Sequence record: PP886230 | Length of the DNA: 64,000 nucleotides | Source: Escherichia phage vB_EcoM_E9.1 | Strand: one strand, 5' to 3' | In this document: positions 1 through 64,000 of the stretch, piece after piece | Numbering within the stretch: the stretch's first letter is position 1 | How the letters are laid out: each line of letters begins with the position of its first letter | Notes under the pieces: generated by a model | The model's database searches: none | Seen by the model: the letters and a program-made list of their open reading frames with translations, nothing else | What the model was told of the DNA's origin: nothing | Position numbers and translations under genes: made by a program

Positions 1-577
1 AGTAGGCAGAGGAAGTCTGCCGTACTTTGTAGTTTCCAAGCTCCTTTTCCATTTTGTAAATTACATCAAATGTAATCAAAAGTAATCACGCAATGATTAG
101 TACTGAATTATTACTTTCACCTTAATTACAATTACCCTTTTACCCTTCGGGGTAAAATTCAATTACCCCTTGAGGCTCCAGCAAAAAGTTGGTTAGTACT
201 CCATCCTAAATCTCGATCCTAAAAATTTTGGAGTACCTATGAAATAAAAGTTGGATCTTCGAAAGTTGAAATTTACGTTGGGACGTTTATGATTTGTGGG
301 ATATAATGATGTTTGTAGACGGGTAGTTCTCAAGAATATCAGTACTGAATGGTGAAAGAAAGTTATTGACATTATGATTCAGTACTGTATAATGTTTTAC
401 ATAGAGAGATGAGTTGCCGCAAACAATTCATTCACTCTACCTCCTGTCGTGAGACAGTACAGAAAGATAGTTCCTCCAATGGGTGGTACATCTTTTTGAA
501 CCTCATATGAAAATTGTAATAACAGTACTGATATTAACAGAATGGTGTCAGTACTGATTTTAATCTAAAGCATTATG

Positions 578-597
578 CCACCAGCACAAGCTGGTGG
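578..597. repeat. inverted Chi pair CCACCAGC-ACAA-GCTGGTGG (perfect palindrome)
   Basis: Chi octamer and its reverse complement separated by 4 nt. Confidence 0.6.
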
Positions 598-719
598 ATT
601 CCCTCTAACAGTATTCAGTACTACATGATAGTCTTCATCCTCCTAGGGTAACATAGTGAGGGCTATGATGGCAGTACTGAATACTCCCTTTCAAAAGATA
701 GATCTATGGTATAGTACTG

Positions 720-905
720 ACGGATTTTGGGCGTAGTTACCCTGGATGGATTTTGGACGTAGATATGTCTAGCCCTCCAGAAGTCTGGAAGTAAAGATGG
801 CTATCCATCTAGACGGCTAAACGGCTAGATTTCTGGATGGCTAGACGTTTGGACGGCTAAACGGCTAGATGGGTACACGTCTGGAAGTATAGACGGCTAA
901 ATCAA
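720..905. repeat. iteron-like short direct repeats (gacggctaaacggctagat x2, tctggaagta x2, ttttggRcgtag x2)
   Basis: Direct repeats read from sequence; no ORF. Confidence 0.6.
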
Positions 906-1517
906 AATTTTATTTTGTTTTTCCAATAGTTCCCCTACCGCGTGGGGATAGTTTCCCCGCAGTATCTGAAGTTAGATTTTTCTGAATCTGGAATCATTAT
1001 CTTATAAACTGGGGGCAATGTCAACGGCCTGGCCGGATATTTTTAAAAATTTTTTCAGTACTGAATTTTGGGCGTAACTATGCACCCGATGGGCTTGAGT
1101 CTTTCTCGACTTGATGGAACTATTATACAGTACTGAAAAAATAAAGCAATACCCTGGAAGCAAAAAAGTTTTAATTAATTTGCTTGCTATCCTGGGCCGG
1201 ACTATGGTACTATATTTCAGTACTGAGAAAGTGCGTTTACCTGCTAGGGTGCGGGAGTCTATCCTTTTTTTATATCTTGAATTTTGGACGGATCTTCCCA
1301 CCCCCTGGGGTATCCGCTTTCTCGCGTCTATGTAGTAATTATACGCTTTTTCAGGATCAAGTCAATACCTAAAAACAAAATAATTGAAAATAATTTAACG
1401 CGTTTAAACGGCCCGTAACGCCCTGGATTGTTGGGAGTGGTGCAAATGTATAGCTTAGGTGTATTAATGCGTTAGAATGCGTCTGAGGCCGTTTTATGGG
1501 GTGTAGTAGTGATTTGG

Positions 1518-1610
1518 TTGATTCAGTACTGAATAATAGTACTCCTATATAGAAAGATAGTTCCCCTGGATTGATTCAGTACTGAATAATAGTACTCCTA
1601 TATAGAAAGA
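1518..1610. repeat. tandem direct repeat, two 40-bp copies each containing TTCAGTACTGAA
   Basis: Copy 1 1518-1557, copy 2 1571-1610, identical. Confidence 0.7.
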
Positions 1611-1641
1611 AAACTATTTTAAAAGTATTTGTAGAAAGTAC

Positions 1642-1669
1642 TTGCACCGTACTGATAAAAGCGTATAAT
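1642..1669 (+). promoter_or_regulatory. sigma70-type promoter (TTGCAC-N16-TATAAT) plus downstream leader hairpin
   Basis: -35/-10 hexamers; hairpin gcgggaa..ttcccgc follows; this cassette recurs before most early genes. Confidence 0.6.
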
Positions 1670-1725
1670 GTTTTACATCGAGAGCGGGAACACTTCCCGC
1701 TACACTTTAAGAGAGATTAATACGA

Positions 1726-2087
1726 TGGCAACTCAAATCACCAAAATTATTGCTAACCTGGTTAACTTCCGCGACGAGATGAAAGATCTTCCGGCGGCGA
1801 CGGTTAAAACTCACATTGACGCATACCGCGAACTGATTAAAATGCTGCCGCTTAAGCGTGAACAATACGCCGCTACCGTGATGCTTGATGCGATGATCCA
1901 TAAGATGATCGCCAGTGATTTGACGATGGTTTATCAGTATATGGGCGAAAATTTCGCGGTGTGTAGTAAGCCAGTACCAGGGATGGCAACAACTGAGGAA
2001 TTGCACGGCTTAAACTTAAAACAAGATGCATGGGATAATATGCCTCGTTTCCTGGTATGGGCTGACAGTGGCAAAATTTACAAATAA
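1726..2087 (+). CDS. hypothetical early protein
   Basis: ORF with promoter, leader hairpin and SD upstream; the track ORF from 1668 begins inside the promoter. Confidence 0.65.
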
Positions 2088-2101
2088 GTTTAATAAAGTA
2101 C

Positions 2102-2129
2102 TTGCAAACTATGTTTAATGGCGTATAAT
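2102..2129 (+). promoter_or_regulatory. sigma70-type promoter (TTGCAA-N16-TATAAT)
   Basis: Consensus hexamers followed by leader hairpin ggtggggaa..ttccccac. Confidence 0.6.
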
Positions 2130-2182
2130 GTTTTACATCAGGTGGGGAATAGTTCCCCACTATATAAGAGGATTAAAAAAAA

Positions 2183-2422
2183 ATGGCTAAATCAAAAATG
2201 TTCTTAGGTCACAAAAACAAAACTCATTGGAATGTAAGCCTGTGGATTAATAACGATGAGGGATTGTATCGGTTGGCCCTGGACTTTATTGCCGCCAATA
2301 CTAATCGCAATGATGCGGCCCGTCATATGATGTTATTTTTAGAACAGACTGGACAAGATAAAACACCGGACGGATTCAAATATAGCACTACTGCGATCCG
2401 TGCGGCGATGGTTGGAATGTAA
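2183..2422 (+). CDS. hypothetical early protein
   Basis: ORF 79 aa, SD aagagga upstream. Confidence 0.65.
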   Translation: MAKSKMFLGHKNKTHWNVSLWINNDEGLYRLALDFIAANTNRNDAARHMMLFLEQTGQDKTPDGFKYSTTAIRAAMVGM

Positions 2423-2510
2423 TAGAATAGAATTTATTTAAAGTACTATTGCACGGGGATAGTACTTTATAATAGTGTTTTATTCATACACCAACGATAA
2501 GGGCAACAGC

Positions 2511-2777
2511 ATGAATATTAAGTATTTTGCGACGCGTGAACAAGCTCGGATCGCCGCTCGCCAGGACGGGGCAACGTTTAAAGATATGGGCGTACAATCG
2601 GAACGTGGTAAACGTTGGGCCATTGTAAAGCGTAGTACCGCCAGATCATTACAGTACTGGTTAGCGGCCTTAAAAAGTCCCGATAGTGTATCGCGTCGAG
2701 TGGTAGAAATAAAGCTCGACCGAAAGGGCAACCGCGTGACCGTGTACCGTACTAAAAAGATTGCAGTACTTGAATAA
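2511..2777 (+). CDS. hypothetical early protein, paralogue of 14728-15123
   Basis: Shares FKDMG and DRKGNRVTVY with the later ORF; start moved to ATG after the promoter. Confidence 0.65.
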   Translation: MNIKYFATREQARIAARQDGATFKDMGVQSERGKRWAIVKRSTARSLQYWLAALKSPDSVSRRVVEIKLDRKGNRVTVYRTKKIAVLE

Positions 2778-2784
2778 AAAGTAC

Positions 2785-2812
2785 TTGCAAACTATGTTTA
2801 AAGGCGTATAAT
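2785..2812 (+). promoter_or_regulatory. sigma70-type promoter (TTGCAA-N16-TATAAT)
   Basis: Consensus hexamers plus leader hairpin. Confidence 0.6.
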
Positions 2813-2864
2813 GTTTTACATCGAGAGCGGGAACTCTTCCCGCCTATAACCTGGAGTAATAAAA

Positions 2865-3095
2865 ATGACTAATATGTATATGACTGAAGTTAAAACCGTA
2901 AAAGATACTACCACGAATAAAACTACTTACTTACAGCGGATCTGTGGTGTATGGCAACGTATCAGCAAATCAAAGTACTTTAAATTAACATCATATGCAA
3001 ACCGTTCTGATTCATTCAGTACTGAAATAAAAGGTAATAAAGTACACCAATACGGCACTTATTATTATTACAGCCTGGACGCGATTGCAGTATAA
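2865..3095 (+). CDS. hypothetical early protein
   Basis: ORF 76 aa; SD ggagt upstream. Confidence 0.6.
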   Translation: MTNMYMTEVKTVKDTTTNKTTYLQRICGVWQRISKSKYFKLTSYANRSDSFSTEIKGNKVHQYGTYYYYSLDAIAV

Positions 3096-3123
3096 GCAGT
3101 TTACAAATCTTTACAATTGCCGG

Positions 3124-3205
3124 TATTGACTTATTTTGTCAGTACTGGCATAATGTATTCATTGGCAGATAAGCCGTAGCCCATAGGGTGCGGGAGTGTA
3201 TCTAT
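3124..3205 (+). repeat. promoter-containing repeat element (REP copy, variant): TTGACT promoter followed by conserved core cccatagggtgc
   Basis: Matches the elements at 9337, 11025, 13372, 16361 and 18622. Confidence 0.55.
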
Positions 3206-3344
3206 AGAAAAATTAGTTTAGTATAGTTACAATTGTGCACCCGGTGGGTTAGCTGTTGTCATGGGGTATATTATGCCAGTACTTGATAATGCTGTCAATA
3301 CTTTTTTTTACTATCCAGTACAGAAAACTATTTTTAAAAAGTAC

Positions 3345-3372
3345 TTGCAAACTATGTTTAAAGGCGTATAAT
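3345..3372 (+). promoter_or_regulatory. sigma70-type promoter driving a short non-coding transcript
   Basis: TTGCAA-N16-TATAAT; no ORF before the next promoter. Confidence 0.55.
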
Positions 3373-3377
3373 GTTTT

Positions 3378-3460
3378 ACATCAGGACGGGGGAACGAAAT
3401 AAGTAACTTCCCGTTAAGTAGCCCAGGAGTAAGGCACACGAAAAACTCCCCTGATAAAAT
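3378..3460 (+). ncRNA. candidate small RNA (copy 1), about 85 nt between two promoters
   Basis: Conserved sequence with compensatory-looking stems (acgggg..ccccgt, atcagga..tcccctgat); second copy at 13532-13612; no ORF. Confidence 0.35.
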
Positions 3461-3463
3461 AGT

Positions 3464-3491
3464 TTGACAAATGTTTTTAAAAGCGTATAAT
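3464..3491 (+). promoter_or_regulatory. sigma70-type promoter (TTGACA-N16-TATAAT)
   Basis: Consensus hexamers. Confidence 0.6.
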
Positions 3492-3523
3492 ACTTACATC
3501 AACTACTGAATGAGGGTTACAAA

Positions 3524-4135
3524 ATGAAAACTATCACTACTACTACTTTCGTTATGGATTTTTCTGAATTGAACGCAGAACAAAAAACGTCAGCTATCGA
3601 ACTGGTTCGGGAACGTGAAAAAAACTCAAACGACAATTATTTTTCTGAAAGTGAAATTGAATACTATAAAGAAACAGTACTACCGGAATATGGCATTAAT
3701 GACGCTGAAATACAATTCAGTGGCTTTTGGTCCCAGGGTGACGGTGCATCAATCAGTACTGACCACGTTGACGCAGTGAAGTTTTTACGCAAGGTAAGAG
3801 CATTAACTAAGTATCGCTCAATCCGTCACTTGCTGAATGAAGATGATTTGGCGATGAGTGTAAAGCGTTCGCACTCCCACTACTCGCATGAGAATACTGT
3901 AAGCGGGTACATTGAATCGGCTTACACTGATTTAACCGCAAAACAAGAAACGTTAGTTAATGAGCTTGAGGAACTACTCACTGATACTATTCGTGAATTG
4001 TCCCGCAAGTTGTACCGTGATTTAGAGAATGCATATGAGGATCAATTCACTACTGAAAACATTACGGCACTGATTGAGGGTAACGAGTATCAATTCAATG
4101 TTATTGATGGCGTAGTGGAATCAATCGAATATTAA
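3524..4135 (+). CDS. hypothetical acidic protein (203 aa)
   Basis: ORF with SD gagggt; acidic composition. Confidence 0.7.
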   Translation: MKTITTTTFVMDFSELNAEQKTSAIELVREREKNSNDNYFSESEIEYYKETVLPEYGINDAEIQFSGFWSQGDGASISTDHVDAVKFLRKVRALTKYRSIRHLLNEDDLAMSVKRSHSHYSHENTVSGYIESAYTDLTAKQETLVNELEELLTDTIRELSRKLYRDLENAYEDQFTTENITALIEGNEYQFNVIDGVVESIEY

Positions 4136-4227
4136 TTTAAAAAGTACTTGCAAACTAAGTTTAAAAGCGTATAATACTTTATATCGAGAGCGGGAATAGT
4201 TCCCGCTACTAATGAGGAATACTACAA

Positions 4228-4392
4228 ATGAATACTTTTACCTTCGCTCAATTGAACGCCCTGGATGTATTGTCTGATGCTTTGCGGGATGCAACTGAAA
4301 GCGGTTTATTTGACAATGTTGACATTCACCCTGATGTAATTAATAATTTTTGTGATGCTATCGCAGAAGTACTGGAAGATCTAAAAAAATAA
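4228..4392 (+). CDS. hypothetical small protein (54 aa)
   Basis: ORF below the track cutoff with promoter, hairpin and SD gagga upstream. Confidence 0.5.
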   Translation: MNTFTFAQLNALDVLSDALRDATESGLFDNVDIHPDVINNFCDAIAEVLEDLKK

Positions 4393-4480
4393 TAGAAAGT
4401 ACTTGCAATTAGTTTTTAGTACTGTATAATGTTTTACATAGAGGGGAGAAATGGTTCTCCCTGGTAATGAGGAAAATACA

Positions 4481-4702
4481 ATGGCTAATATCACTACTCT
4501 TTCCCAACTGGAAGCACTGGTTAAATCTATGCGGGAACATGCCGACAATATCGGCGTAAAAGATCCAGCCGTTTGCTTCTGCGACGAATTGAATGATGAT
4601 ACCCTGGTAATAGCAGAAGTCCAGGACGTTTCTAACTATTCCTCGCGTTACACTGGCGGCGTAGCAAATAAAGGTGACTTCTGTTTATACCTTACCAAAT
4701 AA
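4481..4702 (+). CDS. hypothetical early protein
   Basis: ATG after the leader hairpin; the track ORF from 4451 starts inside the hairpin. Confidence 0.65.
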   Translation: MANITTLSQLEALVKSMREHADNIGVKDPAVCFCDELNDDTLVIAEVQDVSNYSSRYTGGVANKGDFCLYLTK

Positions 4703-4705
4703 CAA

Positions 4706-4737
4706 CGCGGGGAGATAATAACTCCCCGTTACTTTTT
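4706..4737 (+). terminator. rho-independent terminator
   Basis: GC hairpin cgcggggag..ctccccg then T-run. Confidence 0.6.
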
Positions 4738-4945
4738 CAGTACTGAATCATTTAATAGACGGATCTCGGCACCCGGTGGGTTAGTGACTGTTTCGTCTTG
4801 ATGTAGTAATTATGCCAGTACTGGATGCACTTGTCAACAACTATTTTTCAAATACTTTTTATTAAAATACTTGCTAATAGTTTTTAAACGCGTATAATGT
4901 TTTGCATAGGGGGAGCGGTTCCCCTGGTAACTAAGGAATAATAAA

Positions 4946-5182
4946 ATGCTTGAACAAATCAAATCAACGTCTGCGAATGTAACGGGAACGGTTGTACACT
5001 TTACTAGTGATGAATCGCGGGGCGTTCCCTATTGTGCTGTACATGTAAACACTGATGGCAACTACTGGTTTACGGTTTACGGATCATATTCATTTGGACG
5101 ACCAGGGCATCAAAAAATTCTGGATAAAGTACAGCCAACGGGTAAAAATATCACGGCTGAAATGTTTTATAAAAAATCATAA
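4946..5182 (+). CDS. hypothetical early protein
   Basis: ORF 78 aa with promoter, hairpin and SD. Confidence 0.65.
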   Translation: MLEQIKSTSANVTGTVVHFTSDESRGVPYCAVHVNTDGNYWFTVYGSYSFGRPGHQKILDKVQPTGKNITAEMFYKKS

Positions 5183-5267
5183 AGTACTTGATAATAGTTT
5201 TTAGTACTGTATAATATTTTACATCGCAAGGGGGTAATGGTTCCCCCTGGTAACTAAGGATAATCAA

Positions 5268-5567
5268 ATGAAAGTTGCATTCATCGCCCTGGCTTTATCT
5301 GTTTCCTCTTTTGCTGTTAATGCGTCGTTAGATGTAAGTAGTGAAAAATTCATTCAGTGCACTGTAGCAATGACAGATGAAAGTACTGGCGAGATTGTAT
5401 TAAAGGATCTGGAGATTCAGCCGGAAGCATTTAAAAACGGCCCGTTCCATGAAGAAGACGAAAACGGTAGCACAACAATTTATTATGATGCCAGTACTAA
5501 ACGCGGGTCGGTCACTGTTATGGATACTGAGAAAGTAACTCATACTGGCGTTATTAATTGCCGTTGA
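5268..5567 (+). CDS. putative secreted protein with N-terminal signal peptide
   Basis: N-terminus MKVAFIALALSVSSFAVNA is hydrophobic with an AxA-type site. Confidence 0.65.
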   Translation: MKVAFIALALSVSSFAVNASLDVSSEKFIQCTVAMTDESTGEIVLKDLEIQPEAFKNGPFHEEDENGSTTIYYDASTKRGSVTVMDTEKVTHTGVINCR

Positions 5568-5588
5568 TAGATACTACGGGGTAACATC

Positions 5589-5819
5589 ATGACTAAGCGA
5601 ATTGTTTTACTTAACGAAAGCAGTACTACACAACTACTTAACGCCGTGCATTATGATATTGAAACGAGCGTTAATCTTATCAGTACTGTAGTACTGTTGG
5701 ACACTGGAAAGGTCGCCAATGATAAAGCGATTGCAGGTATACTAACGGATCTTGAGCCTGGTAGCAGTGCACCAATAACGTTAAATGGTAAAGTGTTTAA
5801 TATTTTACTCACTGATTAA
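5589..5819 (+). CDS. hypothetical protein
   Basis: ORF 76 aa immediately downstream, SD present. Confidence 0.6.
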   Translation: MTKRIVLLNESSTTQLLNAVHYDIETSVNLISTVVLLDTGKVANDKAIAGILTDLEPGSSAPITLNGKVFNILLTD

Positions 5820-5825
5820 GTACAT

Positions 5826-5850
5826 AGCCCACCTGGTGGGCTTTTTTGTT
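5826..5850 (+). terminator. rho-independent terminator
   Basis: Hairpin agcccacctggtgggct then TTTTTT. Confidence 0.7.
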
Positions 5851-6050
5851 TTTGTAGTATCGTAGTACTGAGATACTTTGAAAATAGTTTTAAAAAAGTA
5901 GTTGACATTACCGCAGAAAAGCGTAGAATGTATTACATCAAGACGGGGAGCACTAAGTAGACCGCCAGTAAGTCGAACGAAAAACTGGACACGTCGAGAA
6001 AACTTTGATACACTAATAAACGTAAACTAAACTTTAATTGAGGATTTATA

Positions 6051-6533
6051 ATGGCTAATGTAAAATCATTCATCAAAGCACTGGTAGCAAATGAAACTAA
6101 CGTCGCGGCTGAGATCCTGGCTGAACTGGATAACGATACCATGAAAGCGGTACGCAATAATTTTAACATCGCGTACAGTACTGCGAAAGAACTACAAGCA
6201 AATAAAGCGGCAGAAATTGAAGCGGCAAAGGCGGCCCGTGAAGCAGAACTACAAGCAACAATCGAAAGTATCCAGGCGGCGGTGTCTGGATTGGATCTGG
6301 AAGTGGTTGTGGAAATGGCACATAAAGCCCTGGCGGTTAAGTATGGTGAAGATAAGCCAGAATCTAAACCCAAAAAATGGATTCAGGAACGCGTAGCGGT
6401 AGTACTGGACAACGGGGAAGAATATCTGATTCCGGTGCGTGGTAACTGTATTGCGGTAGTACTGGACGCTATCAAAGAAAGCGGTATGACTCGCGAGGAA
6501 TGGATCGAAGCTCATCGCAAAGTTGAAGCATAA
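6051..6533 (+). CDS. hypothetical Ala/Lys-rich protein (160 aa)
   Basis: ORF with TTGACA promoter near 5903 and a long leader; SD gagga. Confidence 0.7.
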   Translation: MANVKSFIKALVANETNVAAEILAELDNDTMKAVRNNFNIAYSTAKELQANKAAEIEAAKAAREAELQATIESIQAAVSGLDLEVVVEMAHKALAVKYGEDKPESKPKKWIQERVAVVLDNGEEYLIPVRGNCIAVVLDAIKESGMTREEWIEAHRKVEA

Positions 6534-6554
6534 CAATTAAAGTACTGAATCACT

Positions 6555-6582
6555 AGCCCACTGTATAAGTGGGCTTTTTTGT
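6555..6582 (+). terminator. rho-independent terminator
   Basis: Hairpin agcccactgtataagtgggct then TTTTTT. Confidence 0.7.
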
Positions 6583-6817
6583 GTTTATCGTTTACCAGGC
6601 CACCAGCACCGCCTAGAAACGATTCTAACGCATTAAACGGATTATCTGATGCATTGCCCTAGCTGGTGGCGTTAAGGCTGTAAGAACGCGATTGAGAGCG
6701 TTTAAAGTATTTTGCAAAAAGTAATAAAAAGTACTTGAACGATTAAGAGATTAGCGTATAATGTTTTACATCGAGAGGGGGAAACGGTTCTCCTTCCAAA
6801 TCAAAGGAATCAAAACA

Positions 6818-7045
6818 ATGGCTATTATCATTACTCGCGTATCTGGTACTACTGGCAACGAACAAGTAGTTGCAGTCATTACGAACAAGGCAGGTGCGGA
6901 ATTGCAAAATGCAATGAATACCTGGGCCGTTAATGAGTTCGGTCAGTGGGCAAGTGTAGCATACATTGAAACCTATCAAGTGCCGTCGATTAGTTTAACT
7001 GATTTGGGCGTTGAGCGTATCCTTTGCCTTGATGAATTAAATTAA
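6818..7045 (+). CDS. hypothetical early protein
   Basis: ATG after promoter and hairpin; the track ORF from 6761 starts in the promoter. Confidence 0.65.
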   Translation: MAIIITRVSGTTGNEQVVAVITNKAGAELQNAMNTWAVNEFGQWASVAYIETYQVPSISLTDLGVERILCLDELN

Positions 7046-7130
7046 AAAAGTACTTGCAAAGTAAATCGAATAAAGTATAATACATTACATCAAGGGGAGA
7101 AATGGTTCTCCCCACTACAAGGAAACTAAA

Positions 7131-7343
7131 ATGGCTATCATTACTAAAATCAAAGTTAGTAAATCACTGGTTAAACTTGAAGAAGTGAAAGAAGGTTATA
7201 AAGTATCTTGGTGCGGTATGTATCGGACGTTCGCAGATATAGATGATGCGATCAATTATTACACTGACACGGTTAAAAACTTTGTTCGTGCTGATGTGGT
7301 TATGGCAGTGGCAACATATAAAGCATCAAAAGAAAGTAAGTAA
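7131..7343 (+). CDS. hypothetical early protein, paralogue of 10287-10466
   Basis: N-terminus MAIITKIKV resembles MAIIAKTEI. Confidence 0.65.
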   Translation: MAIITKIKVSKSLVKLEEVKEGYKVSWCGMYRTFADIDDAINYYTDTVKNFVRADVVMAVATYKASKESK

Positions 7344-7424
7344 AAATATTATCACAGTACTATTGACATAGTTTGATAGTACTGGCATAATAACTTTTAT
7401 CAAGACAACTAAGAGGAAATTAAA

Positions 7425-7769
7425 ATGGCTAACATCAATACTATAGCAGCACAAAATATCAACCTGTCTTCTGTTGAAGTTGTACATATTGCCGCTCGGC
7501 GTTGGTTCCAGGCTTCATATGGTAACACTTATTTCTCTTTAAGTGTAGACGTAGAAATTGATGGTAATTTTATTGAAGTAGTAAACGTGCCGTTCCAATA
7601 TGGATACGGGGATCATTTTGACACTGTAGCAATGGAAGAATTTAGCAAGGTTATTAATATGGAAGGTAAAGAGTTTTTACGCGGTTCTTATCTTTCCCGT
7701 TTTTGCCGTGATAATAATATCACTGTTTATAGTTCTGTTAGTGATGTTAAACGCAAAAAAGATCTTTAA
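7425..7769 (+). CDS. hypothetical early protein, paralogue of 14309-14632
   Basis: Shared GNTY, YGYG and C-terminal DVKRKKD. Confidence 0.7.
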   Translation: MANINTIAAQNINLSSVEVVHIAARRWFQASYGNTYFSLSVDVEIDGNFIEVVNVPFQYGYGDHFDTVAMEEFSKVINMEGKEFLRGSYLSRFCRDNNITVYSSVSDVKRKKDL

Positions 7770-7849
7770 TTAGCTTTACTTTATGCAGATACTTTGATAT
7801 AGTGTCTGCATAGGGGAAAGAAATTAAATTAACTTAAGAGGATAGTATA

Positions 7850-8119
7850 ATGAAAAATATCAGTACTTTAATCGATGCAGGTACTCATGTTCGTCGGTCT
7901 ATGGTTGCAACCAGTACTACAAAACAAGTAGCGAGCGGTTATCTTGTATTTGTGCACGATGGTAAACTCCTGGAACGTTCAATCAATTTTGATGTTAAAA
8001 ACAATTGCCGTTTTATTATCTTTAAGCGTGAGCAATATAAAATTGATTTACCAGCAAAGCCCATTAGTGGGGCGTACAACGTGCAATCATTGTTTGAACG
8101 TCAACCATACACCTATTAA
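7850..8119 (+). CDS. hypothetical protein
   Basis: ORF 89 aa, SD aagagga. Confidence 0.6.
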   Translation: MKNISTLIDAGTHVRRSMVATSTTKQVASGYLVFVHDGKLLERSINFDVKNNCRFIIFKREQYKIDLPAKPISGAYNVQSLFERQPYTY

Positions 8120-8170
8120 TCAAAACATCGTTAGCGGTCGATTCAGGCCGCTTATATTGGGGATTATACC

Positions 8171-8443
8171 ATGAACGTTAATCAAGTACTGAATGAGATC
8201 GAAAGCATCATTAAACCGATGAAGCGTACTGATGCTATGTTAACACCGGAAGAATGCCGCCTTTATGAGCGTTACAGCGTCGAACAAGTCCAGGCAATGG
8301 CTATGGCTACCCCAGCCGTTAAACCGCCTGAGAATGCGTTACAGGACGTTACAGGGGATTATATCATCAATCCAGTACTAGGGAAGATGGCTGCAATCAC
8401 CGAAGATCAACAAGACTACTTAAGCCAGTACTTAAAAGGTTAA
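8171..8443 (+). CDS. hypothetical protein
   Basis: ORF 90 aa. Confidence 0.6.
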   Translation: MNVNQVLNEIESIIKPMKRTDAMLTPEECRLYERYSVEQVQAMAMATPAVKPPENALQDVTGDYIINPVLGKMAAITEDQQDYLSQYLKG

Positions 8444-8448
8444 TTAAT

Positions 8449-8658
8449 ATGCTTACTGTACAGGATAAGATCGACATCTTAAAGGTTAATATGTATGTGA
8501 TTGATGCAGAACCTGGTAAAGTATTTGCATACGATGATAGTACTGTAAGCGATTTCTACTATAGCCAGGCCGTGGGGGATCTTTCTGTACAGTCGGTTAT
8601 TGAAAACGTAGTTAATGCAGCGTATGAGCATTTACTTTCAAATAGTACTTGCAATTAG
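8449..8658 (+). CDS. hypothetical protein
   Basis: ORF 69 aa, closely follows previous gene. Confidence 0.55.
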   Translation: MLTVQDKIDILKVNMYVIDAEPGKVFAYDDSTVSDFYYSQAVGDLSVQSVIENVVNAAYEHLLSNSTCN

Positions 8659-8728
8659 TTTTTAAACGCGTATAATGTTTTACATCGAGAGCGGGAATAG
8701 TTCCCGCCTCACTTTTAAGGAATATGAA

Positions 8729-8875
8729 ATGAAAGCATCAAAAAAGAGTACTAACAAGAAAGCACGTTCAACCTTAGATGGGGTATTCCCTTTACGTTTC
8801 GTTGATGAAGTGGTTTCCTACCCGCCTGGCCTTACTCCTGAGATGGTAGAAAGTTTGCGTAAATCTAAAAAATAG
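8729..8875 (+). CDS. hypothetical small basic protein (48 aa)
   Basis: In-frame ATG with SD taagga 8 nt upstream; the track ORF from 8675 begins in the promoter. Confidence 0.55.
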   Translation: MKASKKSTNKKARSTLDGVFPLRFVDEVVSYPPGLTPEMVESLRKSKK

Positions 8876-8956
8876 TACTTGCAATTAGTTTTTAGTACTG
8901 TATAATGTTTTACATGAAGGGGAGAAATGATTCTCCCCAATAACAGGAGAAACAAA

Positions 8957-9109
8957 ATGAAACAATACAACGCTCGGTTTGATGTTACTATCGGTAACGG
9001 CAAAGGTCAATTCTCTTTCAGTACTCGCCGCAGTTATACAGAAAACTTCCTGCGTAATTGTGCATTGACCGCCGCTCAAATTAAACATTATTTTCAGGCT
9101 AAAAAATGA
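8957..9109 (+). CDS. hypothetical small protein (50 aa)
   Basis: ATG after SD aggaga; promoter and hairpin upstream. Confidence 0.55.
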   Translation: MKQYNARFDVTIGNGKGQFSFSTRRSYTENFLRNCALTAAQIKHYFQAKK

Positions 9110-9195
9110 GATCATTAGCTTATTACAGTTCGGCCCTGGTCGGTGCATTGATCGCGGCGTTGTTAGTAACCTATCTATTCTTTATGGTGATTTAA
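9106..9195 (+). CDS. putative single-pass membrane peptide (29 aa)
   Basis: ATGA overlap with upstream stop; hydrophobic sequence. Confidence 0.35.
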   Translation: MRSLAYYSSALVGALIAALLVTYLFFMVI

Positions 9196-9333
9196 ATGAA
9201 TCCTAACGGTATAATTTACAGTACTCCTAAAACGAAAGCAGACAAGGTAAACGCTAAAAAAGCGAAAGTAAAGGAGTACATCAAACAAGGAATGACACGA
9301 AAGGCGGCGATTCTAAAAGCTAAAAATAAATGA
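9196..9333 (+). CDS. hypothetical small Lys-rich protein (45 aa)
   Basis: ATG directly after previous stop (TAAATG). Confidence 0.35.
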   Translation: MNPNGIIYSTPKTKADKVNAKKAKVKEYIKQGMTRKAAILKAKNK

Positions 9334-9336
9334 AAA

Positions 9337-9432
9337 AGTGGTTGACTTCGGTCAGCCATTTTGCTATTATATATTCATTGAGAGATAGCTCACTAGCCCA
9401 CAGGGTGCAGGAGTGTATCTATTGTATAATGT
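9337..9432 (+). repeat. promoter-containing repeat element (REP copy)
   Basis: ttgacttcggtcag..ctattatat then ..ctagcccacagggtgcaggagtgtatc. Confidence 0.6.
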
Positions 9433-9553
9433 TTGAGTACTGAAAACTATTTTAAAGTATTTGATAAAAAGTACTTGCAAACTATCTCAATAAGCGTATA
9501 ATGTTTTACATCGCAAGGGGAAACGGTTTCCCCTAGTAATAAGGAAACGAATC

Positions 9554-9895
9554 ATGACTATCTCAATTGCTCAATCTAACTTTGAAAATGAAATCATCGC
9601 CCAGGCACTGCGTTTAAATGATGGTCGGGCCGAAATCAATTACGGTTTCAATTCAGGCGGTTGTGAAAAATATCAGTACTTTGTAACGGCTGATGGCGGT
9701 GTACTGGGCATCAATACAGTTATTGTAAACATACAGAAAATTAATTTCAATGATCCAGACGATAGCCAGTTTTACATCACTGGCGTAGACGTGAACTATG
9801 AGGATGACTCACTAACTGATGACCACACTGGCGAGAAGTTAGAAAGTGCATACGGTGAAGATGATTATCAGTCCGGTCCAGAAGATTTCGAATAA
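9554..9895 (+). CDS. hypothetical acidic protein
   Basis: ORF 113 aa with promoter, hairpin and SD. Confidence 0.7.
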   Translation: MTISIAQSNFENEIIAQALRLNDGRAEINYGFNSGGCEKYQYFVTADGGVLGINTVIVNIQKINFNDPDDSQFYITGVDVNYEDDSLTDDHTGEKLESAYGEDDYQSGPEDFE

Positions 9896-9991
9896 TATTA
9901 AAAAATAGTTTGACAATAGATTATAGTACTGTATAATAGTTTACATCAAGGGGAGAAAAACTTCTCCCCACTAACAGAGAGAGAAAACAAA

Positions 9992-10204
9992 ATGGCTAAT
10001 ATCCGGTCGAAATTAAAAAATGCAAAACAAGTTTTATTTTCAGATCATGAATACTTTAATAAAGATATTACAGGAGTTACAAGTATCAAGGAAGTAAAAG
10101 AAAAAACCGGCGTTTTGTGTGATGTGCGATTAGTTGGGACATTTGGGAATAACGTGCTATATCGCTGTGGTGATTACAATTTTACACTGACTATCATTAA
10201 CTAA
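9992..10204 (+). CDS. hypothetical protein
   Basis: ORF 70 aa with promoter and hairpin. Confidence 0.65.
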   Translation: MANIRSKLKNAKQVLFSDHEYFNKDITGVTSIKEVKEKTGVLCDVRLVGTFGNNVLYRCGDYNFTLTIIN

Positions 10205-10286
10205 AAATATTATCACAGTACTATTGACATAGTTTGATAGTACTGACATAATAACTTTTATCAACTACACTACTAAGGAATTAAAA

Positions 10287-10466
10287 ATGGCTATCATCGC
10301 AAAAACTGAAATCATCGGCCTGGATTCTATCATCATGACGTTTGAAGATCAAAAAGGTATGTATGTGGTTTCCTATGGTGATTATGTTCGGGAGTATGAA
10401 ACGGTAGACGAAGCCTTTGAAAGTTACATTCGCCAGGTGAATAAAGCATACGACGACTACCGCTAA
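10287..10466 (+). CDS. hypothetical small protein (59 aa), paralogue of 7131-7343
   Basis: ORF below track cutoff; SD aagga; promoter 10215-10250. Confidence 0.55.
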   Translation: MAIIAKTEIIGLDSIIMTFEDQKGMYVVSYGDYVREYETVDEAFESYIRQVNKAYDDYR

Positions 10467-10565
10467 AATATATTACCAGTACTATTAAAGATATTGACAA
10501 CGTTTGATAGTACTGTATAATAAGTTTTATAAACAGTAGTTAACTTAACCTAAGAGAGAAATAAA

Positions 10566-10709
10566 ATGATCGCACTGGATTCATTCATCGACGCAGTACT
10601 GGCAAAAACTGGCGAGGATCTGACCGCAGAACAATACGCGATGATCGAACAATGTCAACAGGACGGTAAATCGGTGAAAGATACTGTTAAGATTATCCGC
10701 AAGATGTAA
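10566..10709 (+). CDS. hypothetical small protein (47 aa)
   Basis: ORF with SD agagaga and promoter upstream. Confidence 0.45.
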   Translation: MIALDSFIDAVLAKTGEDLTAEQYAMIEQCQQDGKSVKDTVKIIRKM

Positions 10710-10714
10710 GATTA

Positions 10715-10745
10715 TAGCCCACTGGTTAACGCTGGTGGGCTTTAA
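10715..10745 (+). terminator. terminator-like hairpin containing a Chi octamer
   Basis: agcccac..gtgggct stem; GCTGGTGG at 10732-10739; weak T-run. Confidence 0.45.
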
Positions 10746-10814
10746 TTCATTACCCTATACAATGCCAGTACTAAACCGTTTATCTCGTTAGAATGCGTTA
10801 CAGGACGTTTACCA

Positions 10815-11012
10815 ATGATTAGCATGAAATCAGTACAAAAACAAATAGAAACATTATCAAAAATTAAACGTAAACAGTACTCCTTAGAATATACAATCAA
10901 TGGTAACTATCATCTAATGAAAGAAAATAATTTTATAGTCATTGATGAATCATTGCAAATCATTAGTATAGTACTGAAAGCATTAATCAATGACAGAAAA
11001 AAATTAAAATAA
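10815..11012 (+). CDS. hypothetical protein
   Basis: ORF 65 aa. Confidence 0.5.
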   Translation: MISMKSVQKQIETLSKIKRKQYSLEYTINGNYHLMKENNFIVIDESLQIISIVLKALINDRKKLK

Positions 11013-11024
11013 ACTATTGACAAT

Positions 11025-11112
11025 ATCATCCAGCACTGGCATAATACTTACACCAAGACGAGAACGTCACTAACCCATAGGGTGCACAAATGTAACTGTA
11101 TAATATTGATCA
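11025..11112 (+). repeat. promoter-containing repeat element (REP copy, variant)
   Basis: TTGACA..cataat promoter then ..ctaacccatagggtgcacaaatgtaac. Confidence 0.5.
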
Positions 11113-11343
11113 AAAAATGATCTGATCAATACTTGATCAATTTGCGTAAAGTAGTATAATTCTATGCAGTTGGTTAGACGAAAGGTTATGATTAGTAGTG
11201 CAAGTGTATAAAAATTTTCATGGTGTATCGTTCCGCACATATGGGGATGAATATGTGGTATCATGTGGATTGGAAAAAGTAAGAACAAGTAATATTATTG
11301 TCGCATTACAGTACTATAGTATTTTTATAATGAGGTTAAAATA

Positions 11344-11601
11344 ATGGCTGTAGGATTCGCGAAAGATGGGGCCGAGCAAGACGAGATTAACGCAGTGATT
11401 CAGGCCGCCGTTAACCACGCTAGAAAGCAAATTAACGCACAAATAGAATCACTGATACATTGCCTCGACTGCGGCGATATAATCCCTGAGAAACGACGCC
11501 AGGCCGTTAAGGGATGTAAGTACTGCATAACTTGCCAGGAGGATCATGATAGTACTTTTAAACGTCCCCCGCGTAATTGTTGGCATAGATCTATGAGATA
11601 A
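11344..11601 (+). CDS. TraR/DksA-family C4 zinc-finger protein
   Basis: CLDCGDIIPEKRRQA..CKYCITC matches the zf-DksA/TraR pattern. Confidence 0.75.
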   Translation: MAVGFAKDGAEQDEINAVIQAAVNHARKQINAQIESLIHCLDCGDIIPEKRRQAVKGCKYCITCQEDHDSTFKRPPRNCWHRSMR

Positions 11602-11664
11602 AAAGTATTGACAGTACTGAAAGATAGTGTATAATGTTTTATATCTTAACTGAGGATAGTAATC

Positions 11665-12021
11665 ATGGGAATACAACATATCACGCGTACTACTGACAAT
11701 GGCGAGATCACTGGCTATCAAGTACAGGGCAAAGTAGCACAATTGCAGTACTGGTTTGTGAAACGTGGAATCATTGCACCGGATCTTGATTATGACCGTG
11801 TAGCGTTTATTGATTCTCTTTATGTTGATCCTGATAGTCGGGGCAATGGTGAAGGTAACGAATTAATGAATGCCTTTATTGATGCCGCCGATGATTCAGA
11901 TTGTATCATTTTAGAATGCGATACGGGAGAAGATAACGCCTTTAATCTTAAAGAATGGTACGAAGGTTTCGGATTCGAGGTACTGATCGATAGTGAATAT
12001 CCTATCATGATTTTATCATAG
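11665..12021 (+). CDS. putative GNAT-like acetyltransferase (small)
   Basis: VDPDSRGNGEGNELM resembles GNAT motif A and EWYEGFGFEV motif B; assignment tentative. Confidence 0.5.
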   Translation: MGIQHITRTTDNGEITGYQVQGKVAQLQYWFVKRGIIAPDLDYDRVAFIDSLYVDPDSRGNGEGNELMNAFIDAADDSDCIILECDTGEDNAFNLKEWYEGFGFEVLIDSEYPIMILS

Positions 12022-12099
12022 TACTTGCATTTAGTTTTCAGTACTGTTATAGTACTTGCATCAAGGGGAAACATCTTCCCCTACTAAGAGGAAATAAAA

Positions 12100-12288
12100 A
12101 TGGAAAACTTATCAAGTATTTTAGTACAAGATGATTTCGGTAATCCTGGAAGTGCTATCATTGTTCGGGGTAATAAAGCAACGTTTGTTATTGCTGGTGG
12201 ACCAGTACAGCGTAGCATTAAAAATAATGCTGTTACCATTAATAATGTACGCTATCGCTTAGATAAAGAATTGATTCATAAACTGTAA
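12100..12288 (+). CDS. hypothetical protein
   Basis: ORF 62 aa with promoter and hairpin. Confidence 0.6.
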   Translation: MENLSSILVQDDFGNPGSAIIVRGNKATFVIAGGPVQRSIKNNAVTINNVRYRLDKELIHKL

Positions 12289-12315
12289 TATTAATTTAAT
12301 AGAGGATAACAATAA

Positions 12316-12639
12316 ATGTACATTCATACTACTATCACAAAGGAAGTCCGTTGCCAGTTCGAAAGTATTCCGGGCGTATGTTTCATCACTGGTACGTTTT
12401 CCCCTGGTGATCGTGATAATCCAGTACTGTTACAATTACGCCATCCATCATGGGATAAAGCATTTGATCTACCGTTGAATGAATTCGCAACTACTGCTGA
12501 AAAGTACATTAAAAATATTCGCGAGAATGATCGACTATTCATTAATGCTTTTAGTGATTCCGCGTTAAGCGAGATCCACGGCGTATTGGTTGCAATCATG
12601 GAATCAATGCAGAAAACTAAATTCAAACAAGGTGAATAA
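12316..12639 (+). CDS. hypothetical protein
   Basis: ORF 107 aa; SD gagga. Confidence 0.65.
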   Translation: MYIHTTITKEVRCQFESIPGVCFITGTFSPGDRDNPVLLQLRHPSWDKAFDLPLNEFATTAEKYIKNIRENDRLFINAFSDSALSEIHGVLVAIMESMQKTKFKQGE

Positions 12640-12722
12640 AAACTATTGACAATGCAACCCAGTACTGTATAATAGTTTACATGAAGGGGAGAAATGATTC
12701 TCCCCACTGAGAGGAAAGAAAA

Positions 12723-12935
12723 ATGCAAGGTCAACTAATCGTTCGTAAATGGTCTGATACTAACGAAAAACCGTGGGATGTACAATACATCGGACCGGAT
12801 GGGGTATCACGTTATCAGCCTGGCGTAACGCATAGTACTGAGCAATATGCCGCCGCTCACCGCGAACGCCTGTTAGAATCCATGAAACAGGGATTCTGTG
12901 AAAAATTCATTCAAGATCATTGGCTGAAAGATTAA
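12723..12935 (+). CDS. hypothetical protein
   Basis: ORF 70 aa with promoter and hairpin. Confidence 0.65.
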   Translation: MQGQLIVRKWSDTNEKPWDVQYIGPDGVSRYQPGVTHSTEQYAAAHRERLLESMKQGFCEKFIQDHWLKD

Positions 12936-12952
12936 TAGAAGGAGTACAGCTT

Positions 12953-13045
12953 ATGCAAATGAATCCGATGATTATTGTTTTAGCTGTACTTATGATCATT
13001 CATGCAATTGTAGAAGTATTAACGCAATCAGGAGTAATAAAATGA
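12953..13045 (+). CDS. putative small membrane peptide (30 aa)
   Basis: SD aaggagt; hydrophobic; first of three overlapping micro-ORFs. Confidence 0.4.
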   Translation: MQMNPMIIVLAVLMIIHAIVEVLTQSGVIK

Positions 13046-13215
13046 TTCAAGTAGAATTATCAGTACTGAAAGATCTGTTTTATCGGTTAGGTACTACTGG
13101 AGAGTATCCTAAAAGTGATACCGCAAAACTTTTTGTATCACTCGACTTATGGCAACGCGAACAATTAGTAATGTCCTGGCGTAAAGGTAAAGCAGATCGC
13201 GAGGTGAAAGCATGA
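13042..13215 (+). CDS. hypothetical small protein (57 aa)
   Basis: ATGA overlap with upstream stop. Confidence 0.4.
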   Translation: MIQVELSVLKDLFYRLGTTGEYPKSDTAKLFVSLDLWQREQLVMSWRKGKADREVKA

Positions 13216-13361
13216 AAGAATTCTTATTCGAAGTAGTGTTTCAAGGTGTCGGTAGTAACCAACTGATTCGCTCAAGTGGTTACAATGTTAACCAGGCATG
13301 GAATAACATTAAACAAATGTACCCGAACGCTATCACCTATCGCAACCCGAAAGAAGTTTAA
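13212..13361 (+). CDS. hypothetical small protein (49 aa)
   Basis: ATGA overlap with upstream stop. Confidence 0.4.
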   Translation: MKEFLFEVVFQGVGSNQLIRSSGYNVNQAWNNIKQMYPNAITYRNPKEV

Positions 13362-13371
13362 AAATATTTGA

Positions 13372-13452
13372 AAAAGGGATTGACTCCGGTCAGTCCCTTT
13401 GCTATTATATACGCATAGAAACAATTCAGCCCACCGGGTGCATAAATGTATC
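13372..13452 (+). repeat. promoter-containing repeat element (REP copy)
   Basis: gggattgactccggtcagtccc..ctattatat then ..cagcccaccgggtgcataaatgtatc; Chi GCTGGTGG at 13451-13458. Confidence 0.6.
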
Positions 13453-13531
13453 TATTATATGCTGGTGGCTAGTACTGAAAACTATTTTTAAAAAGTACTT
13501 GCATTGTATTTAGAATCAAGTATAATGTTTT

Positions 13532-13612
13532 ACATCAGGACGGGGAACGAAACAAGTAACCCCGTTAAGTAGTCCAGGAGTAAGACATACGAAAACCTCC
13601 CCTGATAAAATA
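13532..13612 (+). ncRNA. candidate small RNA (copy 2)
   Basis: Near-identical to 3378-3460; substitutions look compatible with the proposed stems; sits between two promoters. Confidence 0.35.
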
Positions 13613-13674
13613 GTTTGACAATAGAAATTAAACGAGTATAATACTTACATCAACCACTGATAAGGAAACATAAA

Positions 13675-13950
13675 ATGCGGATTCTACTGACAGCTAACGA
13701 AATCGAACAAGTACTGACTACTAACCTGGAAGACTGGAAACGTGAAGCAGATATCCAGGCGGTTCAATGGTTAAATGATAAGTTAACGCCGGATGACTTA
13801 AGCAAGATTGTAGATCCTCAATTCTACGAAGATATCCACGACACCGCGTTAAGCGTCGAGGATGTACTAGATAAGCACTTTATTGATACTGATTTGCAGG
13901 TTTACGGTCGTAAAAACTTTATCACTATTCACGACATTTACAATAATTAA
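13675..13950 (+). CDS. hypothetical protein
   Basis: ORF 91 aa. Confidence 0.65.
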   Translation: MRILLTANEIEQVLTTNLEDWKREADIQAVQWLNDKLTPDDLSKIVDPQFYEDIHDTALSVEDVLDKHFIDTDLQVYGRKNFITIHDIYNN

Positions 13951-14037
13951 GTATTGACAAAGTATCTTAGTACTGTATAATAGTTTACATCAAGCGAGGG
14001 GAATGGTTCCCCTCCTAACTAAAAGAGAGAAATAAAA

Positions 14038-14220
14038 ATGGCTAAGTGCACTATCTGCAAGAAAGAAATAGTATTAGTTCCAAGTGCCCGTGAACGTGCC
14101 GCTCGGTTCGGTGGCAAAGCGTCAGACTATACAAAAATGTTTACTACCCATACAGCTTGCCAGGTAGCAAAACGTTCACAAGAAAGCGTAGAATTAATGC
14201 GTAAACTTTCCAAAAAATAA
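14038..14220 (+). CDS. hypothetical basic protein
   Basis: ORF 60 aa with promoter and hairpin. Confidence 0.6.
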   Translation: MAKCTICKKEIVLVPSARERAARFGGKASDYTKMFTTHTACQVAKRSQESVELMRKLSKK

Positions 14221-14308
14221 GTATTGACAAAGTATCTTAGTACTGTATAATAGTTTACATCAAGTGAGGGGAAACGGTTCCCCTCCTAACAAAGAGAGAG
14301 AAATAAAA

Positions 14309-14632
14309 ATGGCTATGATCCTTGCCCAGAAAGTAGAATTGAAAATTGTAACCTCCTTTGACATTAACGTTAATCGGTGGACTGATTCACACGGCAATAC
14401 TTACCACTCTTGCTACGTGTCTGCGTTAATTGGCGACCGCTGGGAAGACCTGGGACACGAAACCTTTACATACGGTTACGGTACACAAGGCGAATACACG
14501 GGCTTGGAGATCATTAAAGAAACCGTTATAGGTTTCAACCCGAAAGAAAAAGTTATTCACCGCATCGAGGAAGAGATCAACAAAGAAATAACAGTTCGCT
14601 ACCACGATGTAAAACGTAAGAAAGACATGTAA
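14309..14632 (+). CDS. hypothetical protein, paralogue of 7425-7769
   Basis: ATG after leader hairpin; shared DVKRKKD C-terminus. Confidence 0.7.
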   Translation: MAMILAQKVELKIVTSFDINVNRWTDSHGNTYHSCYVSALIGDRWEDLGHETFTYGYGTQGEYTGLEIIKETVIGFNPKEKVIHRIEEEINKEITVRYHDVKRKKDM

Positions 14633-14727
14633 TAGAATCCATTTAAAGTACTATTTGACATTGCCCAGATAGTACTTTATAATAGACTCTAACTTGTAGT
14701 ACTAACTTAACTAATAGGATGTATACC

Positions 14728-15123
14728 ATGATTACTAAATTCTACGCTACCCGTGAAGCTGCCCGTATTGTTGCACGCGAGGAAGGCGAAACATTTAAAG
14801 ACATGGGCAAAGATGCACCGAAAGGTCAACGCTGGGCCGTACAGTTCAAAGAGATCTCTGATATTGTGAATTCACCGGAGCCAGTACTAACAGCAGCAGA
14901 ACTAAAACGAGCGGATTTACTGGCGTCAATACTTGATGCACAAGATGAGTTTATCGCTGATTCTGATATCAAAGTACAGACAAACCACACCGCTTGGACT
15001 CACGCGGATCACCTGGCAAACCTTAAGCGTCCAAGTGAACTGATTCGCAACCAGAAAGAGATCCGACACGACCGTAAGGGTAATCGTGTAACAGTATACA
15101 GTAAACGCCGCCAGGTTATCTAA
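14728..15123 (+). CDS. hypothetical protein, paralogue of 2511-2777
   Basis: SD agga 8 nt upstream of ATG 14728; shared FKDMG and DRKGNRVTVY. Confidence 0.7.
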   Translation: MITKFYATREAARIVAREEGETFKDMGKDAPKGQRWAVQFKEISDIVNSPEPVLTAAELKRADLLASILDAQDEFIADSDIKVQTNHTAWTHADHLANLKRPSELIRNQKEIRHDRKGNRVTVYSKRRQVI

Positions 15124-15145
15124 TAACTTGCAGTACTAACAACAC

Positions 15146-15171
15146 GGCGGGATCAGTTCCCGCCTTTTTTA
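15146..15171 (+). terminator. rho-independent terminator
   Basis: Hairpin ggcgggatcagttcccgcc then TTTTTT. Confidence 0.7.
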
Positions 15172-15184
15172 TAGGACAAACAAA

Positions 15185-15439
15185 ATGATTAAGGTTCAAC
15201 TATATAAAGATAACATCTTACGGGTACACTATAAAGCACCTCAGAGAATCATCACAAAGGCCGTACAGCTTGCTAATGAGTTTATTAATGGTAACCTATT
15301 ACCAAGGAAGTTAAGCAACGGGAAACTGCGTGTAATCGATGTGGACACTAACAACAGAATAGTAATAGAGAACACAGGAAAAATAAACCTATATGAACAC
15401 CAACAATATAATAAGAAAATAAAACTAATATCACGTTGA
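15185..15439 (+). CDS. hypothetical protein
   Basis: ORF 84 aa. Confidence 0.55.
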   Translation: MIKVQLYKDNILRVHYKAPQRIITKAVQLANEFINGNLLPRKLSNGKLRVIDVDTNNRIVIENTGKINLYEHQQYNKKIKLISR

Positions 15440-15492
15440 CAGTACTCAAATGTTTTAGTACTATATGTACATACCAACACGGGGGAAACAAA

Positions 15493-15735
15493 ATGATTAC
15501 TTTAGAAAAACGTATCAAAGAAACTACATCGCTGGTGGAACTGTTAACAGTACTCAAATGTAAAACAACACCATTCAGCACGCCGGACTTTATTAATATG
15601 GTTGATGTTAATGGTCGCTATCGTATCACGGTCGAACAAGGAGCGGCGAAAGTATTCAGTACTAAAAACACGAAGGAAGTGATCCACGCCGTTAATGTTA
15701 AAAAAGTAGTTGCCATTGATAGTAAAGTACTGTAA
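15493..15735 (+). CDS. hypothetical protein
   Basis: ATG after gggggaaacaaa; the track ORF starts upstream at 15436. Confidence 0.55.
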   Translation: MITLEKRIKETTSLVELLTVLKCKTTPFSTPDFINMVDVNGRYRITVEQGAAKVFSTKNTKEVIHAVNVKKVVAIDSKVL

Positions 15736-15766
15736 GATAGTTACATTAACTCAAGGAGAACATGCA

Positions 15767-16351
15767 ATGCGTAATTATACTAAATTCATCCGTACACTGT
15801 CAGAAATGGAAACCAACAAAGAGATCCTTTCAGCTTGTCGGTTAGCTGGCCTGGAGATCATCGGTGCTGGTTCTTCCCGTATAGTATTCGCTTTAAATGA
15901 TCGGTTAGTGATTAAGGTCGCGAATTGTGATGCGGGTGTAGAACAAAATGAAACTGAATGTAAGGTATGGAATTTTTTAGACTATGACCGCCCTCAGTTG
16001 AAACAGTACTTTGCAAAGGTGCATATGCATTTATGCGATCCTGATAATATGTTTATCGTTATGGATCGGTTGAGTACTGCAAGCAAAGGCAGCGTAAAGC
16101 ACGTTAACGCGTGCAACGAATTAAAGTATAATATTAAACGTAATGCCATTGAACGCCAGCACCGCTTTGCTGATGCACTACAACACGTTGATGATACATT
16201 ATCAACACTAACGATAAGAGATATCAGAAAACAGAATATCGGCCAGGATCGTAATGGACTTATTAAAGTACTTGATTACGGTTTAACCCGCAATATCTGG
16301 AATCAGTACTATAAAAAGCGTGATGTAGAAGCAAGTAAGGTAACACGATAA
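15767..16351 (+). CDS. minimal protein-kinase-like protein (putative Ser/Thr kinase)
   Basis: Gly-rich loop IGAGSSRIVF, VIKV lysine, IRDIRKQNIG resembling HRDLKPENI, and DYG in place of DFG; SD aaggaga 6 nt upstream. Confidence 0.55.
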   Translation: MRNYTKFIRTLSEMETNKEILSACRLAGLEIIGAGSSRIVFALNDRLVIKVANCDAGVEQNETECKVWNFLDYDRPQLKQYFAKVHMHLCDPDNMFIVMDRLSTASKGSVKHVNACNELKYNIKRNAIERQHRFADALQHVDDTLSTLTIRDIRKQNIGQDRNGLIKVLDYGLTRNIWNQYYKKRDVEASKVTR

Positions 16352-16360
16352 AAAAAGATT

Positions 16361-16465
16361 AAAAAAGGGATTGACTCCGGTCAGTCCCTTTGCTATTATA
16401 TATTCATTGAGAGATAACTCACTGACCCATAGGGTGCGGAAGTGTATCTATTATATAAGTATTCA
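16361..16465 (+). repeat. promoter-containing repeat element (REP copy)
   Basis: gggattgactccggtcagtccc..ctattatat then ..cactgacccatagggtgcggaagtgtatc. Confidence 0.6.
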
Positions 16466-16573
16466 GTACTGAAAACTATTTTTAAAAAGTACTTGCATTG
16501 TACTTAGAATCAAGTATAATGTTTTATATCGAGAGGGGAAATGGTTCTCCCTCAAAGAACAAGGAATAAAATC

Positions 16574-16795
16574 ATGACTACAATGACTTGCATTCACGCT
16601 TCAAACCTGCTTAATGATGCGGCCTTTAATGTTGAAACAGAATATCAATGTTATCGGGATGAAAATAAAAAAGTTTTTGTAGTTGATAATAATGGTTTCC
16701 ATATTGAATTGCAATCCGGCTTCACTGGCGTTGATGGTAAATCAGTATGGGGCGTACAGGATGATAAAGGCACATATCATTTTAAACGTAATTAA
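16574..16795 (+). CDS. hypothetical protein
   Basis: ATG after SD aaggaat; the track ORF from 16541 starts in the leader hairpin. Confidence 0.65.
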   Translation: MTTMTCIHASNLLNDAAFNVETEYQCYRDENKKVFVVDNNGFHIELQSGFTGVDGKSVWGVQDDKGTYHFKRN

Positions 16796-16881
16796 GTATT
16801 GACAAAGTATATCAGTACTGTATAATAGTTTACATCAAGGGGAGAATAGTTCTCCCCACACCAATAAAAGGAAACATAATT

Positions 16882-17154
16882 ATGTCTAGCTACTCCGCTA
16901 CTATGATCATTAAAGATATGAACGGTAATCCTACTTCTGCTGGTGGATCATTTGGAAACATTAATTTAGATGGTCGGTTATCCATGCAATCAGCAATCGA
17001 TGCAGCGAAAGAAGTTTTTAAGAATGAATGTACTGTTAGTAAGCTGGATTATATGGGATTTGCTATCGAAAAAACTAATCGTTTTGTGGACTACAAAAAA
17101 CCACTGATGATTGATACTAACCTGAAAGCAAACGAAGTGGAGTACTTATTATGA
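16882..17154 (+). CDS. hypothetical protein
   Basis: ORF 90 aa with promoter and hairpin. Confidence 0.65.
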   Translation: MSSYSATMIIKDMNGNPTSAGGSFGNINLDGRLSMQSAIDAAKEVFKNECTVSKLDYMGFAIEKTNRFVDYKKPLMIDTNLKANEVEYLL

Positions 17155-17342
17155 CAGTTGAAGAAGTAAAAAAAGTACTGGCAGTACTACGCTATCATAA
17201 TCATTGTAAGGTGAAGAATGATCCTGATTATCTTGATTCATCCCTGGAAGAGGATACACTACAAGCAATAAGCCATATGCAAAAAATGCTTAAGCGTATG
17301 ACCGAAAAGAACAGGCCAGACTATATCGGAAATAAAATTTAA
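17151..17342 (+). CDS. hypothetical protein
   Basis: ORF 63 aa, ATGA overlap. Confidence 0.55.
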   Translation: MTVEEVKKVLAVLRYHNHCKVKNDPDYLDSSLEEDTLQAISHMQKMLKRMTEKNRPDYIGNKI

Positions 17343-17428
17343 AAAGTACTTGCATTGTAGTTAGATTAACGTATAATGTTTTACATAGAGCGGGGGAATA
17401 GTTCTCCCGCCAGTCCAGGAGATACACC

Positions 17429-17692
17429 ATGAACACTATCGAAATCACTATCAATGCACACGTATACGACAACGTAGTACTGCAAACTACTATGACCGCT
17501 AATGATACCAGTACTTTGCGGAATACTGTTATTAGTGCCGTATGTGCCGCTATCGGTGATGTCGCCCTGGAAAATGCAAAACACGTAAACGATGGTTTCA
17601 CTATGTGCAAACGTGATAACGCAAAACATATCATCGTGGAAGGTTACGGCGGTGTAGAATTTAATGTTTATATGAAAAAAGTACTTGCATAA
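17429..17692 (+). CDS. hypothetical protein
   Basis: ORF 87 aa with promoter, hairpin and SD. Confidence 0.65.
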   Translation: MNTIEITINAHVYDNVVLQTTMTANDTSTLRNTVISAVCAAIGDVALENAKHVNDGFTMCKRDNAKHIIVEGYGGVEFNVYMKKVLA

Positions 17693-17759
17693 TAACTAAA
17701 ACAAAGTATAATGTTTTGCATAGGGGGAGATATCCTCCCCCACTAAAAGGAGTACTAAA

Positions 17760-17984
17760 ATGGCTAACTTTGATGAACTGATGCGGGAAGTAGCTAACCT
17801 GGCAGAAGAGAAGAAATCATTCGATTCTATCTATAACACCGCTCATCGTGATTCAGTACTGGCATGTAACCAGGATCAAAAAGATGAACTAATCGCCACC
17901 TATCATGAAGCATGGAAGTACTACCGACAATGGGAGAAAGAAGAAAGCGAGTCTACCATCAACGGCATCAATAATCTAATCTAA
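17760..17984 (+). CDS. hypothetical protein
   Basis: ORF 74 aa with promoter and hairpin. Confidence 0.65.
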   Translation: MANFDELMREVANLAEEKKSFDSIYNTAHRDSVLACNQDQKDELIATYHEAWKYYRQWEKEESESTINGINNLI

Positions 17985-18060
17985 AAGTTTTATTTCAGTA
18001 CTATTGACATAGCTTGATAGTACTGATGTAATAACTTTACTAACTACAAGGGGAAACATA

Positions 18061-18318
18061 ATGGAACAGTTCACACAATATCGGGTAAATCCTCAAGCTA
18101 TGGCCTACGTAGAAGACCATAAAACGTTACCAGTACTGCAACCAGTTAAAGGCCATATCTATCGTGCAATGTCGTGGTGTGCGGCCCAGGATGGCTATAA
18201 AACCGTAGCCGTGGGTATGTACTGCGGTAATGGTGAATGGTTTGATCCAAATAATCCGGTAGCCATTGACAGTACTGAAAAAATGAAATGGGCCGACTAC
18301 ATCGAAGATATTTCATAA
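18061..18318 (+). CDS. hypothetical protein
   Basis: ORF 85 aa. Confidence 0.65.
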   Translation: MEQFTQYRVNPQAMAYVEDHKTLPVLQPVKGHIYRAMSWCAAQDGYKTVAVGMYCGNGEWFDPNNPVAIDSTEKMKWADYIEDIS

Positions 18319-18408
18319 AAACTATTTGACAGTACTAACCAGTAATGTATAATGTTTTACATAGAGCGGGGGAATAGTTCTCCCGCCAATAGTTTGGAGT
18401 TAAACATT

Positions 18409-18609
18409 ATGTCTATCGCTATCTCCCTGGTTGAAGTACTGAAAGAAGCTAAAGCCAACCAGATCGACGTAAAGATCCAGGAACTACAAAACGGCTTAAT
18501 CGGCTGTACTTGTACCGCTGGTGGAGCGGCAGACTATCGAGAACACGAATCACTCGAATCACTGGTTCGGTATCTTTCCATGATCGTTGATGATTGGAGA
18601 ATCATCTAA
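18409..18609 (+). CDS. hypothetical protein
   Basis: ATG after the hairpin; the track ORF from 18352 starts in the promoter. Confidence 0.6.
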   Translation: MSIAISLVEVLKEAKANQIDVKIQELQNGLIGCTCTAGGAADYREHESLESLVRYLSMIVDDWRII

Positions 18610-18621
18610 CAAAAAAGAATA

Positions 18622-18705
18622 AAAAAGGGATTGACTCCGGTCAGTCCCTTTGCTATTATATACGCATAGACAAAAACTAGCCCACAGGGTGCATAGGTGT
18701 ATCCA
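18622..18705 (+). repeat. promoter-containing repeat element (REP copy)
   Basis: gggattgactccggtcagtccc..ctattatat then ..ctagcccacagggtgcataggtgtatc; Chi at 18739-18746 just downstream. Confidence 0.6.
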
Positions 18706-18853
18706 AAATATATAGTTAATAACGGTGAGTAACTATCTGCTGGTGGAACTAAAACTATTAATAAAAAAGTATTGACAAAGTATATCAGTACTGCGATAAT
18801 GTATCTCGTAGGGCGGCAATGGTGCGACGGCCCACAAAGTTAGGAGATTCAAA

Positions 18854-19186
18854 ATGACTACTTCAATCGCTATCGTTAAAGCTTTCATCCGTACTAATGT
18901 TTCCTCTGTATTCATCGACGGCCTCGACCGTAACGTAGAATACTCAATCATTATCGCACAAACGGCAAACGGTTCTCGGTACATCCTGAATGATAGTGAA
19001 GCAAATCACTACTACTTCACTAAAGCCACTGGCTTTAAACGCATCGATGCTGATGTAGTATACGCTAAGATGAATAAGCTGGTAGATAAGATTAACGCTA
19101 AAGGTACTATAGATTTACAGTACTGGACCGAAACCGATCCAGAGTATGGATCTCACCGCTACCTGAATCCAGGTATCAAAATGTAA
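18854..19186 (+). CDS. hypothetical protein
   Basis: ORF 110 aa; TTGACA promoter near 18772 with a long structured leader. Confidence 0.7.
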   Translation: MTTSIAIVKAFIRTNVSSVFIDGLDRNVEYSIIIAQTANGSRYILNDSEANHYYFTKATGFKRIDADVVYAKMNKLVDKINAKGTIDLQYWTETDPEYGSHRYLNPGIKM

Positions 19187-19275
19187 AAAGTACTTGCATA
19201 GTACTTAGATTCATGTATAATGTTTTACATAGAGAGGGGGAAATGGTTCTCCCTCCTAAATTAAGGAGTTTTATC

Positions 19276-19677
19276 ATGACCTTCTCAATCAATTCCTTCG
19301 CTGACGTTTTAGTACTGGCCCGGACTTTTGGTAAAGATGCACTGGAGTACGCTGTAAGTAATGGCACTATCCAACCGGAACAGTGCCGCATCATTGGAAA
19401 CTGCAAACGTTGGGCGGTATCCAATACTATTGCACTGGAAAACTTCCACGATGGCAACAATGAATATTCTGTTGATGTAGTATTCGAAGCCGTTGATCTC
19501 GGCGGTATCTATAATACTAACCTGAATGATGTGCGTATCGTTCGCACGGGGTTCGGTGCTTATGATGTATCTATCCGTGAAGCTATGAACACCGGATACA
19601 TTAGCAAGGACTTACTTGCTCACATCATGCAGCTGTGTACGGAACGTAACGAAGCACGTACTATCTTAGGGCTGTAA
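19276..19677 (+). CDS. hypothetical protein
   Basis: ATG after SD taaggagt; the track ORF from 19213 starts in the promoter. Confidence 0.7.
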   Translation: MTFSINSFADVLVLARTFGKDALEYAVSNGTIQPEQCRIIGNCKRWAVSNTIALENFHDGNNEYSVDVVFEAVDLGGIYNTNLNDVRIVRTGFGAYDVSIREAMNTGYISKDLLAHIMQLCTERNEARTILGL

Positions 19678-19745
19678 GCAATACACATCACCAAACATCA
19701 TAGGCCGCTCTCTAGCGGCCTTAACTATATCAGGAGTACATACAT

Positions 19746-19955
19746 ATGTTCTATACAGTATACAGCGTTCTAGGCACTATTGCAGGCGTACATGATAACG
19801 TCAATGATGCTATGCGTACAGTACTGCAACAGGTTCCACTAAAGCCTAAGACCATTAAGCAGATGACAGCACGACTAACCAGGGCGACGGCTGGCGTGGA
19901 AGTATGGCAGGACTATGGGGATACACAGATAATCGTAAGCGTAACGAAGGATTAA
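19746..19955 (+). CDS. hypothetical protein
   Basis: ORF 69 aa, SD caggagt. Confidence 0.6.
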   Translation: MFYTVYSVLGTIAGVHDNVNDAMRTVLQQVPLKPKTIKQMTARLTRATAGVEVWQDYGDTQIIVSVTKD

Positions 19956-19959
19956 TGCG

Positions 19960-20200
19960 TAAAGGGATTTAGTACTGATTCAGAAAAAAGTCAAGGCGTT
20001 TTTAAAATTATGCGTTAAAAAAATGCATAGGTAATCCCTTGACTTTTTTGAAATAAAAGGGATTGGACTATGGCAAAATGCGTAGGGGGCTAAAGGGCGG
20101 GTAACCTTAGCGACTTCGATAAAGGGGTATTACGAATAAAATGTTATTGATTTTTTATACGAATCGTATATTATAGGATTGATATTATTTTTAATGGAGT
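19960..20200. promoter_or_regulatory. non-coding junction with inverted repeats (aaaaagtcaagg / ccttgactttttt; aaagggatt x3) at the transition to AT-rich DNA
   Basis: Inverted repeats read directly; base composition changes here. Confidence 0.45.
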
Positions 20201-20204
20201 CCCT

Positions 20205-20402
20205 ATGCGTATTTTAACTAAAGAACAGCACCACGAAAGACTTATCAATAACATGGCTATGATAATGTATAAGTCCCATGACCATGGTATTGCCTATAAG
20301 CGTGAATTAATTATGGCACTATTCATTGGAACTAACTTTCAGGAAAGGTATGTCAACGATTGGATTTGGTATTTAATTGAAGATATAACGAGTAAACTAT
20401 GA
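20205..20402 (+). CDS. family A paralogue (about 70 aa, LGTNYQE-type motif)
   Basis: Motif FIGTNFQERYV. Confidence 0.65.
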   Translation: MRILTKEQHHERLINNMAMIMYKSHDHGIAYKRELIMALFIGTNFQERYVNDWIWYLIEDITSKL

Positions 20403-20599
20403 AAATGCGTATTTTAAATAAAGAAGAATATCAATCACTGTTACGTAAAAACTTCACAAAGATTTATAATACAGACACACACGTAGAACGAATGGAGTTA
20501 TACCTTTTGATTACTTTGGGAACTAACTATCAGGAAAGATGGGTGATTCAATATATGGATACATTGAAAAATAAAATATTGTCCACGAGGAAACAATGA
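20399..20599 (+). CDS. family A paralogue
   Basis: ATGA overlap; motif TLGTNYQERWV. Confidence 0.65.
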   Translation: MKMRILNKEEYQSLLRKNFTKIYNTDTHVERMELYLLITLGTNYQERWVIQYMDTLKNKILSTRKQ

Positions 20600-20805
20600 A
20601 AACTATAACACGAACCCAATCATACGGTCTTATCTTGAAATACATGGACTTAATGGTGGATATCAGCAAAGACCTTCCTAAAACTGAAATTGAAGTTGCA
20701 AGAGCAGAGATCCGCATGTTGGCTGTACTGAACACAAACCATCAGGAAGAGTATGTTGACGATTGGATTCGATTTTTAATAGAAGATATTAAGAGTAAAC
20801 TATGA
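20596..20805 (+). CDS. family A paralogue
   Basis: ATGA overlap; motif VLNTNHQEEYV. Confidence 0.65.
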   Translation: MKTITRTQSYGLILKYMDLMVDISKDLPKTEIEVARAEIRMLAVLNTNHQEEYVDDWIRFLIEDIKSKL

Positions 20806-21017
20806 TTATTATAGAAAACTCATATCAATATACTGAACGCATCGCTGCCAGACAACTTGAAATCCTCATAATATACGAAGAGACTTCTGATTTAAACTTA
20901 GCCGAGGTATTGGAAAATGATATACTATTGGGTGCATTCTTAGGAACAGACTATCAGAAGTATTATGAGGAAAAGTATTTGTCATCTCTTGAGAAATATA
21001 TCAGGAGCAAATTATGA
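20802..21017 (+). CDS. family A paralogue
   Basis: ATGA overlap; motif FLGTDYQKYYE. Confidence 0.65.
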   Translation: MIIIENSYQYTERIAARQLEILIIYEETSDLNLAEVLENDILLGAFLGTDYQKYYEEKYLSSLEKYIRSKL

Positions 21018-21226
21018 TTTTTTTAACACCAGAAGAATATAAGAAACGTTTCAATTCCGCACAGGGTGAAATCTTACTTATATACCTTTCAAATGCAGAC
21101 CTTAACTTATCAAGGGTATTAGAAAAAGATTTACTTATGGGTGCATTCCTTGATACAGACTTTCAGGTGTATTATGTAGGGGAATACTTAATTGCACTTC
21201 AGAATTATATCAGGAGTAAACTATGA
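21014..21226 (+). CDS. family A paralogue
   Basis: ATGA overlap; motif FLDTDFQVYYV. Confidence 0.65.
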   Translation: MIFLTPEEYKKRFNSAQGEILLIYLSNADLNLSRVLEKDLLMGAFLDTDFQVYYVGEYLIALQNYIRSKL

Positions 21227-21441
21227 AACATTTAAGTAATTACGAGAAGAATAAAATTATCGTTGCTGCAATAAACAAATATTTTACACTTCCTCACACA
21301 GAAGGTTTATGTGTAAGGGAACACAGGATAAACACCACCGATATACGCATGATGGCTGTACTGGGGACGAACTTTCAGGAAGAGTATGTTGTTGCACACA
21401 TAGTTGCCCTCACTGATCTAATAAGGGACAAATGTAAATGA
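21223..21441 (+). CDS. family A paralogue
   Basis: ATGA overlap; motif VLGTNFQEEYV. Confidence 0.65.
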   Translation: MKHLSNYEKNKIIVAAINKYFTLPHTEGLCVREHRINTTDIRMMAVLGTNFQEEYVVAHIVALTDLIRDKCK

Positions 21442-21695
21442 AACACTTAACTGATGATGAATTTGAAACTATAATTCGTAAACTAACCCCCATCACAAGG
21501 ATAGTCTACGGTGACCCCAGCCTTACATGGAACCAAATGCGAGCTAAAGTTAATGAGCTATGGTTGCTGTACTTTATGGGGACTCAATATCAAGATAAGT
21601 TTTGCACAGAATATATCGAACAATTAACGAATGTTATACAGGATAAACTAGATGATTATTTGCTCACAAAACATGAAGACTTTATCAGGAGTTGA
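21438..21695 (+). CDS. family A paralogue with C-terminal read-through
   Basis: Motif FMGTQYQDKF; the usual KL-stop/ATGA junction is disrupted near 21645. Confidence 0.6.
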   Translation: MKHLTDDEFETIIRKLTPITRIVYGDPSLTWNQMRAKVNELWLLYFMGTQYQDKFCTEYIEQLTNVIQDKLDDYLLTKHEDFIRS

Positions 21696-21924
21696 GTATC
21701 AAACTGCCCTATTCTCTTTAATCCATACCCTTAGAAAAAACAATGCCTTACATGGTGCACCTGAAGTGGATGTTATCAACGGTGAACTTTATCTTATGAA
21801 ATTCATTGGAACAAACTATCAAGATCTGTTCATTCAACGATACTTATCCGCATTAAGAAACCAAATCCAATATAAAACCATCAAGGCCAAAAAAGAATGG
21901 AATAAACAATGCGACAAAGACTAA
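21652..21924 (+). CDS. family A paralogue (start uncertain, 21652 or 21673)
   Basis: Motif FIGTNYQDLFI. Confidence 0.6.
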   Translation: MIICSQNMKTLSGVEYQTALFSLIHTLRKNNALHGAPEVDVINGELYLMKFIGTNYQDLFIQRYLSALRNQIQYKTIKAKKEWNKQCDKD

Positions 21925-22160
21925 ATCACAAAATGTATTGTAAACTATTGCAGACACTGGCACAGAAACACTATGACACTGTATCTGAAATATTACCCTA
22001 TGATATCATGCGTTTAATTCATAGTGAGGCAGAGATGCTTGTACTGATGACAGGCACTGATAAAAAAGCAATTGCCAAATCAATAGATATGTTCATCGAA
22101 GCACAATGTCAACACATTAGAACCGAGATATGGAGACGAGAGAATGATAACACTAAATGA
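21909..22160 (+). CDS. family A paralogue (divergent)
   Basis: Degenerate motif LMTGTDKKAI at the usual position. Confidence 0.5.
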   Translation: MRQRLNHKMYCKLLQTLAQKHYDTVSEILPYDIMRLIHSEAEMLVLMTGTDKKAIAKSIDMFIEAQCQHIRTEIWRRENDNTK

Positions 22161-22359
22161 GTTTCAGTATCATTGGAGGTTACAAACTATCAAATCAAAA
22201 GTGTATAGTATTGTGTTAAACAAATCTATTGCACAAGAGGACAAATGTGTTATAATAGCTGAAATGAAGTTGGGTGCTTTCGTAGGGACAAACTATCAAA
22301 ACATCTACACTGACGTATTGTTAAGTGCCTTACGTAACAAGGTGGTATCCAAAATATGA
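22144..22359 (+). CDS. family A paralogue
   Basis: Motif FVGTNYQNIY. Confidence 0.65.
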   Translation: MITLNEFQYHWRLQTIKSKVYSIVLNKSIAQEDKCVIIAEMKLGAFVGTNYQNIYTDVLLSALRNKVVSKI

Positions 22360-22574
22360 GAAATTTACAAGGCTTTGAATACATCAGACTCCTGAAAACA
22401 TGCACCAGCAGAAGGAAAATCTTATCAAGCGATAAGAGCATCCAAGCTAACTTTAAGCACGCACTAGTAACTGAACTCTATGTAGGTGCACTCTTAGGCA
22501 CAAATTATCAACAAATGTATGTAGATCTATGGATTGACGCTCTACAGAAAGAGGTTAAAAGTAAATGCAAATGA
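22356..22574 (+). CDS. family A paralogue
   Basis: ATGA overlap; motif LLGTNYQQMYV. Confidence 0.65.
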   Translation: MRNLQGFEYIRLLKTCTSRRKILSSDKSIQANFKHALVTELYVGALLGTNYQQMYVDLWIDALQKEVKSKCK

Positions 22575-22783
22575 TTAATTTAAGTAAAGACGAATTTTAT
22601 GTTATACTGGCGAAAACTTATCCAGCACGTAAGGCCGTTTATGATAGTCACATTATTGAACCCTCAAAGAAGTTGATTTTAGTAAATGAGATAAAGATGC
22701 TTTCAGTCTTAGGAACAAACTATCAAGAGAATGCTGTACTGATGTTAATTGATGCCCTCCAGCGAGAGGTTAAACGTAAATGA
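22565..22783 (+). CDS. family A paralogue
   Basis: Motif VLGTNYQENAV. Confidence 0.65.
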   Translation: MQMINLSKDEFYVILAKTYPARKAVYDSHIIEPSKKLILVNEIKMLSVLGTNYQENAVLMLIDALQREVKRK

Positions 22784-23010
22784 AAATGATTAATTTAACT
22801 TACCATGAATATCAAAAACGTTTAAATGCATCCAGAGATATAAGGATTCAAATATTCAATAACAAAAGATTGAAGCCTGATATCAGGAAAATCAAAATCA
22901 TAGAAGCCGTGTTGTGCAACTTCCTAGGGACTAACTATCAGGAAGGTAAGGTAGAAAACTATCTTATAGAACTCATGAATAGTATTGAAAATAAATGTAA
23001 GGGTAATTAA
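22780..23010 (+). CDS. family A paralogue
   Basis: ATGA overlap; motif FLGTNYQEGKV; C-terminus runs into the duplicated 38-bp segment. Confidence 0.65.
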   Translation: MKMINLTYHEYQKRLNASRDIRIQIFNNKRLKPDIRKIKIIEAVLCNFLGTNYQEGKVENYLIELMNSIENKCKGN

Positions 23011-23011
23011 C

Positions 23012-23251
23012 ATGAAAATGATTAAATTATCTCAAGCAAAATATAAAGAACGCCTGGTAAAAATTGCACCTGGACTTAATGAAATCCATCACGGAGAAGT
23101 CATTAAACACGGAAATAAGATGATTATGAAACTTGAGTTAAAGGTGGGTGCATTCATAGGAACAAACTATCAGGAGTATTATGTAGATGAATACATAATC
23201 GCACTTAAGAGATACATTGGAAGAAAACTATATCTACAAACTAAAGAATAG
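23012..23251 (+). CDS. family A paralogue
   Basis: ATG start MKMIKLSQ (track ORF begins at TTG 22985); motif FIGTNYQEYYV. Confidence 0.6.
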   Translation: MKMIKLSQAKYKERLVKIAPGLNEIHHGEVIKHGNKMIMKLELKVGAFIGTNYQEYYVDEYIIALKRYIGRKLYLQTKE

Positions 23252-23280
23252 TATTGAAAATAAATGTAAGGGTAATTAAC

Positions 23281-23544
23281 ATGCAAATGATCAATTTAAG
23301 TAAAGATGAATATACCGAGCGTATGACAAAAATTACGCACAAACGTAATACAATCTATCACAACCCAGAAATTCAACACAGTAAGAAAATGATTATGATG
23401 CGTGAGTTAAAGATGGGTGTATTCTTAGGAACAAACTATCAAGATACAGAAGTAAATCGCTTAATCGCGGAGTTACTACTGGAAATCAGAGGTAAGCTGT
23501 ACTTTCATCAAATGACCCAACCACTGAGGTGTACTAAGAAATGA
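23281..23544 (+). CDS. family A paralogue
   Basis: ATG start MQMINLSK (track ORF begins at TTG 23254); motif FLGTNYQDTEV. Confidence 0.6.
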   Translation: MQMINLSKDEYTERMTKITHKRNTIYHNPEIQHSKKMIMMRELKMGVFLGTNYQDTEVNRLIAELLLEIRGKLYFHQMTQPLRCTKK

Positions 23545-23756
23545 TCAACATCACATTGCAAGAAAGATTCATCCGAATCAACTATGCAATTACCAAATTA
23601 GATGCTACTATAGGATTCCAAAGTCTACCATACAAAACCAGATTGTTATTAGAGTGTGAAGCTAAGTTGGGTGTACTATTAGGGACGCAACACCAACAAC
23701 GATATGTGGAAATCTGGATTGATCTTTTAACCCAGGATGTACATGAGAGAATGTAA
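23541..23756 (+). CDS. family A paralogue
   Basis: ATGA overlap; motif LLGTQHQQRYV. Confidence 0.65.
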   Translation: MINITLQERFIRINYAITKLDATIGFQSLPYKTRLLLECEAKLGVLLGTQHQQRYVEIWIDLLTQDVHERM

Positions 23757-24011
23757 ATGCAAAATGAAATGATATACTTAACCTATAATGAATACGTCGA
23801 GAGATTAGTTCGTGCCAAGAGATATACCAATAAACGTCCAATTGACCTAAACCAAACCCCTGCCGAAAGGAGTGCAGAAGTTTTATTCCAATCACTACCA
23901 TACCTTCTTGGAACTGATAGACAAGAGGAATATGTTGCACGTATGATTAGATATCTTAAAATCACTATTAAGGAAAAAGTAAATGCAAATGAAATACTTA
24001 ACAGACGATGA
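23757..24011 (+). CDS. family A paralogue
   Basis: Motif LLGTDRQEEYV. Confidence 0.65.
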   Translation: MQNEMIYLTYNEYVERLVRAKRYTNKRPIDLNQTPAERSAEVLFQSLPYLLGTDRQEEYVARMIRYLKITIKEKVNANEILNRR

Positions 24012-24234
24012 GTTAAAAGAACGACTAATTAAATCCAGAAAACTTACAAATCAACTTCCAAACGACACAAACAAGTCACATGCCGAAAGGAGTGCAGAAG
24101 TTTTATACATTCAACTCATGTACTTTCTTGGCACTGACAGACAAGAGTATTACATTGAAAGTATGCTTCGATATCTTAAATTCTCTATAAAGGAAAAGAT
24201 ACATGCTCAAGAATTTAAAAATCCTAACAGTTAA
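23983..24234 (+). CDS. family A paralogue
   Basis: Motif FLGTDRQEYYI; close paralogue of the previous gene (shared SHAERSAEVL). Confidence 0.65.
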   Translation: MQMKYLTDDELKERLIKSRKLTNQLPNDTNKSHAERSAEVLYIQLMYFLGTDRQEYYIESMLRYLKFSIKEKIHAQEFKNPNS

Positions 24235-24445
24235 TGAATATCATACGATTGTAATGAAAACTAATAGTGCAATTTCTAAAAAATCAAACCCAAAGTACAT
24301 ACTGGAACACACATTCGAAGAACGTCAATTAGCTTTAGTTGAAGCAAAACTTCTTGCACTCCTAGGAACAAACTATCAAGAAGAATACATCAGAAAACTA
24401 ATATACCTTTTAACTAAACATATAAGAAAAAGAAAAAATGCATGA
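24203..24445 (+). CDS. family A paralogue
   Basis: Motif LLGTNYQEEYI. Confidence 0.65.
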   Translation: MLKNLKILTVNEYHTIVMKTNSAISKKSNPKYILEHTFEERQLALVEAKLLALLGTNYQEEYIRKLIYLLTKHIRKRKNA

Positions 24446-24672
24446 AACACTTGACAGATGATGAACATGGGCTTATAGTAATGGATGTAATCAACATCGA
24501 ATACAAAAAGTTGATACGCTACCGTTGTTATGAAGATAAGCAACTCGTTCTAGCAGAACAGAAGTTGTTTCGACTCTTAAACACAAACTACCAAGCACAA
24601 TACGAAGAATCGTATATGTACCTTTTGGCGAGGAAAGCAAAAAGAGATTATGAAAATTTTAAGCGAAGGTGA
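24442..24672 (+). CDS. family A paralogue
   Basis: ATGA overlap; motif LLNTNYQAQYE. Confidence 0.65.
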   Translation: MKHLTDDEHGLIVMDVINIEYKKLIRYRCYEDKQLVLAEQKLFRLLNTNYQAQYEESYMYLLARKAKRDYENFKRR

Positions 24673-24865
24673 TTCAGTAATATTACTTATAGAGAATGCA
24701 AGTAAATTCTTAAACATAACACTGTCTGATATAGATGATGATGACAAAGAAGTACTTAGAGCCGATTTAAGAGTTCTTTTATATGTTGGAACTAACTTAC
24801 AAGAGCAATACATTGAGGACTACATCAATGAACTTAAAGAATCAGTACTGAGAAAATGCAAATGA
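24650..24865 (+). CDS. family A paralogue
   Basis: Motif YVGTNLQEQYI. Confidence 0.65.
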   Translation: MKILSEGDSVILLIENASKFLNITLSDIDDDDKEVLRADLRVLLYVGTNLQEQYIEDYINELKESVLRKCK

Positions 24866-25095
24866 AAATCATTACAGAAGAAGAATACCTAACAATCATA
24901 AATGGACTGTTTTTGAAGTTATTTGCCATTAACACATCAAAACTACCAGATACTGATAAAATCATTAAGTTAAATGAAATCTACGTTCAAGCTACTCTAG
25001 GAACTAACTATCAAGAAGCCAATGTGTATAATTACATTAATACACTCAAAAGGGTAATACAATTAAAATGCACAAACATATACACAAACCCCTAG
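24856..25095 (+). CDS. family A paralogue
   Basis: Motif TLGTNYQEANV. Confidence 0.65.
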   Translation: MQMKIITEEEYLTIINGLFLKLFAINTSKLPDTDKIIKLNEIYVQATLGTNYQEANVYNYINTLKRVIQLKCTNIYTNP

Positions 25096-25295
25096 GAACA
25101 GCAGAATACATTGAACTCATGGGATTACACTTCTCATCCTTTAAGAAACTGATGCAAGAATCAAATAATGATTTAGAATATCACATCAAAAGTTCAGATT
25201 TAAGATTGCTACTCACTCTAGGAACAGATTCCCAAGAGCGATTTGTCAATGAGCATATTAGAGCACTTTTAAATGGCATCAGGAATAAACTATGA
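25068..25295 (+). CDS. family A paralogue
   Basis: Motif TLGTDSQERFV. Confidence 0.65.
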   Translation: MHKHIHKPLGTAEYIELMGLHFSSFKKLMQESNNDLEYHIKSSDLRLLLTLGTDSQERFVNEHIRALLNGIRNKL

Positions 25296-25507
25296 AGGAA
25301 ATATCAAATCAAGAGTACTTGGCACTATTCAGGAAGAATAATCACAAATATATGGCACTTGATTCAAGAACTGATATAAGTGAACTTGAAAAAAATCTTT
25401 TGCGTTCAGATATGATAGTACTGACACTCTTAGGAACACAGCATCAAGAGAGAACTGTTAATTCACACATAGGGATTCTTATGCAGATAGTACAGGAAAA
25501 GATATGA
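25292..25507 (+). CDS. family A paralogue
   Basis: ATGA overlap; motif LLGTQHQERTV. Confidence 0.65.
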   Translation: MKEISNQEYLALFRKNNHKYMALDSRTDISELEKNLLRSDMIVLTLLGTQHQERTVNSHIGILMQIVQEKI

Positions 25508-25725
25508 TAATCATAACACAACAAGATATTCTTAAGTTCACAAGGGTTCATGCATCTGAATTTGATGCTATATTATCAAAAAGTTACAACAACCCTTATA
25601 CACAAGATGTACATTACAGTGAATTATGGATGTATATACTTTTAGGTACAAATAAACAAGAGCAAGCAGTACAGAAGTATTTGACAGCTTTACGTGATGC
25701 TACTGCTAATGGAGTACATGTTTAA
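25504..25725 (+). CDS. family A paralogue
   Basis: ATGA overlap; motif LLGTNKQEQAV. Confidence 0.65.
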   Translation: MIIITQQDILKFTRVHASEFDAILSKSYNNPYTQDVHYSELWMYILLGTNKQEQAVQKYLTALRDATANGVHV

Positions 25726-25726
25726 T

Positions 25727-25969
25727 ATGAAAGTACTGACAGAACTAGAAATGTATCATAGATTTAATAAGTACTATCATTTACTTAAGCCTATACAGAG
25801 GATTAAATGTCCATTTGAAGAGAAACAGGTTTTAATCTATGAGCACAAGTTCTTTGTATCATTAGGTACAGATCAACAAGAGTACTATTTGACGTTGTAC
25901 TTGATTACATTAATAGATTTAATTCACTATAAAACAAAACAAGCTAATAAAGAGAAATATGAAAACTAA
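25727..25969 (+). CDS. family A paralogue
   Basis: Motif SLGTDQQEYYL; ATG at 25727 chosen (track ORF from 25694). Confidence 0.6.
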   Translation: MKVLTELEMYHRFNKYYHLLKPIQRIKCPFEEKQVLIYEHKFFVSLGTDQQEYYLTLYLITLIDLIHYKTKQANKEKYEN

Positions 25970-26303
25970 TATACAACTCAAGGTATATAAATCATTTGAA
26001 CATACATATATCAAAAGTAGTCTATGTAGAGATGTAATGGATTACAAGGGTAAGCCATTCACAATTACCTATGATTCTTATGTTAGTGATTTATATATAT
26101 CATTTGTTAATTACGAAAATAAAATATACAAGCACGTTGATATTAAAGATTTAAGTACTTTATCTGAAGAGGAATACTTTCAGGAATCATTAGTATGGGA
26201 TTTAGAGTTTCCTATGCCATTAGTACATAAGATGATAGTACTAATGAAAGAATCTAAACAGGAGCCTAATGGTGATTATGAAGAACACACAGTTGAGTAT
26301 TAA
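25959..26303 (+). CDS. family B paralogue (EEYYFQ-S-L-V-D motif family)
   Basis: Motif EEEYFQESLVWD. Confidence 0.65.
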   Translation: MKTNIQLKVYKSFEHTYIKSSLCRDVMDYKGKPFTITYDSYVSDLYISFVNYENKIYKHVDIKDLSTLSEEEYFQESLVWDLEFPMPLVHKMIVLMKESKQEPNGDYEEHTVEY

Positions 26304-26673
26304 AAGTACTGATAATATTAAGAGTTATACAAGCTCAAGTACTGTGACAATCGAAGTGAATTCTCTTAATGCTGGTAATACAGTAGATAAGTTCTTTATT
26401 GCTCAAGGGTACAGGAAAGATATTCATCAATATTGTTCAGTATATGGGGAGTACAATAGTACTGAAGATATAATTTATTGGTCAACACATCAAGATTATC
26501 TAACTAAAATTGGCGTTCCAGATGTTAGTACTTTATCTGAAGAAGAATACTTTCAGTACAGCTTAGTACATGATTTACCTATACCTTTAGGGTTAATCAA
26601 GGGTATACAGGAAGAGGTTCATAAGCTTAAATCCATGAGTAAAGGTACTTTCATTAGAACAGTGCAATACTAG
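26269..26673 (+). CDS. family B paralogue
   Basis: Motif EEEYFQYSLVHD. Confidence 0.65.
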   Translation: MVIMKNTQLSIKSTDNIKSYTSSSTVTIEVNSLNAGNTVDKFFIAQGYRKDIHQYCSVYGEYNSTEDIIYWSTHQDYLTKIGVPDVSTLSEEEYFQYSLVHDLPIPLGLIKGIQEEVHKLKSMSKGTFIRTVQY

Positions 26674-26732
26674 CTTGACAGTACTTTTCATTACTGATAT
26701 AGTACACTAACGTTAATCATAGGGTAAAAATT

Positions 26733-26978
26733 ATGTTAAATTTTTTAAATTTTCTTATCGTCTTGTGTATTGTTCTTGGGATTGCACCATTTGTATTGTA
26801 TTTCATGGATTCAGATGAAATGCAGAAGATGAATTGCACAAGGACAGGACAGAGTAGAGTAGAGACGATTCTTATGCCTGTTACGGTTATTGTTAACAAC
26901 ATGCCCATTACGAACATGGTCCCTACCCTAACGACAACGTACCAGTACTCTTGTACAGACGGAGAGAGGTGGAGATGA
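26733..26978 (+). CDS. putative small membrane protein
   Basis: ORF 81 aa with hydrophobic N-terminal segment; preferred over the overlapping minus-strand ORF. Confidence 0.4.
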   Translation: MLNFLNFLIVLCIVLGIAPFVLYFMDSDEMQKMNCTRTGQSRVETILMPVTVIVNNMPITNMVPTLTTTYQYSCTDGERWR

Positions 26979-27295
26979 AATTTAATATAGCAAAAACATC
27001 GAGTATATGTATTTTTGGTTATGCAGAAGAGTTAGGTGATATTGACATTCTTTTGTACAAAAAGGATGGTGTTATGCATTTCAAGTACCAGGATGAAGAG
27101 GCAGACAATTATCTTTTACCTAATTTAGTACAAATGCAGGAAGAGGAATTATTCCAGTACAGCTTAATATACGACATTGATATTTGCACGATGCCAGTAC
27201 TAATTAGTATTCAAAAAGTGATGCTCGATATGTATGATAAGCTAATACAAGGTACATCAGGGAGAATCATTGAAATCGATATACAAGACAATTAA
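26975..27295 (+). CDS. family B paralogue
   Basis: Motif EEELFQYSLIYD; ATG at 26975 after SD ggag. Confidence 0.6.
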   Translation: MKFNIAKTSSICIFGYAEELGDIDILLYKKDGVMHFKYQDEEADNYLLPNLVQMQEEELFQYSLIYDIDICTMPVLISIQKVMLDMYDKLIQGTSGRIIEIDIQDN

Positions 27296-27488
27296 TCAAG
27301 AATGGAAGACCCAAAAGTACAGGGAATTCAACAGGAATTTTACAAAAGATGCATTGAATTTAAAAACAACAGAGTTTGATATGTTTATTTTTCTTGGAAC
27401 ACGTTCACAAGAACAATTTGTTCATTATTATATAAATTCGTTGCGAACGGAGATAGTATGCAAAACACAGGGTATTATAAAAAGGTAA
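27270..27488 (+). CDS. family A paralogue (satellite copy)
   Basis: Motif FLGTRSQEQFV. Confidence 0.6.
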   Translation: MKSIYKTINQEWKTQKYREFNRNFTKDALNLKTTEFDMFIFLGTRSQEQFVHYYINSLRTEIVCKTQGIIKR

Positions 27489-27724
27489 ACCAATATTTGT
27501 ACGCTACAAAGTACAGGGATTTTTGTTTAAAGGGTGGTGATGAAGATTTTTCTTTGCGATTATCAGAATTTAATCTGTTATTTTATCTTGGTACAAAAGA
27601 ACAAGAAGAAATGGCACAGAAATTTATCAAGCACCTTGTACAAAAAATTAATATGCAAATTTTGATGCTTAAGATACAGAATGAGATAAATGAATATGAA
27701 TCCAGAAATAGTTCAGGATCTTAA
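27458..27724 (+). CDS. family A paralogue (satellite copy)
   Basis: Motif YLGTKEQEEMA. Confidence 0.6.
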   Translation: MQNTGYYKKVNQYLYATKYRDFCLKGGDEDFSLRLSEFNLLFYLGTKEQEEMAQKFIKHLVQKINMQILMLKIQNEINEYESRNSSGS

Positions 27725-28082
27725 AAAAGTAATATTTCTTTTGAATACCAGAAGTGAATTGTATACAGAGTTAAAAGAGATTAATGCATTTTATCAGAAT
27801 TTTGTAATCCAAGAGATCAGTGATTTAATTACAGATGCATTATTTGAATTATCGGAGAAATACAAAGGTTCAGAGTTCAGTGTTAAGAATGTTATTCGTC
27901 CAAGTGCAAGGAAAATTATATTATCACATTTTACATTTGACAATAAAGATTTATTCAGTCATAATCCAAGTACAGCTTTATATTTTATTCCTGATTCAGA
28001 CAAAAATCATCCTATTCATTACGGATGGATTTTGTCATATATAGTACAAGGAAAGGAGTATCCTATTAAATGGAAAGATTAG
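27690..28082 (+). CDS. hypothetical protein
   Basis: ORF 130 aa, neither family motif. Confidence 0.55.
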   Translation: MNMNPEIVQDLKKVIFLLNTRSELYTELKEINAFYQNFVIQEISDLITDALFELSEKYKGSEFSVKNVIRPSARKIILSHFTFDNKDLFSHNPSTALYFIPDSDKNHPIHYGWILSYIVQGKEYPIKWKD

Positions 28083-28230
28083 GGCGATTAGATTATTACA
28101 CAATTAATACAAATTATTTGTTGCGTAATATAAAATCCGATTACAAAATATGGATAAAGAACAGAGATAGCATGTGTTATGAATTTTATTTAGATTATGC
28201 TATCAAACGATTTTTAAGAGAAGAACATTA

Positions 28231-28434
28231 ATGCAAAAGATTAATACGATAACATTAAATGCATTACAGGATTCATTATTAGATAGTATTAAGATGTATT
28301 ACAATATACATTTGAAGGGTGGTATTGATAATTACGATTATTATTTGAGTTTAATTACATTTGAGCACCTTTCAGTACAGGACAGGATTTTACATCCTAC
28401 AAATCCTAGGTATCCATCGATAGGTAAATTATGA
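28231..28434 (+). CDS. hypothetical protein
   Basis: ORF 67 aa. Confidence 0.5.
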   Translation: MQKINTITLNALQDSLLDSIKMYYNIHLKGGIDNYDYYLSLITFEHLSVQDRILHPTNPRYPSIGKL

Positions 28435-28979
28435 ATGAGATAGAGTTATTAGCACACAAGATAAGTACAATAATGCTTATCCTCAATAACAACCATCCTA
28501 TATCGCATATAGATGGAATCCTGAGTCAGAGGACAGGTGGTAGTTTATATTTGTCCATAAACGCAGATATCGCAAGGAAATACATTGATATCGATGTTGA
28601 AATCGAATATGATACAACGGGGATTGTTGATGTAGGTGCATTAATCAGTTCAAATCCAGTATCAGCATCCCCATTGACCAAAGATGTTAGTACAGGATTC
28701 GAAGGATATTTGTGGTACAATACCAATGATGATTATTTTATATATCAGCATTCCAATACAAATTATGATGAAGACAAATTTCAGTTCATAGACCCTTATG
28801 ATGAAGCTGGCGTATTCCAACAATCATTAATCACAAAACCGCATGAGATGATGTATCTAATGTTATTCAGTACAATGCATTTGAATTCATTAATTAAAGG
28901 TTTAAAATTTTATATTCAATTAAATTTAGTCCATGTAGTTTATGATTTATTAATGCAAGGATATAGTTATGAAGTATAA
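28431..28979 (+). CDS. family B paralogue (divergent)
   Basis: Motif EAGVFQQSLI; ATGA overlap. Confidence 0.6.
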   Translation: MNEIELLAHKISTIMLILNNNHPISHIDGILSQRTGGSLYLSINADIARKYIDIDVEIEYDTTGIVDVGALISSNPVSASPLTKDVSTGFEGYLWYNTNDDYFIYQHSNTNYDEDKFQFIDPYDEAGVFQQSLITKPHEMMYLMLFSTMHLNSLIKGLKFYIQLNLVHVVYDLLMQGYSYEV

Positions 28980-29280
28980 AATGATGTATACCCCAGATAT
29001 GATTTATGTTGAATTAGAAGATGATGACGATGGGTGGAATTTGATTTATTCAAGAAGTTCAGGTTGGTACATGGCACATTTAAATGATTCGATAGTTACA
29101 GATTATTTTGTAGATTTCAATACATTATCCGATGAAGAATTGTTCCAACAGCAATTAGTGATTGACACGGGTGGTTATGATGTCTTATTATTAAAAAAGA
29201 TACAGAAAGCTGTTATTGATTTTAAGCCCATGATATGGCAAAGGAAATATTATGACCTCGAAGTACCGTACCAGCAATGA
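28969..29280 (+). CDS. family B paralogue
   Basis: Motif DEELFQQQLVID. Confidence 0.65.
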   Translation: MKYKMMYTPDMIYVELEDDDDGWNLIYSRSSGWYMAHLNDSIVTDYFVDFNTLSDEELFQQQLVIDTGGYDVLLLKKIQKAVIDFKPMIWQRKYYDLEVPYQQ

Positions 29281-29818
29281 AATTCAGTACACCTACGCTA
29301 ATGCAATCCTTATGGGACAAAAGTTAGCTTGTATTGTTGCAGCCTTATATAATGCCCAGAAATATCACAAGCGTCATTTCCACAAATGTATTGGTATTAT
29401 TCCATCGAAGTACAATACATATATTGTGTGCACGAGTCATTTTGATAAACGATTCAATACACCTGATACCCCAAATTCCCGTAGTGTTATTGGTCTTTTA
29501 GATTTCGCCCCTGGTGCTGTTATTGGAAAGAATGATTTAGAGTACGCATGGTATAATAAAAATTCCCCATTAGTAATGGTAACATATGATAAAGAAACGA
29601 ACAAAACAATAGAGTACAATACATATAAATCAGAGGAAGAATTTTTCCAAGGTTCATTGCTTGTACCAGTGCGTTTATTGTTTTATAATGTCATAATGAG
29701 TACAGTACACAATAGTCCATTACACAAGAATCACAAAATTAATTTCAATTTTTGTGCTTATGCGATTGATGGTGTATATGAGTGTTTAATGGAGGTATTG
29801 AGTTATGAAGCTGAATAA
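29252..29818 (+). CDS. family B paralogue
   Basis: Motif EEEFFQGSLLV. Confidence 0.65.
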   Translation: MTSKYRTSNEIQYTYANAILMGQKLACIVAALYNAQKYHKRHFHKCIGIIPSKYNTYIVCTSHFDKRFNTPDTPNSRSVIGLLDFAPGAVIGKNDLEYAWYNKNSPLVMVTYDKETNKTIEYNTYKSEEEFFQGSLLVPVRLLFYNVIMSTVHNSPLHKNHKINFNFCAYAIDGVYECLMEVLSYEAE

Positions 29819-30146
29819 TACATTTGATATTAATAAGTTAAGAGAATGGTTTTATAGTATTGAAATTGAAGCCATCCCGTATCATAGATATGAACAATAT
29901 AATTTAACCAGTATTGATATCAGTGAGTTGTACGCGTATTATCAAAGTGCATTAGAGATGCATAAGTTATTTTTGAGTACAGATTTTGTTCTAAATTACA
30001 ATTTTGAGGAATTTAATAATTATAATTTAGTACAGAAATATGTAGTAGCAAAGTACATGTACCTTCAAGGAATTACAAGTATAGTGGAATTCAATACAGT
30101 CCTTGCTTTAGTTGAGGTAATTTTATGCAGTACATGTATGATTTAG
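29805..30146 (+). CDS. hypothetical protein (possibly degenerate family B)
   Basis: ORF 113 aa, only weak motif ELYAYYQSALEM. Confidence 0.5.
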   Translation: MKLNNTFDINKLREWFYSIEIEAIPYHRYEQYNLTSIDISELYAYYQSALEMHKLFLSTDFVLNYNFEEFNNYNLVQKYVVAKYMYLQGITSIVEFNTVLALVEVILCSTCMI

Positions 30147-30631
30147 AGTTCAGCTTAGATGCTGCATTTAAATATGTTCACAAGATAGAAACAATATACA
30201 GTACATTATGTGCAATAAAATCAGTAACAGAAGAGCTTGATGTTGGTGAAAGGTATCAGGTGTGGAATAATTCATTTTTTAATAAAGAACATTCTGCGAC
30301 GGTATTTTATATTTTAGCATTTAATCCCAGCAATTGTTACCCAGAGAAGCATGAACGTTATCCAAATGACGACATGTGGTTTGAGTACAAAGAAGATGCT
30401 GATATGTCGTCAATTGAAGTTCCTGATGATTTTAATGCACAAGATTTAACAGAAGAGTGGTGGTTCCAGCAGAATTTAGTACATGATGATATTGATTTAT
30501 TTTTCTATATTGCATTTAAAATGCTTTATCACAACAATATAGTTAAAGAAAGTGTATCGTTTTCATGTCTATATATTGATGATTTGTACAATGAAATTCA
30601 AATAAACATGCCCAGAACGCCTGTATCGTAA
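30125..30631 (+). CDS. family B paralogue
   Basis: Motif EEWWFQQNLVHD. Confidence 0.65.
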   Translation: MQYMYDLEFSLDAAFKYVHKIETIYSTLCAIKSVTEELDVGERYQVWNNSFFNKEHSATVFYILAFNPSNCYPEKHERYPNDDMWFEYKEDADMSSIEVPDDFNAQDLTEEWWFQQNLVHDDIDLFFYIAFKMLYHNNIVKESVSFSCLYIDDLYNEIQINMPRTPVS

Positions 30632-30648
30632 GATATGGGCTTTTTTTC
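30610..30648 (+). terminator. rho-independent terminator
   Basis: Hairpin gcccagaacgcc..atatgggc then TTTTTTT. Confidence 0.6.
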
Positions 30649-30657
30649 GTTTTGGTA

Positions 30658-30686
30658 TTGACATAGAAGACCAAAGCTGTTATCAT
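30658..30686 (+). promoter_or_regulatory. sigma70-type promoter inside the array (TTGACA-N17-TATCAT)
   Basis: Consensus -35, 17-bp spacer. Confidence 0.55.
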
Positions 30687-30714
30687 GTGTATTCATTTTA
30701 AAGGAGAACATATA

Positions 30715-31227
30715 GTGAGTTTCATAATCCCAAGTACATACGAAGATGCATCAAGTGCAGTTCATAAGATTCATTATATTTTTAATTTAATTATTAGATC
30801 TGCAAAAATTAAAATGTATGCACCTCTTGTGACAAATAATCGAAATGAAGAAATTTTTATTAGCACAGACAAAATTATTTTTCCATATTTCAATGAAGAT
30901 AGATTGTGGTTCATACATTTAGCTGCATTACAAAAATATAAGATGTCAATTCGTAATAATTTGGTTATACCGTTATATCATCCAGATATTGGAGAGGATG
31001 AGTATTTTCAGTACAGTACAGTACATCGCCATGAAGATATCTTTGTTGCTATGCTTATTGCTAAATTGAACACCGTTGATTTGGAGTACCACAAATACAA
31101 TAATAAATCATGTAAGATCATAATCCCTGCATTCATAGCTCTTTATGATTATGTGGTGCATAACAAAAAAGATGATACATATGCTTTCAATGAAGAGTAT
31201 TTGGATTTTTTTAAGGATAACATATGA
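30715..31227 (+). CDS. family B paralogue
   Basis: Motif EDEYFQYSTVH; GTG start after SD aaggaga (track ORF from 30685 overlaps the -10). Confidence 0.6.
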   Translation: MSFIIPSTYEDASSAVHKIHYIFNLIIRSAKIKMYAPLVTNNRNEEIFISTDKIIFPYFNEDRLWFIHLAALQKYKMSIRNNLVIPLYHPDIGEDEYFQYSTVHRHEDIFVAMLIAKLNTVDLEYHKYNNKSCKIIIPAFIALYDYVVHNKKDDTYAFNEEYLDFFKDNI

Positions 31228-31763
31228 GCAGTACAACAGTATCAAAAGTACAGAAAGCAATGTCATTCAATGAAATTGGTACATTTAAAGATAAGATCAT
31301 TGATTGCCTTGAATACATGATTTGTAGTAATATCGAAAGTATCGAGATATTTAACAAGACAAATCGCTCTTACCATATGATGTACATTGCAAACAATAAT
31401 GGTATCATTCCATTTATTTCGGATAGTACAATATGGTACGCATGTGATACGAAAAAAACCACAATAGGTTTACATTTATTTGAGACACATTATGATCTAA
31501 TTATTCCTGAACATTGTATGCAAGAAGAAGAATATTTTCAAATGCAATGTATACATTCACCATTAGTGTTGTTTAGTTTATATATTATACCTTATATCAC
31601 CAAATGTGTTCATGACAATAAAGCTCCGTGGAATCATGAATTTGTATCGTTGAAGTTATTGTATAATGTATTAGTAGAATATTATGATTACAGGCACAAT
31701 GGTACAATCAGTGATGTATGGGATTTTGAATCGCTAAGGGTGAAAACATACACAGGTGAATGA
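31224..31763 (+). CDS. family B paralogue
   Basis: Motif EEEYFQMQCIH; ATGA overlap. Confidence 0.65.
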   Translation: MSSTTVSKVQKAMSFNEIGTFKDKIIDCLEYMICSNIESIEIFNKTNRSYHMMYIANNNGIIPFISDSTIWYACDTKKTTIGLHLFETHYDLIIPEHCMQEEEYFQMQCIHSPLVLFSLYIIPYITKCVHDNKAPWNHEFVSLKLLYNVLVEYYDYRHNGTISDVWDFESLRVKTYTGE

Positions 31764-32379
31764 TATGACCAGAATTAAAATGTATGATTTGATGCAGTAC
31801 AGTAAAATTGCCATTCCAGTGCTTAATAAAGTGCTGGATGCATTCATTGCCAAATACCCTGAGAATTCAGTGTTATGTATTCCATTTAGTGTTCCAGATA
31901 AAGATGATATATTCCAAGTGAATGTCAGTACACGTGGTATTACATTACAGCAGAAATACATGGATACGGAATATTATGGAATAAAGTTGGATTCAGTACA
32001 GGGTTCAAAATCAGCCTATGATTTTTTTGTTCCTAATAATATAGAGTCATGGGAAACAAACATTTCAAAGAAAGATGAAAATGATGTTCCTATTAGTGGT
32101 GTGTTCAACAATAAAGTTTTTTATTATTACGAAACCGACAAATTCCCTGAAGAGTTATATTACAATTCAGAAATGAATGAAGATGTAGATGCATTCATGT
32201 TTCAATTATCTTTAGTACATGATATCATTGATGTTAAAGAGTTAAGAGCAGAAATCAATTTAGCTAAAGAGTTATCGGACATGCTGCCACCGTTTAGTAT
32301 GCTTTTTTGTGAAGGTGGTTATTTTTCAAAAGAAGTGTTTGAACATTTCGTAGATGTTGTAAAAGGGTTGGATATATAG
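31756..32379 (+). CDS. family B paralogue
   Basis: Motif DAFMFQLSLVHD. Confidence 0.65.
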   Translation: MNDMTRIKMYDLMQYSKIAIPVLNKVLDAFIAKYPENSVLCIPFSVPDKDDIFQVNVSTRGITLQQKYMDTEYYGIKLDSVQGSKSAYDFFVPNNIESWETNISKKDENDVPISGVFNNKVFYYYETDKFPEELYYNSEMNEDVDAFMFQLSLVHDIIDVKELRAEINLAKELSDMLPPFSMLFCEGGYFSKEVFEHFVDVVKGLDI

Positions 32380-32380
32380 T

Positions 32381-32575
32381 ATGCTTACAGTTGATGTTAA
32401 ACAAAAATACCGTAAGTTTGATTGGTTCACCGACAGTTTCCAGCTTGAATTATTACATTTGAATATCTGTGAAACATTATGTGCAGAAACACAAGATGAA
32501 TTTGATGATAGAGTGATGAACATAGTAATGCTTTCTTGCTTTAAACATTTTGGTTATTTTTTCGGACAGAATTGA
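32381..32575 (+). CDS. hypothetical small protein (possible family B fragment)
   Basis: ORF 64 aa with DSFQLELLHL. Confidence 0.45.
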   Translation: MLTVDVKQKYRKFDWFTDSFQLELLHLNICETLCAETQDEFDDRVMNIVMLSCFKHFGYFFGQN

Positions 32576-32583
32576 GGTAAAAA

Positions 32584-33099
32584 ATGCATCAACACAAGCA
32601 TCATTCATATGATTTTGCAATTAACATTATGAAGTTCATTCGAGCGTTGGAGGATGGGAAGCTTAGTCATAAGTACACCAAAGTGGGTGACAATTGGTTC
32701 AGAAATGATGATGAGTTCAGAAGTCATAAGATTGTTTACAGCAATAATTACAGTGCCAATTACCTACAAGATGTAGTGATGTGTTTTGAATACGTGTTGC
32801 AGTTCAGGGGTTCAATCCAGGATGAGTTGATGGAGCACATGTACATCAGATACCTTCCAATGCTCAAAGATGAAAATGTATTATTAAATTCAATATACCA
32901 ACGAGTTCGTGAAATTGAGTGCAGGGATATATTAGATACAGAAGAATCGTATTTCCAGCAATCCCTGATTTATGCACCTGATTTATTACAGGTACATAAT
33001 TTGTTTAATACATTACGTCAAAACATCAGTACAGACATATTTTTGTCATTATCGGATTATGATACATTTGTCAAAGATTTAGAGGAAATAGGTTTATGA
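32584..33099 (+). CDS. family B paralogue
   Basis: Motif EESYFQQSLIY. Confidence 0.65.
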   Translation: MHQHKHHSYDFAINIMKFIRALEDGKLSHKYTKVGDNWFRNDDEFRSHKIVYSNNYSANYLQDVVMCFEYVLQFRGSIQDELMEHMYIRYLPMLKDENVLLNSIYQRVREIECRDILDTEESYFQQSLIYAPDLLQVHNLFNTLRQNISTDIFLSLSDYDTFVKDLEEIGL

Positions 33100-33440
33100 G
33101 TCGATTTTCGGTTTATATAGTAAACGTCAGTAAAGATGGTAGTTTAATTGAATTTGATGTAGTTGATAACAATGATAATTCATATGGTATTAAGGTACAG
33201 GACAATGATGTACAGTTCAGTACAAGGACAAATTTTGAGAATCCAGTCCAAGTTCCGAATTTCATAGAAGATGAAGCTGCACGATTCCAATACGAAACGG
33301 CATATGACAATGTACATATGCATATTATTATGCAACAGAGTTTAGTTCAATTAGTTCCTTTGTTCAGACAAAATATATATGTACATGAAGTGTCGATTAA
33401 TGGCATTCAAAGTTCCGTTTTGTTCGGTACAAATATGTAA
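33096..33440 (+). CDS. family B paralogue (divergent)
   Basis: Motif EAARFQYETAYD; ATGA overlap. Confidence 0.6.
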   Translation: MSRFSVYIVNVSKDGSLIEFDVVDNNDNSYGIKVQDNDVQFSTRTNFENPVQVPNFIEDEAARFQYETAYDNVHMHIIMQQSLVQLVPLFRQNIYVHEVSINGIQSSVLFGTNM

Positions 33441-33450
33441 GGAAAGTACA

Positions 33451-33993
33451 ATGAGTTTATTAGATACATTAGAAAAAGACAGAAGTGCAATTAAGCGTTT
33501 AAAAGAGCAAGTACAAAAGATTGTATACAACGTTGATAAGTTTGAAGTCCCAGGAAGATTTGGTGATATTTCCCATACGGAGATCAAATCCCTTAAGTCA
33601 GATTTGTTGATTAAAAATAAAAATGGGTTGATTTTAGTTTTGAGTTCAGATATGATGGGGGCAACACATAGTTATAATGCAGTATCGGTGCGTTCAGAGT
33701 GTGAAGGTATATATCTATCACAGGGTTTCAATAGCGAGACACAGGTTTGTTTTTGTGATGCAGTACATGACCCTATGAAGTTCACGAGAAGTGAAGCCCA
33801 AGCGTTATTAGAGCTATCAGACGAGAGTTTGTTTCAGTACAGTACAATGTATGACAATGATAAGCTTCGTTGTATGTACGCTGTAAAGCATTATACACAG
33901 GAGTTCTCTGGATTTGCATACCTTTTAGTTAGAACCAATACCAGATATATTGATATGTTAGAAGATTACATCGATAAAGTTGTTAATGTATGA
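33451..33993 (+). CDS. family B paralogue
   Basis: Motif DESLFQYSTMYD; ATG at 33451 (track ORF from 33379). Confidence 0.6.
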   Translation: MSLLDTLEKDRSAIKRLKEQVQKIVYNVDKFEVPGRFGDISHTEIKSLKSDLLIKNKNGLILVLSSDMMGATHSYNAVSVRSECEGIYLSQGFNSETQVCFCDAVHDPMKFTRSEAQALLELSDESLFQYSTMYDNDKLRCMYAVKHYTQEFSGFAYLLVRTNTRYIDMLEDYIDKVVNV

Positions 33994-34175
33994 TGTATGA
34001 TTATGTGATGGTATAATGCTGATGAAAGAGTTATTTGAAGATCAGTTCAATACATATGTGGATAATATTCTTTATTCCAGCCGTGCTAGTCAACGAGGAA
34101 ATCGTGCTTACAATATAGATTACCTATTAGTGGTGCTGAGTTCACAGTACACCTACGCTGTACAGAGGACATATT

Positions 34176-34379
34176 ATGAATAATTTTAGAGATGTTGCTA
34201 AGGAGAAGTTCAAGTGCAGTTTAGATTTTGGGTTAAATGATTTTCTGACATGCACAATGTACAGGAATGATGATTATGAGCAATCCGTAATTTCGTTGCA
34301 CAGATATTTCGAAATAATTTACGCAAGATATCTTAGAAGGTTAGAGGGAATAGGGGATTGGAATTATGATTACGTTTGA
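34176..34379 (+). CDS. hypothetical protein
   Basis: ORF 67 aa. Confidence 0.45.
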   Translation: MNNFRDVAKEKFKCSLDFGLNDFLTCTMYRNDDYEQSVISLHRYFEIIYARYLRRLEGIGDWNYDYV

Positions 34380-34590
34380 AGAGCCGGAAGTGGCATATTG
34401 CTTTAGTGTGAAAGGTTTTGAATTCATGATGGATTCTATTTTGAAGGATACATATTTGGTTCAGATTGCAGTTGCAGATAATACAGATAATGCATTACAG
34501 CGAGTATTGAATATATACGAGAGGACGAGTCGAAGGCTTTGTGCAATGAAAAGGATTGAAGAAATCAAGGTTTCTAGGCTGAATAAATAG
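34366..34590 (+). CDS. hypothetical protein
   Basis: ORF 74 aa overlapping upstream stop. Confidence 0.45.
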   Translation: MITFEEPEVAYCFSVKGFEFMMDSILKDTYLVQIAVADNTDNALQRVLNIYERTSRRLCAMKRIEEIKVSRLNK

Positions 34591-34788
34591 AGACGTTTCG
34601 TTTTGACAGGCCGCAGGGGGGGGTCAAAAAAATTTCCGCTGAAAAACATGCTAAGGTATATGTTTAATATAAAGTTTTATATTGTGTTTTTCAGAGTACA
34701 GTTCATGTTTCTTGAAACAAAAAATACCCCGCCGCCGAACGTTCTCCTTATATTGGAGTTTACCTTATTAATTATAGTAGAGATTAAG

Positions 34789-35166
34789 ATGGAAATAAAA
34801 TATAATGAATTTTGTGCAAGGACATGGATGTACACTGGTGAGTTAGTTACGCACTCTAACTTATACAAGGGTGATTTAAACTACGCTAGGGACAAGATTT
34901 TAAAGTACTGGAATGCTGACTTTTATTTGATGGATTTTAGTACTGGGTTTAGGGGTAAAGCAACCGAGATGTTGGACTATACAGTACTTGATGATGCTGC
35001 ACTGTTTCAGGAGGCATTAGTATTTGATAAGAAGTACATCTGTACATTAGAAGAGATGATTGAATTACAGCGTAGAATTAAATGTATTCACAGGGAATGT
35101 ATAGATATCTGGTGCAGTACTGGTGAAGATAATTTTTGTAATCATTTCAATCTAGGGGAAGTGTGA
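34789..35166 (+). CDS. family B paralogue (subgroup DYT-LDD--LFQ-ALVFDKKY)
   Basis: Motif DAALFQEALVFD; ATG at 34789 (track ORF from 34603 spans non-coding sequence). Confidence 0.6.
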   Translation: MEIKYNEFCARTWMYTGELVTHSNLYKGDLNYARDKILKYWNADFYLMDFSTGFRGKATEMLDYTVLDDAALFQEALVFDKKYICTLEEMIELQRRIKCIHRECIDIWCSTGEDNFCNHFNLGEV

Positions 35167-35522
35167 TGGAATTTGATTTTTTAATATCAGTACATTCTTT
35201 TAAGAACAGTTATCAGTACTTTTGTAATTTAAACAAAGGTGATTTAATGCACAGTGCGAATGAGTATATTCATTACACTCAGGGTAAATTTACATTCATT
35301 GATTACAGTTCATTACAGTATCCACACCAAGATATGCCGGACTATACATTAATGGATACCGCAGAACTATTCCAAGAATCATTAGTATTTGATAAGAAGT
35401 ACTTGTGTACATTTGAAGAAGTTATTGCAATACAAAATGAAATGAAAGAGTATGCTGCTTTGCATAAACCCAATGCAAGTATTAATCAAGAATACAAATT
35501 CAATTTAGGAATTCAAGAATGA
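35163..35522 (+). CDS. family B paralogue (same subgroup)
   Basis: Motif TAELFQESLVFDKKY; ATGA overlap. Confidence 0.65.
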   Translation: MMEFDFLISVHSFKNSYQYFCNLNKGDLMHSANEYIHYTQGKFTFIDYSSLQYPHQDMPDYTLMDTAELFQESLVFDKKYLCTFEEVIAIQNEMKEYAALHKPNASINQEYKFNLGIQE

Positions 35523-35878
35523 CATATGATTATTCTATGTACTATTATAAGTTACCTAAAGGATGGGACTTGTGCTGTAATCTTATTAAGGGCGACTCGG
35601 AACATGAGTTGAGTTTATATATGCATTACAAAGATTCTTGTTTTAAATTTATTCATGTATCACATGACGACTATGACTATGAATCTGAGAGTCTTATAGA
35701 TTATACAGTACTGGACGATGGCGAACTATTTCAGGCTGCATTAGTGTTTGATAAGAATAAGTACTCCTGTACATTTGAAGAAATGGTTTCTTTGCAAAAT
35801 GAAATGAAGAGATTTGAAAAAGAAAACGTATTTAATCCATCCCCATCAAGAACGAATAATTATTATTTCAATATATGA
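35519..35878 (+). CDS. family B paralogue (same subgroup)
   Basis: Motif DGELFQAALVFDKNKY; ATGA overlap. Confidence 0.65.
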   Translation: MTYDYSMYYYKLPKGWDLCCNLIKGDSEHELSLYMHYKDSCFKFIHVSHDDYDYESESLIDYTVLDDGELFQAALVFDKNKYSCTFEEMVSLQNEMKRFEKENVFNPSPSRTNNYYFNI

Positions 35879-35887
35879 GATTATAAA

Positions 35888-36379
35888 ATGACATTACAGA
35901 GTTCATTGGAAAAAGCAAAGAAGATTCATGAGTACATGAATATGGCAAAAGAAGGTTCAGTTTACGGTGTTTTCAAAGACACAAGTACTCAATATTATGT
36001 ACCGGATAACCTCCTTTATAATGACTGCTCAGATACAGAAACGTGCGTACTGGATACAGAAACGTGCATACTAGATACCGACCCTAATGATTATGAATGC
36101 TTCATTAATATGCATAATGAGTACATGGTCTATATTAATGATACAGATACCATCAACAGTACTGACAGCGATTCCAATGACATTATAATTCCGAGTGAAG
36201 TACTGGAAGGTCCGTGGGATAGTGAAGAGTATTACTTCCAACAAAGTACTGTATACGATGATGAAGTACTTGATGTTATTATAATTATGTGGTACTTTAA
36301 AAGTATTGGTTCTGGGAACTTCTATTTCGATTACAAATACGTAAAGAAAACTGTAGATAACGGTATTAACAGGGGTTGA
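35888..36379 (+). CDS. family B paralogue (subgroup MSLQSALEKAKKIHEY..GPWDSEEYYFQ)
   Basis: Motif EEYYFQQSTVYD. Confidence 0.7.
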   Translation: MTLQSSLEKAKKIHEYMNMAKEGSVYGVFKDTSTQYYVPDNLLYNDCSDTETCVLDTETCILDTDPNDYECFINMHNEYMVYINDTDTINSTDSDSNDIIIPSEVLEGPWDSEEYYFQQSTVYDDEVLDVIIIMWYFKSIGSGNFYFDYKYVKKTVDNGINRG

Positions 36380-36380
36380 A

Positions 36381-36851
36381 ATGAGTTTAGAAAGAGCATT
36401 AGAGATTGCGAAGTTAATTGATTTATGCAGCAAAGAAATTGTAGCAAATTGTCTTAATGGATATCTATTCAAGGAAGGTAAATCTTATTGTCGAATGAGA
36501 TACGATGACAGTAGTGAGTACATTCACATGTATGAAGAAAACTTAGATTCTTCTGAAACAACACTCAATGGGTGTGATGTTAATTTGGAAGATAATTACA
36601 TGTACTTCTGTCGTGATGCTGATATTTTAATACAAGATTCTGACATTATATCTGGTGCAGCAGAGAAACATCTTCCATATTCAGTACTGGATAATGACTG
36701 GGGAAGTGAAGAGTACTACTTCCAGCAGAATACTATCTACGCAGAAGATGTACTTGACAAGCTTGTCATTCTGTGGTACTTTAATAATACAGATTGTCCT
36801 AGCTTCTATTTGGACTTGGATCTACTACGAGTTATAAAAGAGGATATATGA
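36381..36851 (+). CDS. family B paralogue (same subgroup)
   Basis: Motif EEYYFQQNTIY. Confidence 0.7.
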   Translation: MSLERALEIAKLIDLCSKEIVANCLNGYLFKEGKSYCRMRYDDSSEYIHMYEENLDSSETTLNGCDVNLEDNYMYFCRDADILIQDSDIISGAAEKHLPYSVLDNDWGSEEYYFQQNTIYAEDVLDKLVILWYFNNTDCPSFYLDLDLLRVIKEDI

Positions 36852-37291
36852 GTTTAGCAAGTGCACTTAAACTGGCACACAAAATACATCACTTCCACGA
36901 TAACATAAAAAGTGGGTTCTATGGTGATAAAGTAAGTGCATTTGGTGATGAGTATTATCTATCAGGTATAAAGACATACTCTGATGATATTTTACTTATG
37001 GGACAGGATAAAGACAATACTATACAGTACTCTTCATGTAGTCAATATACTAGTTTTTTTGTATATATTCCAGGTACTAAGATTACGTTTGACACATCAA
37101 ATGCACCTGTTGACTTCGGGGTACTTGATGGCCCGTGGGGTACTGAAGAGTATTATTTCCAACAGAGTTTCATTTTTAACCAAGAAATGCTTGATTCCTT
37201 GGTTGTGTTGTGGTACTTTAAGGAATTGAATTTTGAACCATTCTTTCTTGACTGGGGAGCATGTGAATATTTAAGTACAGGGGATTTGTAA
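36848..37291 (+). CDS. family B paralogue (same subgroup)
   Basis: Motif EEYYFQQSFIF; ATGA overlap. Confidence 0.7.
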   Translation: MSLASALKLAHKIHHFHDNIKSGFYGDKVSAFGDEYYLSGIKTYSDDILLMGQDKDNTIQYSSCSQYTSFFVYIPGTKITFDTSNAPVDFGVLDGPWGTEEYYFQQSFIFNQEMLDSLVVLWYFKELNFEPFFLDWGACEYLSTGDL

Positions 37292-37779
37292 TGTCATTAC
37301 AAAGTGCATTGAAAGAAGCAAAGAAGATTCATGAGTACATGATTATGGTACAGGAAGGTTCAGTACCAGGTGTATATAAAACATCTGATACTGAATTTTT
37401 TGTAAAAGACCGTGACGATTATGACGAGTCCGAGATATGTGCAGAAACATTAGTACTGCACACTGATACTGGTGACAGTGATAACTGTGAATATCATATG
37501 TACAATCAGTACATTAGTTATTGCCGTAATGAAGATATTACCATCTACAACACAGATAGTGATGCTGATGACACTATCATTCCTTATTCAGTACTGGAAG
37601 GTCCGTGGGATAGTGAAGAGTATTACTTCCAGAATACTACGTTGTACAATGAAGAAGAATTAGATGTTATTGTAATTATGTGGTATTTCAAAAGTATTGA
37701 CTCCAGTAGTTTCTATTTTGATTATGAATATGTAGAGAATACTGTAGGAGAAGGTAATGTCATTACAAAGTGCTCTTGA
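37291..37779 (+). CDS. family B paralogue (same subgroup)
   Basis: Motif EEYYFQNTTLY; N-terminus MSLQSALKEAKKIHEY. Confidence 0.7.
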   Translation: MSLQSALKEAKKIHEYMIMVQEGSVPGVYKTSDTEFFVKDRDDYDESEICAETLVLHTDTGDSDNCEYHMYNQYISYCRNEDITIYNTDSDADDTIIPYSVLEGPWDSEEYYFQNTTLYNEEELDVIVIMWYFKSIDSSSFYFDYEYVENTVGEGNVITKCS

Positions 37780-38209
37780 AAAAGCAAAAGAACTACATAG
37801 ATACTTTAACGATATAAAGGCAGGAAAGTTCAAAGAAGTGTACAAAGCCGAGAACGGCAACTACTACAAGGATGAAATGTATAATAACTCCGTTGGTGTA
37901 AGGGTTATTCTTGGGTTGAATTCCAATAGTCCTATATCGTTTTCTGAATACAATAGAGATGCAGAATTTATTAGTTATGTTGAAAATGGTAGCATTCGTT
38001 TTATTAATCGCAAAAAACCATTAATTTTGAATTATGAAGTACTGGATGGTCAGTGGGATAGTGAAGAGTATTACTTCCAAAACAGTACTGTTTACGATGA
38101 TGAAGTACTTGAAGCATTAGTTATTATGTGGTACTTAAAGAGTGTTAACTGTCCTCGATTTTATTTGGATTTCGAAGAACTTCGTAAAGATCCAGAAGGT
38201 ATAGAATGA
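37757..38209 (+). CDS. family B paralogue (same subgroup)
   Basis: Motif EEYYFQNSTVYD. Confidence 0.7.
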   Translation: MSLQSALEKAKELHRYFNDIKAGKFKEVYKAENGNYYKDEMYNNSVGVRVILGLNSNSPISFSEYNRDAEFISYVENGSIRFINRKKPLILNYEVLDGQWDSEEYYFQNSTVYDDEVLEALVIMWYLKSVNCPRFYLDFEELRKDPEGIE

Positions 38210-38520
38210 AAAACTTATTCAGTGTTCAGTACGTCCCTGGTGAAATTAGTTTATTGTATCTGTTTGATCATGATAATTCATTATTACTAGTAGTAAAGAA
38301 ATGCCAAGCTAGTTCATTTGTTGAATACATTCACGATAGTGAATATATACCTGATTTTTTAGAGTGTGATTATTACGATGAACATGAATCATTTATTTTC
38401 CAGGAATCGCTCGTGTGGGATAAATCGATCAACTTCTTTACGTTAATTGAATTACAAAAGCAGGTGAAGTATCATTGGGATTACTTAATCACACAGGATT
38501 ACATTGAGATAGAAATATAA
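38206..38520 (+). CDS. family B paralogue
   Basis: Motif ESFIFQESLVWD; ATGA overlap. Confidence 0.65.
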   Translation: MKNLFSVQYVPGEISLLYLFDHDNSLLLVVKKCQASSFVEYIHDSEYIPDFLECDYYDEHESFIFQESLVWDKSINFFTLIELQKQVKYHWDYLITQDYIEIEI

Positions 38521-38828
38521 TGACTAAAAATGAATTTGATTCACTTTGTACGGTTTATAATTCATTGACAGAAATACCTGACTTTATTAATTACATTTCA
38601 GCTTTAAATCAAATTATGCATAGTTTTGAACAATCGTTTGAAGAGAAATATGCTGGTAGAAAAGTTCTATGTCATATGTCAATGTACTTAGGAGATGGTG
38701 AGCCTTACACTACAAGTACTACATGTGAAATAAAAAAATATAATATATTATTGGGGACAATAGAATTCACAGTATCCAATGGTGGTAGTTATATGTACTT
38801 TAGAGATGGAGTGGTTGAATTATTATGA
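38520..38828 (+). CDS. hypothetical protein
   Basis: ORF 102 aa without family motif. Confidence 0.55.
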   Translation: MTKNEFDSLCTVYNSLTEIPDFINYISALNQIMHSFEQSFEEKYAGRKVLCHMSMYLGDGEPYTTSTTCEIKKYNILLGTIEFTVSNGGSYMYFRDGVVELL

Positions 38829-39274
38829 GTTACGAAAGTGCAATCAAGAAAGCAAATGATATTTTACGCGTCGTTAAATTCTTCAAAGAAAATCCTGAAT
38901 ACTTAGCTGATGAAAACCATGATCACGATGAGAGATTGAGACGAAAAATTGTCGCTTTATTTGACACTAATGCGGATAATTATAGTCTAATTGAGTTAGC
39001 ATACGACTATATTTCATTGAACCGAAACGGCAATATGGTTAATATAGAAAGACATGCGACTGAAGAATCTTTTAAAATTTCAGATATTTTATCCCTGAGT
39101 ACTGAAGAAGGGTACTTCCAGGGTAGTACTGTTTATGAACAAGGAACACTTGACAATCTATGCACATTCAGTGTAATATATCAGAAATCTGTACTGGATG
39201 TATTTTATCTTGACACTGCTGAACTGGATACACTAACCAATTTTGTTACTACTGAAGAGGCTACATTCGAGTGA
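38825..39274 (+). CDS. family B paralogue
   Basis: Motif EEGYFQGSTVY; ATGA overlap. Confidence 0.65.
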   Translation: MSYESAIKKANDILRVVKFFKENPEYLADENHDHDERLRRKIVALFDTNADNYSLIELAYDYISLNRNGNMVNIERHATEESFKISDILSLSTEEGYFQGSTVYEQGTLDNLCTFSVIYQKSVLDVFYLDTAELDTLTNFVTTEEATFE

Positions 39275-39807
39275 TGAAAGTTAACATCAATGACTTTGAT
39301 GCATTACAAGATTTATCAAAAAAGATTCGCACCATTGTACCAGTACTCAAAAAATGCAGTACTGGTTTAATCGATCCTAGTACTGTTGTTAATGAGAAGT
39401 ACAATTTTCATTATGTATTACAGGGTACTGGGGCATTCCAGAAGTGTGAGGTGCGTGAGACACACGTAATTGATACATCATTGTTTTCTATTGGTGCACC
39501 TGTGTCGAATAATACTATTTTCCTAGACAACGCTGGAAATATTCAACAATTAACATTTAAGAAAAGGAAAAAGAACAATAACATTGGTGTGTATGCGATG
39601 AAGTGGGGTCAACCTGATTTGAAGCGTGAAATTCACATCCCTAAGTACAATTACAATTCATTTGACGAACAGTGTTTTCAACTATCGTGTACTGACCCTG
39701 ACTATGCTATTATTCAGTTCTATATGGAATTGCAGATTGCATTTAACAGTAATTTGTATATTAACTTATTGGCGATGAACATCGATGAAGTATTCAAAAA
39801 CATTTAA
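39271..39807 (+). CDS. family B paralogue (divergent)
   Basis: Motif DEQCFQLSCTD. Confidence 0.6.
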   Translation: MMKVNINDFDALQDLSKKIRTIVPVLKKCSTGLIDPSTVVNEKYNFHYVLQGTGAFQKCEVRETHVIDTSLFSIGAPVSNNTIFLDNAGNIQQLTFKKRKKNNNIGVYAMKWGQPDLKREIHIPKYNYNSFDEQCFQLSCTDPDYAIIQFYMELQIAFNSNLYINLLAMNIDEVFKNI

Positions 39808-40003
39808 TCGAATTGAATACATGAGAACTGTGAGTGCAGTGTGGGACATATGGTTCACTACTAAACCAAAAATGGATTACCATGACTTTAAGCTCTTGTT
39901 CTTCGTTGGCTCTAACAAACAGGATGTTGCAATGAAGGGTTATATTCAGCACTTACAGGAACTAATCCAGAAGAGAATATATGAAAATAATAGACCAAAA
40001 TGA
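39785..40003 (+). CDS. family A paralogue (satellite copy)
   Basis: Motif FVGSNKQDVAM. Confidence 0.55.
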   Translation: MKYSKTFNRIEYMRTVSAVWDIWFTTKPKMDYHDFKLLFFVGSNKQDVAMKGYIQHLQELIQKRIYENNRPK

Positions 40004-40172
40004 CATTGCTAAACTATTCAATATATATTCTACTAGAATGATGCAAACCGACTCATATAGTACTGAATTCAAAGAGTTGAAAGTCCTGATGTACTTGGGA
40101 ACCCAATATCAGGAACAAGTTATTTTGGAATATATTAATTCGCTGAAGAAGGATATCCGTTATGTACGATGA
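39981..40172 (+). CDS. family A paralogue (satellite copy)
   Basis: Motif YLGTQYQEQVI. Confidence 0.6.
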   Translation: MKIIDQNDIAKLFNIYSTRMMQTDSYSTEFKELKVLMYLGTQYQEQVILEYINSLKKDIRYVR

Positions 40173-40722
40173 TTTAGATCTTGCGTTTGAACGTATGGTA
40201 ATTTTAATGCAATGTGCAGAAATGCATGAAACAATCCGTCGCACCAAAGGGATTGAATATACAAGTAAACTATTCTCATACGAAAGTCGTCGAGGGATGG
40301 ATCATTTTTACTGCACTGATTGTTCAAAGTTTTCAGTACTGAAATATTATCATCCTACTGTTTCCAATAATAGTTTAATATCCACATATGACGGTGATCT
40401 GTTTAGTGTAATGTATGACACATTACATCCATCAATTTCAATCTATAAAGATTGCGATAGTAGTTTATCGTATATAATTGAAGATTACTTATCTCCTAAT
40501 ACTGAAGAGAATATTTTTCAGAACAGTGTGTTGCATGATGAATTAAGTATAAAATGCATCTATATGTTCAATAAGTTAAAAGAGTACGCCGATAATAATT
40601 ACTTAATTGATAAGTTAGCAGTATTGTCTGTTTCCGTTTTTAATACAAATGACATTGATATGAAATACTATAATGAGATTTGTAAAGTACATCATATGTA
40701 TAAGGAACTATTATGTCAATAA
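40162..40722 (+). CDS. family B paralogue
   Basis: Motif EENIFQNSVLHD. Confidence 0.65.
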   Translation: MYDDLDLAFERMVILMQCAEMHETIRRTKGIEYTSKLFSYESRRGMDHFYCTDCSKFSVLKYYHPTVSNNSLISTYDGDLFSVMYDTLHPSISIYKDCDSSLSYIIEDYLSPNTEENIFQNSVLHDELSIKCIYMFNKLKEYADNNYLIDKLAVLSVSVFNTNDIDMKYYNEICKVHHMYKELLCQ

Positions 40723-40723
40723 A

Positions 40724-40764
40724 TGCAAATAAATGTTGTAGTGCAGATGTGCATTTGTTTTTTA
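40724..40764 (+). terminator. probable rho-independent terminator
   Basis: Hairpin caaatgc..gcatttg then TTTTTT. Confidence 0.5.
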
Positions 40765-40792
40765 AGAAATTAGCAAATGATATTATATATAT

Positions 40793-41317
40793 ATGCAGGA
40801 AATGATTTATCACAAACGAGCGGATTTAGAAAAAGCATTAGTACAGTTCTCATTTATGCTTGATGGTGATATATTTCTAGAGAGTGATGCATTGCGAATA
40901 GTATTAGACAAAAATGCTAAAAGATTTTTATTTCATATAGATAATAAATTATGTTCCTCCGTATGTCGTACTTTTTATAATCGTGATTCGGACTTATATC
41001 AATTCCTTTATTCTAAAGGTGCAGTAGAAGCATCATATGGTGATGGTTATGCCCTAGGAAAGAGTATTCCATTTATGAAATCATTTAAAATAGAACACAT
41101 CAGTACTGATGAAGATGCAATGTTCACAAATGATATAACTATGGGACGTGAAGATGCAATGCGATATATTACAAATTCTATGCATACATTCTTTCAACGA
41201 ACAGAATTTGATAATGTATATATATCAAATGTAAATATTTTCAATGACCTGTGTCAGTACTTGAAAAGTGTTTGTGATTTTGATGAAAGCTATTGTAAGC
41301 TTTATACTGAGGTATAA
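40793..41317 (+). CDS. hypothetical protein (possibly degenerate family B)
   Basis: ORF 174 aa; weak motif DEDAMFTNDITMG. Confidence 0.55.
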   Translation: MQEMIYHKRADLEKALVQFSFMLDGDIFLESDALRIVLDKNAKRFLFHIDNKLCSSVCRTFYNRDSDLYQFLYSKGAVEASYGDGYALGKSIPFMKSFKIEHISTDEDAMFTNDITMGREDAMRYITNSMHTFFQRTEFDNVYISNVNIFNDLCQYLKSVCDFDESYCKLYTEV

Positions 41318-41322
41318 AACAA

Positions 41323-41685
41323 ATGAACACATTAAGTATTACATACTATACAACTAAAAAATTAGTTACTTGTTTAATATCATTGAAGACAAACCATGAT
41401 GATATGTTTGATATGGCGGCATATGAATTAGAATTATCAGAAGATGGCTTCAAGAGCTATGAAGTATATAGCTATGTTCGTGAAGATGTAATTGACACTA
41501 CACTAATGCAAGAGGATGAGTTATTCCAAGAAAGTTTAGTATGGGATAATAAGTACGATTGTAACTTTGATTTCTTATGTTTAATCCAGAAAGAAATGAA
41601 AAGAATCTTTGATAATTATCCAGTGAAGAGATTGAGTACTGGACCGGAGCAGTACAGGAGAATTTTATTCCGTTATGAAGACTGA
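41323..41685 (+). CDS. family B paralogue
   Basis: Motif EDELFQESLVWD. Confidence 0.65.
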   Translation: MNTLSITYYTTKKLVTCLISLKTNHDDMFDMAAYELELSEDGFKSYEVYSYVREDVIDTTLMQEDELFQESLVWDNKYDCNFDFLCLIQKEMKRIFDNYPVKRLSTGPEQYRRILFRYED

Positions 41686-42010
41686 ATTAGTGAAAGTAAT
41701 GTACGCTACTCATATTAAACTACTACTTGTGAAATTTGATTATAATAAAAAACATAATGATTTCTATACTTTAATTCGTGATGAAAATACATTCTCCTTG
41801 CGATGCAACAATATACCGTTGAAGATAAATGATTTTACTTCACTTGACGAGGGTGAATTATTTCAAGAATCATTAGTTTTTAATAGTAATATAAAAATTG
41901 ATATAGAAGTTATTAAAAAATACCAGATTTTATTGAACAAAATTATGAATTGTTATCCATGTGAAATAGGAGGTCATATGCAGTTCAAATCAAAAATGTA
42001 TGAATTATGA
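41675..42010 (+). CDS. family B paralogue
   Basis: Motif EGELFQESLVF. Confidence 0.65.
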   Translation: MKTELVKVMYATHIKLLLVKFDYNKKHNDFYTLIRDENTFSLRCNNIPLKINDFTSLDEGELFQESLVFNSNIKIDIEVIKKYQILLNKIMNCYPCEIGGHMQFKSKMYEL

Positions 42011-42554
42011 GGTTTATATGTTAGATGAAAAAATGAACAATGGAACACAATATAATCATCTTAAGTTGGATACATTCGAATCAGCTATCAGTACTGCACA
42101 AGATATAATTGATATTATCAAGTTCATTAAAGAAAATAAGTTCAAATGTTTGAAAATACTAAATCGTTCAATGTACCGTGATAAAAATATTCATGTATCA
42201 GTACGTAGACCGAAAGATCAAGAAAGTGGGAGAGATTTCTATAACAACAGTGAGCAGTTCGAATGTGAATATGATCCAGAATTCAGAGGCGGTTTCATGT
42301 GTTACAGTATAAAGGATACCTCACACATTGAGATACGTTCATCGAAAGGTGGCATACGTACATTAGAGTTCATTGATATAGTTTTAAATCAGGAATACTA
42401 CTTTCAACTATCATTATTGTTTCCTGCATACGATTTAGGAGTTCTATTCATGTATAAGTACTTTCATGAGCACTGGAATGAAGACTTCTATCTGGACTTA
42501 GAAGATTACCAATTAGTTTGGAAAGAAATGGTAGAACTTCGCAATCCCTCTTGA
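42000..42554 (+). CDS. family B paralogue
   Basis: Motif QEYYFQLSLLF. Confidence 0.65.
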   Translation: MNYEVYMLDEKMNNGTQYNHLKLDTFESAISTAQDIIDIIKFIKENKFKCLKILNRSMYRDKNIHVSVRRPKDQESGRDFYNNSEQFECEYDPEFRGGFMCYSIKDTSHIEIRSSKGGIRTLEFIDIVLNQEYYFQLSLLFPAYDLGVLFMYKYFHEHWNEDFYLDLEDYQLVWKEMVELRNPS

Positions 42555-42580
42555 CACCCACCGATTCTTTGTGATATAAT
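42551..42580 (+). promoter_or_regulatory. sigma70-type promoter inside the array (TTGACA-N18-TATAAT)
   Basis: Consensus hexamers; leader hairpin ccctttat..taaaggg. Confidence 0.55.
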
Positions 42581-42613
42581 CCCTTTATATTAATTGTAAA
42601 GGGTTATAACACA

Positions 42614-43090
42614 ATGTCCAAAGACCTATCATTTAGCAATGCACAAAAAATAGCAAAAGACATTATCAGGGTTTATAAATTCCTTGCGAATGTTACTGAA
42701 GATTTTTCCGTGGGGGAACATAAAGTTATTAAACGAAATGGATACCTTTCATTTATGGATGGGTTACTCTATAGTTCAGATGAATCAACTTGTAGCATTA
42801 GAGTACTTGATGAAGTACCAAGTGGTGATTTTATTTCATACCATTTTCCAAGTTCAGATAATTTCAAATACTACAATCATCTTCTTATAAATGAAGCATT
42901 TAATACGATTGTAATTAACACTGAAGAAGAGTTCTTCCAGTACAGTACTGTGTATCCAGAGAGGATTGTTTTCAGTTCAGTGATTTACACTGCCCTTAAA
43001 AATGAACTAAATTCCGATAGTGATCATTTCTACTTGGACCTGAACAATGTCGATTGTATTATTGAGTACATGGAGAAAAATGGTTTATGA
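42614..43090 (+). CDS. family B paralogue
   Basis: Motif EEEFFQYSTVY. Confidence 0.65.
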   Translation: MSKDLSFSNAQKIAKDIIRVYKFLANVTEDFSVGEHKVIKRNGYLSFMDGLLYSSDESTCSIRVLDEVPSGDFISYHFPSSDNFKYYNHLLINEAFNTIVINTEEEFFQYSTVYPERIVFSSVIYTALKNELNSDSDHFYLDLNNVDCIIEYMEKNGL

Positions 43091-43581
43091 TTACTACAGA
43101 ATATGATTACTATGGTGTTTTAGAATTTACAGAAAATATCTATCGCATTGCAAAGGAGTTCAGAAGTCCTAAGCCTTTTGGTGGTATGTTTCAATACGAT
43201 GAGTTCAGTTCATCCAAAGGAAGACTTGCATTTACTAATGTTAGAGGTAATCAAATCTACGCGGAGTACTTTGATGATAATGACTTTCATTACAAAACCG
43301 AATACATTTCATATTGCCCTGGGTCTGATTTGAAGATTAATATTGATACCTTTAGAGATTCAGTGCTTGTCCCTTATAGTGAGTTAGTTTTCATGACAGA
43401 AGAAATGTACTTCCAAGGGTCTTGTATTCATGATGCAAAAGTACTTAATGCTATGTTATTTTATGGTGCACTACTTCATCATTACAAATACAAACAACGA
43501 TTCTTTTTAGATTTAGTAGTATACTATAAATGCGTGGATTATTTGAATGCAAAATACGACAACAATTCAGTACATGACTGA
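43087..43581 (+). CDS. family B paralogue
   Basis: Motif EEMYFQGSCIHD; ATGA overlap. Confidence 0.65.
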   Translation: MITTEYDYYGVLEFTENIYRIAKEFRSPKPFGGMFQYDEFSSSKGRLAFTNVRGNQIYAEYFDDNDFHYKTEYISYCPGSDLKINIDTFRDSVLVPYSELVFMTEEMYFQGSCIHDAKVLNAMLFYGALLHHYKYKQRFFLDLVVYYKCVDYLNAKYDNNSVHD

Positions 43582-43909
43582 TGGTTCTGAATACTTTGTT
43601 TCAAGATATGTAATCACACACAACCATTATGTAACCTATATTCCAGAGTACAATCAATTTTATATTCAGATTTATCAAAATAATGGAAAGATAAATGATA
43701 TATATTCAGAAATAAAAATCCCTGATTATAGTACTTTATCAGTAGAGGAATTGTTTCAGGAGAACACTATAAGTACTGAAGATGTGTACGAAATAATGGA
43801 ATACCAAAAGGTACTTAAACATTTTCATGAAACAAATGATATACAAATAGATATTGTTAAACCGTGGTGTTACAATACATATGAGGTAAATTATGTTAGA
43901 AATGATTAA
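43547..43909 (+). CDS. family B paralogue
   Basis: Motif VEELFQENTIS. Confidence 0.6.
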   Translation: MQNTTTIQYMTDGSEYFVSRYVITHNHYVTYIPEYNQFYIQIYQNNGKINDIYSEIKIPDYSTLSVEELFQENTISTEDVYEIMEYQKVLKHFHETNDIQIDIVKPWCYNTYEVNYVRND

Positions 43910-44306
43910 AATTATGCAACGCTGTATTGTTGACCAACACGGGGTATATGGATATCGTTTAAGTGCTCCTATTGACAAAAATAAAACAACCTATGTAAGC
44001 TATAATGCTGTACAAGGATTTGATATATTCATTAGTACTAATTATCAAATCAAACAAGCTAAAGATGTGTCTATAATGACCCCTGATGAGTTATTTCAGT
44101 ACAGCTTAGTCTTTCCTACATGTATCGATTTACAACGTCTAGGAGCGATACAGAAGGTTTTACGCGAACATAAAGTACAACCCAATAAAGTCACACACAT
44201 TCCAGAAACAATCTTCAAAACCATAGAAGTAGAAACTCCTGATTATATGTTAAGTGATGATGAGTTCTACGAGAAGCACTTCCCTGGTAAAGTTTGGAGA
44301 GACTAA
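43893..44306 (+). CDS. family B paralogue
   Basis: Motif PDELFQYSLVF. Confidence 0.65.
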   Translation: MLEMIKIMQRCIVDQHGVYGYRLSAPIDKNKTTYVSYNAVQGFDIFISTNYQIKQAKDVSIMTPDELFQYSLVFPTCIDLQRLGAIQKVLREHKVQPNKVTHIPETIFKTIEVETPDYMLSDDEFYEKHFPGKVWRD

Positions 44307-44797
44307 TGAACCGAAAGTACAGAGAAACTATGAAGTTCGCTAAGGAGTGTTTAGAAGTGTTTGAGTTCATCAATGCTCATAAAGATTTACTCCATAGATA
44401 CATTGCAATCAGTGAGACAGATGACCATAGGTACATATGTTCTCGAATTCAAGATAAGATATATAAGATTGTGTTCTCGGAAACATACACAGATACATCT
44501 AATTCACTATATGATTTTGCACGTACTGATTACGTTTCATACAAATCTTGGTCTGATAGTATTAAAATTGTGCACAAGCAAAATACATTTTATTCTTTTC
44601 TTACAGACATTTCCGAAGAAAGTTACTTTCAAAACAGTTTAATTTATACAGAAAAAGAACTCAAAATGTTATTCATAATGTCGTACTTTAAAAAGTACTG
44701 CAAATTTAATACATTATCTTTTGAGATTTCTGCAATGAAAGTATTCATTAAAAATGTAAAAGAATTAAAGAGGGCTTTTAATGTACATAGAAAATGA
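44294..44797 (+). CDS. family B paralogue
   Basis: Motif EESYFQNSLIY. Confidence 0.65.
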   Translation: MERLMNRKYRETMKFAKECLEVFEFINAHKDLLHRYIAISETDDHRYICSRIQDKIYKIVFSETYTDTSNSLYDFARTDYVSYKSWSDSIKIVHKQNTFYSFLTDISEESYFQNSLIYTEKELKMLFIMSYFKKYCKFNTLSFEISAMKVFIKNVKELKRAFNVHRK

Positions 44798-45323
44798 GAA
44801 TGTAAAATGCATTACTGACATTTGTATAAAATTAATGAAAATTTTCATTAACCCAAAATACAAGACTCGTTCTTTACGTCATAATATTGATGAGCATTGT
44901 ACCATTAATATACTAGGTAGTATTCTTGATGTAAAATATGATGGTAAAATGTTATTCGGTATAAGAGAAGAGAAGATAGATGATGCATTCTTTTCTTCTA
45001 AAGATAAATTTGAACCTTCTGATTATAAAGTGATTATTCGTGATGATAGCATCTATATTAGTAGTGATTATTCAAATTACTTCGATAAAATATACACTGA
45101 AAACGTTGACTACCATTATGAAATGATAGATTTACCAGTAACAGACATTGATATGGAGAGAATCAAATTTTCATTATCAGATAATGAGTACTTAGGTATA
45201 CAAACATATTATTCACTACAAGGAAAGATTCCACCTGCTATGTATATAAGGATTGAGATTGGTAATGTATTCAATGATAAGGTTATATCTATTGCTGATA
45301 AAATATTGAGGGTTGAATTATGA
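44781..45323 (+). CDS. hypothetical protein (possibly degenerate family B)
   Basis: ORF 180 aa, weak motif. Confidence 0.55.
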   Translation: MYIENENVKCITDICIKLMKIFINPKYKTRSLRHNIDEHCTINILGSILDVKYDGKMLFGIREEKIDDAFFSSKDKFEPSDYKVIIRDDSIYISSDYSNYFDKIYTENVDYHYEMIDLPVTDIDMERIKFSLSDNEYLGIQTYYSLQGKIPPAMYIRIEIGNVFNDKVISIADKILRVEL

Positions 45324-45883
45324 ATATCAATGATTACCAATTTCATAGGCTTGAATTTCGTCATTGTGTTGCATTTGCAAAAACATTGATGTGCATCATT
45401 GACACTCTTTCATCCAAACAATTTCGTAAGGATAATGATTTATTTCTGAAAAAAGGTCGTGTAACATCAACCGATATCGGTATTGAACTATTTGTTGATA
45501 TCAGTGTTGATACCGGAGACAGTACAAGGGTTGGTTGTATAGGTCATATTGGTACACATTGCTTCACATGGAATCCAAATACAAGTCAAGTACGAATTGA
45601 TTATAGAAATTCACGTTGGGTTGATCTTAGTACTGAATCAGATTTAGAATCAGCTATGTTCCAGCTAAGTTTAATTCACAATCCTAATGAACTTCTTTAC
45701 ATTATTACTTTCAGTTATCTGTTACAAAACTACGATAATCCATCAGGATTTTTCATAGAATCAGATATAGATGAAATTATGGAAGAGATTCCAAGTTTAA
45801 AGAATATTCTCGAAGAAAAAGATTTCTATGAAGACTTCAGAGATTTATACGACATGCACTTGGAGTTATTTAAAAATGGATAA
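45320..45883 (+). CDS. family B paralogue
   Basis: Motif ESAMFQLSLIH; ATGA overlap. Confidence 0.65.
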   Translation: MNINDYQFHRLEFRHCVAFAKTLMCIIDTLSSKQFRKDNDLFLKKGRVTSTDIGIELFVDISVDTGDSTRVGCIGHIGTHCFTWNPNTSQVRIDYRNSRWVDLSTESDLESAMFQLSLIHNPNELLYIITFSYLLQNYDNPSGFFIESDIDEIMEEIPSLKNILEEKDFYEDFRDLYDMHLELFKNG

Positions 45884-46394
45884 AGATGATATTCTAATTA
45901 GACTAATTAATAGTTTAATAAAGTTCTCAAATAATGATGTCGATACATACAAAGTGGGGGATATTGAATTTAAATCATTTGGTATGTACGGTGAGGATAA
46001 AACATATTATGCGTCAATGAAATTTCAAGATTTTCACGAGATGTTAATATCGTTATCATATGAAGATGTTGATCCAAGATGGAGTTCCAGTATTTCACTA
46101 TCGAGAATGGTAATTCGTAGTAAGCATCGTTATATTTCGTCAAAGAATACTCCTAACTTGATTAATATTGTGTTGAATGAAAATACAAATCCCCTATCTA
46201 AACATGATATCGTACCGTTAACCGATGAAGTTATTTTTCAATTGAGTACCATTTGTGATGAAGATGTGATATCATGTATGAAAATTTATGAGAAGGTTGG
46301 GAGTGATATTCCCATGAACTATTACCTAACTATAGATGGAACGTACCTTCGAGATGAGGTTCTAGCGTACATCGACAGTGTTTTACCAAAATAA
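45876..46394 (+). CDS. family B paralogue
   Basis: Motif DEVIFQLSTICD; ATG at 45876 overlapping upstream stop (track ORF from 45828). Confidence 0.6.
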   Translation: MDKDDILIRLINSLIKFSNNDVDTYKVGDIEFKSFGMYGEDKTYYASMKFQDFHEMLISLSYEDVDPRWSSSISLSRMVIRSKHRYISSKNTPNLINIVLNENTNPLSKHDIVPLTDEVIFQLSTICDEDVISCMKIYEKVGSDIPMNYYLTIDGTYLRDEVLAYIDSVLPK

Positions 46395-46416
46395 AGACCC
46401 GTATGGGTCTTTTTGT
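46395..46416 (+). terminator. rho-independent terminator
   Basis: Hairpin agacccgtatgggtct then TTTTTG. Confidence 0.65.
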
Positions 46417-46469
46417 GTTTATGGCTTTACAAGAGCATTCAGGTGTGTTATACTTGATTTTAACTAGAG

Positions 46470-47048
46470 TTGGAGGAATCTATGAGTACTGAATTAATTA
46501 AAGAAGTCACATTACTTCTGAAGCATTGTTTTAAGTTCATTCCTGATACTGGCTCACGCCAGTACATTAAAGTTAATGAGAAATATAACATCAATATCCT
46601 TGTATCTGAAACTGCGAGCAGTTATGCAAACATTGAGTTGGATTCTGAAGAAAAATATACAGTATTACAAATCATAGCAGATGTACAACGTAAACAAGAT
46701 TATCGTTCTTCATTTTACAACGATCATCTGTGTGTTTGCTCAAACTTCAGTGAGAATAAAATTGTGTATAAGAATTTATACACACATGAAGTGATTGATA
46801 CATATAATTATAAAATTTCATCTGATGAATACAATGTTCTAATGTTCAACGCAAACCTTTTGTATGATGCCAGTACTGTACGCTGTTTAGAGTTAGCATA
46901 TAAAATTCCAAAGATCATGGAAAGAAAAGATTTGATTCACTTTAAAACTATTTTAAAATACAGTACAAAAGAATTAGAGGATTTAGTACAGGCTCTTAAG
47001 AATTTCATTAATGAACATATACCTGTTAAATTCGAGGATGCACAATGA
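46470..47048 (+). CDS. hypothetical protein (possibly degenerate family B)
   Basis: ORF 192 aa; SD ggagga. Confidence 0.6.
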   Translation: MEESMSTELIKEVTLLLKHCFKFIPDTGSRQYIKVNEKYNINILVSETASSYANIELDSEEKYTVLQIIADVQRKQDYRSSFYNDHLCVCSNFSENKIVYKNLYTHEVIDTYNYKISSDEYNVLMFNANLLYDASTVRCLELAYKIPKIMERKDLIHFKTILKYSTKELEDLVQALKNFINEHIPVKFEDAQ

Positions 47049-47629
47049 ACCATATCAGAACTAAAATTTTGAGACTCATGCATGACATTGCAGAACTTTC
47101 AGAGATTCATGACATTACAGAAATTGTTGAATTTGATGATTATCGACTGAAAATTGAAAACAAATCCAAACATCGTTTTGGATCAGTTCAGTTGGATGTA
47201 TATAAAACTTATGAATTTTCTAAAAAAATTAAAAGTTCATGGGATACGATTACTATGTACATTCGCACATCCAGAAATCGTGAACGTATTGGTTCTATTT
47301 CTTCTAATATGGTATTTGCGAATGCATTACATGAAAAAATGAATAAAATTGTAGAATCTAATTTCAGTGAAGATGATGGATTTATTGGGTTGGATGTTCC
47401 ACCAGAATTAGACCAAAGTGAAGATATTCGAGATGCATTCATTTTCCAGAAATCCTTGTTGGACAATTACAAAGAATTCGAGTACTTAATGCTTTGTTAC
47501 GATACTGCAAAAATTCTTGATTGTGGTGAACTAGTTATGTACAATGATTTTATCAATTGCAAGACTGATGTTCTGAATACACTACTTCAAAATATAGAAT
47601 CTGTTAAGGAAAAATATGAACGCTTATAG
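47045..47629 (+). CDS. family B paralogue
   Basis: Motif DAFIFQKSLLD; ATGA overlap. Confidence 0.65.
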   Translation: MNHIRTKILRLMHDIAELSEIHDITEIVEFDDYRLKIENKSKHRFGSVQLDVYKTYEFSKKIKSSWDTITMYIRTSRNRERIGSISSNMVFANALHEKMNKIVESNFSEDDGFIGLDVPPELDQSEDIRDAFIFQKSLLDNYKEFEYLMLCYDTAKILDCGELVMYNDFINCKTDVLNTLLQNIESVKEKYERL

Positions 47630-48194
47630 TTATATGACAGAACGCCATCAGTTATTATATGATATCAGTAAAAAAATGCTATCAATTGTTGGTAGTGCGA
47701 AAGAAATTGAAAAACAATATCTCATCCGTGATGTATCAATTTCATCCAAATGTTGGTCAAATGAATATTACGACCACGGTATTCTTACTATTTCTGGGGC
47801 CAGAAATATTTGTATTGTAAAAAATAAAAGTAAAAGTAATGAAGAGTGTGAGATTAGAACCGATATACAAATTAAGGATGATGGAAGTTTTTCACACCAC
47901 CCATTCCATATTAGTACTGTTGGTGTTTTATATAATATTAAAGTACTATTCGGTGATGAAGAGTATGTGTTAAAATCTATCAATCCAGATTCAAGTACAG
48001 TTGAAGAAGAACTGTCCCAGATGAGCACTGTTATACCTGAAGAGGTTCTTAGTACTATTATTTTTTGTAGTTTAATTTATCATGAATACAAAAAGAACCA
48101 GTTCGATTTCCACATGTTAGGAACGTACATCTTCAATAATTTGAATGTAGATCGTTTAAAAGCATTAAATGCAGCAATGGATAAGGTTATATAA
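47616..48194 (+). CDS. family B paralogue (divergent)
   Basis: Motif EEELSQMSTVI. Confidence 0.6.
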   Translation: MNAYSYMTERHQLLYDISKKMLSIVGSAKEIEKQYLIRDVSISSKCWSNEYYDHGILTISGARNICIVKNKSKSNEECEIRTDIQIKDDGSFSHHPFHISTVGVLYNIKVLFGDEEYVLKSINPDSSTVEEELSQMSTVIPEEVLSTIIFCSLIYHEYKKNQFDFHMLGTYIFNNLNVDRLKALNAAMDKVI

Positions 48195-48622
48195 TGACAA
48201 GAGATGATTGTTTGTACATATGGGATATAATTGAAACTACACTTTCAAATCCAGAAAATTATAAAACAAAAAAAAGACAACGACACAAAATATGGATAGA
48301 TTTGTTCGTTGAGGGCATACACGCAGTGACTATTTGGGATTCACCGAGGGCATCAGCATCTACTCTATTGGACAATGAATGCATTGATTGCATTAATTCC
48401 ACTTTTCATCTCTACGGTACTACATTTTTCGGTACATTTCTGGATATTGAAAGTAAAGATGATATTGATTCACTTGCGTTACAATACCAAGTACTGTATA
48501 ATACTAAATTAATTTACGATTTAGTACTAGCTTCTTATGTGTATAAATTAATGATGAAATATAATCATATTTCTGTTTCAGTTTATACTAAGGATATTCT
48601 TTCATTAAGAGACAAAACATGA
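48194..48622 (+). CDS. hypothetical protein (possibly degenerate family B)
   Basis: ORF 142 aa, weak motif SLALQYQVLY. Confidence 0.55.
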   Translation: MTRDDCLYIWDIIETTLSNPENYKTKKRQRHKIWIDLFVEGIHAVTIWDSPRASASTLLDNECIDCINSTFHLYGTTFFGTFLDIESKDDIDSLALQYQVLYNTKLIYDLVLASYVYKLMMKYNHISVSVYTKDILSLRDKT

Positions 48623-49128
48623 GTTTATTAAATGCACGCGAATTAGTTGAGATGTATGAGATTTTGTCTTCATATAAAAATTCTCATGGAGATGTGATTC
48701 TCGACAAAAAGTTCCATGTCAGTGTTGAACATATATCAAATATAGATATGATTTCTTTGGTGGAAAGTAATAAGTCAGGTCTTGAACGCGATATCATGCG
48801 TTTGATTTATATTCCCAAACCATCATATACTAATGATAGTTCAATTAGTAATGAGACATTCATGTATAGTCCTGGTACGGATTCTACTATAGTATCGCTG
48901 TCCAATAAATCAATGGGTACTTTCCAATTCATCTATACCAGTACTGATAACATTGAAGAAATTGAATTTCAAAACAATACATTAAGTCCATGTAGTAGTG
49001 TTATAACCTTTATGTCATATCTATGGTCAACTAAAACAAGTGCTGTTGTATATAGTTCAAATTATACACAAGATAGTATTGTTGAATCATATAAAGTTCT
49101 AAAGGAATACTATGAAAATAACAAATGA
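48619..49128 (+). CDS. family B paralogue (divergent)
   Basis: Motif EEIEFQNNTLS; ATGA overlap. Confidence 0.6.
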   Translation: MSLLNARELVEMYEILSSYKNSHGDVILDKKFHVSVEHISNIDMISLVESNKSGLERDIMRLIYIPKPSYTNDSSISNETFMYSPGTDSTIVSLSNKSMGTFQFIYTSTDNIEEIEFQNNTLSPCSSVITFMSYLWSTKTSAVVYSSNYTQDSIVESYKVLKEYYENNK

Positions 49129-49693
49129 TTTTATTAAAAGTGTAGTACACCCTATGCTTAGTATTATGAAAAAAATACAGAATCTACCGGAAGATAACGA
49201 TTACAAGTTTAATCGTTTTGATTCAGATGTGTTTTGTATTGAAATTGAAATTAATAACAATCGCAATTTACATTTAAAATTCAAAGAATCGTCAAGTCCG
49301 TACTACAACTTTGATATGAATTTTAAAATAGATACTGACATTGAAGAAAACGTAATATCAAATCATACTAGCAAAAATGGTTTTATGCATAGAACTACTA
49401 TGTACAATAATAAAAATAGTATTATATCTAAATGGAATCATCAATTCACTAAAATTTGTGAAATTGAATATAGTGATTTTGGTGAAGAGAATTACTTTCA
49501 GTTAAGTACAATTCATGAACTTCCACCGTATGATTATGTTAAAACATGGTTTGATATTCATAATATAATTGATGATGCAATCAAACTTCCATTTGGTGTG
49601 TCAATATCATATACTGCTCCTAAAACATTTGTTTTTACTGAAGATATGATTATGAAAAAGATATGGGCAATTATCCCACTTATGATGGATTAA
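49112..49693 (+). CDS. family B paralogue
   Basis: Motif EENYFQLSTIH. Confidence 0.65.
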   Translation: MKITNDFIKSVVHPMLSIMKKIQNLPEDNDYKFNRFDSDVFCIEIEINNNRNLHLKFKESSSPYYNFDMNFKIDTDIEENVISNHTSKNGFMHRTTMYNNKNSIISKWNHQFTKICEIEYSDFGEENYFQLSTIHELPPYDYVKTWFDIHNIIDDAIKLPFGVSISYTAPKTFVFTEDMIMKKIWAIIPLMMD

Positions 49694-49754
49694 ATTCGTA
49701 CCAGGGGTTGACTCTGGTATTTTTGTATGATACATTGTCCTAAAGGAGAATTTT

Positions 49755-50306
49755 ATGAACTACAATCATGATCTTTTTACATTATGTGCATCCAAATGTG
49801 TTGATGGATGGACAGATAAAATCAATACCATAATTCATCGATATCTGGTCTTTAGTTCTCGTGCACGAAGTGAGGGGGCTATGGATTTCAAATATACACT
49901 ATCTATTGATGGTGTAACTATCCATGCAGACGAAGAACGTCTGAGCATTAATTTGTATGATTCCTGTGTATTTGCTATTCACCAAAAGATGGGGAAAGGA
50001 TGGGGTTGTAATAACATTAACTCAAAAGCTATCTTTTGGGTTGGTCACCACCAGACAGTACTTGATCCTTCAATCAAATCTAATCTTTTATCCGATAATA
50101 TGGTTTATGATTTATTGTACTCCGAAGAACAACATTTTCAGTTAAGTACATTACATGATCTGGCACAGTACGAGGATTGTTACAAAACATTAGAACTATG
50201 CCATTCCCTTGAACTTAAAGATAAATTGATACAAGTTTACCCTTCATTCTTTCATGAAGAAGTACAAAGTACACTAGATCATATTTTATATGGATACGAT
50301 AAATGA
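49755..50306 (+). CDS. family B paralogue
   Basis: Motif EEQHFQLSTLHD; SD aaggaga. Confidence 0.65.
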   Translation: MNYNHDLFTLCASKCVDGWTDKINTIIHRYLVFSSRARSEGAMDFKYTLSIDGVTIHADEERLSINLYDSCVFAIHQKMGKGWGCNNINSKAIFWVGHHQTVLDPSIKSNLLSDNMVYDLLYSEEQHFQLSTLHDLAQYEDCYKTLELCHSLELKDKLIQVYPSFFHEEVQSTLDHILYGYDK

Positions 50307-50905
50307 GAAAAAGTTATCAAGAAGCTATTGACTTAATTCGTGAAGTTATCAAGGTGGCTCCTGCTGCTATTGAGTTCAAGAAGTCCATATACAAGAAGTA
50401 TGGTTCAATGTCGAGTATGTGCTTTCAAAAGAAACGTAGAGCATTCACTACCCAGTACTGGAATGATTCTATCATCCTGAGCAATGAGACTCAGCGTATT
50501 TTAACACTAGAATCTGAACCTAATGAGTACGGGGAAGGGAACATTTGTGTACCTGATTATGATGAAATTAACTTCAACTGCGGTGATTTTGAAACAACAT
50601 TATTACTTCATGAGGGTTATCCAGAAGGTGATGTATTAGCTGAGTACAATCCAAAAACTAAAATTCTCAAAAGAGGAATCCAGTTCACTATTAATAACAA
50701 AGATGATGTTCAAGCAGCACTGATGCAACTGAGTACAAGTGAACCTATCACTATTAGTGTAGAAGAGTTATGGGGAATTATTTCAGTACTCAATGAGTGC
50801 TACAAAGTAAAATCATTGCGTAAACACAGCATTATATTACATACCAATATGGCAAATATAAAATGTAAGCACATTCAAGAAATGGTGGTTCCAGATGGAC
50901 TTTAA
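50303..50905 (+). CDS. family B paralogue (divergent)
   Basis: Motif QAALMQLSTSE; ATGA overlap. Confidence 0.6.
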   Translation: MRKSYQEAIDLIREVIKVAPAAIEFKKSIYKKYGSMSSMCFQKKRRAFTTQYWNDSIILSNETQRILTLESEPNEYGEGNICVPDYDEINFNCGDFETTLLLHEGYPEGDVLAEYNPKTKILKRGIQFTINNKDDVQAALMQLSTSEPITISVEELWGIISVLNECYKVKSLRKHSIILHTNMANIKCKHIQEMVVPDGL

Positions 50906-51479
50906 AGAAATTGAAAGTAAATTAAAGTACTTCAAAGATATCAAACTTCTTTGGAAAAAGTATAAAGTTGATTACAATTTCAGTGATGATGAGACAATAA
51001 AATACATTGAGATTAATATCAAAATCAAGTTCAAGAATAATAATTATGGTGAAGTAACCTTAAATCATACTGGTATATCACTCAAGGACTATGATGGTAC
51101 AACACTCGCATATTTTGACTTCACACCAGAACCAGGTGAAACACTACTTAGTGAGATAAATTCCTATGACATGGAAGTGTTCGGCGGGAATCCGTTACTG
51201 TTCCGACTTTCTGAAGAGTGGAGTGAAGAGTACTACACTTACAAAGATGGTGTAGTACTTGACATTCATGGAGAAGTTGTGAATGACTTGGAAGAACGTT
51301 TGTTCCAAGAATTGTGTGTTTCAAATACTTCATATGCATACAATCATATCCTTGACATGTTTGATTTATATAGTAAAATAGATGCTGAAATGAAGGCACA
51401 TGGTATTCATTACCTTACAATTAACGACTATGCTCAACTCGAAACCGCTGTGAAAGCATTGACTAAAGTACTGAAATAG
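50895..51479 (+). CDS. family B paralogue (divergent)
   Basis: Motif EERLFQELCVS. Confidence 0.6.
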   Translation: MDFKEIESKLKYFKDIKLLWKKYKVDYNFSDDETIKYIEINIKIKFKNNNYGEVTLNHTGISLKDYDGTTLAYFDFTPEPGETLLSEINSYDMEVFGGNPLLFRLSEEWSEEYYTYKDGVVLDIHGEVVNDLEERLFQELCVSNTSYAYNHILDMFDLYSKIDAEMKAHGIHYLTINDYAQLETAVKALTKVLK

Positions 51480-51488
51480 GAATGAAAT

Positions 51489-51902
51489 ATGAAACTGTAT
51501 CATGCGAGTACTGTAAAAATTGATAACTTTTATATCCCGTATGGTGGTCTTCATATGGGAGGTAAACACAGTGCTTTGGAAGCTGCATTACGCAAGCTGA
51601 GAAGCCCACTGAACGTAGTAGACGCATGTACAGTATACTTGCATACCTTAGAAGTTGATGTTGATAACGTGCTTCTGTGTGAAGATTTAGGCAGTGATGA
51701 TGAGTGGCGTTCACTTATTGAGAATTGCACTGCTCAAGGTTATGATGCTGTTCAGTACAAAAATGACTACGAGCCTGATAATGTTCCTAGCTTTATGATT
51801 TGGGATGCATCTAAAGTTCGCATCATTGAAGTTGATGCTATGCATATGGATGAAGCTGAAATGATTATCGAAGATTTTCTTGATGAATATGAAGGTGTAT
51901 AA
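51489..51902 (+). CDS. hypothetical protein unrelated to the flanking paralogues
   Basis: ORF 137 aa, no family motif, visibly less AT-rich than neighbours. Confidence 0.6.
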   Translation: MKLYHASTVKIDNFYIPYGGLHMGGKHSALEAALRKLRSPLNVVDACTVYLHTLEVDVDNVLLCEDLGSDDEWRSLIENCTAQGYDAVQYKNDYEPDNVPSFMIWDASKVRIIEVDAMHMDEAEMIIEDFLDEYEGV

Positions 51903-52438
51903 TGACTGACCCGATGGTAGCACTGGCACGTACTAAGTTACTATTAAAGATTGGTGAGATTTTTACGGTTCTTCTGTCCAATAATATTGATATTACTGAG
52001 CTAGATATTAAGCAACCGTGGGAAGTGACTATGTTCTCGGCGTTCCACCGATTGTCATATAAAGGTGAAAGTGTTCTTGATTTTAACCCTAAAGCAAAAT
52101 TCATAGATTATGCTGCGTTGTACAGAGAGTTGCACCGAAATATTTATTCCGGTTGTATAACCAATAACTTCAAAGAAATTAAAGTTCAAACTGCATCACA
52201 TGAGTTCAATGATTTACTTTATCCAGAATTTAATCTAACGGAAGAATTACTCTTTCAGTACTCGTTAATTCTCACAAATCTCGAAACACTAGAGTTCTAC
52301 AAAGAGTTAGTAGATATTTTTATGAATACACGACTTTCAAAAGATATTGTGATATTCTGGTATACAGAGCATGTTACGGAGGAATTGCTTACTGAATTTC
52401 TTCTAAATATGACAGCTATAAAGGAGAAGTTATGTTAG
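51902..52438 (+). CDS. family B paralogue
   Basis: Motif EELLFQYSLIL. Confidence 0.65.
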   Translation: MTDPMVALARTKLLLKIGEIFTVLLSNNIDITELDIKQPWEVTMFSAFHRLSYKGESVLDFNPKAKFIDYAALYRELHRNIYSGCITNNFKEIKVQTASHEFNDLLYPEFNLTEELLFQYSLILTNLETLEFYKELVDIFMNTRLSKDIVIFWYTEHVTEELLTEFLLNMTAIKEKLC

Positions 52439-52905
52439 ATATTTTAGGAAACATCGATACTGCAAATTATTTTATCCAGGACGCACTGTTCAATACAGTT
52501 CAACAAGGATTAGAAGTTCGTCATAACGTTTACCAAGGTGATGGTTATTTCGTTGATATTGTTGAGGCACGAAAGAATACGTTTAATGTTAACATTACAA
52601 CACTGGGTAGACAGAACATTGCACGAATTTTAGTAAGTAAAGATGAAATTGTATTGAGATACAGTGCTAAGTTTATGTTGACTTATAAGAAAAAAACTGA
52701 TATGTTCAGTACTAATTTATTTGATGAGCCATTTGACCTTGAAGATATTGAAGCTACTTTCTTTACTCAAAGTACTATGGTAAAATACACTGATGTTCAA
52801 TTTTCTGCTGATGTAATGTCAGAAACATTACAAATGATCAAGGTATTATTTTATGCATTTGAGCAATTTAGAGAAGAAAGAAACAAGGTTAACAACCACA
52901 GATGA
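52432..52905 (+). CDS. family B paralogue (divergent)
   Basis: Motif EATFFTQSTMV. Confidence 0.6.
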   Translation: MLDILGNIDTANYFIQDALFNTVQQGLEVRHNVYQGDGYFVDIVEARKNTFNVNITTLGRQNIARILVSKDEIVLRYSAKFMLTYKKKTDMFSTNLFDEPFDLEDIEATFFTQSTMVKYTDVQFSADVMSETLQMIKVLFYAFEQFREERNKVNNHR

Positions 52906-53266
52906 ACTAATAGAGGCGATGACTAAGGAGTCAAAATACCACAAAGGGATTCGTCTATATTTTATAGATATTGGTTCAATGGAAGGCATATACATTTATG
53001 GTTCACAATCTTTATCTTATGATGTAATGCCAAAAAAACATGTAAAAATCTTTTTAGGTTCAAATAAAAAAACTTTCTTGACAATTAATGATAAAAACGT
53101 TATTATGAATTCGTTGGGTCATGATAAGGTGGAAATTGATCTAAACACACTGGAGGATATTGATTTTTTTCAATACGAGTGTTTAGGTGTTGACTTACAT
53201 GGCATTAGTAGCGATATGATAAAATCATTAATCAAATATTTCGAAGGTGTTCATAAATGTATCTAA
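52853..53266 (+). CDS. family B paralogue (divergent; start may be ATG 52919)
   Basis: Motif DIDFFQYECLG. Confidence 0.55.
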   Translation: MHLSNLEKKETRLTTTDELIEAMTKESKYHKGIRLYFIDIGSMEGIYIYGSQSLSYDVMPKKHVKIFLGSNKKTFLTINDKNVIMNSLGHDKVEIDLNTLEDIDFFQYECLGVDLHGISSDMIKSLIKYFEGVHKCI

Positions 53267-53754
53267 CTAAATCAATGAAAAATTCATTTGATAAAATTAA
53301 GAGTTGTCTTGATGGAGAAAATATTACAAGTGTTACACAAACTGCTGACCAAATTCAAAGCAGTTCAAGTGATTGCACTGTTATTTTTGGTTTACATAGT
53401 CTGCGTTTATCAATAGTAAATAATATTGACAACACTGCTATTGTAATCACACCATGCAATATTCAAAATGAGAATGGTGTATATCTTCATCACATGGGAA
53501 CAGTATTTCACATTTTCAATTCAAACGAAAACATTGTTAAGGAATACAATACTCTTAATATTGATTCAGGTGAATTATTTCAAATGAGTACTTTGTACTC
53601 ATGTAATTTTACAGATACTTCATGTATTTTGCCATTTTTCTTGGAAATTATTAAGAAAATGGAAAATTTAAAACGTGAATACAATAAAGAAATGGTTCCT
53701 GAAGCTATATTAAATATTACTAATGCTATAGAGAAGTATAATGCAGTGACTTAA
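53257..53754 (+). CDS. family B paralogue
   Basis: Motif GELFQMSTLY. Confidence 0.65.
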   Translation: MYLTKSMKNSFDKIKSCLDGENITSVTQTADQIQSSSSDCTVIFGLHSLRLSIVNNIDNTAIVITPCNIQNENGVYLHHMGTVFHIFNSNENIVKEYNTLNIDSGELFQMSTLYSCNFTDTSCILPFFLEIIKKMENLKREYNKEMVPEAILNITNAIEKYNAVT

Positions 53755-53796
53755 TAAAAACGCACATGGAGTGCATTAGAAGATCAAGGATAGATC

Positions 53797-54270
53797 ATGG
53801 AGATTAAAACTGTTGAAAATGGGAAAATTGATGACATTTTAGAGTTGGACGCATTCAAAGTTCATGATATAATGTTTAATGTGAAGGACATTATTCAATG
53901 TCTATTTTTGTGTAGCAAGACAATGCATGATTTTTTTCACAACCCAAATACTAACGTTTTTATACTAACAATCAGTACTGAAAACTCGTTTATCATGGGT
54001 ATGCCTATGAGTACAAATGAACAATATATTGATTGTGTTATTCGTAATAACGATAGTATTACGCCACAATCTGAAGTACGTAAAAAGAAAAACACCTACA
54101 CAATCAAAGATGATAAAATTATGATGTGCTGTAGTAAAGGGTTTATATTAGATAATTTTATCGTCAAAGACAGTTATCACGACTTTAAAGTGTCTGAAAA
54201 TCAATCCAATGTAGTTCTTTATGCGAGTGACATAGAAAGTCTAACAGTTAAAGATCCCAGTTTGGAGTAA
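53797..54270 (+). CDS. hypothetical protein
   Basis: ORF 157 aa. Confidence 0.6.
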   Translation: MEIKTVENGKIDDILELDAFKVHDIMFNVKDIIQCLFLCSKTMHDFFHNPNTNVFILTISTENSFIMGMPMSTNEQYIDCVIRNNDSITPQSEVRKKKNTYTIKDDKIMMCCSKGFILDNFIVKDSYHDFKVSENQSNVVLYASDIESLTVKDPSLE

Positions 54271-54273
54271 GTA

Positions 54274-54404
54274 TGGCTAAGAAAGTAAACAATTTCGTAC
54301 AGAAACACATGAATGAGTTTAACAAGCCTCAGACACATGTGGACCGTAAAAAAGCAATGAAGAATGGTAAAGTAAAACACAAGTCGAGATTTATTCTCGA
54401 CTAA
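54274..54404 (+). CDS. hypothetical small Lys-rich basic protein (43 aa)
   Basis: ORF below track cutoff; SD ggagt upstream. Confidence 0.4.
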
Positions 54405-54437
54405 TTTTTTGTCCGAAATTTAGGAGATTGTATTACT

Positions 54438-55283
54438 ATGGATACAACAGATTTTCGTAATTTCAAAAAGTATTCAGTACTTGAACATATCAACGAATTT
54501 CTGAATTCCCCAACACCATTTGGTATCAGTACATCAGATACATACGATGGATATAGAATCTTCCCATGCAATGACTTTCAAATTTCTGTCAAAAAAGGTA
54601 CTTCAAAAGAAGTTGCAATTCGTGATGTAGTAATGTATAGCGATTCTTCTATTTATTACTGTCATGATGTGAACAAGTTTGAATCTCTTGCAACACCTAA
54701 TTGTTCATACTACAAATCACATGACACGATGATGTATAAAGAACAACATATCAATGGTGTTTCGTTCTATAAAACTAGCAGTGATAAATCATATACATCT
54801 AGAGATGATTTTGGAAAATACACATGTACTATGCACACGGATAATGAAAAAACAAATTACACTCATTCATTCGAGTCCAAATTCCAAGAGAGTGAAGTTT
54901 CAAATATCACTATACAAGAACAGGTTTCAGAAGGCATTGTATATCGTAGCACTGCATTCTTTCGCATGAAAGATATTGCCACAGGCAGACCAATGATGTA
55001 CAATATTGATATATACATGAAAGGTGATATATCCGAAATAGTGATTAGTACTGGTTATCGTGAAAAATATACAGTTACAATGGAATCACCAGATGCATCA
55101 TTAGTTCACCTCTTTAACAATTTATATACATTCCAATTCGAACTTAGTTTCGATCCAAATGAATATCAAATATTTGATATATTAAAAAGTAATATTATTA
55201 ATAAGTTAGAATATTACTACAAGTTAGGTGGTAAGATGTGCATAGTTAATACTATGTTACATAACATAAAAGAAACATTATAA
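54438..55283 (+). CDS. hypothetical protein (281 aa)
   Basis: Long ORF in AT-rich DNA; SD aggaga. Confidence 0.7.
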   Translation: MDTTDFRNFKKYSVLEHINEFLNSPTPFGISTSDTYDGYRIFPCNDFQISVKKGTSKEVAIRDVVMYSDSSIYYCHDVNKFESLATPNCSYYKSHDTMMYKEQHINGVSFYKTSSDKSYTSRDDFGKYTCTMHTDNEKTNYTHSFESKFQESEVSNITIQEQVSEGIVYRSTAFFRMKDIATGRPMMYNIDIYMKGDISEIVISTGYREKYTVTMESPDASLVHLFNNLYTFQFELSFDPNEYQIFDILKSNIINKLEYYYKLGGKMCIVNTMLHNIKETL

Positions 55284-55299
55284 ATCTGGAGGATTTGGT

Positions 55300-55593
55300 A
55301 TGGATACTAAATTCAAAATTATTTTTAAAACTAAGCCGTATATTCCACATACCGCAGAACGTTTTATACCACATGGTGCTGAGGAAATTATTCACCAAGA
55401 TGGTACTAAGTTATACCTTGTTCCTTGTTCTTATGAACGTGCAGTAGAAATGTTACTAATGAATGCTAGACTATGCAAAAACAAGTACATTAGTTACCTA
55501 TACAATGAACATATTTTAGATTTCAATGATGAAAATATGTTCATTCTAGCAATCGAGGATTTTGATAACTGGTACAATATTATTAAAATCTAA
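55300..55593 (+). CDS. hypothetical protein
   Basis: ORF 97 aa; SD ggagga. Confidence 0.6.
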   Translation: MDTKFKIIFKTKPYIPHTAERFIPHGAEEIIHQDGTKLYLVPCSYERAVEMLLMNARLCKNKYISYLYNEHILDFNDENMFILAIEDFDNWYNIIKI

Positions 55594-55600
55594 TGAAAAT

Positions 55601-55648
55601 AATGTGAACATATTAGATTCTTGTGATATAATGTTCACATCTTTTTTT
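55601..55648 (+). terminator. rho-independent terminator
   Basis: Hairpin atgtgaacat..atgttcacat then TTTTTTT; a TATAAT sits in the loop. Confidence 0.6.
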
Positions 55649-55664
55649 GATAACGGAGATATAG

Positions 55665-56051
55665 ATGAATACAAGTTCAATCCTAAAAGCAATTGGTGGT
55701 GTTTTACTCATTGAAGTAAAAGGTGAGCCAAAGCTATGCTGTTTAGAAGATATGAAGAATACAAAACACTTCAGTACTGGTCAGATTTTCAATGCCATTC
55801 GTATTCTAAATGACAAATCCATTGCTGATTATGGAAAAGTTTGGCCTGTATATCAAAATGCTGATGGTGATATCAGTACTGATTGGAAAACAATTGAGGC
55901 GGTACGACAAAGTTGTGAGAGTGATTGGGACTTCATTGTTGAAGTTTGTGATCAACTACAAGAAGATGTTCCAGAAATTGTCGAACGAAAAGAAGTCCTA
56001 TCACGACTTGAAAAATTCCGTCACGGAACACTACAGTATGACACAATCTAA
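55665..56051 (+). CDS. hypothetical protein
   Basis: ORF 128 aa; SD ggagat. Confidence 0.6.
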   Translation: MNTSSILKAIGGVLLIEVKGEPKLCCLEDMKNTKHFSTGQIFNAIRILNDKSIADYGKVWPVYQNADGDISTDWKTIEAVRQSCESDWDFIVEVCDQLQEDVPEIVERKEVLSRLEKFRHGTLQYDTI

Positions 56052-56100
56052 TCTGCTTATTAAAAATATCTAATTAACATTATATAAAAGGAATTTAAAA

Positions 56101-56406
56101 ATGGAAGACAATGGAATGAAATTTGATATGTTTGAAGGTGTACCAGAGTTCGATTTCAACAAACTTGAAGAAGGTGAGGAATCAGAACTAGTCAGTGTTA
56201 CACTTAAAGCAGATTCTAAGAAGAAATATTCATCAGCAGTACGTTCACGTTCACAAGAAGAATACGAAACATTTATTGAAAGTATTCATTATGAAACATT
56301 CCATCATGCAGATGGAACTCCATATGAAGTACGTGTAACAGTGCTGAAGCCTGAAGTAAATCCAATGGAAAATCTACGTCCTGTTTACTGCTGGGCAAGT
56401 CACTAA
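56101..56406 (+). CDS. hypothetical acidic protein
   Basis: ORF 101 aa; SD aaggaa. Confidence 0.6.
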   Translation: MEDNGMKFDMFEGVPEFDFNKLEEGEESELVSVTLKADSKKKYSSAVRSRSQEEYETFIESIHYETFHHADGTPYEVRVTVLKPEVNPMENLRPVYCWASH

Positions 56407-56414
56407 TAAACCAA

Positions 56415-56447
56415 AGGACGGGATTTGTTATCTCGTCCTTTTTTTAT
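56415..56447 (+). terminator. rho-independent terminator
   Basis: Hairpin aggacgggatttgttatctcgtcct then TTTTTTT. Confidence 0.7.
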
Positions 56448-56457
56448 CTGGAGATGT

Positions 56458-57312
56458 ATGAAACTTTATCTAATCGTTGACTACAATAAGGATTATGCTG
56501 GTAACTTCACCGAAGATTCGGATGGATATTGCACATCGACTAATGTCAATGTACGTATCAGTAATGCTCATGAACATGAATCTTGTAAAAATCTAAAAGA
56601 TTTTATCACATACCGAGCATTTGAAAAGAACTTCTGCCGCAGTAGATATTCGAAGTTTGAGTACCCGTTAATTGATGTTCCTGATGATTTAATGTTCCAG
56701 TTAATGCTAACTGGAGTTCAAGATTATGATTACATAGCATATAATCATATTACTAAGAAAATTTATATTGGTACATCATCACATGACACTTCTATGTATG
56801 CATCATGCCCAGATGATCGAATGAATGATAGAAAATCATACTATAGTGGATCAGTTGGTTTAAATGATTCATTAAATGAAAATTTATTCTTTGAGTATGT
56901 TTATGATTACCATCATGAGAAAAAAGAACGTGAAGATTACTGTATAGCAATTGATAGTACTAATGGGTATGAAGACGTGAAAGAAGCACTTATGCCGTAC
57001 ATTATTGAAAAGTACTACAAAGATTTTCAGTACTGTAGTAATTTTCTAATCAGAAATTCTATTATAATCGGTCGCCAATCTAGTGCATACTCTCAGTACT
57101 ATAATGATTCACCAGTAGCATCGGCAAATGAAATGTGTGATATTTTACAAATTCCACGTGAAGATATGGCATTCATTTTTACATCTTTTATTGAAGATGA
57201 TGAGTTGTATATTAAAAATAAACACCGTTTCATGCCAAGCAAGATTGAGGTTATTCGAAGTTTTAGTGTTGATATACTAACAAATTTCACAGAAAAAACC
57301 GAATATAACTGA
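56458..57312 (+). CDS. hypothetical protein (284 aa) with two family-B-like motifs
   Basis: DDLMFQLMLTGVQDYD and ENLFFEYVYDY; ATG after the terminator (track ORF from 56425 overlaps it). Confidence 0.65.
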   Translation: MKLYLIVDYNKDYAGNFTEDSDGYCTSTNVNVRISNAHEHESCKNLKDFITYRAFEKNFCRSRYSKFEYPLIDVPDDLMFQLMLTGVQDYDYIAYNHITKKIYIGTSSHDTSMYASCPDDRMNDRKSYYSGSVGLNDSLNENLFFEYVYDYHHEKKEREDYCIAIDSTNGYEDVKEALMPYIIEKYYKDFQYCSNFLIRNSIIIGRQSSAYSQYYNDSPVASANEMCDILQIPREDMAFIFTSFIEDDELYIKNKHRFMPSKIEVIRSFSVDILTNFTEKTEYN

Positions 57313-57341
57313 GACAAATGATAAGTTAATGATATAATATA

Positions 57342-57377
57342 AGGTGACAACATAATATGTTAGTCACCTTTTTTTAA
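57342..57377 (+). terminator. rho-independent terminator
   Basis: Hairpin aggtgacaacataatatgttagtcacct then TTTTTTT. Confidence 0.7.
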
Positions 57378-57990
57378 TCCTGAAAGGTTCCCATAAGGAA
57401 ATGATTAAAAGCCTAATCCACTCGAAAATGTAGAGGGTAGATGAGTAGTCCTTTCAGTACGAACAGCAGATGAAACCCGTTAGATGATGGCATAGTTTGA
57501 ACCACTCACGGCAATGCGGCTGTATAAAGAACTCCAATAGGATAAAGAGAGTTCCTCGATAGACATATAAGGATCGCACCTTACCAATTATCTAAGGGAG
57601 ATTTCATAAGAAATATGCGGTCGGAATTATACAATATAGTTGCGTCCAAATTTTGTGAAATCAAATACAAGTACTGGTCATATGGTATTTGTATTATGTG
57701 TCGGGATGTTTAAGACCGACGACCGTTGCTACAAGAACCGCGATAGAGAGAAACAGAGCAACCCGCTTTCGTCTCGTAAGAGAATTCGTGATATGAACTA
57801 TGTGAAGGCCACCAGCGTCAAACTTTTTTGTTCTTTCCCCTGCGGGGGGATGAAATATGCTCAAGCAAACCCCGTCAATATTAATTAAAAGAAAATAGTA
57901 CTTGTAGAATTAGACATGCGTAGCATGGTAATTCTACTGATGTTGATGAAATCAACGTCACGTATATTCATTGATGTTTCCATAGGAATA

Positions 57991-58536
57991 ATGATGGCAT
58001 TTATTAGAAAACAAAAAACTTTTACCTATAAGACTTTGGATTTTGTTGATTGTGAAAACCAATTACAAGATGAAGATAACTTTACAGGATTTGTTGTTAT
58101 TAAAGAAAAAGGATGCATTTCTTACATAAAGGAATTACAGAACGGCATTGAAGTTACTTCAGTCAAATTACTTCCTACACAAAAACCAACAATATTAAAA
58201 GCACAGTATGGTAATTATTTCGAGGAAAGATATAGTAATAATTTAATAAGTGTTAAGGCTTATATTATAAAAGGAGAACTAGAAGGAGAATATAGAAAAT
58301 ACAACCCACAAGGAAAATGTGTTTGGGTTAAATACTTCAATTCAGGAAATGATGTAACATCTGAAATAATTGAGTTTTTAGGTTTAACATGTACCCCTGA
58401 AACTCTTCATGATTACAAATTTAATACTGAAGAAGAGTTTAATCTGATGATGCGTTATGGTTCACATTTTAAATTTTTGTATGAATATAACATTGACAGT
58501 AGTACTTTTGATAAGATAGTACAGAACTGTCTATAA
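57991..58536 (+). CDS. hypothetical protein (start uncertain: 57916, 57991 or 57994)
   Basis: ORF; SD aggaa before the ATGATG pair at 57991. Confidence 0.55.
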   Translation: MMAFIRKQKTFTYKTLDFVDCENQLQDEDNFTGFVVIKEKGCISYIKELQNGIEVTSVKLLPTQKPTILKAQYGNYFEERYSNNLISVKAYIIKGELEGEYRKYNPQGKCVWVKYFNSGNDVTSEIIEFLGLTCTPETLHDYKFNTEEEFNLMMRYGSHFKFLYEYNIDSSTFDKIVQNCL

Positions 58537-58552
58537 CAAAAGGATTTATAAC

Positions 58553-59074
58553 ATGTCGAAGAAGGATACTTCGAACAAACATTCAGTACACTTCAGTACT
58601 GGTAAAGATAACTGGACAACTCCAAAAGATTTCTTTGAAGAGTTAGATGAGTTATGGGGATTTACGCTTGATGCTGCTTGTGTTGATGAGACTGCATTAT
58701 GTGAGAATTATTTTACACCAAATGATGATTCTCTTTCACAGGATTGGGGAAAGAATATAGTTTGGTTGAACCCTCCATATAGTGATTTGAAAACATGGTT
58801 ATCTAAAGCAGTAGATGCGTATAATAAAGGGGCAACTGTATTAATTCTTGTACCATCAAGAACGGATACTATAGCTTTTCAGGATTATGCTGCGAAAGTT
58901 TGTGATTGTATTTGTTTTATTAAGGGAAGGTTACGATTTGGTATCCCAGAAGAACCAGAGAAGAAAACAGATTCAGCACCATTTCCTTCGTGTCTGATAG
59001 TACTAGATAAGTACTTAACCACTGCTAAAATCAATTATCTTAAATCTCTTGGATTGGTGATGAAGAATTTATGA
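58553..59074 (+). CDS. phage Dam-type DNA N6-adenine methyltransferase
   Basis: N-terminal W-TP..FF..LD..WGFTLDAA and catalytic NPPY motif. Confidence 0.8.
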   Translation: MSKKDTSNKHSVHFSTGKDNWTTPKDFFEELDELWGFTLDAACVDETALCENYFTPNDDSLSQDWGKNIVWLNPPYSDLKTWLSKAVDAYNKGATVLILVPSRTDTIAFQDYAAKVCDCICFIKGRLRFGIPEEPEKKTDSAPFPSCLIVLDKYLTTAKINYLKSLGLVMKNL

Positions 59075-59604
59075 AAGAAACATGTATATTATCATTTATG
59101 AGATGTAACCCAGTCCACAATGGTCATGGTTTAGTTTTTGAAAAGGCCAAAACATTACAAGAACAGTACAATGCAGATTTGAAAATATATCTAAGCACCA
59201 GTACTGATAATATAAAAAACCCGCTTCCTCCTGAATTAAAGATGTATTACACTGAGGGTTTCTATCCTTCGGTTCAAGAAAACATTTATACTGAAGATAA
59301 TCTTTTTGATATAATGCGTGAATTAGATGGAAAATATTTAGATGTATTTTTTATATGTGGTTCAGACCGTATTGATTCTTTTCAGAAAACACTTGACAGT
59401 TACAATGGGAAGTTGTATAATTTTTGTAATATAAAAGCAATTCAAGCAGGTATTGACCGCCAATCAAGTCAATATAGCTCAACACAAATGCGTAACTTCG
59501 CAAAAAATGAAGATTTTGATAGTTTTCGTGAGTTTTTACCTGGAAATGACGAGGACTTAAAAATACAATTATTTGAAGACGTTATAAAATACATGAGGAA
59601 ATAA
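59071..59604 (+). CDS. nucleotidyltransferase-like protein with HxGH motif (possible NMN/NaMN adenylyltransferase-like)
   Basis: N-terminal SFMRCNPVHNGH resembles the FDP.H.GH motif of cytidylyltransferase-fold enzymes; ATGA overlap with the methyltransferase gene. Confidence 0.45.
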   Translation: MKETCILSFMRCNPVHNGHGLVFEKAKTLQEQYNADLKIYLSTSTDNIKNPLPPELKMYYTEGFYPSVQENIYTEDNLFDIMRELDGKYLDVFFICGSDRIDSFQKTLDSYNGKLYNFCNIKAIQAGIDRQSSQYSSTQMRNFAKNEDFDSFREFLPGNDEDLKIQLFEDVIKYMRK

Positions 59605-59606
59605 TT

Positions 59607-59900
59607 ATGTCAGTACTGTTCAAAACCAATCCAGTACTTTGGGATCAAAATGAGCAATCAGGATTTCGTTCCATCCATGTTGAATACAAAGGTAATACTG
59701 TAGTTGCAATTATTGCTAACAAAACTCTAGGAAACTGGACTGCACAGGTTGTTCCTATGGGATATTCTTACACATCTGATGAGGTTCAATTCCTGGCTGA
59801 ACTATATCGTCAAGTGCCGTTTATCATTAATGTACTAGAAGGTAATGATACATTATCACATGCAGATGTGATTAATTTTCTTGGAAACTTGCATGTGTGA
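59607..59900 (+). CDS. hypothetical protein
   Basis: ORF 97 aa directly downstream. Confidence 0.6.
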   Translation: MSVLFKTNPVLWDQNEQSGFRSIHVEYKGNTVVAIIANKTLGNWTAQVVPMGYSYTSDEVQFLAELYRQVPFIINVLEGNDTLSHADVINFLGNLHV

Positions 59901-60180
59901 TGAAATAAATCTTACAGGATATTTTTTACAAGAATCAATGATTAAATTTAGTGATAAATTTTCAGTACTGGATGGTATCGAAATGTGGCATGTCAAACCA
60001 CTGTTCCACACTTTCAGTAAAGAGCACAAAATGTTATTGACTGAAGCCAGTAAATCAAATAACATATGTGAAATCAAAATTGGTGTAAATGTCTATAAAG
60101 GGATGGTTATCTTTTTTGACAATAACAGCAACTACTTTTATATTGTTAAGGAGCATTACGTTGACAAATACAAATACTAA
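59881..60180 (+). CDS. hypothetical protein
   Basis: ORF 99 aa. Confidence 0.55.
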   Translation: METCMCDEINLTGYFLQESMIKFSDKFSVLDGIEMWHVKPLFHTFSKEHKMLLTEASKSNNICEIKIGVNVYKGMVIFFDNNSNYFYIVKEHYVDKYKY

Positions 60181-60775
60181 TACATACTTCCGTTATCTTC
60201 GCTTAGGTCTTTCCCTACGTCCGATCCGTGGAAAGTGCGATTCACTCGCTGACCTTGACTATGCATATGCATTACATCATGAAGGTGTACAGTATGTATT
60301 GGGTGATTATGGTGAATTTGAAGAAACAAATGACAGTACTGGAATTAATGCTGGTGTAGAAAATCTTAACAACATTGCTAACAGTTCTCGCCATGACATT
60401 GTGTTACAGATTCAAAACTTTATTGAGCAACACACAGGCAAACGTGTTTGGTGCTATGTCGGTACTGATGCACAAATGTCAATTTCATTCGGTAACGATG
60501 AAGGATATGTTGCACAGCTTATTATGGATTTTGAATCTGAAGAGAAGTTTTTAGAATTCAAAGAAAAGATTATTCAGTCACTTGTTGATATGGGTATCCC
60601 CGAAGATAAAATGCCAGAAGTCCAAAACATTGATGAATTTGTTTTGATTCCATCTGATGAGAAATATGATGCAATGTTTACTGCTCTTAATATTCCAGGA
60701 GTTATTGTGGAGTACTTTGATGATGGTGATGATAGTATCTATATCGATCTAGATGACGATGACGACGATGAATAA
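60161..60775 (+). CDS. hypothetical protein with poly-Asp C-terminus
   Basis: TTG start 7 nt after SD aaggag (track ORF from 60089 overlaps upstream gene); C-terminus DLDDDDDDE. Confidence 0.6.
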   Translation: MTNTNTNTYFRYLRLGLSLRPIRGKCDSLADLDYAYALHHEGVQYVLGDYGEFEETNDSTGINAGVENLNNIANSSRHDIVLQIQNFIEQHTGKRVWCYVGTDAQMSISFGNDEGYVAQLIMDFESEEKFLEFKEKIIQSLVDMGIPEDKMPEVQNIDEFVLIPSDEKYDAMFTALNIPGVIVEYFDDGDDSIYIDLDDDDDDE

Positions 60776-60780
60776 TGTAC

Positions 60781-60810
60781 ATAGCCCGACATAAGTTCGG
60801 GCTATTTTTG
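60781..60810 (+). terminator. rho-independent terminator
   Basis: Hairpin atagcccgacataagttcgggctat then TTTTTG. Confidence 0.7.
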
Positions 60811-60821
60811 TAAGGGGATAT

Positions 60822-61097
60822 ATGAATTATAAAGTTCTACAATATACATACAGTGTTTTGTTTGATTTACATCACAATGGAAGATATCTCAATACAATAC
60901 GAGAAAACACATTCACTCATACTATCTGGATTAATCACTTAATAATGATACGTGAATATTTTGTTAATAGTGAGATAATCATTCGTGGTAAAAAACAGAA
61001 GATAGAACAAGTTAATAGTTTTGGTGGTAAATTAGTACTATCATTTATAGATAGTAATACTAATGAAAGATATAGTATAGATTTGGTGGACATATGA
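60822..61097 (+). CDS. family C paralogue (90-100 aa, N-terminal TYK-LYDL motif)
   Basis: N-terminus MNYKVLQYTYSVLFDLHHNG; SD aagggga. Confidence 0.6.
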   Translation: MNYKVLQYTYSVLFDLHHNGRYLNTIRENTFTHTIWINHLIMIREYFVNSEIIIRGKKQKIEQVNSFGGKLVLSFIDSNTNERYSIDLVDI

Positions 61098-61360
61098 ATT
61101 ATAAAGATTTCCTACTAACATACAAGATTATTCGAGATTTAGCACACGACAATGATAGCCCTAGTCTAGAAGACACATGCACTGAAATGATTCATACGAT
61201 TCGTGGTAAGATTAAAAAAAAATTCAGTACTGTTATTATTGGTGATGACCATGCAGAATTTTCTGATATAATCATTAGACGTGATGGTAAAGTTGAGGTT
61301 CAGTACTACACTGATTTTGGATTTACCAGTATTCCGTTGGAGATATTCCCTTGGGATTAA
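61094..61360 (+). CDS. family C paralogue
   Basis: N-terminus MNYKDFLLTYKIIRDL; ATGA overlap. Confidence 0.6.
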   Translation: MNYKDFLLTYKIIRDLAHDNDSPSLEDTCTEMIHTIRGKIKKKFSTVIIGDDHAEFSDIIIRRDGKVEVQYYTDFGFTSIPLEIFPWD

Positions 61361-61662
61361 ATTTAAATGATATACAATTCACTTATAAGATCCTATATGA
61401 TTTGTATGATGTATACCTTGTTAGTAACAACATAGGTTCACATAACCCATACAAAGAACAACCATTTATTGATTTATATATTGAGTACTTAGATTCAGTA
61501 GGTGAATATATAAAAAAGAATTACAGTACTTTTATCGATGGAAATGATATATTCGAGTTCTCTGGAGTTAAATCATACAATGGGATTATCCATGTTGAAT
61601 TTCTTGAAATAACCGATAGGGGATTTATCGAGATTAAAGTTGTGAAGTTGGTGAATTTATAA
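61351..61662 (+). CDS. family C paralogue
   Basis: N-terminus ..NDIQFTYKILYDLYDV. Confidence 0.6.
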   Translation: MGLNLNDIQFTYKILYDLYDVYLVSNNIGSHNPYKEQPFIDLYIEYLDSVGEYIKKNYSTFIDGNDIFEFSGVKSYNGIIHVEFLEITDRGFIEIKVVKLVNL

Positions 61663-61672
61663 GAGGTTACAT

Positions 61673-61984
61673 ATGTTATTAAATGATATACAATTCACAT
61701 ACAAATTTTTGTATATCCAATACGCTACGGTTGATGCTGGAGAATATCTCTACAGTGAAATCTATCGTTCGGTATGGATAAAGTTTTTGGATGAATTACA
61801 TGAATATTACCATGATTTGTGTATAGTTCGTGATAATAAAATATACAAATTTCGCGATATTGTTAGTCATAGCGGTAAGCTACGATTGGAATTAAGTACT
61901 GATAGTGATGTTGATTGGATTGGTGTAAATTTACTGGAATTGAAGAATGAAAAACAACTTAAAGGAAATACAAGTATTTTATAA
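61673..61984 (+). CDS. family C paralogue
   Basis: N-terminus MLLNDIQFTYKFLYIQY. Confidence 0.6.
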   Translation: MLLNDIQFTYKFLYIQYATVDAGEYLYSEIYRSVWIKFLDELHEYYHDLCIVRDNKIYKFRDIVSHSGKLRLELSTDSDVDWIGVNLLELKNEKQLKGNTSIL

Positions 61985-62231
61985 ATTCTTATACTTATCA
62001 TATGTAAAAGATGAGTACTATGAAAGTGTATATTATTTTTTATGGCAACATTACCGTACTATAGTAAGAGATTTATATATAGGAAAATCTATCATATCCA
62101 ATGGTGAAAAATGTATCTGTACGGATGTAGTTAGTTTTAATGGTTCTTTAACACTGTGTTTCAGATGCGATAATAATAGTGGGTCATTTTCATTAAACGT
62201 ATATCAGTTAGAAGGAATAAATTTTGAATAA
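61947..62231 (+). CDS. family C paralogue
   Basis: N-terminus ..LKEIQVFYKFLYLSY. Confidence 0.55.
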   Translation: MKNNLKEIQVFYKFLYLSYVKDEYYESVYYFLWQHYRTIVRDLYIGKSIISNGEKCICTDVVSFNGSLTLCFRCDNNSGSFSLNVYQLEGINFE

Positions 62232-62424
62232 ATGTCCATATTGTAACAGTACTCAATTAGCTCGTTTCCGTTTAGATTCAGACTGGGCGACTGGTGCTGG
62301 TGATTTCTTCCCTATTAATGATGATGCAGAATACACCGAAGAACAGCACAAAGATTTTGATAAATCATGGCGACCTGACATTGAGTGCATTTATTGCCTT
62401 AATTGTGAGCGTGTTCATGACTAA
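62224..62424 (+). CDS. small zinc-ribbon protein (4 Cys)
   Basis: CPYC near N-terminus and CIYCLNC near C-terminus. Confidence 0.6.
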   Translation: MNKCPYCNSTQLARFRLDSDWATGAGDFFPINDDAEYTEEQHKDFDKSWRPDIECIYCLNCERVHD

Positions 62425-62680
62425 AGCTGAACTAATAGTTCATACATATAAAATGATATCAAGTACTGAGTTATCATATAGTGCAGATAATCCAGTACTG
62501 GATTATTTTGTTGAATTATTGAAAGAGCATTATATTGGTAAATCACTGATTCTTAATAATATTAATTTCACGGTAAAGGATGTAGCACCTGGAAAAAACG
62601 TACTAATAGTATGTGTTACTTCATCTGATAACCCAGTATACCCAATATCAATAATTTTTGAGATATTAGGAGATTTATGA
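62417..62680 (+). CDS. hypothetical protein (possible family C relative)
   Basis: ATG at 62417 overlapping upstream stop (track ORF from 62294). Confidence 0.5.
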   Translation: MTKAELIVHTYKMISSTELSYSADNPVLDYFVELLKEHYIGKSLILNNINFTVKDVAPGKNVLIVCVTSSDNPVYPISIIFEILGDL

Positions 62681-62967
62681 ATATCATTTTAATGCAGAAA
62701 ACATATGCTATATTGGTGAAAGATTATTCCATTACTTTCGATTCACAAGAAAGTGCTCTACATAACCTATACAAAAACGTAACACAAGAATACAGAAATA
62801 TGTTTTCTGACTTAGTAGTAGGAAGGTATTTCAGTACTAGAAAATACCCAAAACTTCAAATAGTTGATGTTTCTTTTTATTTCAATGGTCATATTACTAT
62901 TCATAGTTTAGACCAAGATTCAACAACGTACTTAAACTTTTCATTTGATGAGGTAACATTTTTATGA
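62677..62967 (+). CDS. family C paralogue
   Basis: N-terminus MNIILMQKTYAILVKDY; ATGA overlap. Confidence 0.55.
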   Translation: MNIILMQKTYAILVKDYSITFDSQESALHNLYKNVTQEYRNMFSDLVVGRYFSTRKYPKLQIVDVSFYFNGHITIHSLDQDSTTYLNFSFDEVTFL

Positions 62968-63140
62968 GAACAGTATTTTTTATCTGGAGTCTTTTTTCAT
63001 TGGCAGTACTGACAGTATGTGGGATTTGTTTCCTTTCATCAATTAATACTTGGTATATCAATTTACTATTTCCATTTGTCGGTGTTGGTTTAGGGTTTAC
63101 TTTGCATAGTGTATGTAAGGATTACAATGAGAACAAATGA
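62964..63140 (+). CDS. putative small membrane protein (58 aa, two hydrophobic segments)
   Basis: ORF below track cutoff; ATGA overlap with upstream stop. Confidence 0.45.
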   Translation: MRTVFFIWSLFSLAVLTVCGICFLSSINTWYINLLFPFVGVGLGFTLHSVCKDYNENK

Positions 63141-63405
63141 AGTACTTATTGCTGAAACAATGAAGATGATTTACAATATCACGTCAGCACAGAATATGCC
63201 CTATCCAACTAAGTCTTTATTGAGGACTGTGTATCTGGGGATAGTACAGGAGTACTACAAATCCAAGCACCGAAGCATTATTAGTGTTTATCGTGATTAT
63301 GAAAGGATTCGTATTTTATTCTGGAACAAGAATCGAGTACGTTCTGAATGTGACCTAGTGGACTTTAAATTAGAGAATCTTTATTGCTATAAACAGGGAC
63401 AATAG
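63127..63405 (+). CDS. hypothetical protein
   Basis: ATG at 63127 preferred over the GTG at 63109 used by the track. Confidence 0.5.
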   Translation: MRTNEVLIAETMKMIYNITSAQNMPYPTKSLLRTVYLGIVQEYYKSKHRSIISVYRDYERIRILFWNKNRVRSECDLVDFKLENLYCYKQGQ

Positions 63406-63462
63406 TTTAATTCATGATATAATAATGGGTAAGGAACAATAATTAACACAAGGAGTGTGTGA

Positions 63463-64000
63463 AATGCTTGACCGTATCCGTTTCGCTACAGAGATGGCGA
63501 ATGAATTAAACATGGCAAATTTCCAAATGTTAACATCAGTAATGGCTGAACATGCATGTGCTTATTCTGTAAGTGGTGTGCAGTGTGGTCAGGAGAATAT
63601 GTTAGCAGATGTTTATAGTGAAGTGCAAAGTAAGCAATATAGTGTAAAGACATATAAGGATAAGTTTGTTAGTCTTTATATGAACGAAGATATTGCCGAA
63701 GACCGTAAATTCACTGATTTTATTATTGAACGCCGAGTATCAGGTGTATCTAATCCTAATGCATCAAGCGAGGAAGTTTTTGCAGAAGTACTGAAAGATA
63801 TATACGAAAATGAATTAAAAAGTAAGAATCATTACAATGTACGTGAAACTAACACAGTGCTCTTGGGATATGATGAAGACGAAGAATACTATTATTTTCG
63901 TATGACTGAAGTTCCTTTTGAATACAAATCTCCATATACAACTACAGTGAAAGAATTTACTGAAAAAAGTAAAAACTTCATGAAGCATGAAGGAAATCGT
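63463..64000 (+). CDS. hypothetical protein, 3' partial (continues past window end)
   Basis: SD aaggag 8 nt upstream of ATG; open frame with no stop to the window end. Confidence 0.6.

Follow-up and report, generated by a model that had tools for sequence, protein, structure and literature searches.

The window analysed here, that is, the whole stretch of 64,000 nucleotides, is the left end of the genome of an Asteriusvirus, a Rak2-like jumbo phage with E. coli as its host. Its first base is base 1 of phage fEgEco12, and exact mapping to that phage places the left direct terminal repeat (DTR) at 1–20107 (+): the fEgEco12 DTR, confirmed by PhageTerm and restriction digests (PMC13070987), ends at 20,993, and an exact 25-mer carries this end to position 20107 of the window. 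A homologous DTR of 19,736 bp is annotated in fENko-Kae01. The genes of the region studied encode a DksA/TraR zinc finger, a GNAT protein, a weak kinase match and many ORFans, a content that fits host takeover. Among them, an arrangement of promoter, hairpin-bearing leader and start codon of a small gene is repeated in 23 canonical cassette-plus-gene units. All of the cassettes lie inside the DTR; we found none in the 20–64 kb portion of the window, and none in the 3–16 kb upstream of the DTR in relatives. The units are as follows.

1634–1724 (+), cassette: −35 TTGCAC 1642; −10 TATAAT 1664; hairpin 1683–1701; ATG 1725 (120 aa)
2094–2182 (+), cassette: −35 2102; −10 2124; hairpin 2141–2161; ATG 2183 (79 aa)
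2777–2864 (+), cassette: −35 2785; −10 2807; hairpin 2827–2843; ATG 2865 (76 aa)
4140–4227 (+), cassette: −35 4148; −10 4170; hairpin 4189–4207; ATG 4228 (54 aa)
4395–4480 (+), cassette: −35 4403; −10 4425; hairpin 4443–4462 (one G·U); ATG 4481 (73 aa)
4863–4945 (+), cassette: −35 TTGCTA 4871; −10 4893; hairpin 4907–4926; ATG 4946 (78 aa)
5180–5267 (+), cassette: −35 TTGATA 5188; −10 5210; hairpin 5229–5248; ATG 5268 (99 aa; annotated 'spackle' in fEgEco12)
6727–6817 (+), cassette: −35 TTGAAC 6735; −10 6757; hairpin 6775–6796 (two G·U); ATG 6818 (75 aa)
7046–7130 (+), cassette: −35 7054; −10 7076; hairpin 7094–7113; ATG 7131 (70 aa; ORF with 89% nucleotide identity to Vequintavirinae A7_1)
8641–8728 (+), cassette: −35 8649; −10 8671; hairpin 8691–8707; ATG 8729 (48 aa)
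8871–8956 (+), cassette: −35 8879; −10 8901; hairpin 8919–8938; ATG 8957 (50 aa)
9467–9553 (+), cassette: −35 9475; −10 9497; hairpin 9516–9534; ATG 9554 (113 aa)
9902–9991 (+), cassette: −35 TTGACA 9910; −10 9932; hairpin 9950–9969; ATG 9992 (70 aa)
12017–12099 (+), variant cassette: −35 TTGCAT 12025; 17-bp spacer; −10 TATAGT 12048; hairpin 12064–12082 (5-nt loop); ATG 12100 (62 aa)
12638–12722 (+), cassette: −35 12646; −10 12668; hairpin 12686–12705; ATG 12723 (70 aa)
13946–14037 (+), cassette: −35 13954; −10 13976; hairpin 13996–14014; ATG 14038 (60 aa; module common to Justusliebigvirus)
14216–14308 (+), cassette: −35 14224; −10 14246; hairpin 14266–14285; ATG 14309 (107 aa)
16485–16573 (+), cassette: −35 16493; −10 16515; hairpin 16535–16550; ATG 16574 (73 aa)
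16791–16881 (+), cassette: −35 16799; −10 16821; hairpin 16839–16857; ATG 16882 (90 aa)
17342–17428 (+), cassette: −35 17350; −10 17372; hairpin 17390–17410 (one G·U); ATG 17429 (87 aa)
17677–17759 (+), cassette: −35 17685; −10 17707; hairpin 17723–17741 (5-nt loop); ATG 17760 (74 aa)
18318–18408 (+), cassette: −35 18326; −10 18348; hairpin 18366–18386; ATG 18409 (66 aa)
19186–19275 (+), cassette, the last before the DTR end: −35 19194; −10 19216; hairpin 19234–19255; ATG 19276 (133 aa)

The promoter of each unit looks like one of sigma70 type, its −10 box being the consensus TATAAT. Upstream of the −35 box lies an A-rich tract, usually with AGTACT abutting the box; the box itself is TTGCAA, TTGCAT or TTGACA, apart from other forms given in the list, and the spacer is 16 bp, as an earlier note on this DNA had stated. 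An A/T-rich discriminator follows the −10 box, and then a conserved CAT at which transcription is predicted to start. The leader, 40–50 nt long, contains one hairpin of 6–9 bp, G-rich in its 5' arm and C/U-rich in its 3' arm, whose energy is about −10 to −16 kcal/mol (mean −13.3 kcal/mol over the 23 units). The hairpin begins 8–14 nt after the −10 hexamer and, given the predicted start at CAT, would be preceded by an unpaired 5' tail of median 5 nt (range 1–7). It is followed by about 20 nt of A-rich unstructured RNA with the Shine-Dalgarno sequence (SD) and the ATG, which lies 17–24 nt from the hairpin end in the 23 units. The conserved cassette is about 90 bp long, and the ORFs opened by cassette ATGs comprise 48–133 aa.

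The promoter portion of this unit recurs far more often than chance allows. A signature that is independent of the hairpin, TTG-N19-TATAAT-RNNTTNYAT, has 27 matches compared with 0.01 expected, all of them on the + strand between 366 and 19230, and the pattern AGTACTTGCAA, with at most two mismatches, has 115 matches compared with 24.8 expected. Thus, the recurrent promoter and leader-hairpin unit described in the earlier note is real. A hairpin of 6–9 bp follows 22 of the 27 signature promoters, as well as the variant promoter at 12025–12053 (17-bp spacer, TATAGT). The note's figure of more than 25 genes is therefore too high for the canonical units, and 26–28 are reached only if the variants at 3345, 13499, 5902, 10494, 11608 and 366 are counted. 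In the units at 3345, 13499 and 5902 a structured non-coding leader of about 85 nt replaces the hairpin, and the signature promoter at 366 has a different structure downstream. Four of the variants are mapped as follows.

3337–3465 (+), promoter (−10 at 3367) and structured non-coding leader of about 85 nt, followed by a second promoter (−10 at 3486) for gene 3524–4135
13491–13616 (+), second copy of promoter (−10 at 13521) and structured leader of about 85 nt, followed by a promoter at 13637
10494–10565 (+), same-signature promoter without hairpin (−10 at 10516), preceding gene 10566–10709
11608–11664 (+), same-signature promoter without hairpin (−10 at 11630), preceding the GNAT acetyltransferase gene 11665–12021

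The unit also accounts, as had been suggested, for a family of ORFs that begin MFYIESG: the ATG within TATAATG opens the codons ATG TTT TAC ATC GAG AGC GGG, and these ORFs are artefacts, since the ATG from which they are read belongs to the −10 box. That ATG is in frame with the downstream gene in four cassettes (ORFs 1668–2087, 6761–7045, 8675–8875 and 18352–18609), and one MFYIESG ORF, g01 of fEgEco12, is annotated as a CDS in this public relative.

The earlier note held that the stem is preserved while its sequence varies, and covariation scoring of the aligned cassettes bears this out. In alignment A2, 92.4% of cells are paired compared with 76.6% in shuffles, and both sides have changed in 26 cells compared with 8.1; none of 500 shuffles reaches the observed paired fraction or double-change count, and slid controls of the stem alignment give at most 67% paired. 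Alignment A3 behaves in the same way, and both alignments contain both-side changes in 5–6 of the 9 stem pairs. When the 51 unique hairpins from the window and seven related loci are pooled, 94.6% are paired compared with 79.4% in shuffles, a value as high being found in 0 of 2000. The folded leaders have negative z-scores relative to shuffles in 20 of 20 cases (−1.2 to −4.0), and in these 20 leaders the SD is unpaired. Covariation is seen in the distal pairs, whereas the two A-U pairs next to the loop vary hardly or not at all; the loops themselves differ in sequence (UAG, AUGG, ACGG, ACAUC, CAC).

The pairing is also specific to one strand. The non-Watson-Crick pairs at stem positions 1–7 comprise 12 G·U, one U·G and one A·C; since G·U mismatches greatly outnumber A·C, one strand is under pairing selection. 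The hairpin thus acts on the sense strand, and RNA is its simplest form, with the qualification that a DNA hairpin of the non-template strand can accommodate G·T wobble too, which makes RNA and single-stranded DNA formally inseparable. A covariance model of the hairpin, run on the 64 kb, matches only the cassette sites and one true terminator, and scores the + strand 7–14 bits above the − strand. Orthologous hairpins are nearly invariant, 62 of 70 being identical in genomes that differ by 3–7% overall, and in the phi92-like phage PHB05 the hairpin position is kept though the promoter flanks are not homologous. The constant spacing and the G-then-C polarity could partly reflect common descent or concerted evolution of paralogous cassettes, rather than function.

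We propose that the unit is a self-contained early-expression cassette, which combines a 5'-proximal protective or insulating hairpin with portable DNA homology; taken as a whole, this proposal has about an even chance of being correct. Host sigma70 RNA polymerase would read each cassette immediately upon entry of the terminal repeat into the cell. Located near the 5' end, a protective and insulating hairpin would make 5'-end-dependent decay slower and prevent a pyrimidine-rich segment from pairing with the SD, and the result would be uniform, strong and context-independent output for about 23 unrelated small early ORFs. The label 'early' fits the context, namely the location in a DTR of about 20 kb and the small genes of host-takeover type, from which we infer the timing; in the literature searched for Asteriusvirus-type phages we found no data on transcription starts, RNA half-lives or timing. 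The region studied here resembles the pre-early (first-step-transfer) region of T5, which also lies in a long DTR and occurs twice in each genome, and in which very strong sigma70 promoters precede numerous small genes for host takeover; we know of no stereotyped leader hairpin in T5. RpoD-like early promoters with UP-like elements, the same promoter class, have been described in the same or related phage groups, that is, in the Rak2-like phages CBB and GAP32, in PA5oct and in rV5, and some of those of CBB lie inside its 22-kb terminal repeat (PMC5259590, PMC7318152, PMC3606486). These papers mention neither a leader hairpin, nor a cassette structure, nor a link to gene shuffling.

The earlier note took mRNA stabilisation or translational control as the probable function of the hairpin; our own best guess is that its role would be 5' mRNA protection and insulation. 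The ompA and papA mRNAs of E. coli reportedly carry stabilising 5'-terminal stem-loops (Emory, Bouvet and Belasco 1992 and Arnold et al. 1998, as cited in PMC3997798), and the cassettes resemble them in having a short stable hairpin near the mRNA 5' end, followed by an accessible ribosome site. Classical 5' stabilisers of this type work with at most a few unpaired nucleotides at the very 5' end, whereas a tail of about 5 nt (range 1–7) is predicted for the cassettes; classical 5'-terminal protection may therefore be weak. RppH-type enzymes need just 2–3 unpaired nucleotides (PMC3997798; PMC9943677), and orthogonal stem-loops of a simple kind are poor obstacles to RNase E, which scans past them with ease (PMC9943677).

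Alternatively, the hairpin could be purely translational: placed where the 30S footprint begins on its 5' side, it would insulate or enhance the ribosome-binding site and leave mRNA decay unaffected. The tight distance between hairpin and ATG and the invariably single-stranded SD point in this direction, and if the 5' arm were missing, the 3' arm, which resembles an anti-SD, would bind the SD (mean duplex energy −4.1 kcal/mol, compared with −1.95 kcal/mol for shuffled SD regions). However, the promoter-less genes of the region (e.g. 5589, 8171, 8449, 12316, 13042, 17151) have no such hairpin, a hairpin without a promoter 8–14 nt upstream was never observed, and the narrow range of spacing may have been passed on along with the cassette. 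We regard a purely translational role as rather unlikely.

Among known elements the PeSL (promoter-early stem-loop) comes closest; its cassettes occur in the T4-type phages RB49/phi1, PST/T4 and nt-1/KVP40 (Arbiol et al. 2010, PMC2839356; Comeau et al. 2014, PMC4122927). Both combine an early sigma70 promoter close to the consensus, preceded by an AT-rich tract, with a G_n-loop-C_n stem-loop and the SD and ATG of a small ORFan, and both form dense repeats in hyperplastic regions, at indel and replacement junctions between close relatives. The RB49 stem-loop, however, sits in the −35/−10 spacer, where it starts at −18 to 0 as counted from the −10 box, or in another part of the promoter or ahead of it, and is interpreted as a terminator of upstream transcription; here the hairpin is always 8–14 nt downstream of the −10 box, within the RNA made from the cassette itself, and has no U tract. 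The present elements also belong to a Rak2-like jumbo phage, are confined to its DTR, and form modules common to different phage families; blastn against RB49 detected no sequence similarity.

By analogy with PeSL, the hairpin might be an attenuator or terminator that damps upstream read-through, such that each gene is transcribed mainly from its own promoter. In RB49/phi1 a PeSL stem-loop lowered the expression of lacZ no less than a strong terminator did (PMC2839356), and with at least 20 co-oriented strong promoters and few canonical terminators between them, some damping would be useful. But a hairpin downstream of its own start site would attenuate its own gene as well; the U tract is absent after all hairpins but one, the tails being A-rich, and just one leader hairpin satisfies a lax terminator rule. 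Canonical U-tract terminators are found in the same region where ends are evidently wanted (4707–4729, 5826–5842, 6555–6575, 15146–15164 and 19702–19721). The hairpin is not a terminator, nor does it mask the ribosome site, and the damping role is improbable.

Another reading makes the hairpin a shared RNA operator: an RNA-binding protein or a nuclease, of phage or host origin, would recognise the conserved loop-proximal GAA...UUC and shut down the early class as a whole, for instance by releasing the 3' arm so that it can bind the SD. The near-invariant loop-proximal pairs are unusual for a purely thermodynamic hairpin, the complementarity of the 3' arm to the SD is above chance, and GGAG, which T4 RegB targets in early leaders (PMC3014915), is present in many 5' arms here. 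Yet no candidate binding protein was found, the alternative pairing is weak (−0.3 to −8.3 kcal/mol), the loop sequences vary, and recent common descent can explain the conservation; such an operator has little chance of being the explanation.

At the DNA level, the cassettes coincide with places where related genomes differ. They contain 13 of the 26 collinearity breakpoints while covering 17.7% of the sequence (P = 1.7e-4), although breakpoints would be intergenic anyway, because only whole-gene indels survive. Collinear block ends overlap at duplicated cassettes. The gene at 8729 (48 aa) is missing in CRJP21, with the junction inside cassettes, and the module 13940–14310 has been lost from 121Q, JP4 and phAPEC6, which retain one cassette. 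The same module is present in Justusliebigvirus at about 87–88% identity, and for the unit with the cassette at 13946 the nucleotide identity is about 87–90%; ORFs are 89–90% identical at the nucleotide level in A7_1 and PHB05, and cassette-plus-ORF modules recur in unrelated rV5-like and phi92-like phages at about 87–90% identity. In their second proposed role, then, cassettes of about 90 bp would offer portable homology for the insertion, deletion and exchange of cassette and ORF together. They appear to behave as boundaries of mobility, and presumably of recombination, within and between phage families, and would mark the sites at which phages, related or not, exchange small early genes.

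That the inverted repeat works solely as double-stranded or cruciform DNA, as a dimeric-regulator site or recombination hotspot with an incidental RNA hairpin, would suit these junctions and the RB49 crossovers mapped in or next to the PeSL stem-loop (PMC2839356), but is very improbable, since an operator would conserve sequence rather than the pairing found across stem pairs changed on both sides, and since mismatches that are G·U when read on the sense strand, and would be A·C on the opposite one, prevail at about 12:1, with constant purine/pyrimidine polarity of the arms and a covariance model that strongly prefers the + strand.

A few classical PeSL-type units, AAAGGGATTGACTCCGGTCAGTCCCTTT-GCTATTAT, also occur in the window, at 9335, 13373, 16364 and 18624; in these the −35 box lies inside a terminator hairpin.

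Sequence matches identify the window as the left end of a Rak2-like jumbo phage of Escherichia, genus Asteriusvirus: across 1600-9600 it is 91-97% identical to vB_EcoM_CRJP21, EC.P1, WPEC5, fEgEco12, slurp01 and others. Base 1 of fEgEco12 is identical to the first bases of the window, and the direct terminal repeat of that phage (DTR; 20,993 bp, established by PhageTerm and restriction digestion, PMC13070987) ends at a point that an exact 25-mer maps to window position 20107. Thus, we take window 1-20107 to be the DTR, and by this mapping the cassette region at 1642-19300 lies entirely within it. In the related Klebsiella phage fENko-Kae01 the annotated DTR spans 19,736 bp and 50 genes. The repeat has a G+C content of about 38.6-38.9%, the sequence beyond it 32-33%. 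We find zero cassettes in window 20-64 kb, and zero in the 3-16 kb upstream of the DTR homologue in the circularly permuted assemblies of relatives.

The cassettes were located with a promoter signature, TTG-N19-TATAAT-RNNTTNYAT, that takes no account of the hairpin. It has 27 matches, compared to 0.01 expected from shuffles, all on the + strand between 366 and 19230; in a general sigma70 scan strong + strand sites are likewise in excess. The -10 consensus is TATAAT, the -35 box TTGCAA or TTGACA, the upstream sequence A-rich, and the spacer 16 bp. A hairpin lies 8-14 nt past the -10 hexamer in 22 of the 27 signature sites and in one variant cassette (spacer 17 bp, TATAGT, -10 at 12048). In these 23 units the hairpin ends 17-24 nt before an ATG that opens an ORF of 48-133 aa, mostly of unknown function. 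About two dozen unrelated small genes of the terminal repeat thus share one socket of promoter, leader and ribosome site, which could also serve as a compact natural part, a strong promoter with an insulated leader. The earlier note's count of more than 25 cassettes was slightly high: 23 are canonical, and 26-28 is reached only if variants are counted.

Variant promoters
3345 and 13499 (related, 5902), + strand: followed by a structured non-coding leader of ~85 nt, then a second promoter
10494 and 11608, + strand: without hairpin
366, + strand: different structure

Among the genes behind the cassettes, one encodes a DksA/TraR zinc-finger protein, one a GNAT acetyltransferase, and one has a weak protein-kinase match; the remaining downstream genes belong to PHROG families without known function. 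The cassettes flag genes that are probably immediate-early host-takeover functions. The same note had traced ORFs beginning MFYIESG to the cassette, and they are indeed explained by the ATG inside TATAATG. One of these artefacts has entered the public record as CDS g01 in fEgEco12 (1689-2108 of that genome, our L008), starting MFYIESGNTSRY; its counterpart in the CRJP21 annotation has a shorter start, preceded by a Shine-Dalgarno sequence (SD). The cassettes can therefore be used to correct public start-codon artefacts, that is, MFYIESG CDSs beginning inside a -10 box.

CDSs called from within the -10 box, with the ATG of TATAATG in frame
1668-2087, + strand
6761-7045, + strand
8675-8875, + strand
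18352-18609, + strand

The hairpins have stems of 6-9 bp and loops of 3-5 nt (8 nt in unit 5210). The predicted leaders are 40-50 nt long, with a mean folding energy of -13.3 kcal/mol (about -10 to -16), and the z-scores of the 20 folded leaders are all negative (-1.2 to -4.0), each of these leaders having a single dominant hairpin and an unpaired SD. Arm polarity is constant, the 5' arm being purine (G-rich) and the 3' arm pyrimidine (C-rich).

Since MAFFT alignment of whole cassettes left the stems out of register, pairs were counted in loop-anchored, ungapped alignments grouped by loop length. Among the unique hairpins of the window and of seven related loci, which were ascertained by hairpin score, 92.4% of cells are paired, compared to 76.6% in column shuffles, a value reached in none of 500 shuffles; the claim that the stem is kept while its sequence varies is therefore borne out. 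Cells changed on both sides number 26, against 8.1 in column shuffles (0/500 as high), and at most 67% of cells pair when the partners are slid. The set of hairpins with 4-nt loops behaves in the same way as the first alignment. Pooling 51 unique hairpins gives 94.6% versus 79.4% pairing. In all of these counts many copies are paralogues or orthologues, so that cells are not independent events. Five or six stem positions alternate among G-C, A-U and C-G, and the two A-U pairs next to the loop (GAA...UUC) show little or no variation.

The non-Watson-Crick pairs at stem positions 1-7 consist of 12 G·U, 1 U·G and 1 A·C. Transitions in a palindrome would produce G·U and A·C in equal numbers; the excess of G·U thus argues that pairing is selected on the sense strand, most simply as an RNA hairpin and less probably as a hairpin of the non-template DNA strand. 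Across the 64 kb a covariance model of the hairpin finds the cassette sites, one genuine terminator (15145-15165) and nothing else, and it scores the + strand 7-14 bits higher than the - strand. Between genomes that are 3-7% divergent overall, 62 of 70 orthologous hairpins are identical, a near-invariance compatible with constraint; the orthologue-by-orthologue changes (n=7) keep pairing in four cases and break it in three, too few for a test.

What, then, would the hairpin do? As the repeat enters the cell, host sigma70 polymerase would fire from every cassette, starting at the A of the conserved CAT, 8 nt past the -10 box, if standard start-site preferences hold, and the leader hairpin would fold as RNA. 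This offers a testable picture of the first minutes of infection in a phage of 350-380 kb. Our literature search found no transcript mapping for Asteriusvirus or PBECO4-type phages, and the leader hairpin and cassette are not described in the papers we read on RaK2, CBB, PA5oct, rV5, fEgEco12 and fENko-Kae01. The hairpin is strictly coupled to a promoter 8-14 nt upstream and is missing before promoter-less genes, and the phi92-like phage PHB05 keeps it at the same position although the promoter flanks are non-homologous. Together, these patterns link what the hairpin does to the primary transcript's 5' end. Most likely, the hairpin would protect and insulate short early mRNAs close to that end. 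The stabilising part of this reading is weakened, however, by the predicted unpaired 5' tail (1-7 nt, median 5, if the start is the A of CAT), because 2-3 unpaired nucleotides suffice for RppH-type enzymes (PMC3997798) and scanning RNase E readily bypasses orthogonal or simple stem-loops (PMC9943677).

In the absence of the 5' arm, the anti-SD-like 3' arm would pair with the SD, at a mean of -4.1 kcal/mol versus -1.95 kcal/mol for shuffled SD regions. Given this pairing potential, the 5' arm may chiefly keep the ribosome site open, or it may underlie a switch. In the latter case the leader hairpin would be a regulon-wide RNA switch, the 5' arm acting as an anti-anti-SD that holds the 3' arm until an early or middle phage-encoded factor, either an RNA-binding protein or a nuclease of the RegB kind that acts on the GGAG/GAA side, frees it onto the SD; we consider this improbable. 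If it were true, translation of the whole terminal-repeat gene class would be stopped simultaneously, and an ORF captured from another phage would be enrolled in the same temporal programme, since the switch moves with each cassette.

Protection and insulation remain the preferred role. Its rivals are an attenuator, a purely translational insulator, an RNA operator and an element that works only as DNA. An intrinsic (Rho-independent) terminator was rejected, as the hairpin lies within its own transcript, its tails are A-rich and it has no U tract: only the hairpin at 8691-8707 passes a lax terminator rule, and 22 of 23 have no U tract, which makes termination or attenuation by the hairpin indirectly unlikely. 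Canonical U-tract terminators do occur in the same region (4707-4729, 5826-5842, 6555-6575, 15146-15164 and 19702-19721). A double-stranded operator or cruciform conflicts with the covariation, the asymmetry of G·U versus A·C and the strand-specific model scores. N4-type hairpin promoters serve a virion RNA polymerase; this identity was rejected because canonical -35 and -10 boxes exist, with the hairpin downstream of both. Rfam covariance models gave no relevant match in 1-22000 at E <= 1, and no tRNAs were found.

The closest likeness is to the promoter-early stem-loop (PeSL) elements reported in T4-type phages by Arbiol et al. (PMC2839356) and Comeau et al. (PMC4122927). A PeSL combines a near-consensus sigma70 promoter, AT-rich in its upstream tract, with a G_n-loop-C_n stem-loop and the SD and ATG of an ORFan; these elements cluster in hyperplastic regions, bring about modular shuffling and the formation of mini-circles, and have a stem-loop that is terminator-like in a reporter assay (PMC2839356, PMC4122927). 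The cassettes likewise have a sigma70-like early promoter with an AT-rich upstream region, although with a 16-bp instead of a ~17-bp spacer, and a stable G-then-C stem-loop; they lead into the SD and start codon of small, frequently ORFan genes, and coincide with insertion, deletion and replacement junctions between close relatives. The stem-loop of a PeSL, however, lies within or upstream of the promoter, either between or overlapping the -35 and -10 boxes or just ahead of the start site, and acts on upstream transcripts, whereas the cassette hairpin lies in the leader: measured with the same script from the first -10 base, hairpins start at +13 to +20 in the window and at -18 to 0 in RB49, whose stem-loops occupy the -35/-10 spacer (e.g. 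TTGACAggggatcaccgatccccTATACT). Since anatomy, G-then-C polarity and genomic behaviour match while the defining position differs, the cassettes are best filed with the PeSL elements, as a leader-hairpin variety that is further distinguished by its restriction to a jumbo-phage terminal repeat and its presence in several phage families. This would extend the PeSL idea, of regulatory cassettes doubling as recombination sites, from T4-type to Rak2-like jumbo phages. We regard the finding as coherent and useful to specialists rather than startling.

Classical PeSL-type fusions of terminator and promoter also occur, at 9335-9370, 13373-13408, 16364-16399 and 18624-18659. In these units the terminator hairpin AAAGGGATTGACTCCGGTCAGTCCCTTT includes the -35 box TTGACT, and its T-run runs into the -10 box TATTAT (AAAGGGATTGACTCCGGTCAGTCCCTTT-GCTATTAT); they resemble what a 2026 preprint (10.64898/2026.08.19.745784) calls 'promoter-coupled terminators'.

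Junctions between relatives were mapped by megablast of window 1-21000 against five Asteriusvirus relatives. Cassettes make up 17.7% of the sequence and contain 13 of 26 unique collinearity breakpoints (P = 1.7e-4); promoter units of any kind contain 18 of the 26. At several junctions the block ends overlap at a duplicated cassette (e.g. 9557/9466, 16894/16794, 8696/8870), a pattern that would be the signature of cassette-to-cassette exchange. We treat the breakpoints as supportive, short of proof, because selection for intact genes biases junctions toward intergenic DNA anyway. The module at 13940-14310 (hairpin, ORF, next promoter and hairpin) is 95-98% identical in most Asteriusvirus, is cut down to flanking cassette sequence in 121Q, JP4, UE-S1, phAPEC6 and SHEFM2K, and recurs at 87-88% identity in Justusliebigvirus phages of ~147 kb.

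Cassette sequence matches 169 phage records, Vequintavirinae, Phapecoctavirus and Justusliebigvirus among them. The loci of PHB05 and of the rV5-like phage A7_1 (Vequintavirinae) have the cassette architecture of the window and share several small ORFs with it at 73-90% nucleotide identity. Whole modules at ~87-90% nucleotide identity point to exchange between unrelated families (Asteriusvirus, Vequintavirinae, Stephanstirmvirinae).

Examples of ORFs common to the PHB05/A7_1 loci and the window
7119-7404: 89.2% nucleotide identity
13998-14297: 89.8% nucleotide identity

Other elements recur in the repeat. The palindrome AGTACT (mostly cAGTACTg) occurs 133 times in the terminal repeat, compared to 6.5 expected (about 20-fold), and is over-represented 6-9-fold in the rest of the window; over-representation this strong is unusual for a palindrome. 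In 25 of 27 cassettes a copy stands at -27 and/or -7, counted from the -10 box. Enrichment extends to coding sequence, at 4.5 per kb and in each of the three frames, and to the non-coding left end. It may be a site bound by a regulator or nucleoid protein.

A second repeated unit, present in both orientations, consists of a sigma70 promoter, ~30 nt, and then cacta(a/g)CCCAnnGGGTGC....gtgtatct. The pairs 3190(+)/3238(-) and 1251(+)/1299(-) are convergent and overlapping, and so could give complementary short transcripts. The unit is kept in the DTR of Klebsiella phage fENko-Kae01 and has no Rfam match. In the ~85-nt leader, or small RNA, a closing helix AUCAGG...CCUGAU encloses two hairpins. 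The unrelated phage A7_1 carries this element at 88-90% identity, and it too lacks an Rfam match. A second class of promoter, cAGTACTaTTGACAtagtttgatAGTACTggCATAAT, has a 17-bp spacer, TG ahead of the -10 box and AGTACT on the flanks of both hexamers, and may be separately regulated.

Further repeated elements
1251, 3190, 9407, 11084, 13440, 16436 and 18691, + strand: second repeated unit, GGGTG ends
4770, 3238, 1299 and 1083, - strand: second repeated unit, GGGTG ends
3379-3465 and 13533-13616 (related, 5936-6030), and locus L002, 5232-5320: ~85-nt structured non-coding leader or small RNA behind a cassette-type promoter
7363-7391, 10224-10252 and 18004-18032 (and 10494-10521): second promoter class, without leader hairpin

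Directly past the DTR boundary, from 20205 to about 26000, the organisation changes to small ORFs, closely packed or overlapping, with no promoters for individual ORFs and a G+C content that falls to 32-33%. The first ORFs read (~65-70 aa) share similar starts (MRILTKEQH, MKMRILNKEEY), and a similar array is annotated in relatives. At the other boundary, the left genome end (1-1640) is non-coding and holds many copies of cAGTACTg, promoter-like sites facing both outward and inward, and, at 810-901, a degenerate tandem array with a 16/40-nt period (GGCTAGACG...); it may be connected with the terminus or with packaging.

Follow-up and report, generated by a model that had tools for sequence, protein, structure and literature searches.

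Lambda nut, the rrn leader and HK022 put are promoter-proximal RNA modules, each formed by a hairpin and an invariant short sequence, and small-RNA families such as Qrr and OmrA/B exist in several copies that share one conserved block. T4-type phages carry PeSL, which are repeated intergenic cassettes of promoter and stem-loop (Arbiol et al. 2010, PMC2839356; Comeau et al. 2014, PMC4122927). Rak2-like phages encode a sigma factor and have a T4-like replisome (PMC5259590), and no expression data on any of them were found in the literature searched. The window, the whole 64,000-nucleotide stretch of Escherichia phage vB_EcoM_E9.1 (PP886230) analysed here, is from an Asteriusvirus (PBECO4/121Q-like) jumbo coliphage, and its first ~20 kb, which lie within the direct terminal repeat, form the early region. 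A sequence scan places many terminators in this region. The window has 25 regular early promoters, which are PeSL-like too, and no tRNA or tmRNA genes were found in it with ARAGORN.

Between the early genes lies a real multicopy unit, predicted to comprise a strong host-type promoter and a conserved, folded non-coding RNA of ~50 nt (Table 1); the ORFs on either side are small, and most have no match in Pfam. Exact copies of its core, CCCAYNGGGTGC, occur at 3180, 9397, 11074, 13430, 16426 and 18681 on the plus strand and at 1082, 3237 and 4769 on the minus strand, 9 in total against 0.00 expected from 100 dinucleotide shuffles; shuffle statistics, here and below, overstate independence given the common descent of the copies. 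An nhmmer profile and a covariance model each recover 10 full copies, all within 1065–18709, and none in the 21–64 kb part of the window, bearing out the repeated core of the original prediction. The three reverse-complement cores had been thought to stand alone; instead, each has its own minus-strand promoter, and a fourth minus-strand copy, with a degenerate core at 1298–1310, joins them. That copy is faced by a decayed eleventh one at the same 68-nt spacing as in the 3180/3248 pair.

Table 1. Units of the repeat family and neighbouring elements in the window; promoters, starts and terminators are predicted.
Feature	Position	Strand	Promoter	Predicted start	RNA module	Covariance model (bits)	Remarks
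Promoter after unit 1	1024–996	−					second minus-strand promoter
Unit 1	1065–1150	−	TTGCTT-17-TATAAT, ~1150–1122	A1115	1114–1065; hairpin AGUC-GAGAAA-GACU; core 1093–1082	45.9	
Decayed copy	1184–1267	+	TTGCTA-18-TACTAT		CUGCUAGGGUGC, 1241–1252; 5′ half of mini-hairpin lost	no match at E ≤ 1	weak nhmmer match, 1246–1267
Unit 2	1281–1365	−	TTGACT-16-TATAAT, 1365–1338	A1331	hairpin CGC-GAGAAA-GCG; degenerate core CCCCAGGGGGUGG, 1310–1298	21 (E 0.008)	convergent with decayed copy, canonical 68-nt spacing
Unit 3	3126–3208	+	TTGACT-17-CATAAT, 3126–3154	A3161	hairpin UGGC-AGAUAA-GCCG, 3163–3176; core 3180–3191; tail ends 3208	49.8	convergent with unit 4, core-to-core 68 nt
Unit 4, short form	3220–3298	−	TTGACA-17-CATAAT, 3298–3270	3262	core 3248–3237	30.8	convergent with unit 3
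Bidirectional intrinsic terminator	4707–4729	both					ends gene 4451–4702 (+); would also stop unit 5 RNA at ~105 nt
Unit 5	4752–4837	−	TTGACA-17-CATAAT, 4837–4809	~4802	hairpin GAC-GAAACA-GUC; core 4780–4769	36	antisense to local genes
Unit 6	9335–9425	+	TTGACT-17-TATTAT, 9342–9370	A9377	hairpin UGAG-AGAUAG-CUCA; core 9397–9408	58.9	terminator hairpin 9335–9362 embedding −35
Regular early promoter after unit 6	9475–9502						
Unit 7	11017–11102	+	TTGACA-17-CATAAT, 11017–11045	A11052	hairpin GACG-AGAA-CGUC; core 11074–11085	38.2	
Promoter after unit 7	11133–11160						
Unit 8, short form	13373–13458	+	13380–13408	A13415	core 13430–13441	38.8	terminator hairpin 13373–13400 embedding −35
Chi site near unit 8	13461–13468						
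Unit 9	16364–16454	+	16371–16399	A16406	hairpin UGAG-AGAUAA-CUCA; core 16426–16437	66.7 (best match)	terminator hairpin 16364–16391
Unit 10, short form	18624–18709	+	18631–18659	A18666	weak stem UAG-ACAAAAA-CUA; core 18681–18692	40.4	terminator hairpin 18624–18651
Chi site near unit 10	18739–18746						

All plus-strand copies carry a sigma70-like promoter, with the −10 element ending 21–28 nt upstream of the core, as originally proposed, and the core is always accompanied by an upstream promoter among the 76 copies examined. A strict sigma70 test is passed by 69 of the 76, the remainder having a weak −35, and the promoters were also recovered by an independent scan. The spacer is 17 nt in 56 of these 69 promoters, an extended TGn is present in 46 and CA at the +1 position in 57. 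The conserved block starts at the predicted transcription start, and the promoter class is described by TTGACW, a 17-nt spacer, a TGn-extended −10 (TATTAT or CATAAT) and a conserved CAT whose A is the predicted start. The inverted-repeat promoter gggaTTGACTccggtcagtccc-TATTAT, initially ascribed to all six plus-strand copies, is present in units 6, 8, 9 and 10, whereas units 3 and 7 carry ordinary TTGACW-17-CATAAT promoters; the hairpin is absent in six of the ten units. With its 12-bp stem, UCCG or UUCG loop and T-rich tail, it is, as a predicted structure, the intrinsic terminator of the upstream gene with the −35 embedded in it, and the same hairpin is annotated as a terminator in phages G17 (ARNold, for the unit 8 hairpin) and Munch.

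The RNA module begins with 2–4 unpaired bases, followed by a hairpin with a freely varying but paired stem (33 variants) and a purine-rich loop (GAGAAA, AGAUAA, AGAACAA or GCGAAA). A short linker connects this hairpin to a near-invariant mini-hairpin, R-CCC-N3/4-GGG-U, then GC, and the 3′ end is a conserved tail of five purines, U and SYRUCYAU, which folding leaves unpaired. The module contains no conserved ORF. In helix 1, all 4 pairs show both-sided changes and 93% of cells are paired, and covariation reaches 0.424, as opposed to 0.140 in shuffles (0 of 500 reach 0.424) and 0.015–0.063 with slid partners, in a covariance-model alignment that is itself fitted to the structure. An ungapped subset, chosen for having a stem, gives the same covariation result. 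Stems of at least 4 bp occur in 59% of copies versus 20% of shuffles, and the 21 nt upstream of the core have a mean folding z-score of −1.64. In the mini-hairpin, 39 copies have A-U and 36 have G·U as the flanking pair, CCC/GGG has changed to CCU/AGG twice and a loop of 3 or 4 nt is tolerated. Overall, G·U pairs number 48 versus 2 A·C, which points to selection at the level of the transcribed-strand RNA. A transcribed RNA product of the module is thus well supported at the level of sequence.

The G·U excess and the A-U/G·U alternation are RNA signatures and argue against the idea that the DNA itself is selected, with the core as an operator or upstream element of a second promoter, or the cassette as a PeSL-type recombination module that would shuffle early genes; we regard this as very unlikely. 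The idea draws on the palindromic CCC-N3-GGG and on a −10-like hexamer (T 70%, A 83%, T 71%, W, R, T 53%) that lies 11 nt past the core, and hence 17 nt downstream of CCCAYA, so that a promoter CCCAYA-N17-TATWRT could be served by the sigma factor of these phages or by an activator. The recombination version is modelled on PeSL, which are recombining, repeated promoter/terminator composites. However, symmetric CCU/AGG and 3-to-4-nt loop changes are ill-suited to a fixed protein site or promoter spacing, and the core was never found outside the early region, in relatives or in the window. As for mobility, the copies of CBB and GAP32 are syntenic yet their hairpin stems are very different, which indicates that the copies are old and stable and not recently mobile.

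Three contexts are seen: a copy may run into a terminator, face a twin across the constant 68-nt spacing, or precede a regular early promoter. A second promoter just downstream, which the original prediction gave to every copy, is present for units 1, 2 and 6–10 but not for the convergent units 3 and 4 or for unit 5, which meets a terminator. Overall, the copies form 12 convergent pairs, and about one-third of all copies oppose the local gene direction, heading into a terminator or facing a twin. Antisense copies consist of their own promoter, the conserved 5′ part, an A/U-rich spacer and an intrinsic terminator with a U tail, 34–40 nt past the core; sense copies have tandem promoters. A terminator follows 1 of the 10 copies in the window (4707–4729) and roughly 10–18 of the 76 overall. 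The genes downstream are unrelated to each other, and over 120 nt separate the promoter from the nearest start codon, with the non-coding module and then a terminator, twin or promoter in between. The proposed short transcript of ~50 nt gains support, as an RNA product, from the promoter position, the covariation and the G·U excess, but its length corresponds to the conserved module; the transcript is probably longer, ~105 nt before a terminator and, where a promoter follows, extending into the next gene.

Seven of the ten window copies have no terminator and would read in sense into a gene, and could therefore be cis-acting leaders instead of free RNAs. Like lambda nut, the rrn leader or HK022 put, such a leader would modify the polymerase transcribing it, its hairpin and invariant motif acting either unaided or together with a phage factor or a Nus-type factor of the host, perhaps where a hairpin stabilises a pause, and the polymerase would pass the abundant terminators of the early region. 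The module always lies 2–4 nt beyond the predicted start site of a promoter class of its own, and its variable-stem hairpin, conserved purine loop and cross-host invariant sequence resemble boxB and boxA in layout. The elemental pause consensus is G-10/Y-1/G+1, a spacing matched by core G8-G9 and tail U6 followed by G; tail position 6 is U in 92% of copies, but the next base, the supposed +1, is G in 58% and C in 30%. In the third of copies that run against genes, read-through would yield antisense RNA only, the boxA consensus (CGCUCUUA-like) is not seen in the alignment and 20 early ORFs yielded no N-, Q- or NusG-like protein; we consider this reading unlikely. The same contexts weigh against a primer role, in which a purine-rich RNA would stay hybridised downstream as an R-loop and prime early replication, as R-loop transcripts do at T4 oriF and oriG. 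The order of promoter, G/purine-rich RNA and A+T-rich DNA suits such a primer, as does the T4-like replisome, but with 10–16 copies per terminal repeat, convergent pairs just 110 bp apart, where forks would collide, and the covariation of the 5′ hairpin left unexplained, its probability is minimal.

The covariance model detects 79 copies in Rak2-like relatives, in at least five genera, in line with the expectation that the core would recur in other phage genomes. The core is present in Asteriusvirus, RaK2, CBB, GAP32, Munch, BF, fHe-Yen9-04 and three uncultured contigs; identity to 121Q is 96.4% in the RNA part, compared with 91.3% overall. No copy was found in E. coli genomes. Rfam 15 gives no match at gathering scores over the whole window and none to the units at E ≤ 5 over 900–19500, searches with single copies returned noise only, and the literature searched holds no published description, so the RNA family appears to be undescribed.

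Base-pairing sibling small RNAs, with the core or tail as a seed for host or phage mRNA and probably with Hfq, would have a precedent in the multicopy families, and the antisense copies show the classic small-RNA layout, with the tail unpaired. However, the best-conserved block folds into a hairpin that shows compensatory changes and loops of differing length and offers no open seed, and tail positions 7–9 switch among GUA, CCG and CUA. Except for the units' own antisense strands, the 64-kb window contains no complementary sites, and, in a search that covered the phage's early mRNA leaders, the RNAs pair with these no better than shuffled RNAs do. This explanation appears quite unlikely.

We favour, with about an even chance, the explanation that the copies are small transcription units whose purpose is the RNA itself: an early small RNA made in abundance, or a 5′ RNA tag, which would present a protein-binding hairpin. 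From the observed repeat family, promoters, covarying structure, strand asymmetry, cross-genus conservation and three contexts, we infer transcription, the RNA ends, action in trans and a protein partner. A dedicated class of host sigma70 promoter would drive each module, four of these promoters being merged with the hairpin that would terminate the upstream gene, and the location of the units in the terminal repeat would place them among the earliest DNA to be transcribed, with 10 promoters in each repeat. Antisense read-through would be blocked by a terminator or a facing twin, and with sense read-through a longer early transcript would begin with the module; convergent pairs, terminators of antisense copies and tandem promoters of sense copies all fit an RNA product. 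The RNAs of convergent twins would be complementary and could cancel each other. Protein binding is plausible: in the most likely mode of action, the invariant hairpin and tail would bind a protein conserved across Enterobacterales hosts or these phages, which abundant early RNA would titrate or recruit. Pfam identifies no RNA-binding domain in the 20 early ORFs.

The units share a variable stem and a purine-rich loop with nut, rrn and put, which work solely on the RNA strand, as the units would. Their loops, mostly 6–7 nt, differ from the GNRA-like pentaloop of boxB, and there are 10–16 copies rather than two, many facing terminators or each other. As with Qrr1–5, OmrA/B, CsrB/RsmY and 6S RNA, several genes would yield short RNAs with one conserved block, and many strong promoters would provide the high dosage of sibling or sponge RNAs; unlike these, the units match no Rfam family by sequence or model and reside in the terminal repeat of a lytic jumbo phage, mostly without a terminator of their own. 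Compared with Hfq-dependent small RNAs, a promoter is present in all units, but terminators are few and neither a single-stranded seed nor complementary sites in the window or early leaders accompany it. RNA anti-CRISPRs (solitary repeat units) are likewise phage-borne, promoter-driven short hairpin RNAs in several copies, proposed to be decoys; the core is not known to resemble the type I-E or I-F CRISPR repeats of the hosts. PeSL are similarly repeated and intergenic, between small early ORFans, with a strong sigma70-like promoter and A+T-rich upstream region, seen here in all 10 units, and a promoter-overlapping, G+C-rich stem-loop at which transcription from upstream ends, predicted here for units 6, 8, 9 and 10. 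A PeSL extends at its 3′ end to the Shine–Dalgarno sequence and the start codon of the following gene and has no conserved transcribed motif, whereas the units here do not meet that gene, would drive a conserved structured non-coding module, lie in both orientations and in convergent pairs, and usually have a second promoter before the next gene. The promoter/terminator composite is thus already known from T4-type phages, and the new part is the transcribed module.

The repeat is real and larger than first reported: each unit joins a sigma70-type promoter to an RNA module of about 50 nt. Nine matches to its core, CCCAYNGGGTGC, lie in the window, where dinucleotide-preserving shuffles predict 0.00. 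A profile derived from these copies detects ten full-length members, and a covariance model recognises the same ten and none in the 21–64 kb stretch. The six plus-strand copies named in the original prediction are correct, and the reverse-strand cores at 1082, 3237 and 4769, described there as standing alone, are complete units, each with its own promoter. A fourth minus-strand copy has a degenerate core, and a decayed eleventh copy faces it. The inverted repeats proposed to flank the promoter are found in four copies and are absent from the rest, and the proposed location just upstream of another promoter holds for the sense copies listed in the table but not for 4780(−), which meets a terminator, or for the convergent 3180/3248.

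Coordinates of the repeat units and neighbouring features in the window, and of Fur-box-like sites in relatives (L-numbers denote sequences of relatives).
Feature	Position	Remark
Sense copies, rightward	9397, 11074, 13430, 16426, 18681	no terminator
Sense copies, leftward	1310, 1093	no terminator
Convergent pair	3180/3248	68 nt core to core
Convergent pair with decayed copy	1241/1309	68 nt core to core
Antisense copy	4780(−)	terminator 4707–4729
Minus-strand copy	1298–1310	degenerate core
Decayed eleventh copy	1184–1267	faces copy at 1310
Predicted terminator hairpin embedding −35	9335–9362, 13373–13400, 16364–16391, 18624–18651	UNCG-type loop
Regular early promoters	359–19243	25; e.g. 4396–4452, 8872–8928
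Leftward promoters at left end	1365–1338, about 1150–1122, 1024–996	
Chi sites	578–18746, plus 57809	12
Back-to-back Chi pair	578–597	
Chi just 3′ of elements	13461, 18739	
DksA/TraR C4 zinc-finger ORF	11344–11598	
GNAT acetyltransferase ORF	11665–12018	
Weak protein-kinase-like ORF	15767–16348	
Short ORF across an element	9330–9443	
Fur-box-like site, L006 (Munch)	about 7430–7455, about 1040–1060	
Fur-box-like site, L003 (RaK2)	about 5500–5520	
Fur-box-like site, L008	about 1290–1310	
Fur-box-like site, L009	about 340–360	
Fur-box-like site, L017	about 6095–6115	

We gathered 76 copies by nhmmer and 79 by covariance model from the window, the jumbo phages RaK2, CBB, GAP32 and Munch, Serratia phage BF, Yersinia phage fHe-Yen9-04 and three uncultured viral contigs. 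Starting from the predicted 5′ end, 2–4 free bases precede hairpin 1, which has a stem of 3–5 bp and a purine-rich loop of 6–8 nt (GAGAAA in 14 copies, AGAUAA in 10, AGAACAA in 8 and GCGAAA in 7). A linker of 1–5 nt, often CUAA or UUAG, leads to a mini-hairpin, R-CCC-N3/4-GGG-U, followed by GC and by a conserved tail of about 15 nt: five purines, U (92%), S, Y, R, U, C (89%), Y, A and U.

The alignment and folding of copies proposed with the original prediction recover a covarying hairpin 1 and the conserved mini-hairpin. Hairpin 1 has 33 different stem sequences. In an ungapped alignment of 20 sequences, a subset chosen for having the stem, both sides change in all four pairs (42 cells), with a covariation score of 0.716, where shuffles give 0.189. 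The model-guided alignment of 79 copies is itself fitted to the structure; in it, 93% of hairpin 1 cells pair, double changes occur in 125 cells and the score is 0.424 against 0.140 (reached by none of 500 shuffles), with 0.015–0.063 in slid controls; the common ancestry of the copies tempers these statistics. Stems of at least 4 bp form in 59% of copies, compared with 20% of shuffled sequences, and the 21 nt 5′ of the core have a mean folding z-score of −1.64. Within the mini-hairpin, the flanking pair is A-U in 39 copies and G·U in 36, CCC/GGG becomes CCU/AGG in two, and the loop has 3 or 4 nt. Across all pairs, 48 are G·U and 2 are A·C, an asymmetry indicating that selection on the structure acts through the transcribed-strand RNA rather than through duplex DNA or the opposite strand. 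A −10-like hexamer 11 nt past the core suggests a DNA-level role, which is contradicted by this RNA-type covariation and appears quite improbable.

Further structure was sought and rejected. Pairing the 5′ end with the conserved tail to close the module gives −3.99 kcal/mol for own pairs and −3.86 for cross pairs (permutation p = 0.24), and a third hairpin in the tail would place A, found at position 4 in 58% of copies, opposite the 89%-conserved C. Stable folding does not extend beyond hairpin 1, with mean z-scores of just −0.8 and −0.65 once core and tail are added. Short ORFs across the elements lack conservation from copy to copy, and a coding role is rejected.

The four alignable RNA modules are 96.4% identical to those of phage 121Q, against 91.3% overall. 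The core search proposed earlier finds the core in Rak2-like relatives, refuting its absence from related genomes: in an exact-pattern scan of 2.9 million viral contigs, it occurs only in Rak2-like genomes of 345–378 kb and three uncultured relatives, clustered in one or two short loci per genome. Rfam at gathering and permissive thresholds and ARAGORN assign the module to no known RNA family. A host origin is also rejected, as 5,426 E. coli genomes hold no similar DNA and the one match among 185,579 species genomes (GTDB), to a contig of a Sulfurovum MAG, is a chance pattern match that fails against the covariance model. The motif is unmentioned in the CBB, phAPEC6 and fEgEco12 papers and in literature string searches for the core, and a literature search found no transcriptome study of Rak2-like phages. 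The transcribed half of the element, a multicopy structured RNA with deep conservation, appears to be undescribed.

A 5-kb probe from the surrounding region matches 50 phage records at 80–98% identity, all jumbo myoviruses of about 350 kb in the genus Asteriusvirus and relatives (PBECO4, 121Q, G17, fEgEco12 and others), and, wherever record ends were determined according to the annotations, the matching DNA lies within the direct terminal repeat. This repeat is 20,993 bp in fEgEco12 (PMC13070987), whose position 9043 aligns with window position 9000; we infer from this alignment that the window begins near the physical left end and that roughly 1–21 kb is terminal repeat. This stretch is a typical host-take-over early region, dense with short ORFs, each with a strong promoter. 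Its composition is clearly unlike the rest of the genome, with 37–42% G+C against about 31% further right, and the fall at about 20000–26000 lies near the inferred end of the repeat. Among 20 early ORFs searched against Pfam, the sole matches were to a DksA/TraR zinc finger, a GNAT acetyltransferase and DUF7247, plus a weak one to a kinase; the DksA/TraR, GNAT and kinase-like ORFs are candidate host-take-over functions. Positions 1–1700 carry no convincing plus-strand gene, but leftward promoters directed at the physical end of the DNA, two Chi sites back to back and many AGTACT sites. The window has 12 copies of the E. coli Chi sequence, GCTGGTGG, where 0.41 would be expected; 11 of these sites fall inside the terminal-repeat region, nine on the plus strand. 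This excess suggests that the linear genome ends are shielded from RecBCD. The palindrome AGTACT is likewise in excess (133 against 6.8 expected in 1–21 kb; 117 against 14.4 in 21–64 kb), often paired about 20 bp apart within regular early promoters (AAAGTACTTGCA ... AGTACTGTATAAT) and found 20–25 nt past the core in many elements, and may be a protein-binding or modification motif.

The copies occur in three genomic contexts. Twelve convergent pairs are found among the 76 copies; seven of them, from three genera, have cores exactly 68 nt apart, and in the others the spacing is 70–88 nt. Copies antisense to local genes have a bidirectional intrinsic terminator 34–40 nt past the core, giving a predicted RNA of about 95–105 nt. 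Sense copies have no terminator and are followed 40–80 nt later by a regular early promoter and then a gene; the genes downstream of copies are unrelated to each other, which excludes a leader of a paralogous gene family. The wider convergent pairs of relatives (79–88 nt) are centred on a Fur-box-like palindrome matching 15–17 of 19 positions of GATAATGATAATCATTATC, a sequence likeness that hints at iron or Fur control in some genera; the window, unlike these relatives, has no Fur box with at least 15 of 19 matches.

The simplest account of the three contexts is that the RNA module itself is the product: read-through that would be antisense would be stopped by a terminator or a facing twin, and harmless read-through would be left unstopped. 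A cis-acting nut-/put-like leader or pause module, the main rival, is consistent with the module's constant placement behind its dedicated promoter and with the layout of hairpin plus invariant sequence, but is awkward for the one-third of copies that face terminators or each other, and we consider it unlikely. Priming of replication origins fits neither the copy number nor the convergent pairs and is very improbable.

The mini-hairpin stem and tail are invariant across phages of Escherichia, Klebsiella, Salmonella, Cronobacter, Pectobacterium, Serratia and Yersinia. Together with the tolerance of the loop, the high copy number and the near-consensus promoters, this invariance points to a putative protein-binding platform, which would be abundant right after infection and could act as a decoy or recruitment tag. 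Taken as a whole, this reading of the module as product and platform is evenly poised between right and wrong; within it, selection on a structured RNA seems much safer and protein binding in trans weaker. More tentatively, the units could be an RNA weapon or switch. As an immediate-early decoy, the invariant hairpin and tail would titrate a conserved host RNA chaperone, ribonuclease, ribosome-associated factor or defence sensor; as a factor-recruiting, nut-like 5′ tag with many entry points, they would earmark the transcripts of a single promoter class for read-through and, through the antisense copies, set when immediate-early genes are switched off. A base-pairing small RNA is disfavoured and rather improbable, as the conserved block is a hairpin and the phage shows no targets: within the window the core is complementary only to the elements' own antisense strands, and early mRNA leaders show no better pairing than shuffled RNAs do. 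Pairing of the tail with the 16S rRNA 3′ end reaches −8 kcal/mol or lower in 36% of copies against 8% of shuffles, but this pairing is bimodal and four of the ten window copies lack it altogether, so that a universal Shine–Dalgarno mimic is rejected. Likenesses to the RyhB terminator, 5S rRNA, a CsrA SELEX site, the T7 class II pause, a DnaA box and the GAAA-receptor motif hold for a subset of the copies or break down at key positions, and all were dropped.

Rak2-like jumbo phages of about 350 kb are considered for phage therapy, and nearly all genes of their early regions are of unknown function. The deeply conserved multicopy structured RNA identified here, with its promoter class, predicted starts and covariance model, opens a testable route to understanding cell take-over by these phages, and is a candidate new RNA family in phages whose only annotated non-coding RNAs are tRNAs. 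Should this RNA prove to bind a host factor, it would serve that factor as a natural, high-affinity ligand; should it modify RNA polymerase, it would amount to a new antitermination system; and the decoy or tag form, if true, would add a new RNA-based layer of host take-over common to all Rak2-like jumbo phages.

The element promoters are a class separate from the ordinary early promoters. They have a 17-nt rather than 16-nt spacer, a TGn-extended −10 (TATTAT, CATAAT or TATACT) and a start at the A of a conserved CAT; of the 76 copies, which come from ten genomes and contigs, 69 pass a stringent sigma70 test, with the 17-nt spacer in 56 and the TG extension in 46 of these 69. The 25 regular early promoters (family D1), found before nearly every early ORF, consist of an A-tract, TTGCAA/TTGACA, a 16-nt spacer, TATAAT and a CAT start, directly followed by a G+C-rich 5′ hairpin (GCGGGAAnnnTTCCCGC) and then a Shine–Dalgarno sequence. 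In four element copies, AAAGGGATTGAC-TCCG-GTCAGTCCCTTT-GCTATTAT forms a 12-bp hairpin whose loop is of UNCG type and whose tail is T-rich. The annotation of phage G17 lists an identical hairpin as an ARNold terminator, that of phage Munch lists it as a terminator, and relatives show compensatory stem changes (GGGG/CCCC, GGCC/GGCC, GTAC/GTAC) that keep the internal TTGAC; together these observations point to a predicted terminator of the upstream gene. The overlap is extremely compact, with the −35 hexamer in the 5′ arm and the spacer and −10 drawn from the U-tract; these composites would be very compact natural insulating parts. The promoter half of the elements is thus an already known kind of cassette: composite promoter/terminator cassettes, termed promoter-early stem-loops (PeSLs), have been described for T4-type phages (PMC2839356, PMC4122927), of which Rak2-like phages are distant relatives (PMC5259590). 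The family D1 promoters are also PeSL-like, and the four composites resemble PeSLs in fusing a promoter with a predicted terminator.

What the first reader, a model, noticed from the sequence alone, without database searches (positions are those of the whole stretch)
3378..13612. Two copies of a conserved ~85-nt non-coding unit, each between two promoters (3378-3460 and 13532-13612): candidate small RNA
Each unit follows a consensus promoter, contains no ORF, and precedes the promoter of the next gene. The two copies are about 90 percent identical and the differences appear compatible with the proposed stems (acgggg/ccccgt; caggacgg../..cccctgat).
Basis: inference. Interest (0 to 1): 0.55.

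Follow-up and report, generated by a model that had tools for sequence, protein, structure and literature searches.

The report
Conserved structured leader RNA in coliphage early transcripts
The two ~80-base units are real copies (a third was missed) of a non-coding, folded RNA module made at the start of early phage transcripts, and the same module sits unannotated between promoters A1 and A2 of phage T7 and in hundreds of its relatives, so an undescribed RNA element can now be tested in a model phage.

Summary
Units at 3380-3458 and 13534-13609 are 90% identical. Each starts about 7 nt after the -10 of a consensus sigma-70 promoter and ends just before the -35 of a second promoter. Neither has an ORF or a terminator. 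The window is the early, terminal-repeat region of an Asteriusvirus (PBECO4/121Q-like jumbo coliphage).

A covariance model found a third, diverged copy at 5937-6009. This one is a true 5' UTR of a 160-aa gene.

The conserved core is UUAAGUAG, four nt, then a 5-bp hairpin with the loop AAGNCNNAYGAAAA. The hairpin stem occurs in five compensatory versions: GGAGU/ACUCC, GGUGU/ACACC, CCAGU/ACUGG, CUUGU/ACAAG and CCUGU/ACAGG.

The same core occurs in Vequintavirinae, in Justusliebigvirus and in 485 T7-like records. In T7 it lies at +39 to +96 of the A1 transcript. There a pseudoknot shows compensatory changes in five of six pairs.

No Rfam family, paper or annotation covers it. It is a real plus-strand structured RNA, but not a stand-alone terminated sRNA gene. 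The most likely role is a leader domain that engages a conserved host factor, possibly RNA polymerase. That mechanism is inferred, not shown.

The parts
3345..3372 (+). Promoter P1-A (TTGCAA-N16-TATAAT), T7-A1-like early promoter that drives unit A
3380..3458 (+). Unit A. P1 helix 3380-3385 with 3450-3455 (AUCAGG/CCUGAU). P2 hairpin 3386-3414 (ACGGGGG...UUCCCGU). Junction J 3415-3425 (UAAGUAGCCCA). P3 hairpin 3426-3449 (GGAGU, 14-nt loop AAGGCACACGAAAA, ACUCC). AAA tail 3456-3458.
3464..3491 (+). Promoter P2-A (TTGACA-N16-TATAAT, 12/12). Its own 32-nt leader carries no large hairpin.
3524..4135 (+). Gene downstream of unit A (203 aa, phrog_5162, function unknown)
5902..5929 (+). Promoter of unit C (TTGACA-N16-TAGAAT)
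5937..6009 (+). 5' AUCAAGACGGGGAGCAC. J 5954-5964 (UAAGUAGACCG). P3 5965-5988 (CCAGU, loop AAGUCGAACGAAAA, ACUGG). Possible closing pairs GACG 5942-5945 with CGUC 5992-5995, and AUCAAG 5937-5942 with UUUGAU 6004-6009. The P2 hairpin is lost and no strong second promoter follows.
6051..6533 (+). Gene whose 5' UTR contains unit C (160 aa, phrog_27871, function unknown). Terminator-like sites flank the cassette at 5826-5842 and 6555-6575.
13499..13526 (+). Promoter P1-B (TTGCAT-N16-TATAAT)
13534..13609 (+). Unit B. P1 helix 13534-13539 with 13601-13606. P2 hairpin 13540-13565. J 13566-13576. P3 13577-13600 (GGAG...CUCC, loop AAGACAUACGAAAA).
13615..13642 (+). Promoter P2-B (TTGACA-N16-TATAAT, 12/12)
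13675..13950 (+). Gene downstream of unit B (91 aa, phrog_14947, function unknown). The same gene follows the unit in Justusliebigvirus muut.

Best explanation
The units are copies of a conserved, plus-strand, structured non-coding RNA module. Host sigma-70 RNA polymerase makes it at the very start of phage early transcripts.

Its invariant core is a single-stranded UUAAGUAG box, four nt, and a 5-bp hairpin (P3) whose 14-17-nt loop reads (A)UAAGNCNNANGAANAA. A G/C hairpin (P2) lies just upstream. The segment right after P3 pairs back to an upstream segment and closes the domain. In Asteriusvirus copies A and B that partner is the 5' end (P1, a three-way junction). In T7-like phages it is the P2 loop (an H-type pseudoknot).

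The module is a cassette that moves between unrelated coliphages, independently of the gene that follows it. It has no terminator, so it is the 5' leader of longer early transcripts and not a stand-alone sRNA gene.

Most likely mechanism (inferred, not shown): the domain folds co-transcriptionally and presents its two conserved UAAG-containing single strands to a conserved enterobacterial factor. I favour a cis action on the transcribing host RNA polymerase or its elongation factors, by analogy with HK022 put: anti-pausing, anti-backtracking or resistance to termination. The paired 5' end would also protect the transcript.
For: Shown:
- Three copies in the window, and nothing else above noise.
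- Each copy starts about 7 nt after a -10 hexamer. Three unrelated promoter sequences sit in front of it in different phages.
- Homology in A7_1 and LTH01 stops exactly at the unit's borders.
- P3 covaries. Three of five pairs are compensatory, with 98.6% of cells paired against 74.9% in shuffles (0/500).
- In 35 distinct T7-like sequences the pseudoknot has compensatory changes in five of six pairs, in six sequence versions. Overall 90.3% of cells pair against 73.3% in shuffles (0/500), and slid controls give 16-35%.
- G-C to G.U changes occur in P2 and at the P3 base (11 of 35). They fit only the plus-strand RNA.
- The T7 A1 leader, +1 to +104, folds with z = -3.3.
- The T7-type element is in 485 T7-like records. 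The A/B type is in 44 Asteriusvirus, Justusliebigvirus and Vequintavirinae records.
- The same genes occur with and without the unit in different phages.
- No terminator follows any copy (sequences).

Inferred:
- A host partner, because the loop sequences are conserved across podoviruses and jumbo myoviruses of Enterobacterales.
- The put analogy. putL and putR are about 70 nt long, lie downstream of early promoters and act in cis on RNA polymerase (PMC9378689).
Against: - No transcript, processing or binding data were available.
- P1 of copies A and B never varies, so it has no covariation support.
- Single-sequence folding of A and B is only modestly better than shuffles (z -1.5 and -2.5). 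Copy C is not better than shuffles.
- In the full P1-to-ATG transcripts the minimum-energy fold replaces P1 with other long-range pairings. P2 and P3 persist.
- There is no sequence or architectural similarity to put or nut, and no boxA in the window's early region.
- In T7 only A1-initiated polymerases would carry the element.
- Strongly conserved loops fit a trans-acting decoy or sponge equally well.
- In some Kayfunavirus genomes no promoter follows closely, so any link to traversing the next promoter is not general.
Confidence: 0.45

Rival explanations
1. Trans-acting small RNA or decoy. The module is cut out of the leader, for example in the AU-rich stretch after P1 or at R0.3 in T7. It then accumulates as an abundant early RNA that titrates or mimics a ligand of a host protein such as an RNase, Hfq, S1 or a defence sensor.
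For: - Loop and junction sequences are conserved across very different phages.
- The unit is gained and lost independently of the downstream gene.
- There are three copies inside the ~22-kb direct terminal repeat, so up to six per genome.
- The 5' end is paired.
- From my own knowledge: T7 A-promoter leaders are released by RNase III at R0.3.
Against: - No terminator and no defined 3' end in any copy.
- Copy C is plainly a 5' UTR.
- No complementarity of about 16 nt or more to E. coli genomes.
- No processing data.
Confidence: 0.3
2. A 5'-end stabiliser only. The fold simply protects P1-derived early mRNAs from 5'-end-dependent decay, like the shorter 5' hairpins on the other ~30 early leaders.
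For: - Nearly all early promoters in 1-19.3 kb are followed by a GGGG...CCCC 5' hairpin.
- P2 of the unit is that same hairpin with a larger loop. Compare the leader at 2130-2160, ACAUCAGGUGGGGAAUAGUUCCCCAC.
- P1 pairs the extreme 5' end.
Against: - It does not explain the invariant single-stranded UUAAGUAG and AAGNCNNAYGAAAA sequences, or the pseudoknot, kept across families.
- In T7 the element starts at +39, behind a separate 5' hairpin.
Confidence: 0.12
3. DNA-level element: an upstream (UP-like or activator) region of the following promoter. In T7 the A-rich loop and the 3' arm lie at -49 to -40 of A2.
For: Most copies lie directly upstream of a strong promoter. In T7 the pseudoknot 3' strand is the A2 -35 hexamer.
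Against: - Pseudoknot and hairpin covariation, and the G.U pairs, need a single plus strand.
- Copy C and some Kayfunavirus copies have no adjacent promoter.
- The distance to the -35 varies from 2 to more than 20 nt.
Confidence: 0.05
4. Decayed gene cassette or tiny ORF: a promoter, hairpin and Shine-Dalgarno sequence (AGGAG) left after loss of an ORF, or a 9-12-codon peptide.
For: - AGGAG followed 8 nt later by ACG. One EJP2 copy has ATG there, giving MKNTPDKRIKKY.
- The layout resembles the standard leaders.
Against: - ACG or AAG is not a usable start codon.
- muut has a frameshifting extra C, and the C-termini differ among copies.
- In copy C, LTH01 and the T7-like phages the 'SD' is CCAGU, CUUGU or CCUGU, changed compensatorily with its partner.
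- The element is retained in more than 500 genomes.
Confidence: 0.03

Closest known systems
Phage T7 A1-to-A2 inter-promoter leader (genome 536-594)
   Same: It is the same element. It has the UAAGUAG box, the P3 hairpin with loop AUAAGUCGCACGAAAAA and a preceding CCGG hairpin, and it lies downstream of a strong sigma-70 early promoter and upstream of the next one. A model built only from non-T7 copies detects it (31.5 bits, E 3e-5; the Pkp-1 type scores 49.8 bits).
   Different: In T7 it starts at +39, behind a separate 5' hairpin. It closes by a pseudoknot (P2 loop GUCAA with UUGAC of the A2 -35) and not by a 5'-end helix. There is one copy per genome. The RefSeq record has no feature there, and I found no paper that assigns it a structure or function.
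HK022 put RNAs (putL, putR)
   Same: They are about 70 nt long, lie downstream of early sigma-70 promoters, occur in several similar copies per genome, have no ORF and act as part of the nascent transcript (PMC9378689).
   Different: There is no sequence similarity. put has two adjacent stem-loops with a triplex, while this element is a three-way junction or pseudoknot. Antitermination by this element is untested.
PeSL cassettes of T4-type phages (Arbiol et al. 2010, PMC2839356)
   Same: Repeated strong sigma-70 early promoters lie next to GGGG...CCCC stem-loops and flank small ORFans. These cassettes are proposed vehicles of modular shuffling. The window's first 19 kb is built this way, and the unit moves between the same genes.
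   Different: A PeSL ends in a Shine-Dalgarno sequence and the start codon of an ORF. Here the payload is an RNA fold with an extra conserved J-P3 domain, and the phage families are different.
Lambda-type nut sites (boxA plus boxB)
   Same: A linear box plus a short hairpin with a conserved A-rich loop, placed promoter-proximal in early transcripts.
   Different: There is no boxA consensus. The loop is 14-17 nt, not a pentaloop. No N-like protein was identified.

Membership tests
Any Rfam 15 family | Covariance-model score at or above the family's gathering threshold | tested here: not met
   No hits at gathering thresholds over the whole window. Only chance-level hits with the E-value setting on 3300-3560 and on the T7, Pkp-1 and LTH01 loci.
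tRNA / tmRNA | Cloverleaf or tmRNA recognised by ARAGORN | tested here: not met
   0 genes in the window.
Stand-alone bacterial sRNA gene | Own promoter | tested here: met
   Consensus promoters lie immediately upstream of each copy.
Stand-alone bacterial sRNA gene | Own intrinsic terminator or a defined 3' end | tested here: not met
   No terminator-like site lies between a unit and the next gene. None is seen in other phages.
T7 A1-A2 leader element (family defined in this report) | UUAAGUAG box, 4 nt, then a 5-bp hairpin with loop (A)UAAGNCNNANGAANAA | tested here: met
   Model R2 scores 60.0, 59.2 and 51.9 bits for copies B, A and C, and 28-50 bits for T7-like copies.
T7 A1-A2 leader element (family defined in this report) | The segment just 3' of P3 pairs with an upstream segment to close the domain | tested here: met
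   T7-like phages use a pseudoknot with covariation. Copies A and B use P1, predicted in every variant but invariant. Copy C and LTH01 use GACG(G)/(C)CGUC, seen by eye only.
HK022 put | RNA of about 70 nt just downstream of an early sigma-70 promoter, in more than one copy per genome | tested here: met
HK022 put | Two adjacent stem-loops (stem I with a triplex) and similarity to the put sequence | tested here: not met
   The architecture is a three-way junction or an H-type pseudoknot. No direct alignment to put was made.
HK022 put | Suppresses downstream terminators and pauses through the RNA polymerase beta' zinc-binding domain | not testable with these tools
   Needs in vitro transcription or genetics.
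Lambda nut | boxA consensus (CGCUCUUA / GCUCUUUAACAA) | tested here: not met
   No match in the window's early region. Only two chance-level one-mismatch hits, at 55 and 60 kb.
PeSL cassette | Strong sigma-70-like early promoter with an adjacent GGGG...CCCC stem-loop | tested here: met
   definition from PMC2839356
PeSL cassette | Ends in a Shine-Dalgarno sequence and the start codon of the ORF it drives | tested here: not met
   Copies A and B are followed by another promoter, not an ORF. Copy C has 60 extra structured nt before its Shine-Dalgarno sequence.
Small ORF / leader peptide | Usable start codon and a conserved reading frame | tested here: not met
   ACG or AAG sits at the 'start'. 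muut has a frameshift and the C-termini vary.

The most novel reading that the evidence does not exclude
This is a horizontally mobile, non-coding 'early gene': a roughly 60-80-nt pseudoknot or three-way-junction aptamer shared by T7-like podoviruses, rV5-like and phi92-like myoviruses and jumbo Asteriusviruses. It binds a conserved enterobacterial protein as soon as infection starts. The partner could be RNA polymerase (a second, put-independent class of RNA that modifies polymerase), or a nuclease or defence factor that the RNA neutralises. Under this reading the element has gone unnoticed in T7's most-used promoter region.
Probability: 0.3. Interest if true: 0.85.

Novelty: new variant of a known kind. 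Interest (0 to 1): 0.62.

Why it matters
The element lies in the first RNA made by several unrelated groups of enterobacterial phages. One of them is T7, whose A1 promoter and leader are a standard template in transcription biochemistry. A covariation-supported fold there, with invariant loops, implies an unrecognised interaction at the moment of host take-over. Because it is in T7, it can be tested directly with existing mutagenesis, in vitro transcription and probing tools. The finding also shows that the cassette system of repeated promoters that shuffles small early genes between coliphages can carry RNA payloads as well as ORFs.

Tried and rejected
- **Rfam.** No family at gathering or E-value thresholds.
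- **tRNA/tmRNA.** None.
- **Mini-ORF or decayed cassette.** Rejected: no usable start codon, a frameshift in muut, compensatory changes in the 'SD', and no paralogous full-length ORF that starts the same way.
- **Minus-strand RNA.** It folds no better than shuffles, and the G.U pairs would become A.C.
- **Host origin or antisense target.** No blastn match in 5,426 E. coli genomes. The GTDB scans gave 0 hits and then 7 hits in non-enteric MAGs, close to the ~13 I estimate by chance.
- **First IMG/VR patterns, built on the A/B copies.** They found only 121Q plus one chance coding hit, L006.
- **Metagenome scan.** Two Asteriusvirus relatives and three unrelated chance hits.
- **Resemblances checked by eye only.** An E. 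coli type I-E CRISPR repeat mimic, the hammerhead core, CsrA GGA sites (lost in EJP2 copy 3 and in copy C) and an 8-nt identity to 16S rRNA (chance level). All were dismissed.
- **boxA/nut.** Absent.
- **Pairing of the P2 loop with the 3' tail in copies A and B.** No T7-style pseudoknot was found by eye.
- **Downstream proteins.** No Pfam domain, and only PHROGs of unknown function.
- **Conservation relative to flanks among close relatives.** Uninformative, because copies A and B exchange sequence within genomes.
- **CMSTMSU copies.** Excluded because the record is riddled with indels.
- **Literature.** Searches found nothing on the element.


Full report
**What the window is.** The first 1 kb around the finding is 98-99% identical to PBECO4, 121Q, G17 and other Asteriusvirus jumbo coliphages. 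In records that annotate it, the region lies inside the direct terminal repeat. Positions 1-19.3 kb hold about 35 near-identical sigma-70 promoters. The usual layout is AAAGTACTTGCA/TTGACA-N16-TATAAT, then GTTTTACAT, then a GGGG...CCCC 5' hairpin, a Shine-Dalgarno sequence and a small plus-strand ORF. This matches the PeSL cassette architecture described for T4-type phages (PMC2839356).

**Check of the observation.**
- The two units are at 3380-3458 and 13534-13609 and are 89.9% identical.
- Each begins about 7 nt after a -10 hexamer and ends in CCCCUGAUAAA, a few nt before a perfect TTGACA-N16-TATAAT.
- There is no ATG/GTG/TTG ORF and no terminator-like site.
- The core pattern is unique to these two sites, with 0 expected by chance.
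- All 20 distinct variants collected from relatives give the same minimum-energy fold: P1 AUCAGG/CCUGAU, P2 ACGGGG/CCCCGU with a variable 12-16-nt loop, an 11-nt junction UAAGUAGYCCA, and P3 GGAG(U)/(A)CUCC with a 14-nt loop.
- In this close set 97% of cells pair, but only one pair is compensatory. Five G-C to G.U changes in P2 fit only the plus strand.

**A third copy.**
- A covariance model of the unit, run without filters, found a diverged copy at 5937-6009 (core 5953-5988). It is conserved in 121Q, PBECO4, UE-S1 and a metagenome contig.
- It keeps AUCAAGACGGGG, UAAGUAG and the loop AAGUCGAACGAAAA. P3 is CCAGU/ACUGG. The 3' arm of P2 is gone.
- No strong second promoter follows. In 121Q even the weak promoter-like stretch is deleted. 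The element is therefore the 5' UTR of a 160-aa gene.
- With EJP2's A-locus copy (GGUGU/ACACC), three of the five P3 pairs show compensatory changes.

**Distribution and mobility.**
- blastn found the A/B type in 44 records: all Asteriusvirus records hit (two A/B-type copies each, three in EJP2), three Justusliebigvirus and four Vequintavirinae.
- In those other families the flanking promoters differ, and homology stops at the unit's borders.
- The genes that follow belong to at least seven families. Several of the same genes occur elsewhere behind an ordinary promoter without the unit. The unit therefore behaves as an independent cassette.
- Within Asteriusvirus genomes, copies A and B exchange sequence.

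**The link to T7.**
- Vequintavirinae LTH01, which blastn with the unit did not find, carries a further variant at the A73 locus, with P3 CUUGU/ACAAG.
- Weak blastn hits to T7-like phages turned out to be real. Pkp-1 has UUAAGUAG-UCAG-CCUGU-AAGACAUACGAAAA-ACAGG between two sigma-70 promoters.
- T7 itself has CCGGGGUCAACCGG-AUAAGUAG-ACAG-CCUG-AUAAGUCGCACGAAAAA-CAGG-UA-UUGACA at genome 536-594. That is +39 to +96 of the A1 transcript, and it ends in the -35 hexamer of A2.
- A pattern anchored only in the box and the loop hit 51 IMG/VR contigs, almost all 37-45 kb. blastn with the T7 element hit 485 GenBank records of Escherichia, Klebsiella, Salmonella, Yersinia, Enterobacter, Citrobacter, Shigella and Serratia phages. 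Each has one copy, and none is annotated apart from spurious ORFs.
- Model R2, built without any T7-like sequence, scores T7-like copies at 28-50 bits.

**Structure across the family.**
- Over 29 distinct cores P3 is 98.6% paired. Three of five pairs carry compensatory changes, and 0 of 500 shuffles reach the observed values.
- In 35 distinct T7-like sequences, aligned almost without gaps, the P2 loop is complementary to the 5-6 nt that begin two nt after P3. Six sequence versions occur: GUCAA/UUGAC, GUCAUC/GAUGAC, GAUUAG/CUAAUC, GUCGGU/ACCGAC, GUCAC/GUGAC and UCAAC/GUUGA.
- Five of six pseudoknot pairs are compensatory. Overall pairing is 90.3% against 73.3% in shuffles (0/500), and 16-35% when partners are slid.
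- G.U occurs at the base of P3 in 11 of 35 sequences.
- The search pattern fixed only one stem nucleotide, so this result is not circular.
- A pseudoknot with G.U pairs requires a single plus strand, that is, RNA.
- The T7 A1 leader, +1 to +104, folds with z = -3.3 into a 5' hairpin, P2 and P3.
- The window's copies differ in how the domain is closed. A and B use the 5' end (P1). Copy C and LTH01 seem to use GACG(G)/(C)CGUC. These closures are invariant, so they are only predicted.

**What it is not.**
- Not an Rfam family.
- Not a tRNA.
- Not a peptide gene.
- Not derived from E. coli or from any GTDB genome.
- Not a nut site.
- Not a terminated sRNA gene.
- I found no paper that describes it. 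The T7 RefSeq record has no feature there. To my knowledge the A1-A2 interval of T7 has no assigned function.

**Mechanism.**
- Shown: a conserved, folded, plus-strand leader RNA module with invariant single-stranded boxes. It is always promoter-proximal in host-polymerase early transcripts, never has a terminator, and moves independently of genes.
- Inferred: the boxes, which are shared by podoviruses and jumbo myoviruses, point to a host partner.
- I favour a cis, co-transcriptional action on RNA polymerase or its elongation factors (put-like; PMC9378689), with 5'-end protection as a side benefit. Confidence is about 0.45.
- A processed trans-acting decoy is nearly as likely (about 0.3).
- The stabiliser-only, DNA-level and remnant readings fit the covariation and the conserved loops poorly.
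- Full-length folds of the P1 transcripts show competing pairings with the downstream 5' UTR. These are not conserved between loci, so I treat them as incidental.

**Verdict.** The finding is real and more general than reported. The 'small RNA' label is only partly right. The element is an undescribed variant of the phage early-leader RNA kind, and it is directly testable in T7.

Noticed in passing
window 1-19300: About 35 near-identical early promoters are each followed by ACAUCGAGAG..GGGGAAnnnUUCCCC 5' hairpins. The promoter's initial transcribed sequence and hairpin resemble T7 A1 +1 to +30 (AUCGAGAGGGACACGGCGAAUAGCC..CCC). T7 A1-like promoter-leader cassettes therefore seem to be shared by Asteriusvirus, Vequintavirinae and Justusliebigvirus, and they behave like PeSLs.
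   Followed up: partly
window 9322-9456, 13360-13460, 16351-16485, 18611-18711: A conserved 100-135-nt intergenic element occurs in four copies (repeat families D10 and D17). It has a 12-bp hairpin, AAAGGGATTGACTCCGGTCAGTCCCTTT, that contains a TTGACT...TATTAT promoter-like pair, followed by GCCCACCGGGTGC. It always lies just upstream of an early promoter, including the one for unit B. It may be a terminator or insulator, or another RNA.
   Followed up: no
window 366-1667: A perfect TTGACA-N16-TATAAT promoter at 366-393 heads about 1.2 kb with no ATG-start plus-strand ORF of 40 aa or more. 121Q also has a ~2-kb unannotated gap upstream of its early gene block (L007 8388-10355).
   Followed up: no
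L031 247-342 (T7 genome 626-721): The T7 A2 leader also folds strongly (z -3.7). The fold is a domain closed by GUCAACCG pairing with CGGUUGAC, whose 3' strand is the -35 of A3. This parallels the A1-A2 pseudoknot. Covariation was not tested.
   Followed up: partly
L029 ~930-945, L030 ~1035-1050, L031 ~434-446: T7-like early leaders carry an rrn-type boxA (GCTCTTTAACAA) downstream of the last A promoter. No such box occurs in the Asteriusvirus early region.
   Followed up: partly
window 3160-3190 and 11070-11095: A shared intergenic motif, CCCATAGGGTGC, lies downstream of promoter-like sites at 3126-3154 and 11017-11045 in stretches without ORFs. It may be related to the D10 element.
   Followed up: no
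window 20900-25000 and 36100-38200: There are arrays of diverged tandem paralogues. One has 11 copies of a 50-nt motif ending in GGAACAAACTATCAA, spaced about 215 nt apart. The other has 5 copies of a ~450-nt repeat. Both are presumably small gene families.
   Followed up: no
L008 (Escherichia phage CMSTMSU, MH494197): The record is riddled with single-base indels relative to all relatives, in the units and the promoters, so it is unreliable for comparative work.
   Followed up: no
window 3418-3424 with 3512-3518: In the full promoter-to-ATG transcript of copy A, the junction GUAGCCC can pair with GGGUUAC at the Shine-Dalgarno region of gene A. In copy B the 5' AUCAG can pair with CUGAU next to the Shine-Dalgarno region of gene B. 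The pairings are not conserved between the two loci.
   Followed up: partly
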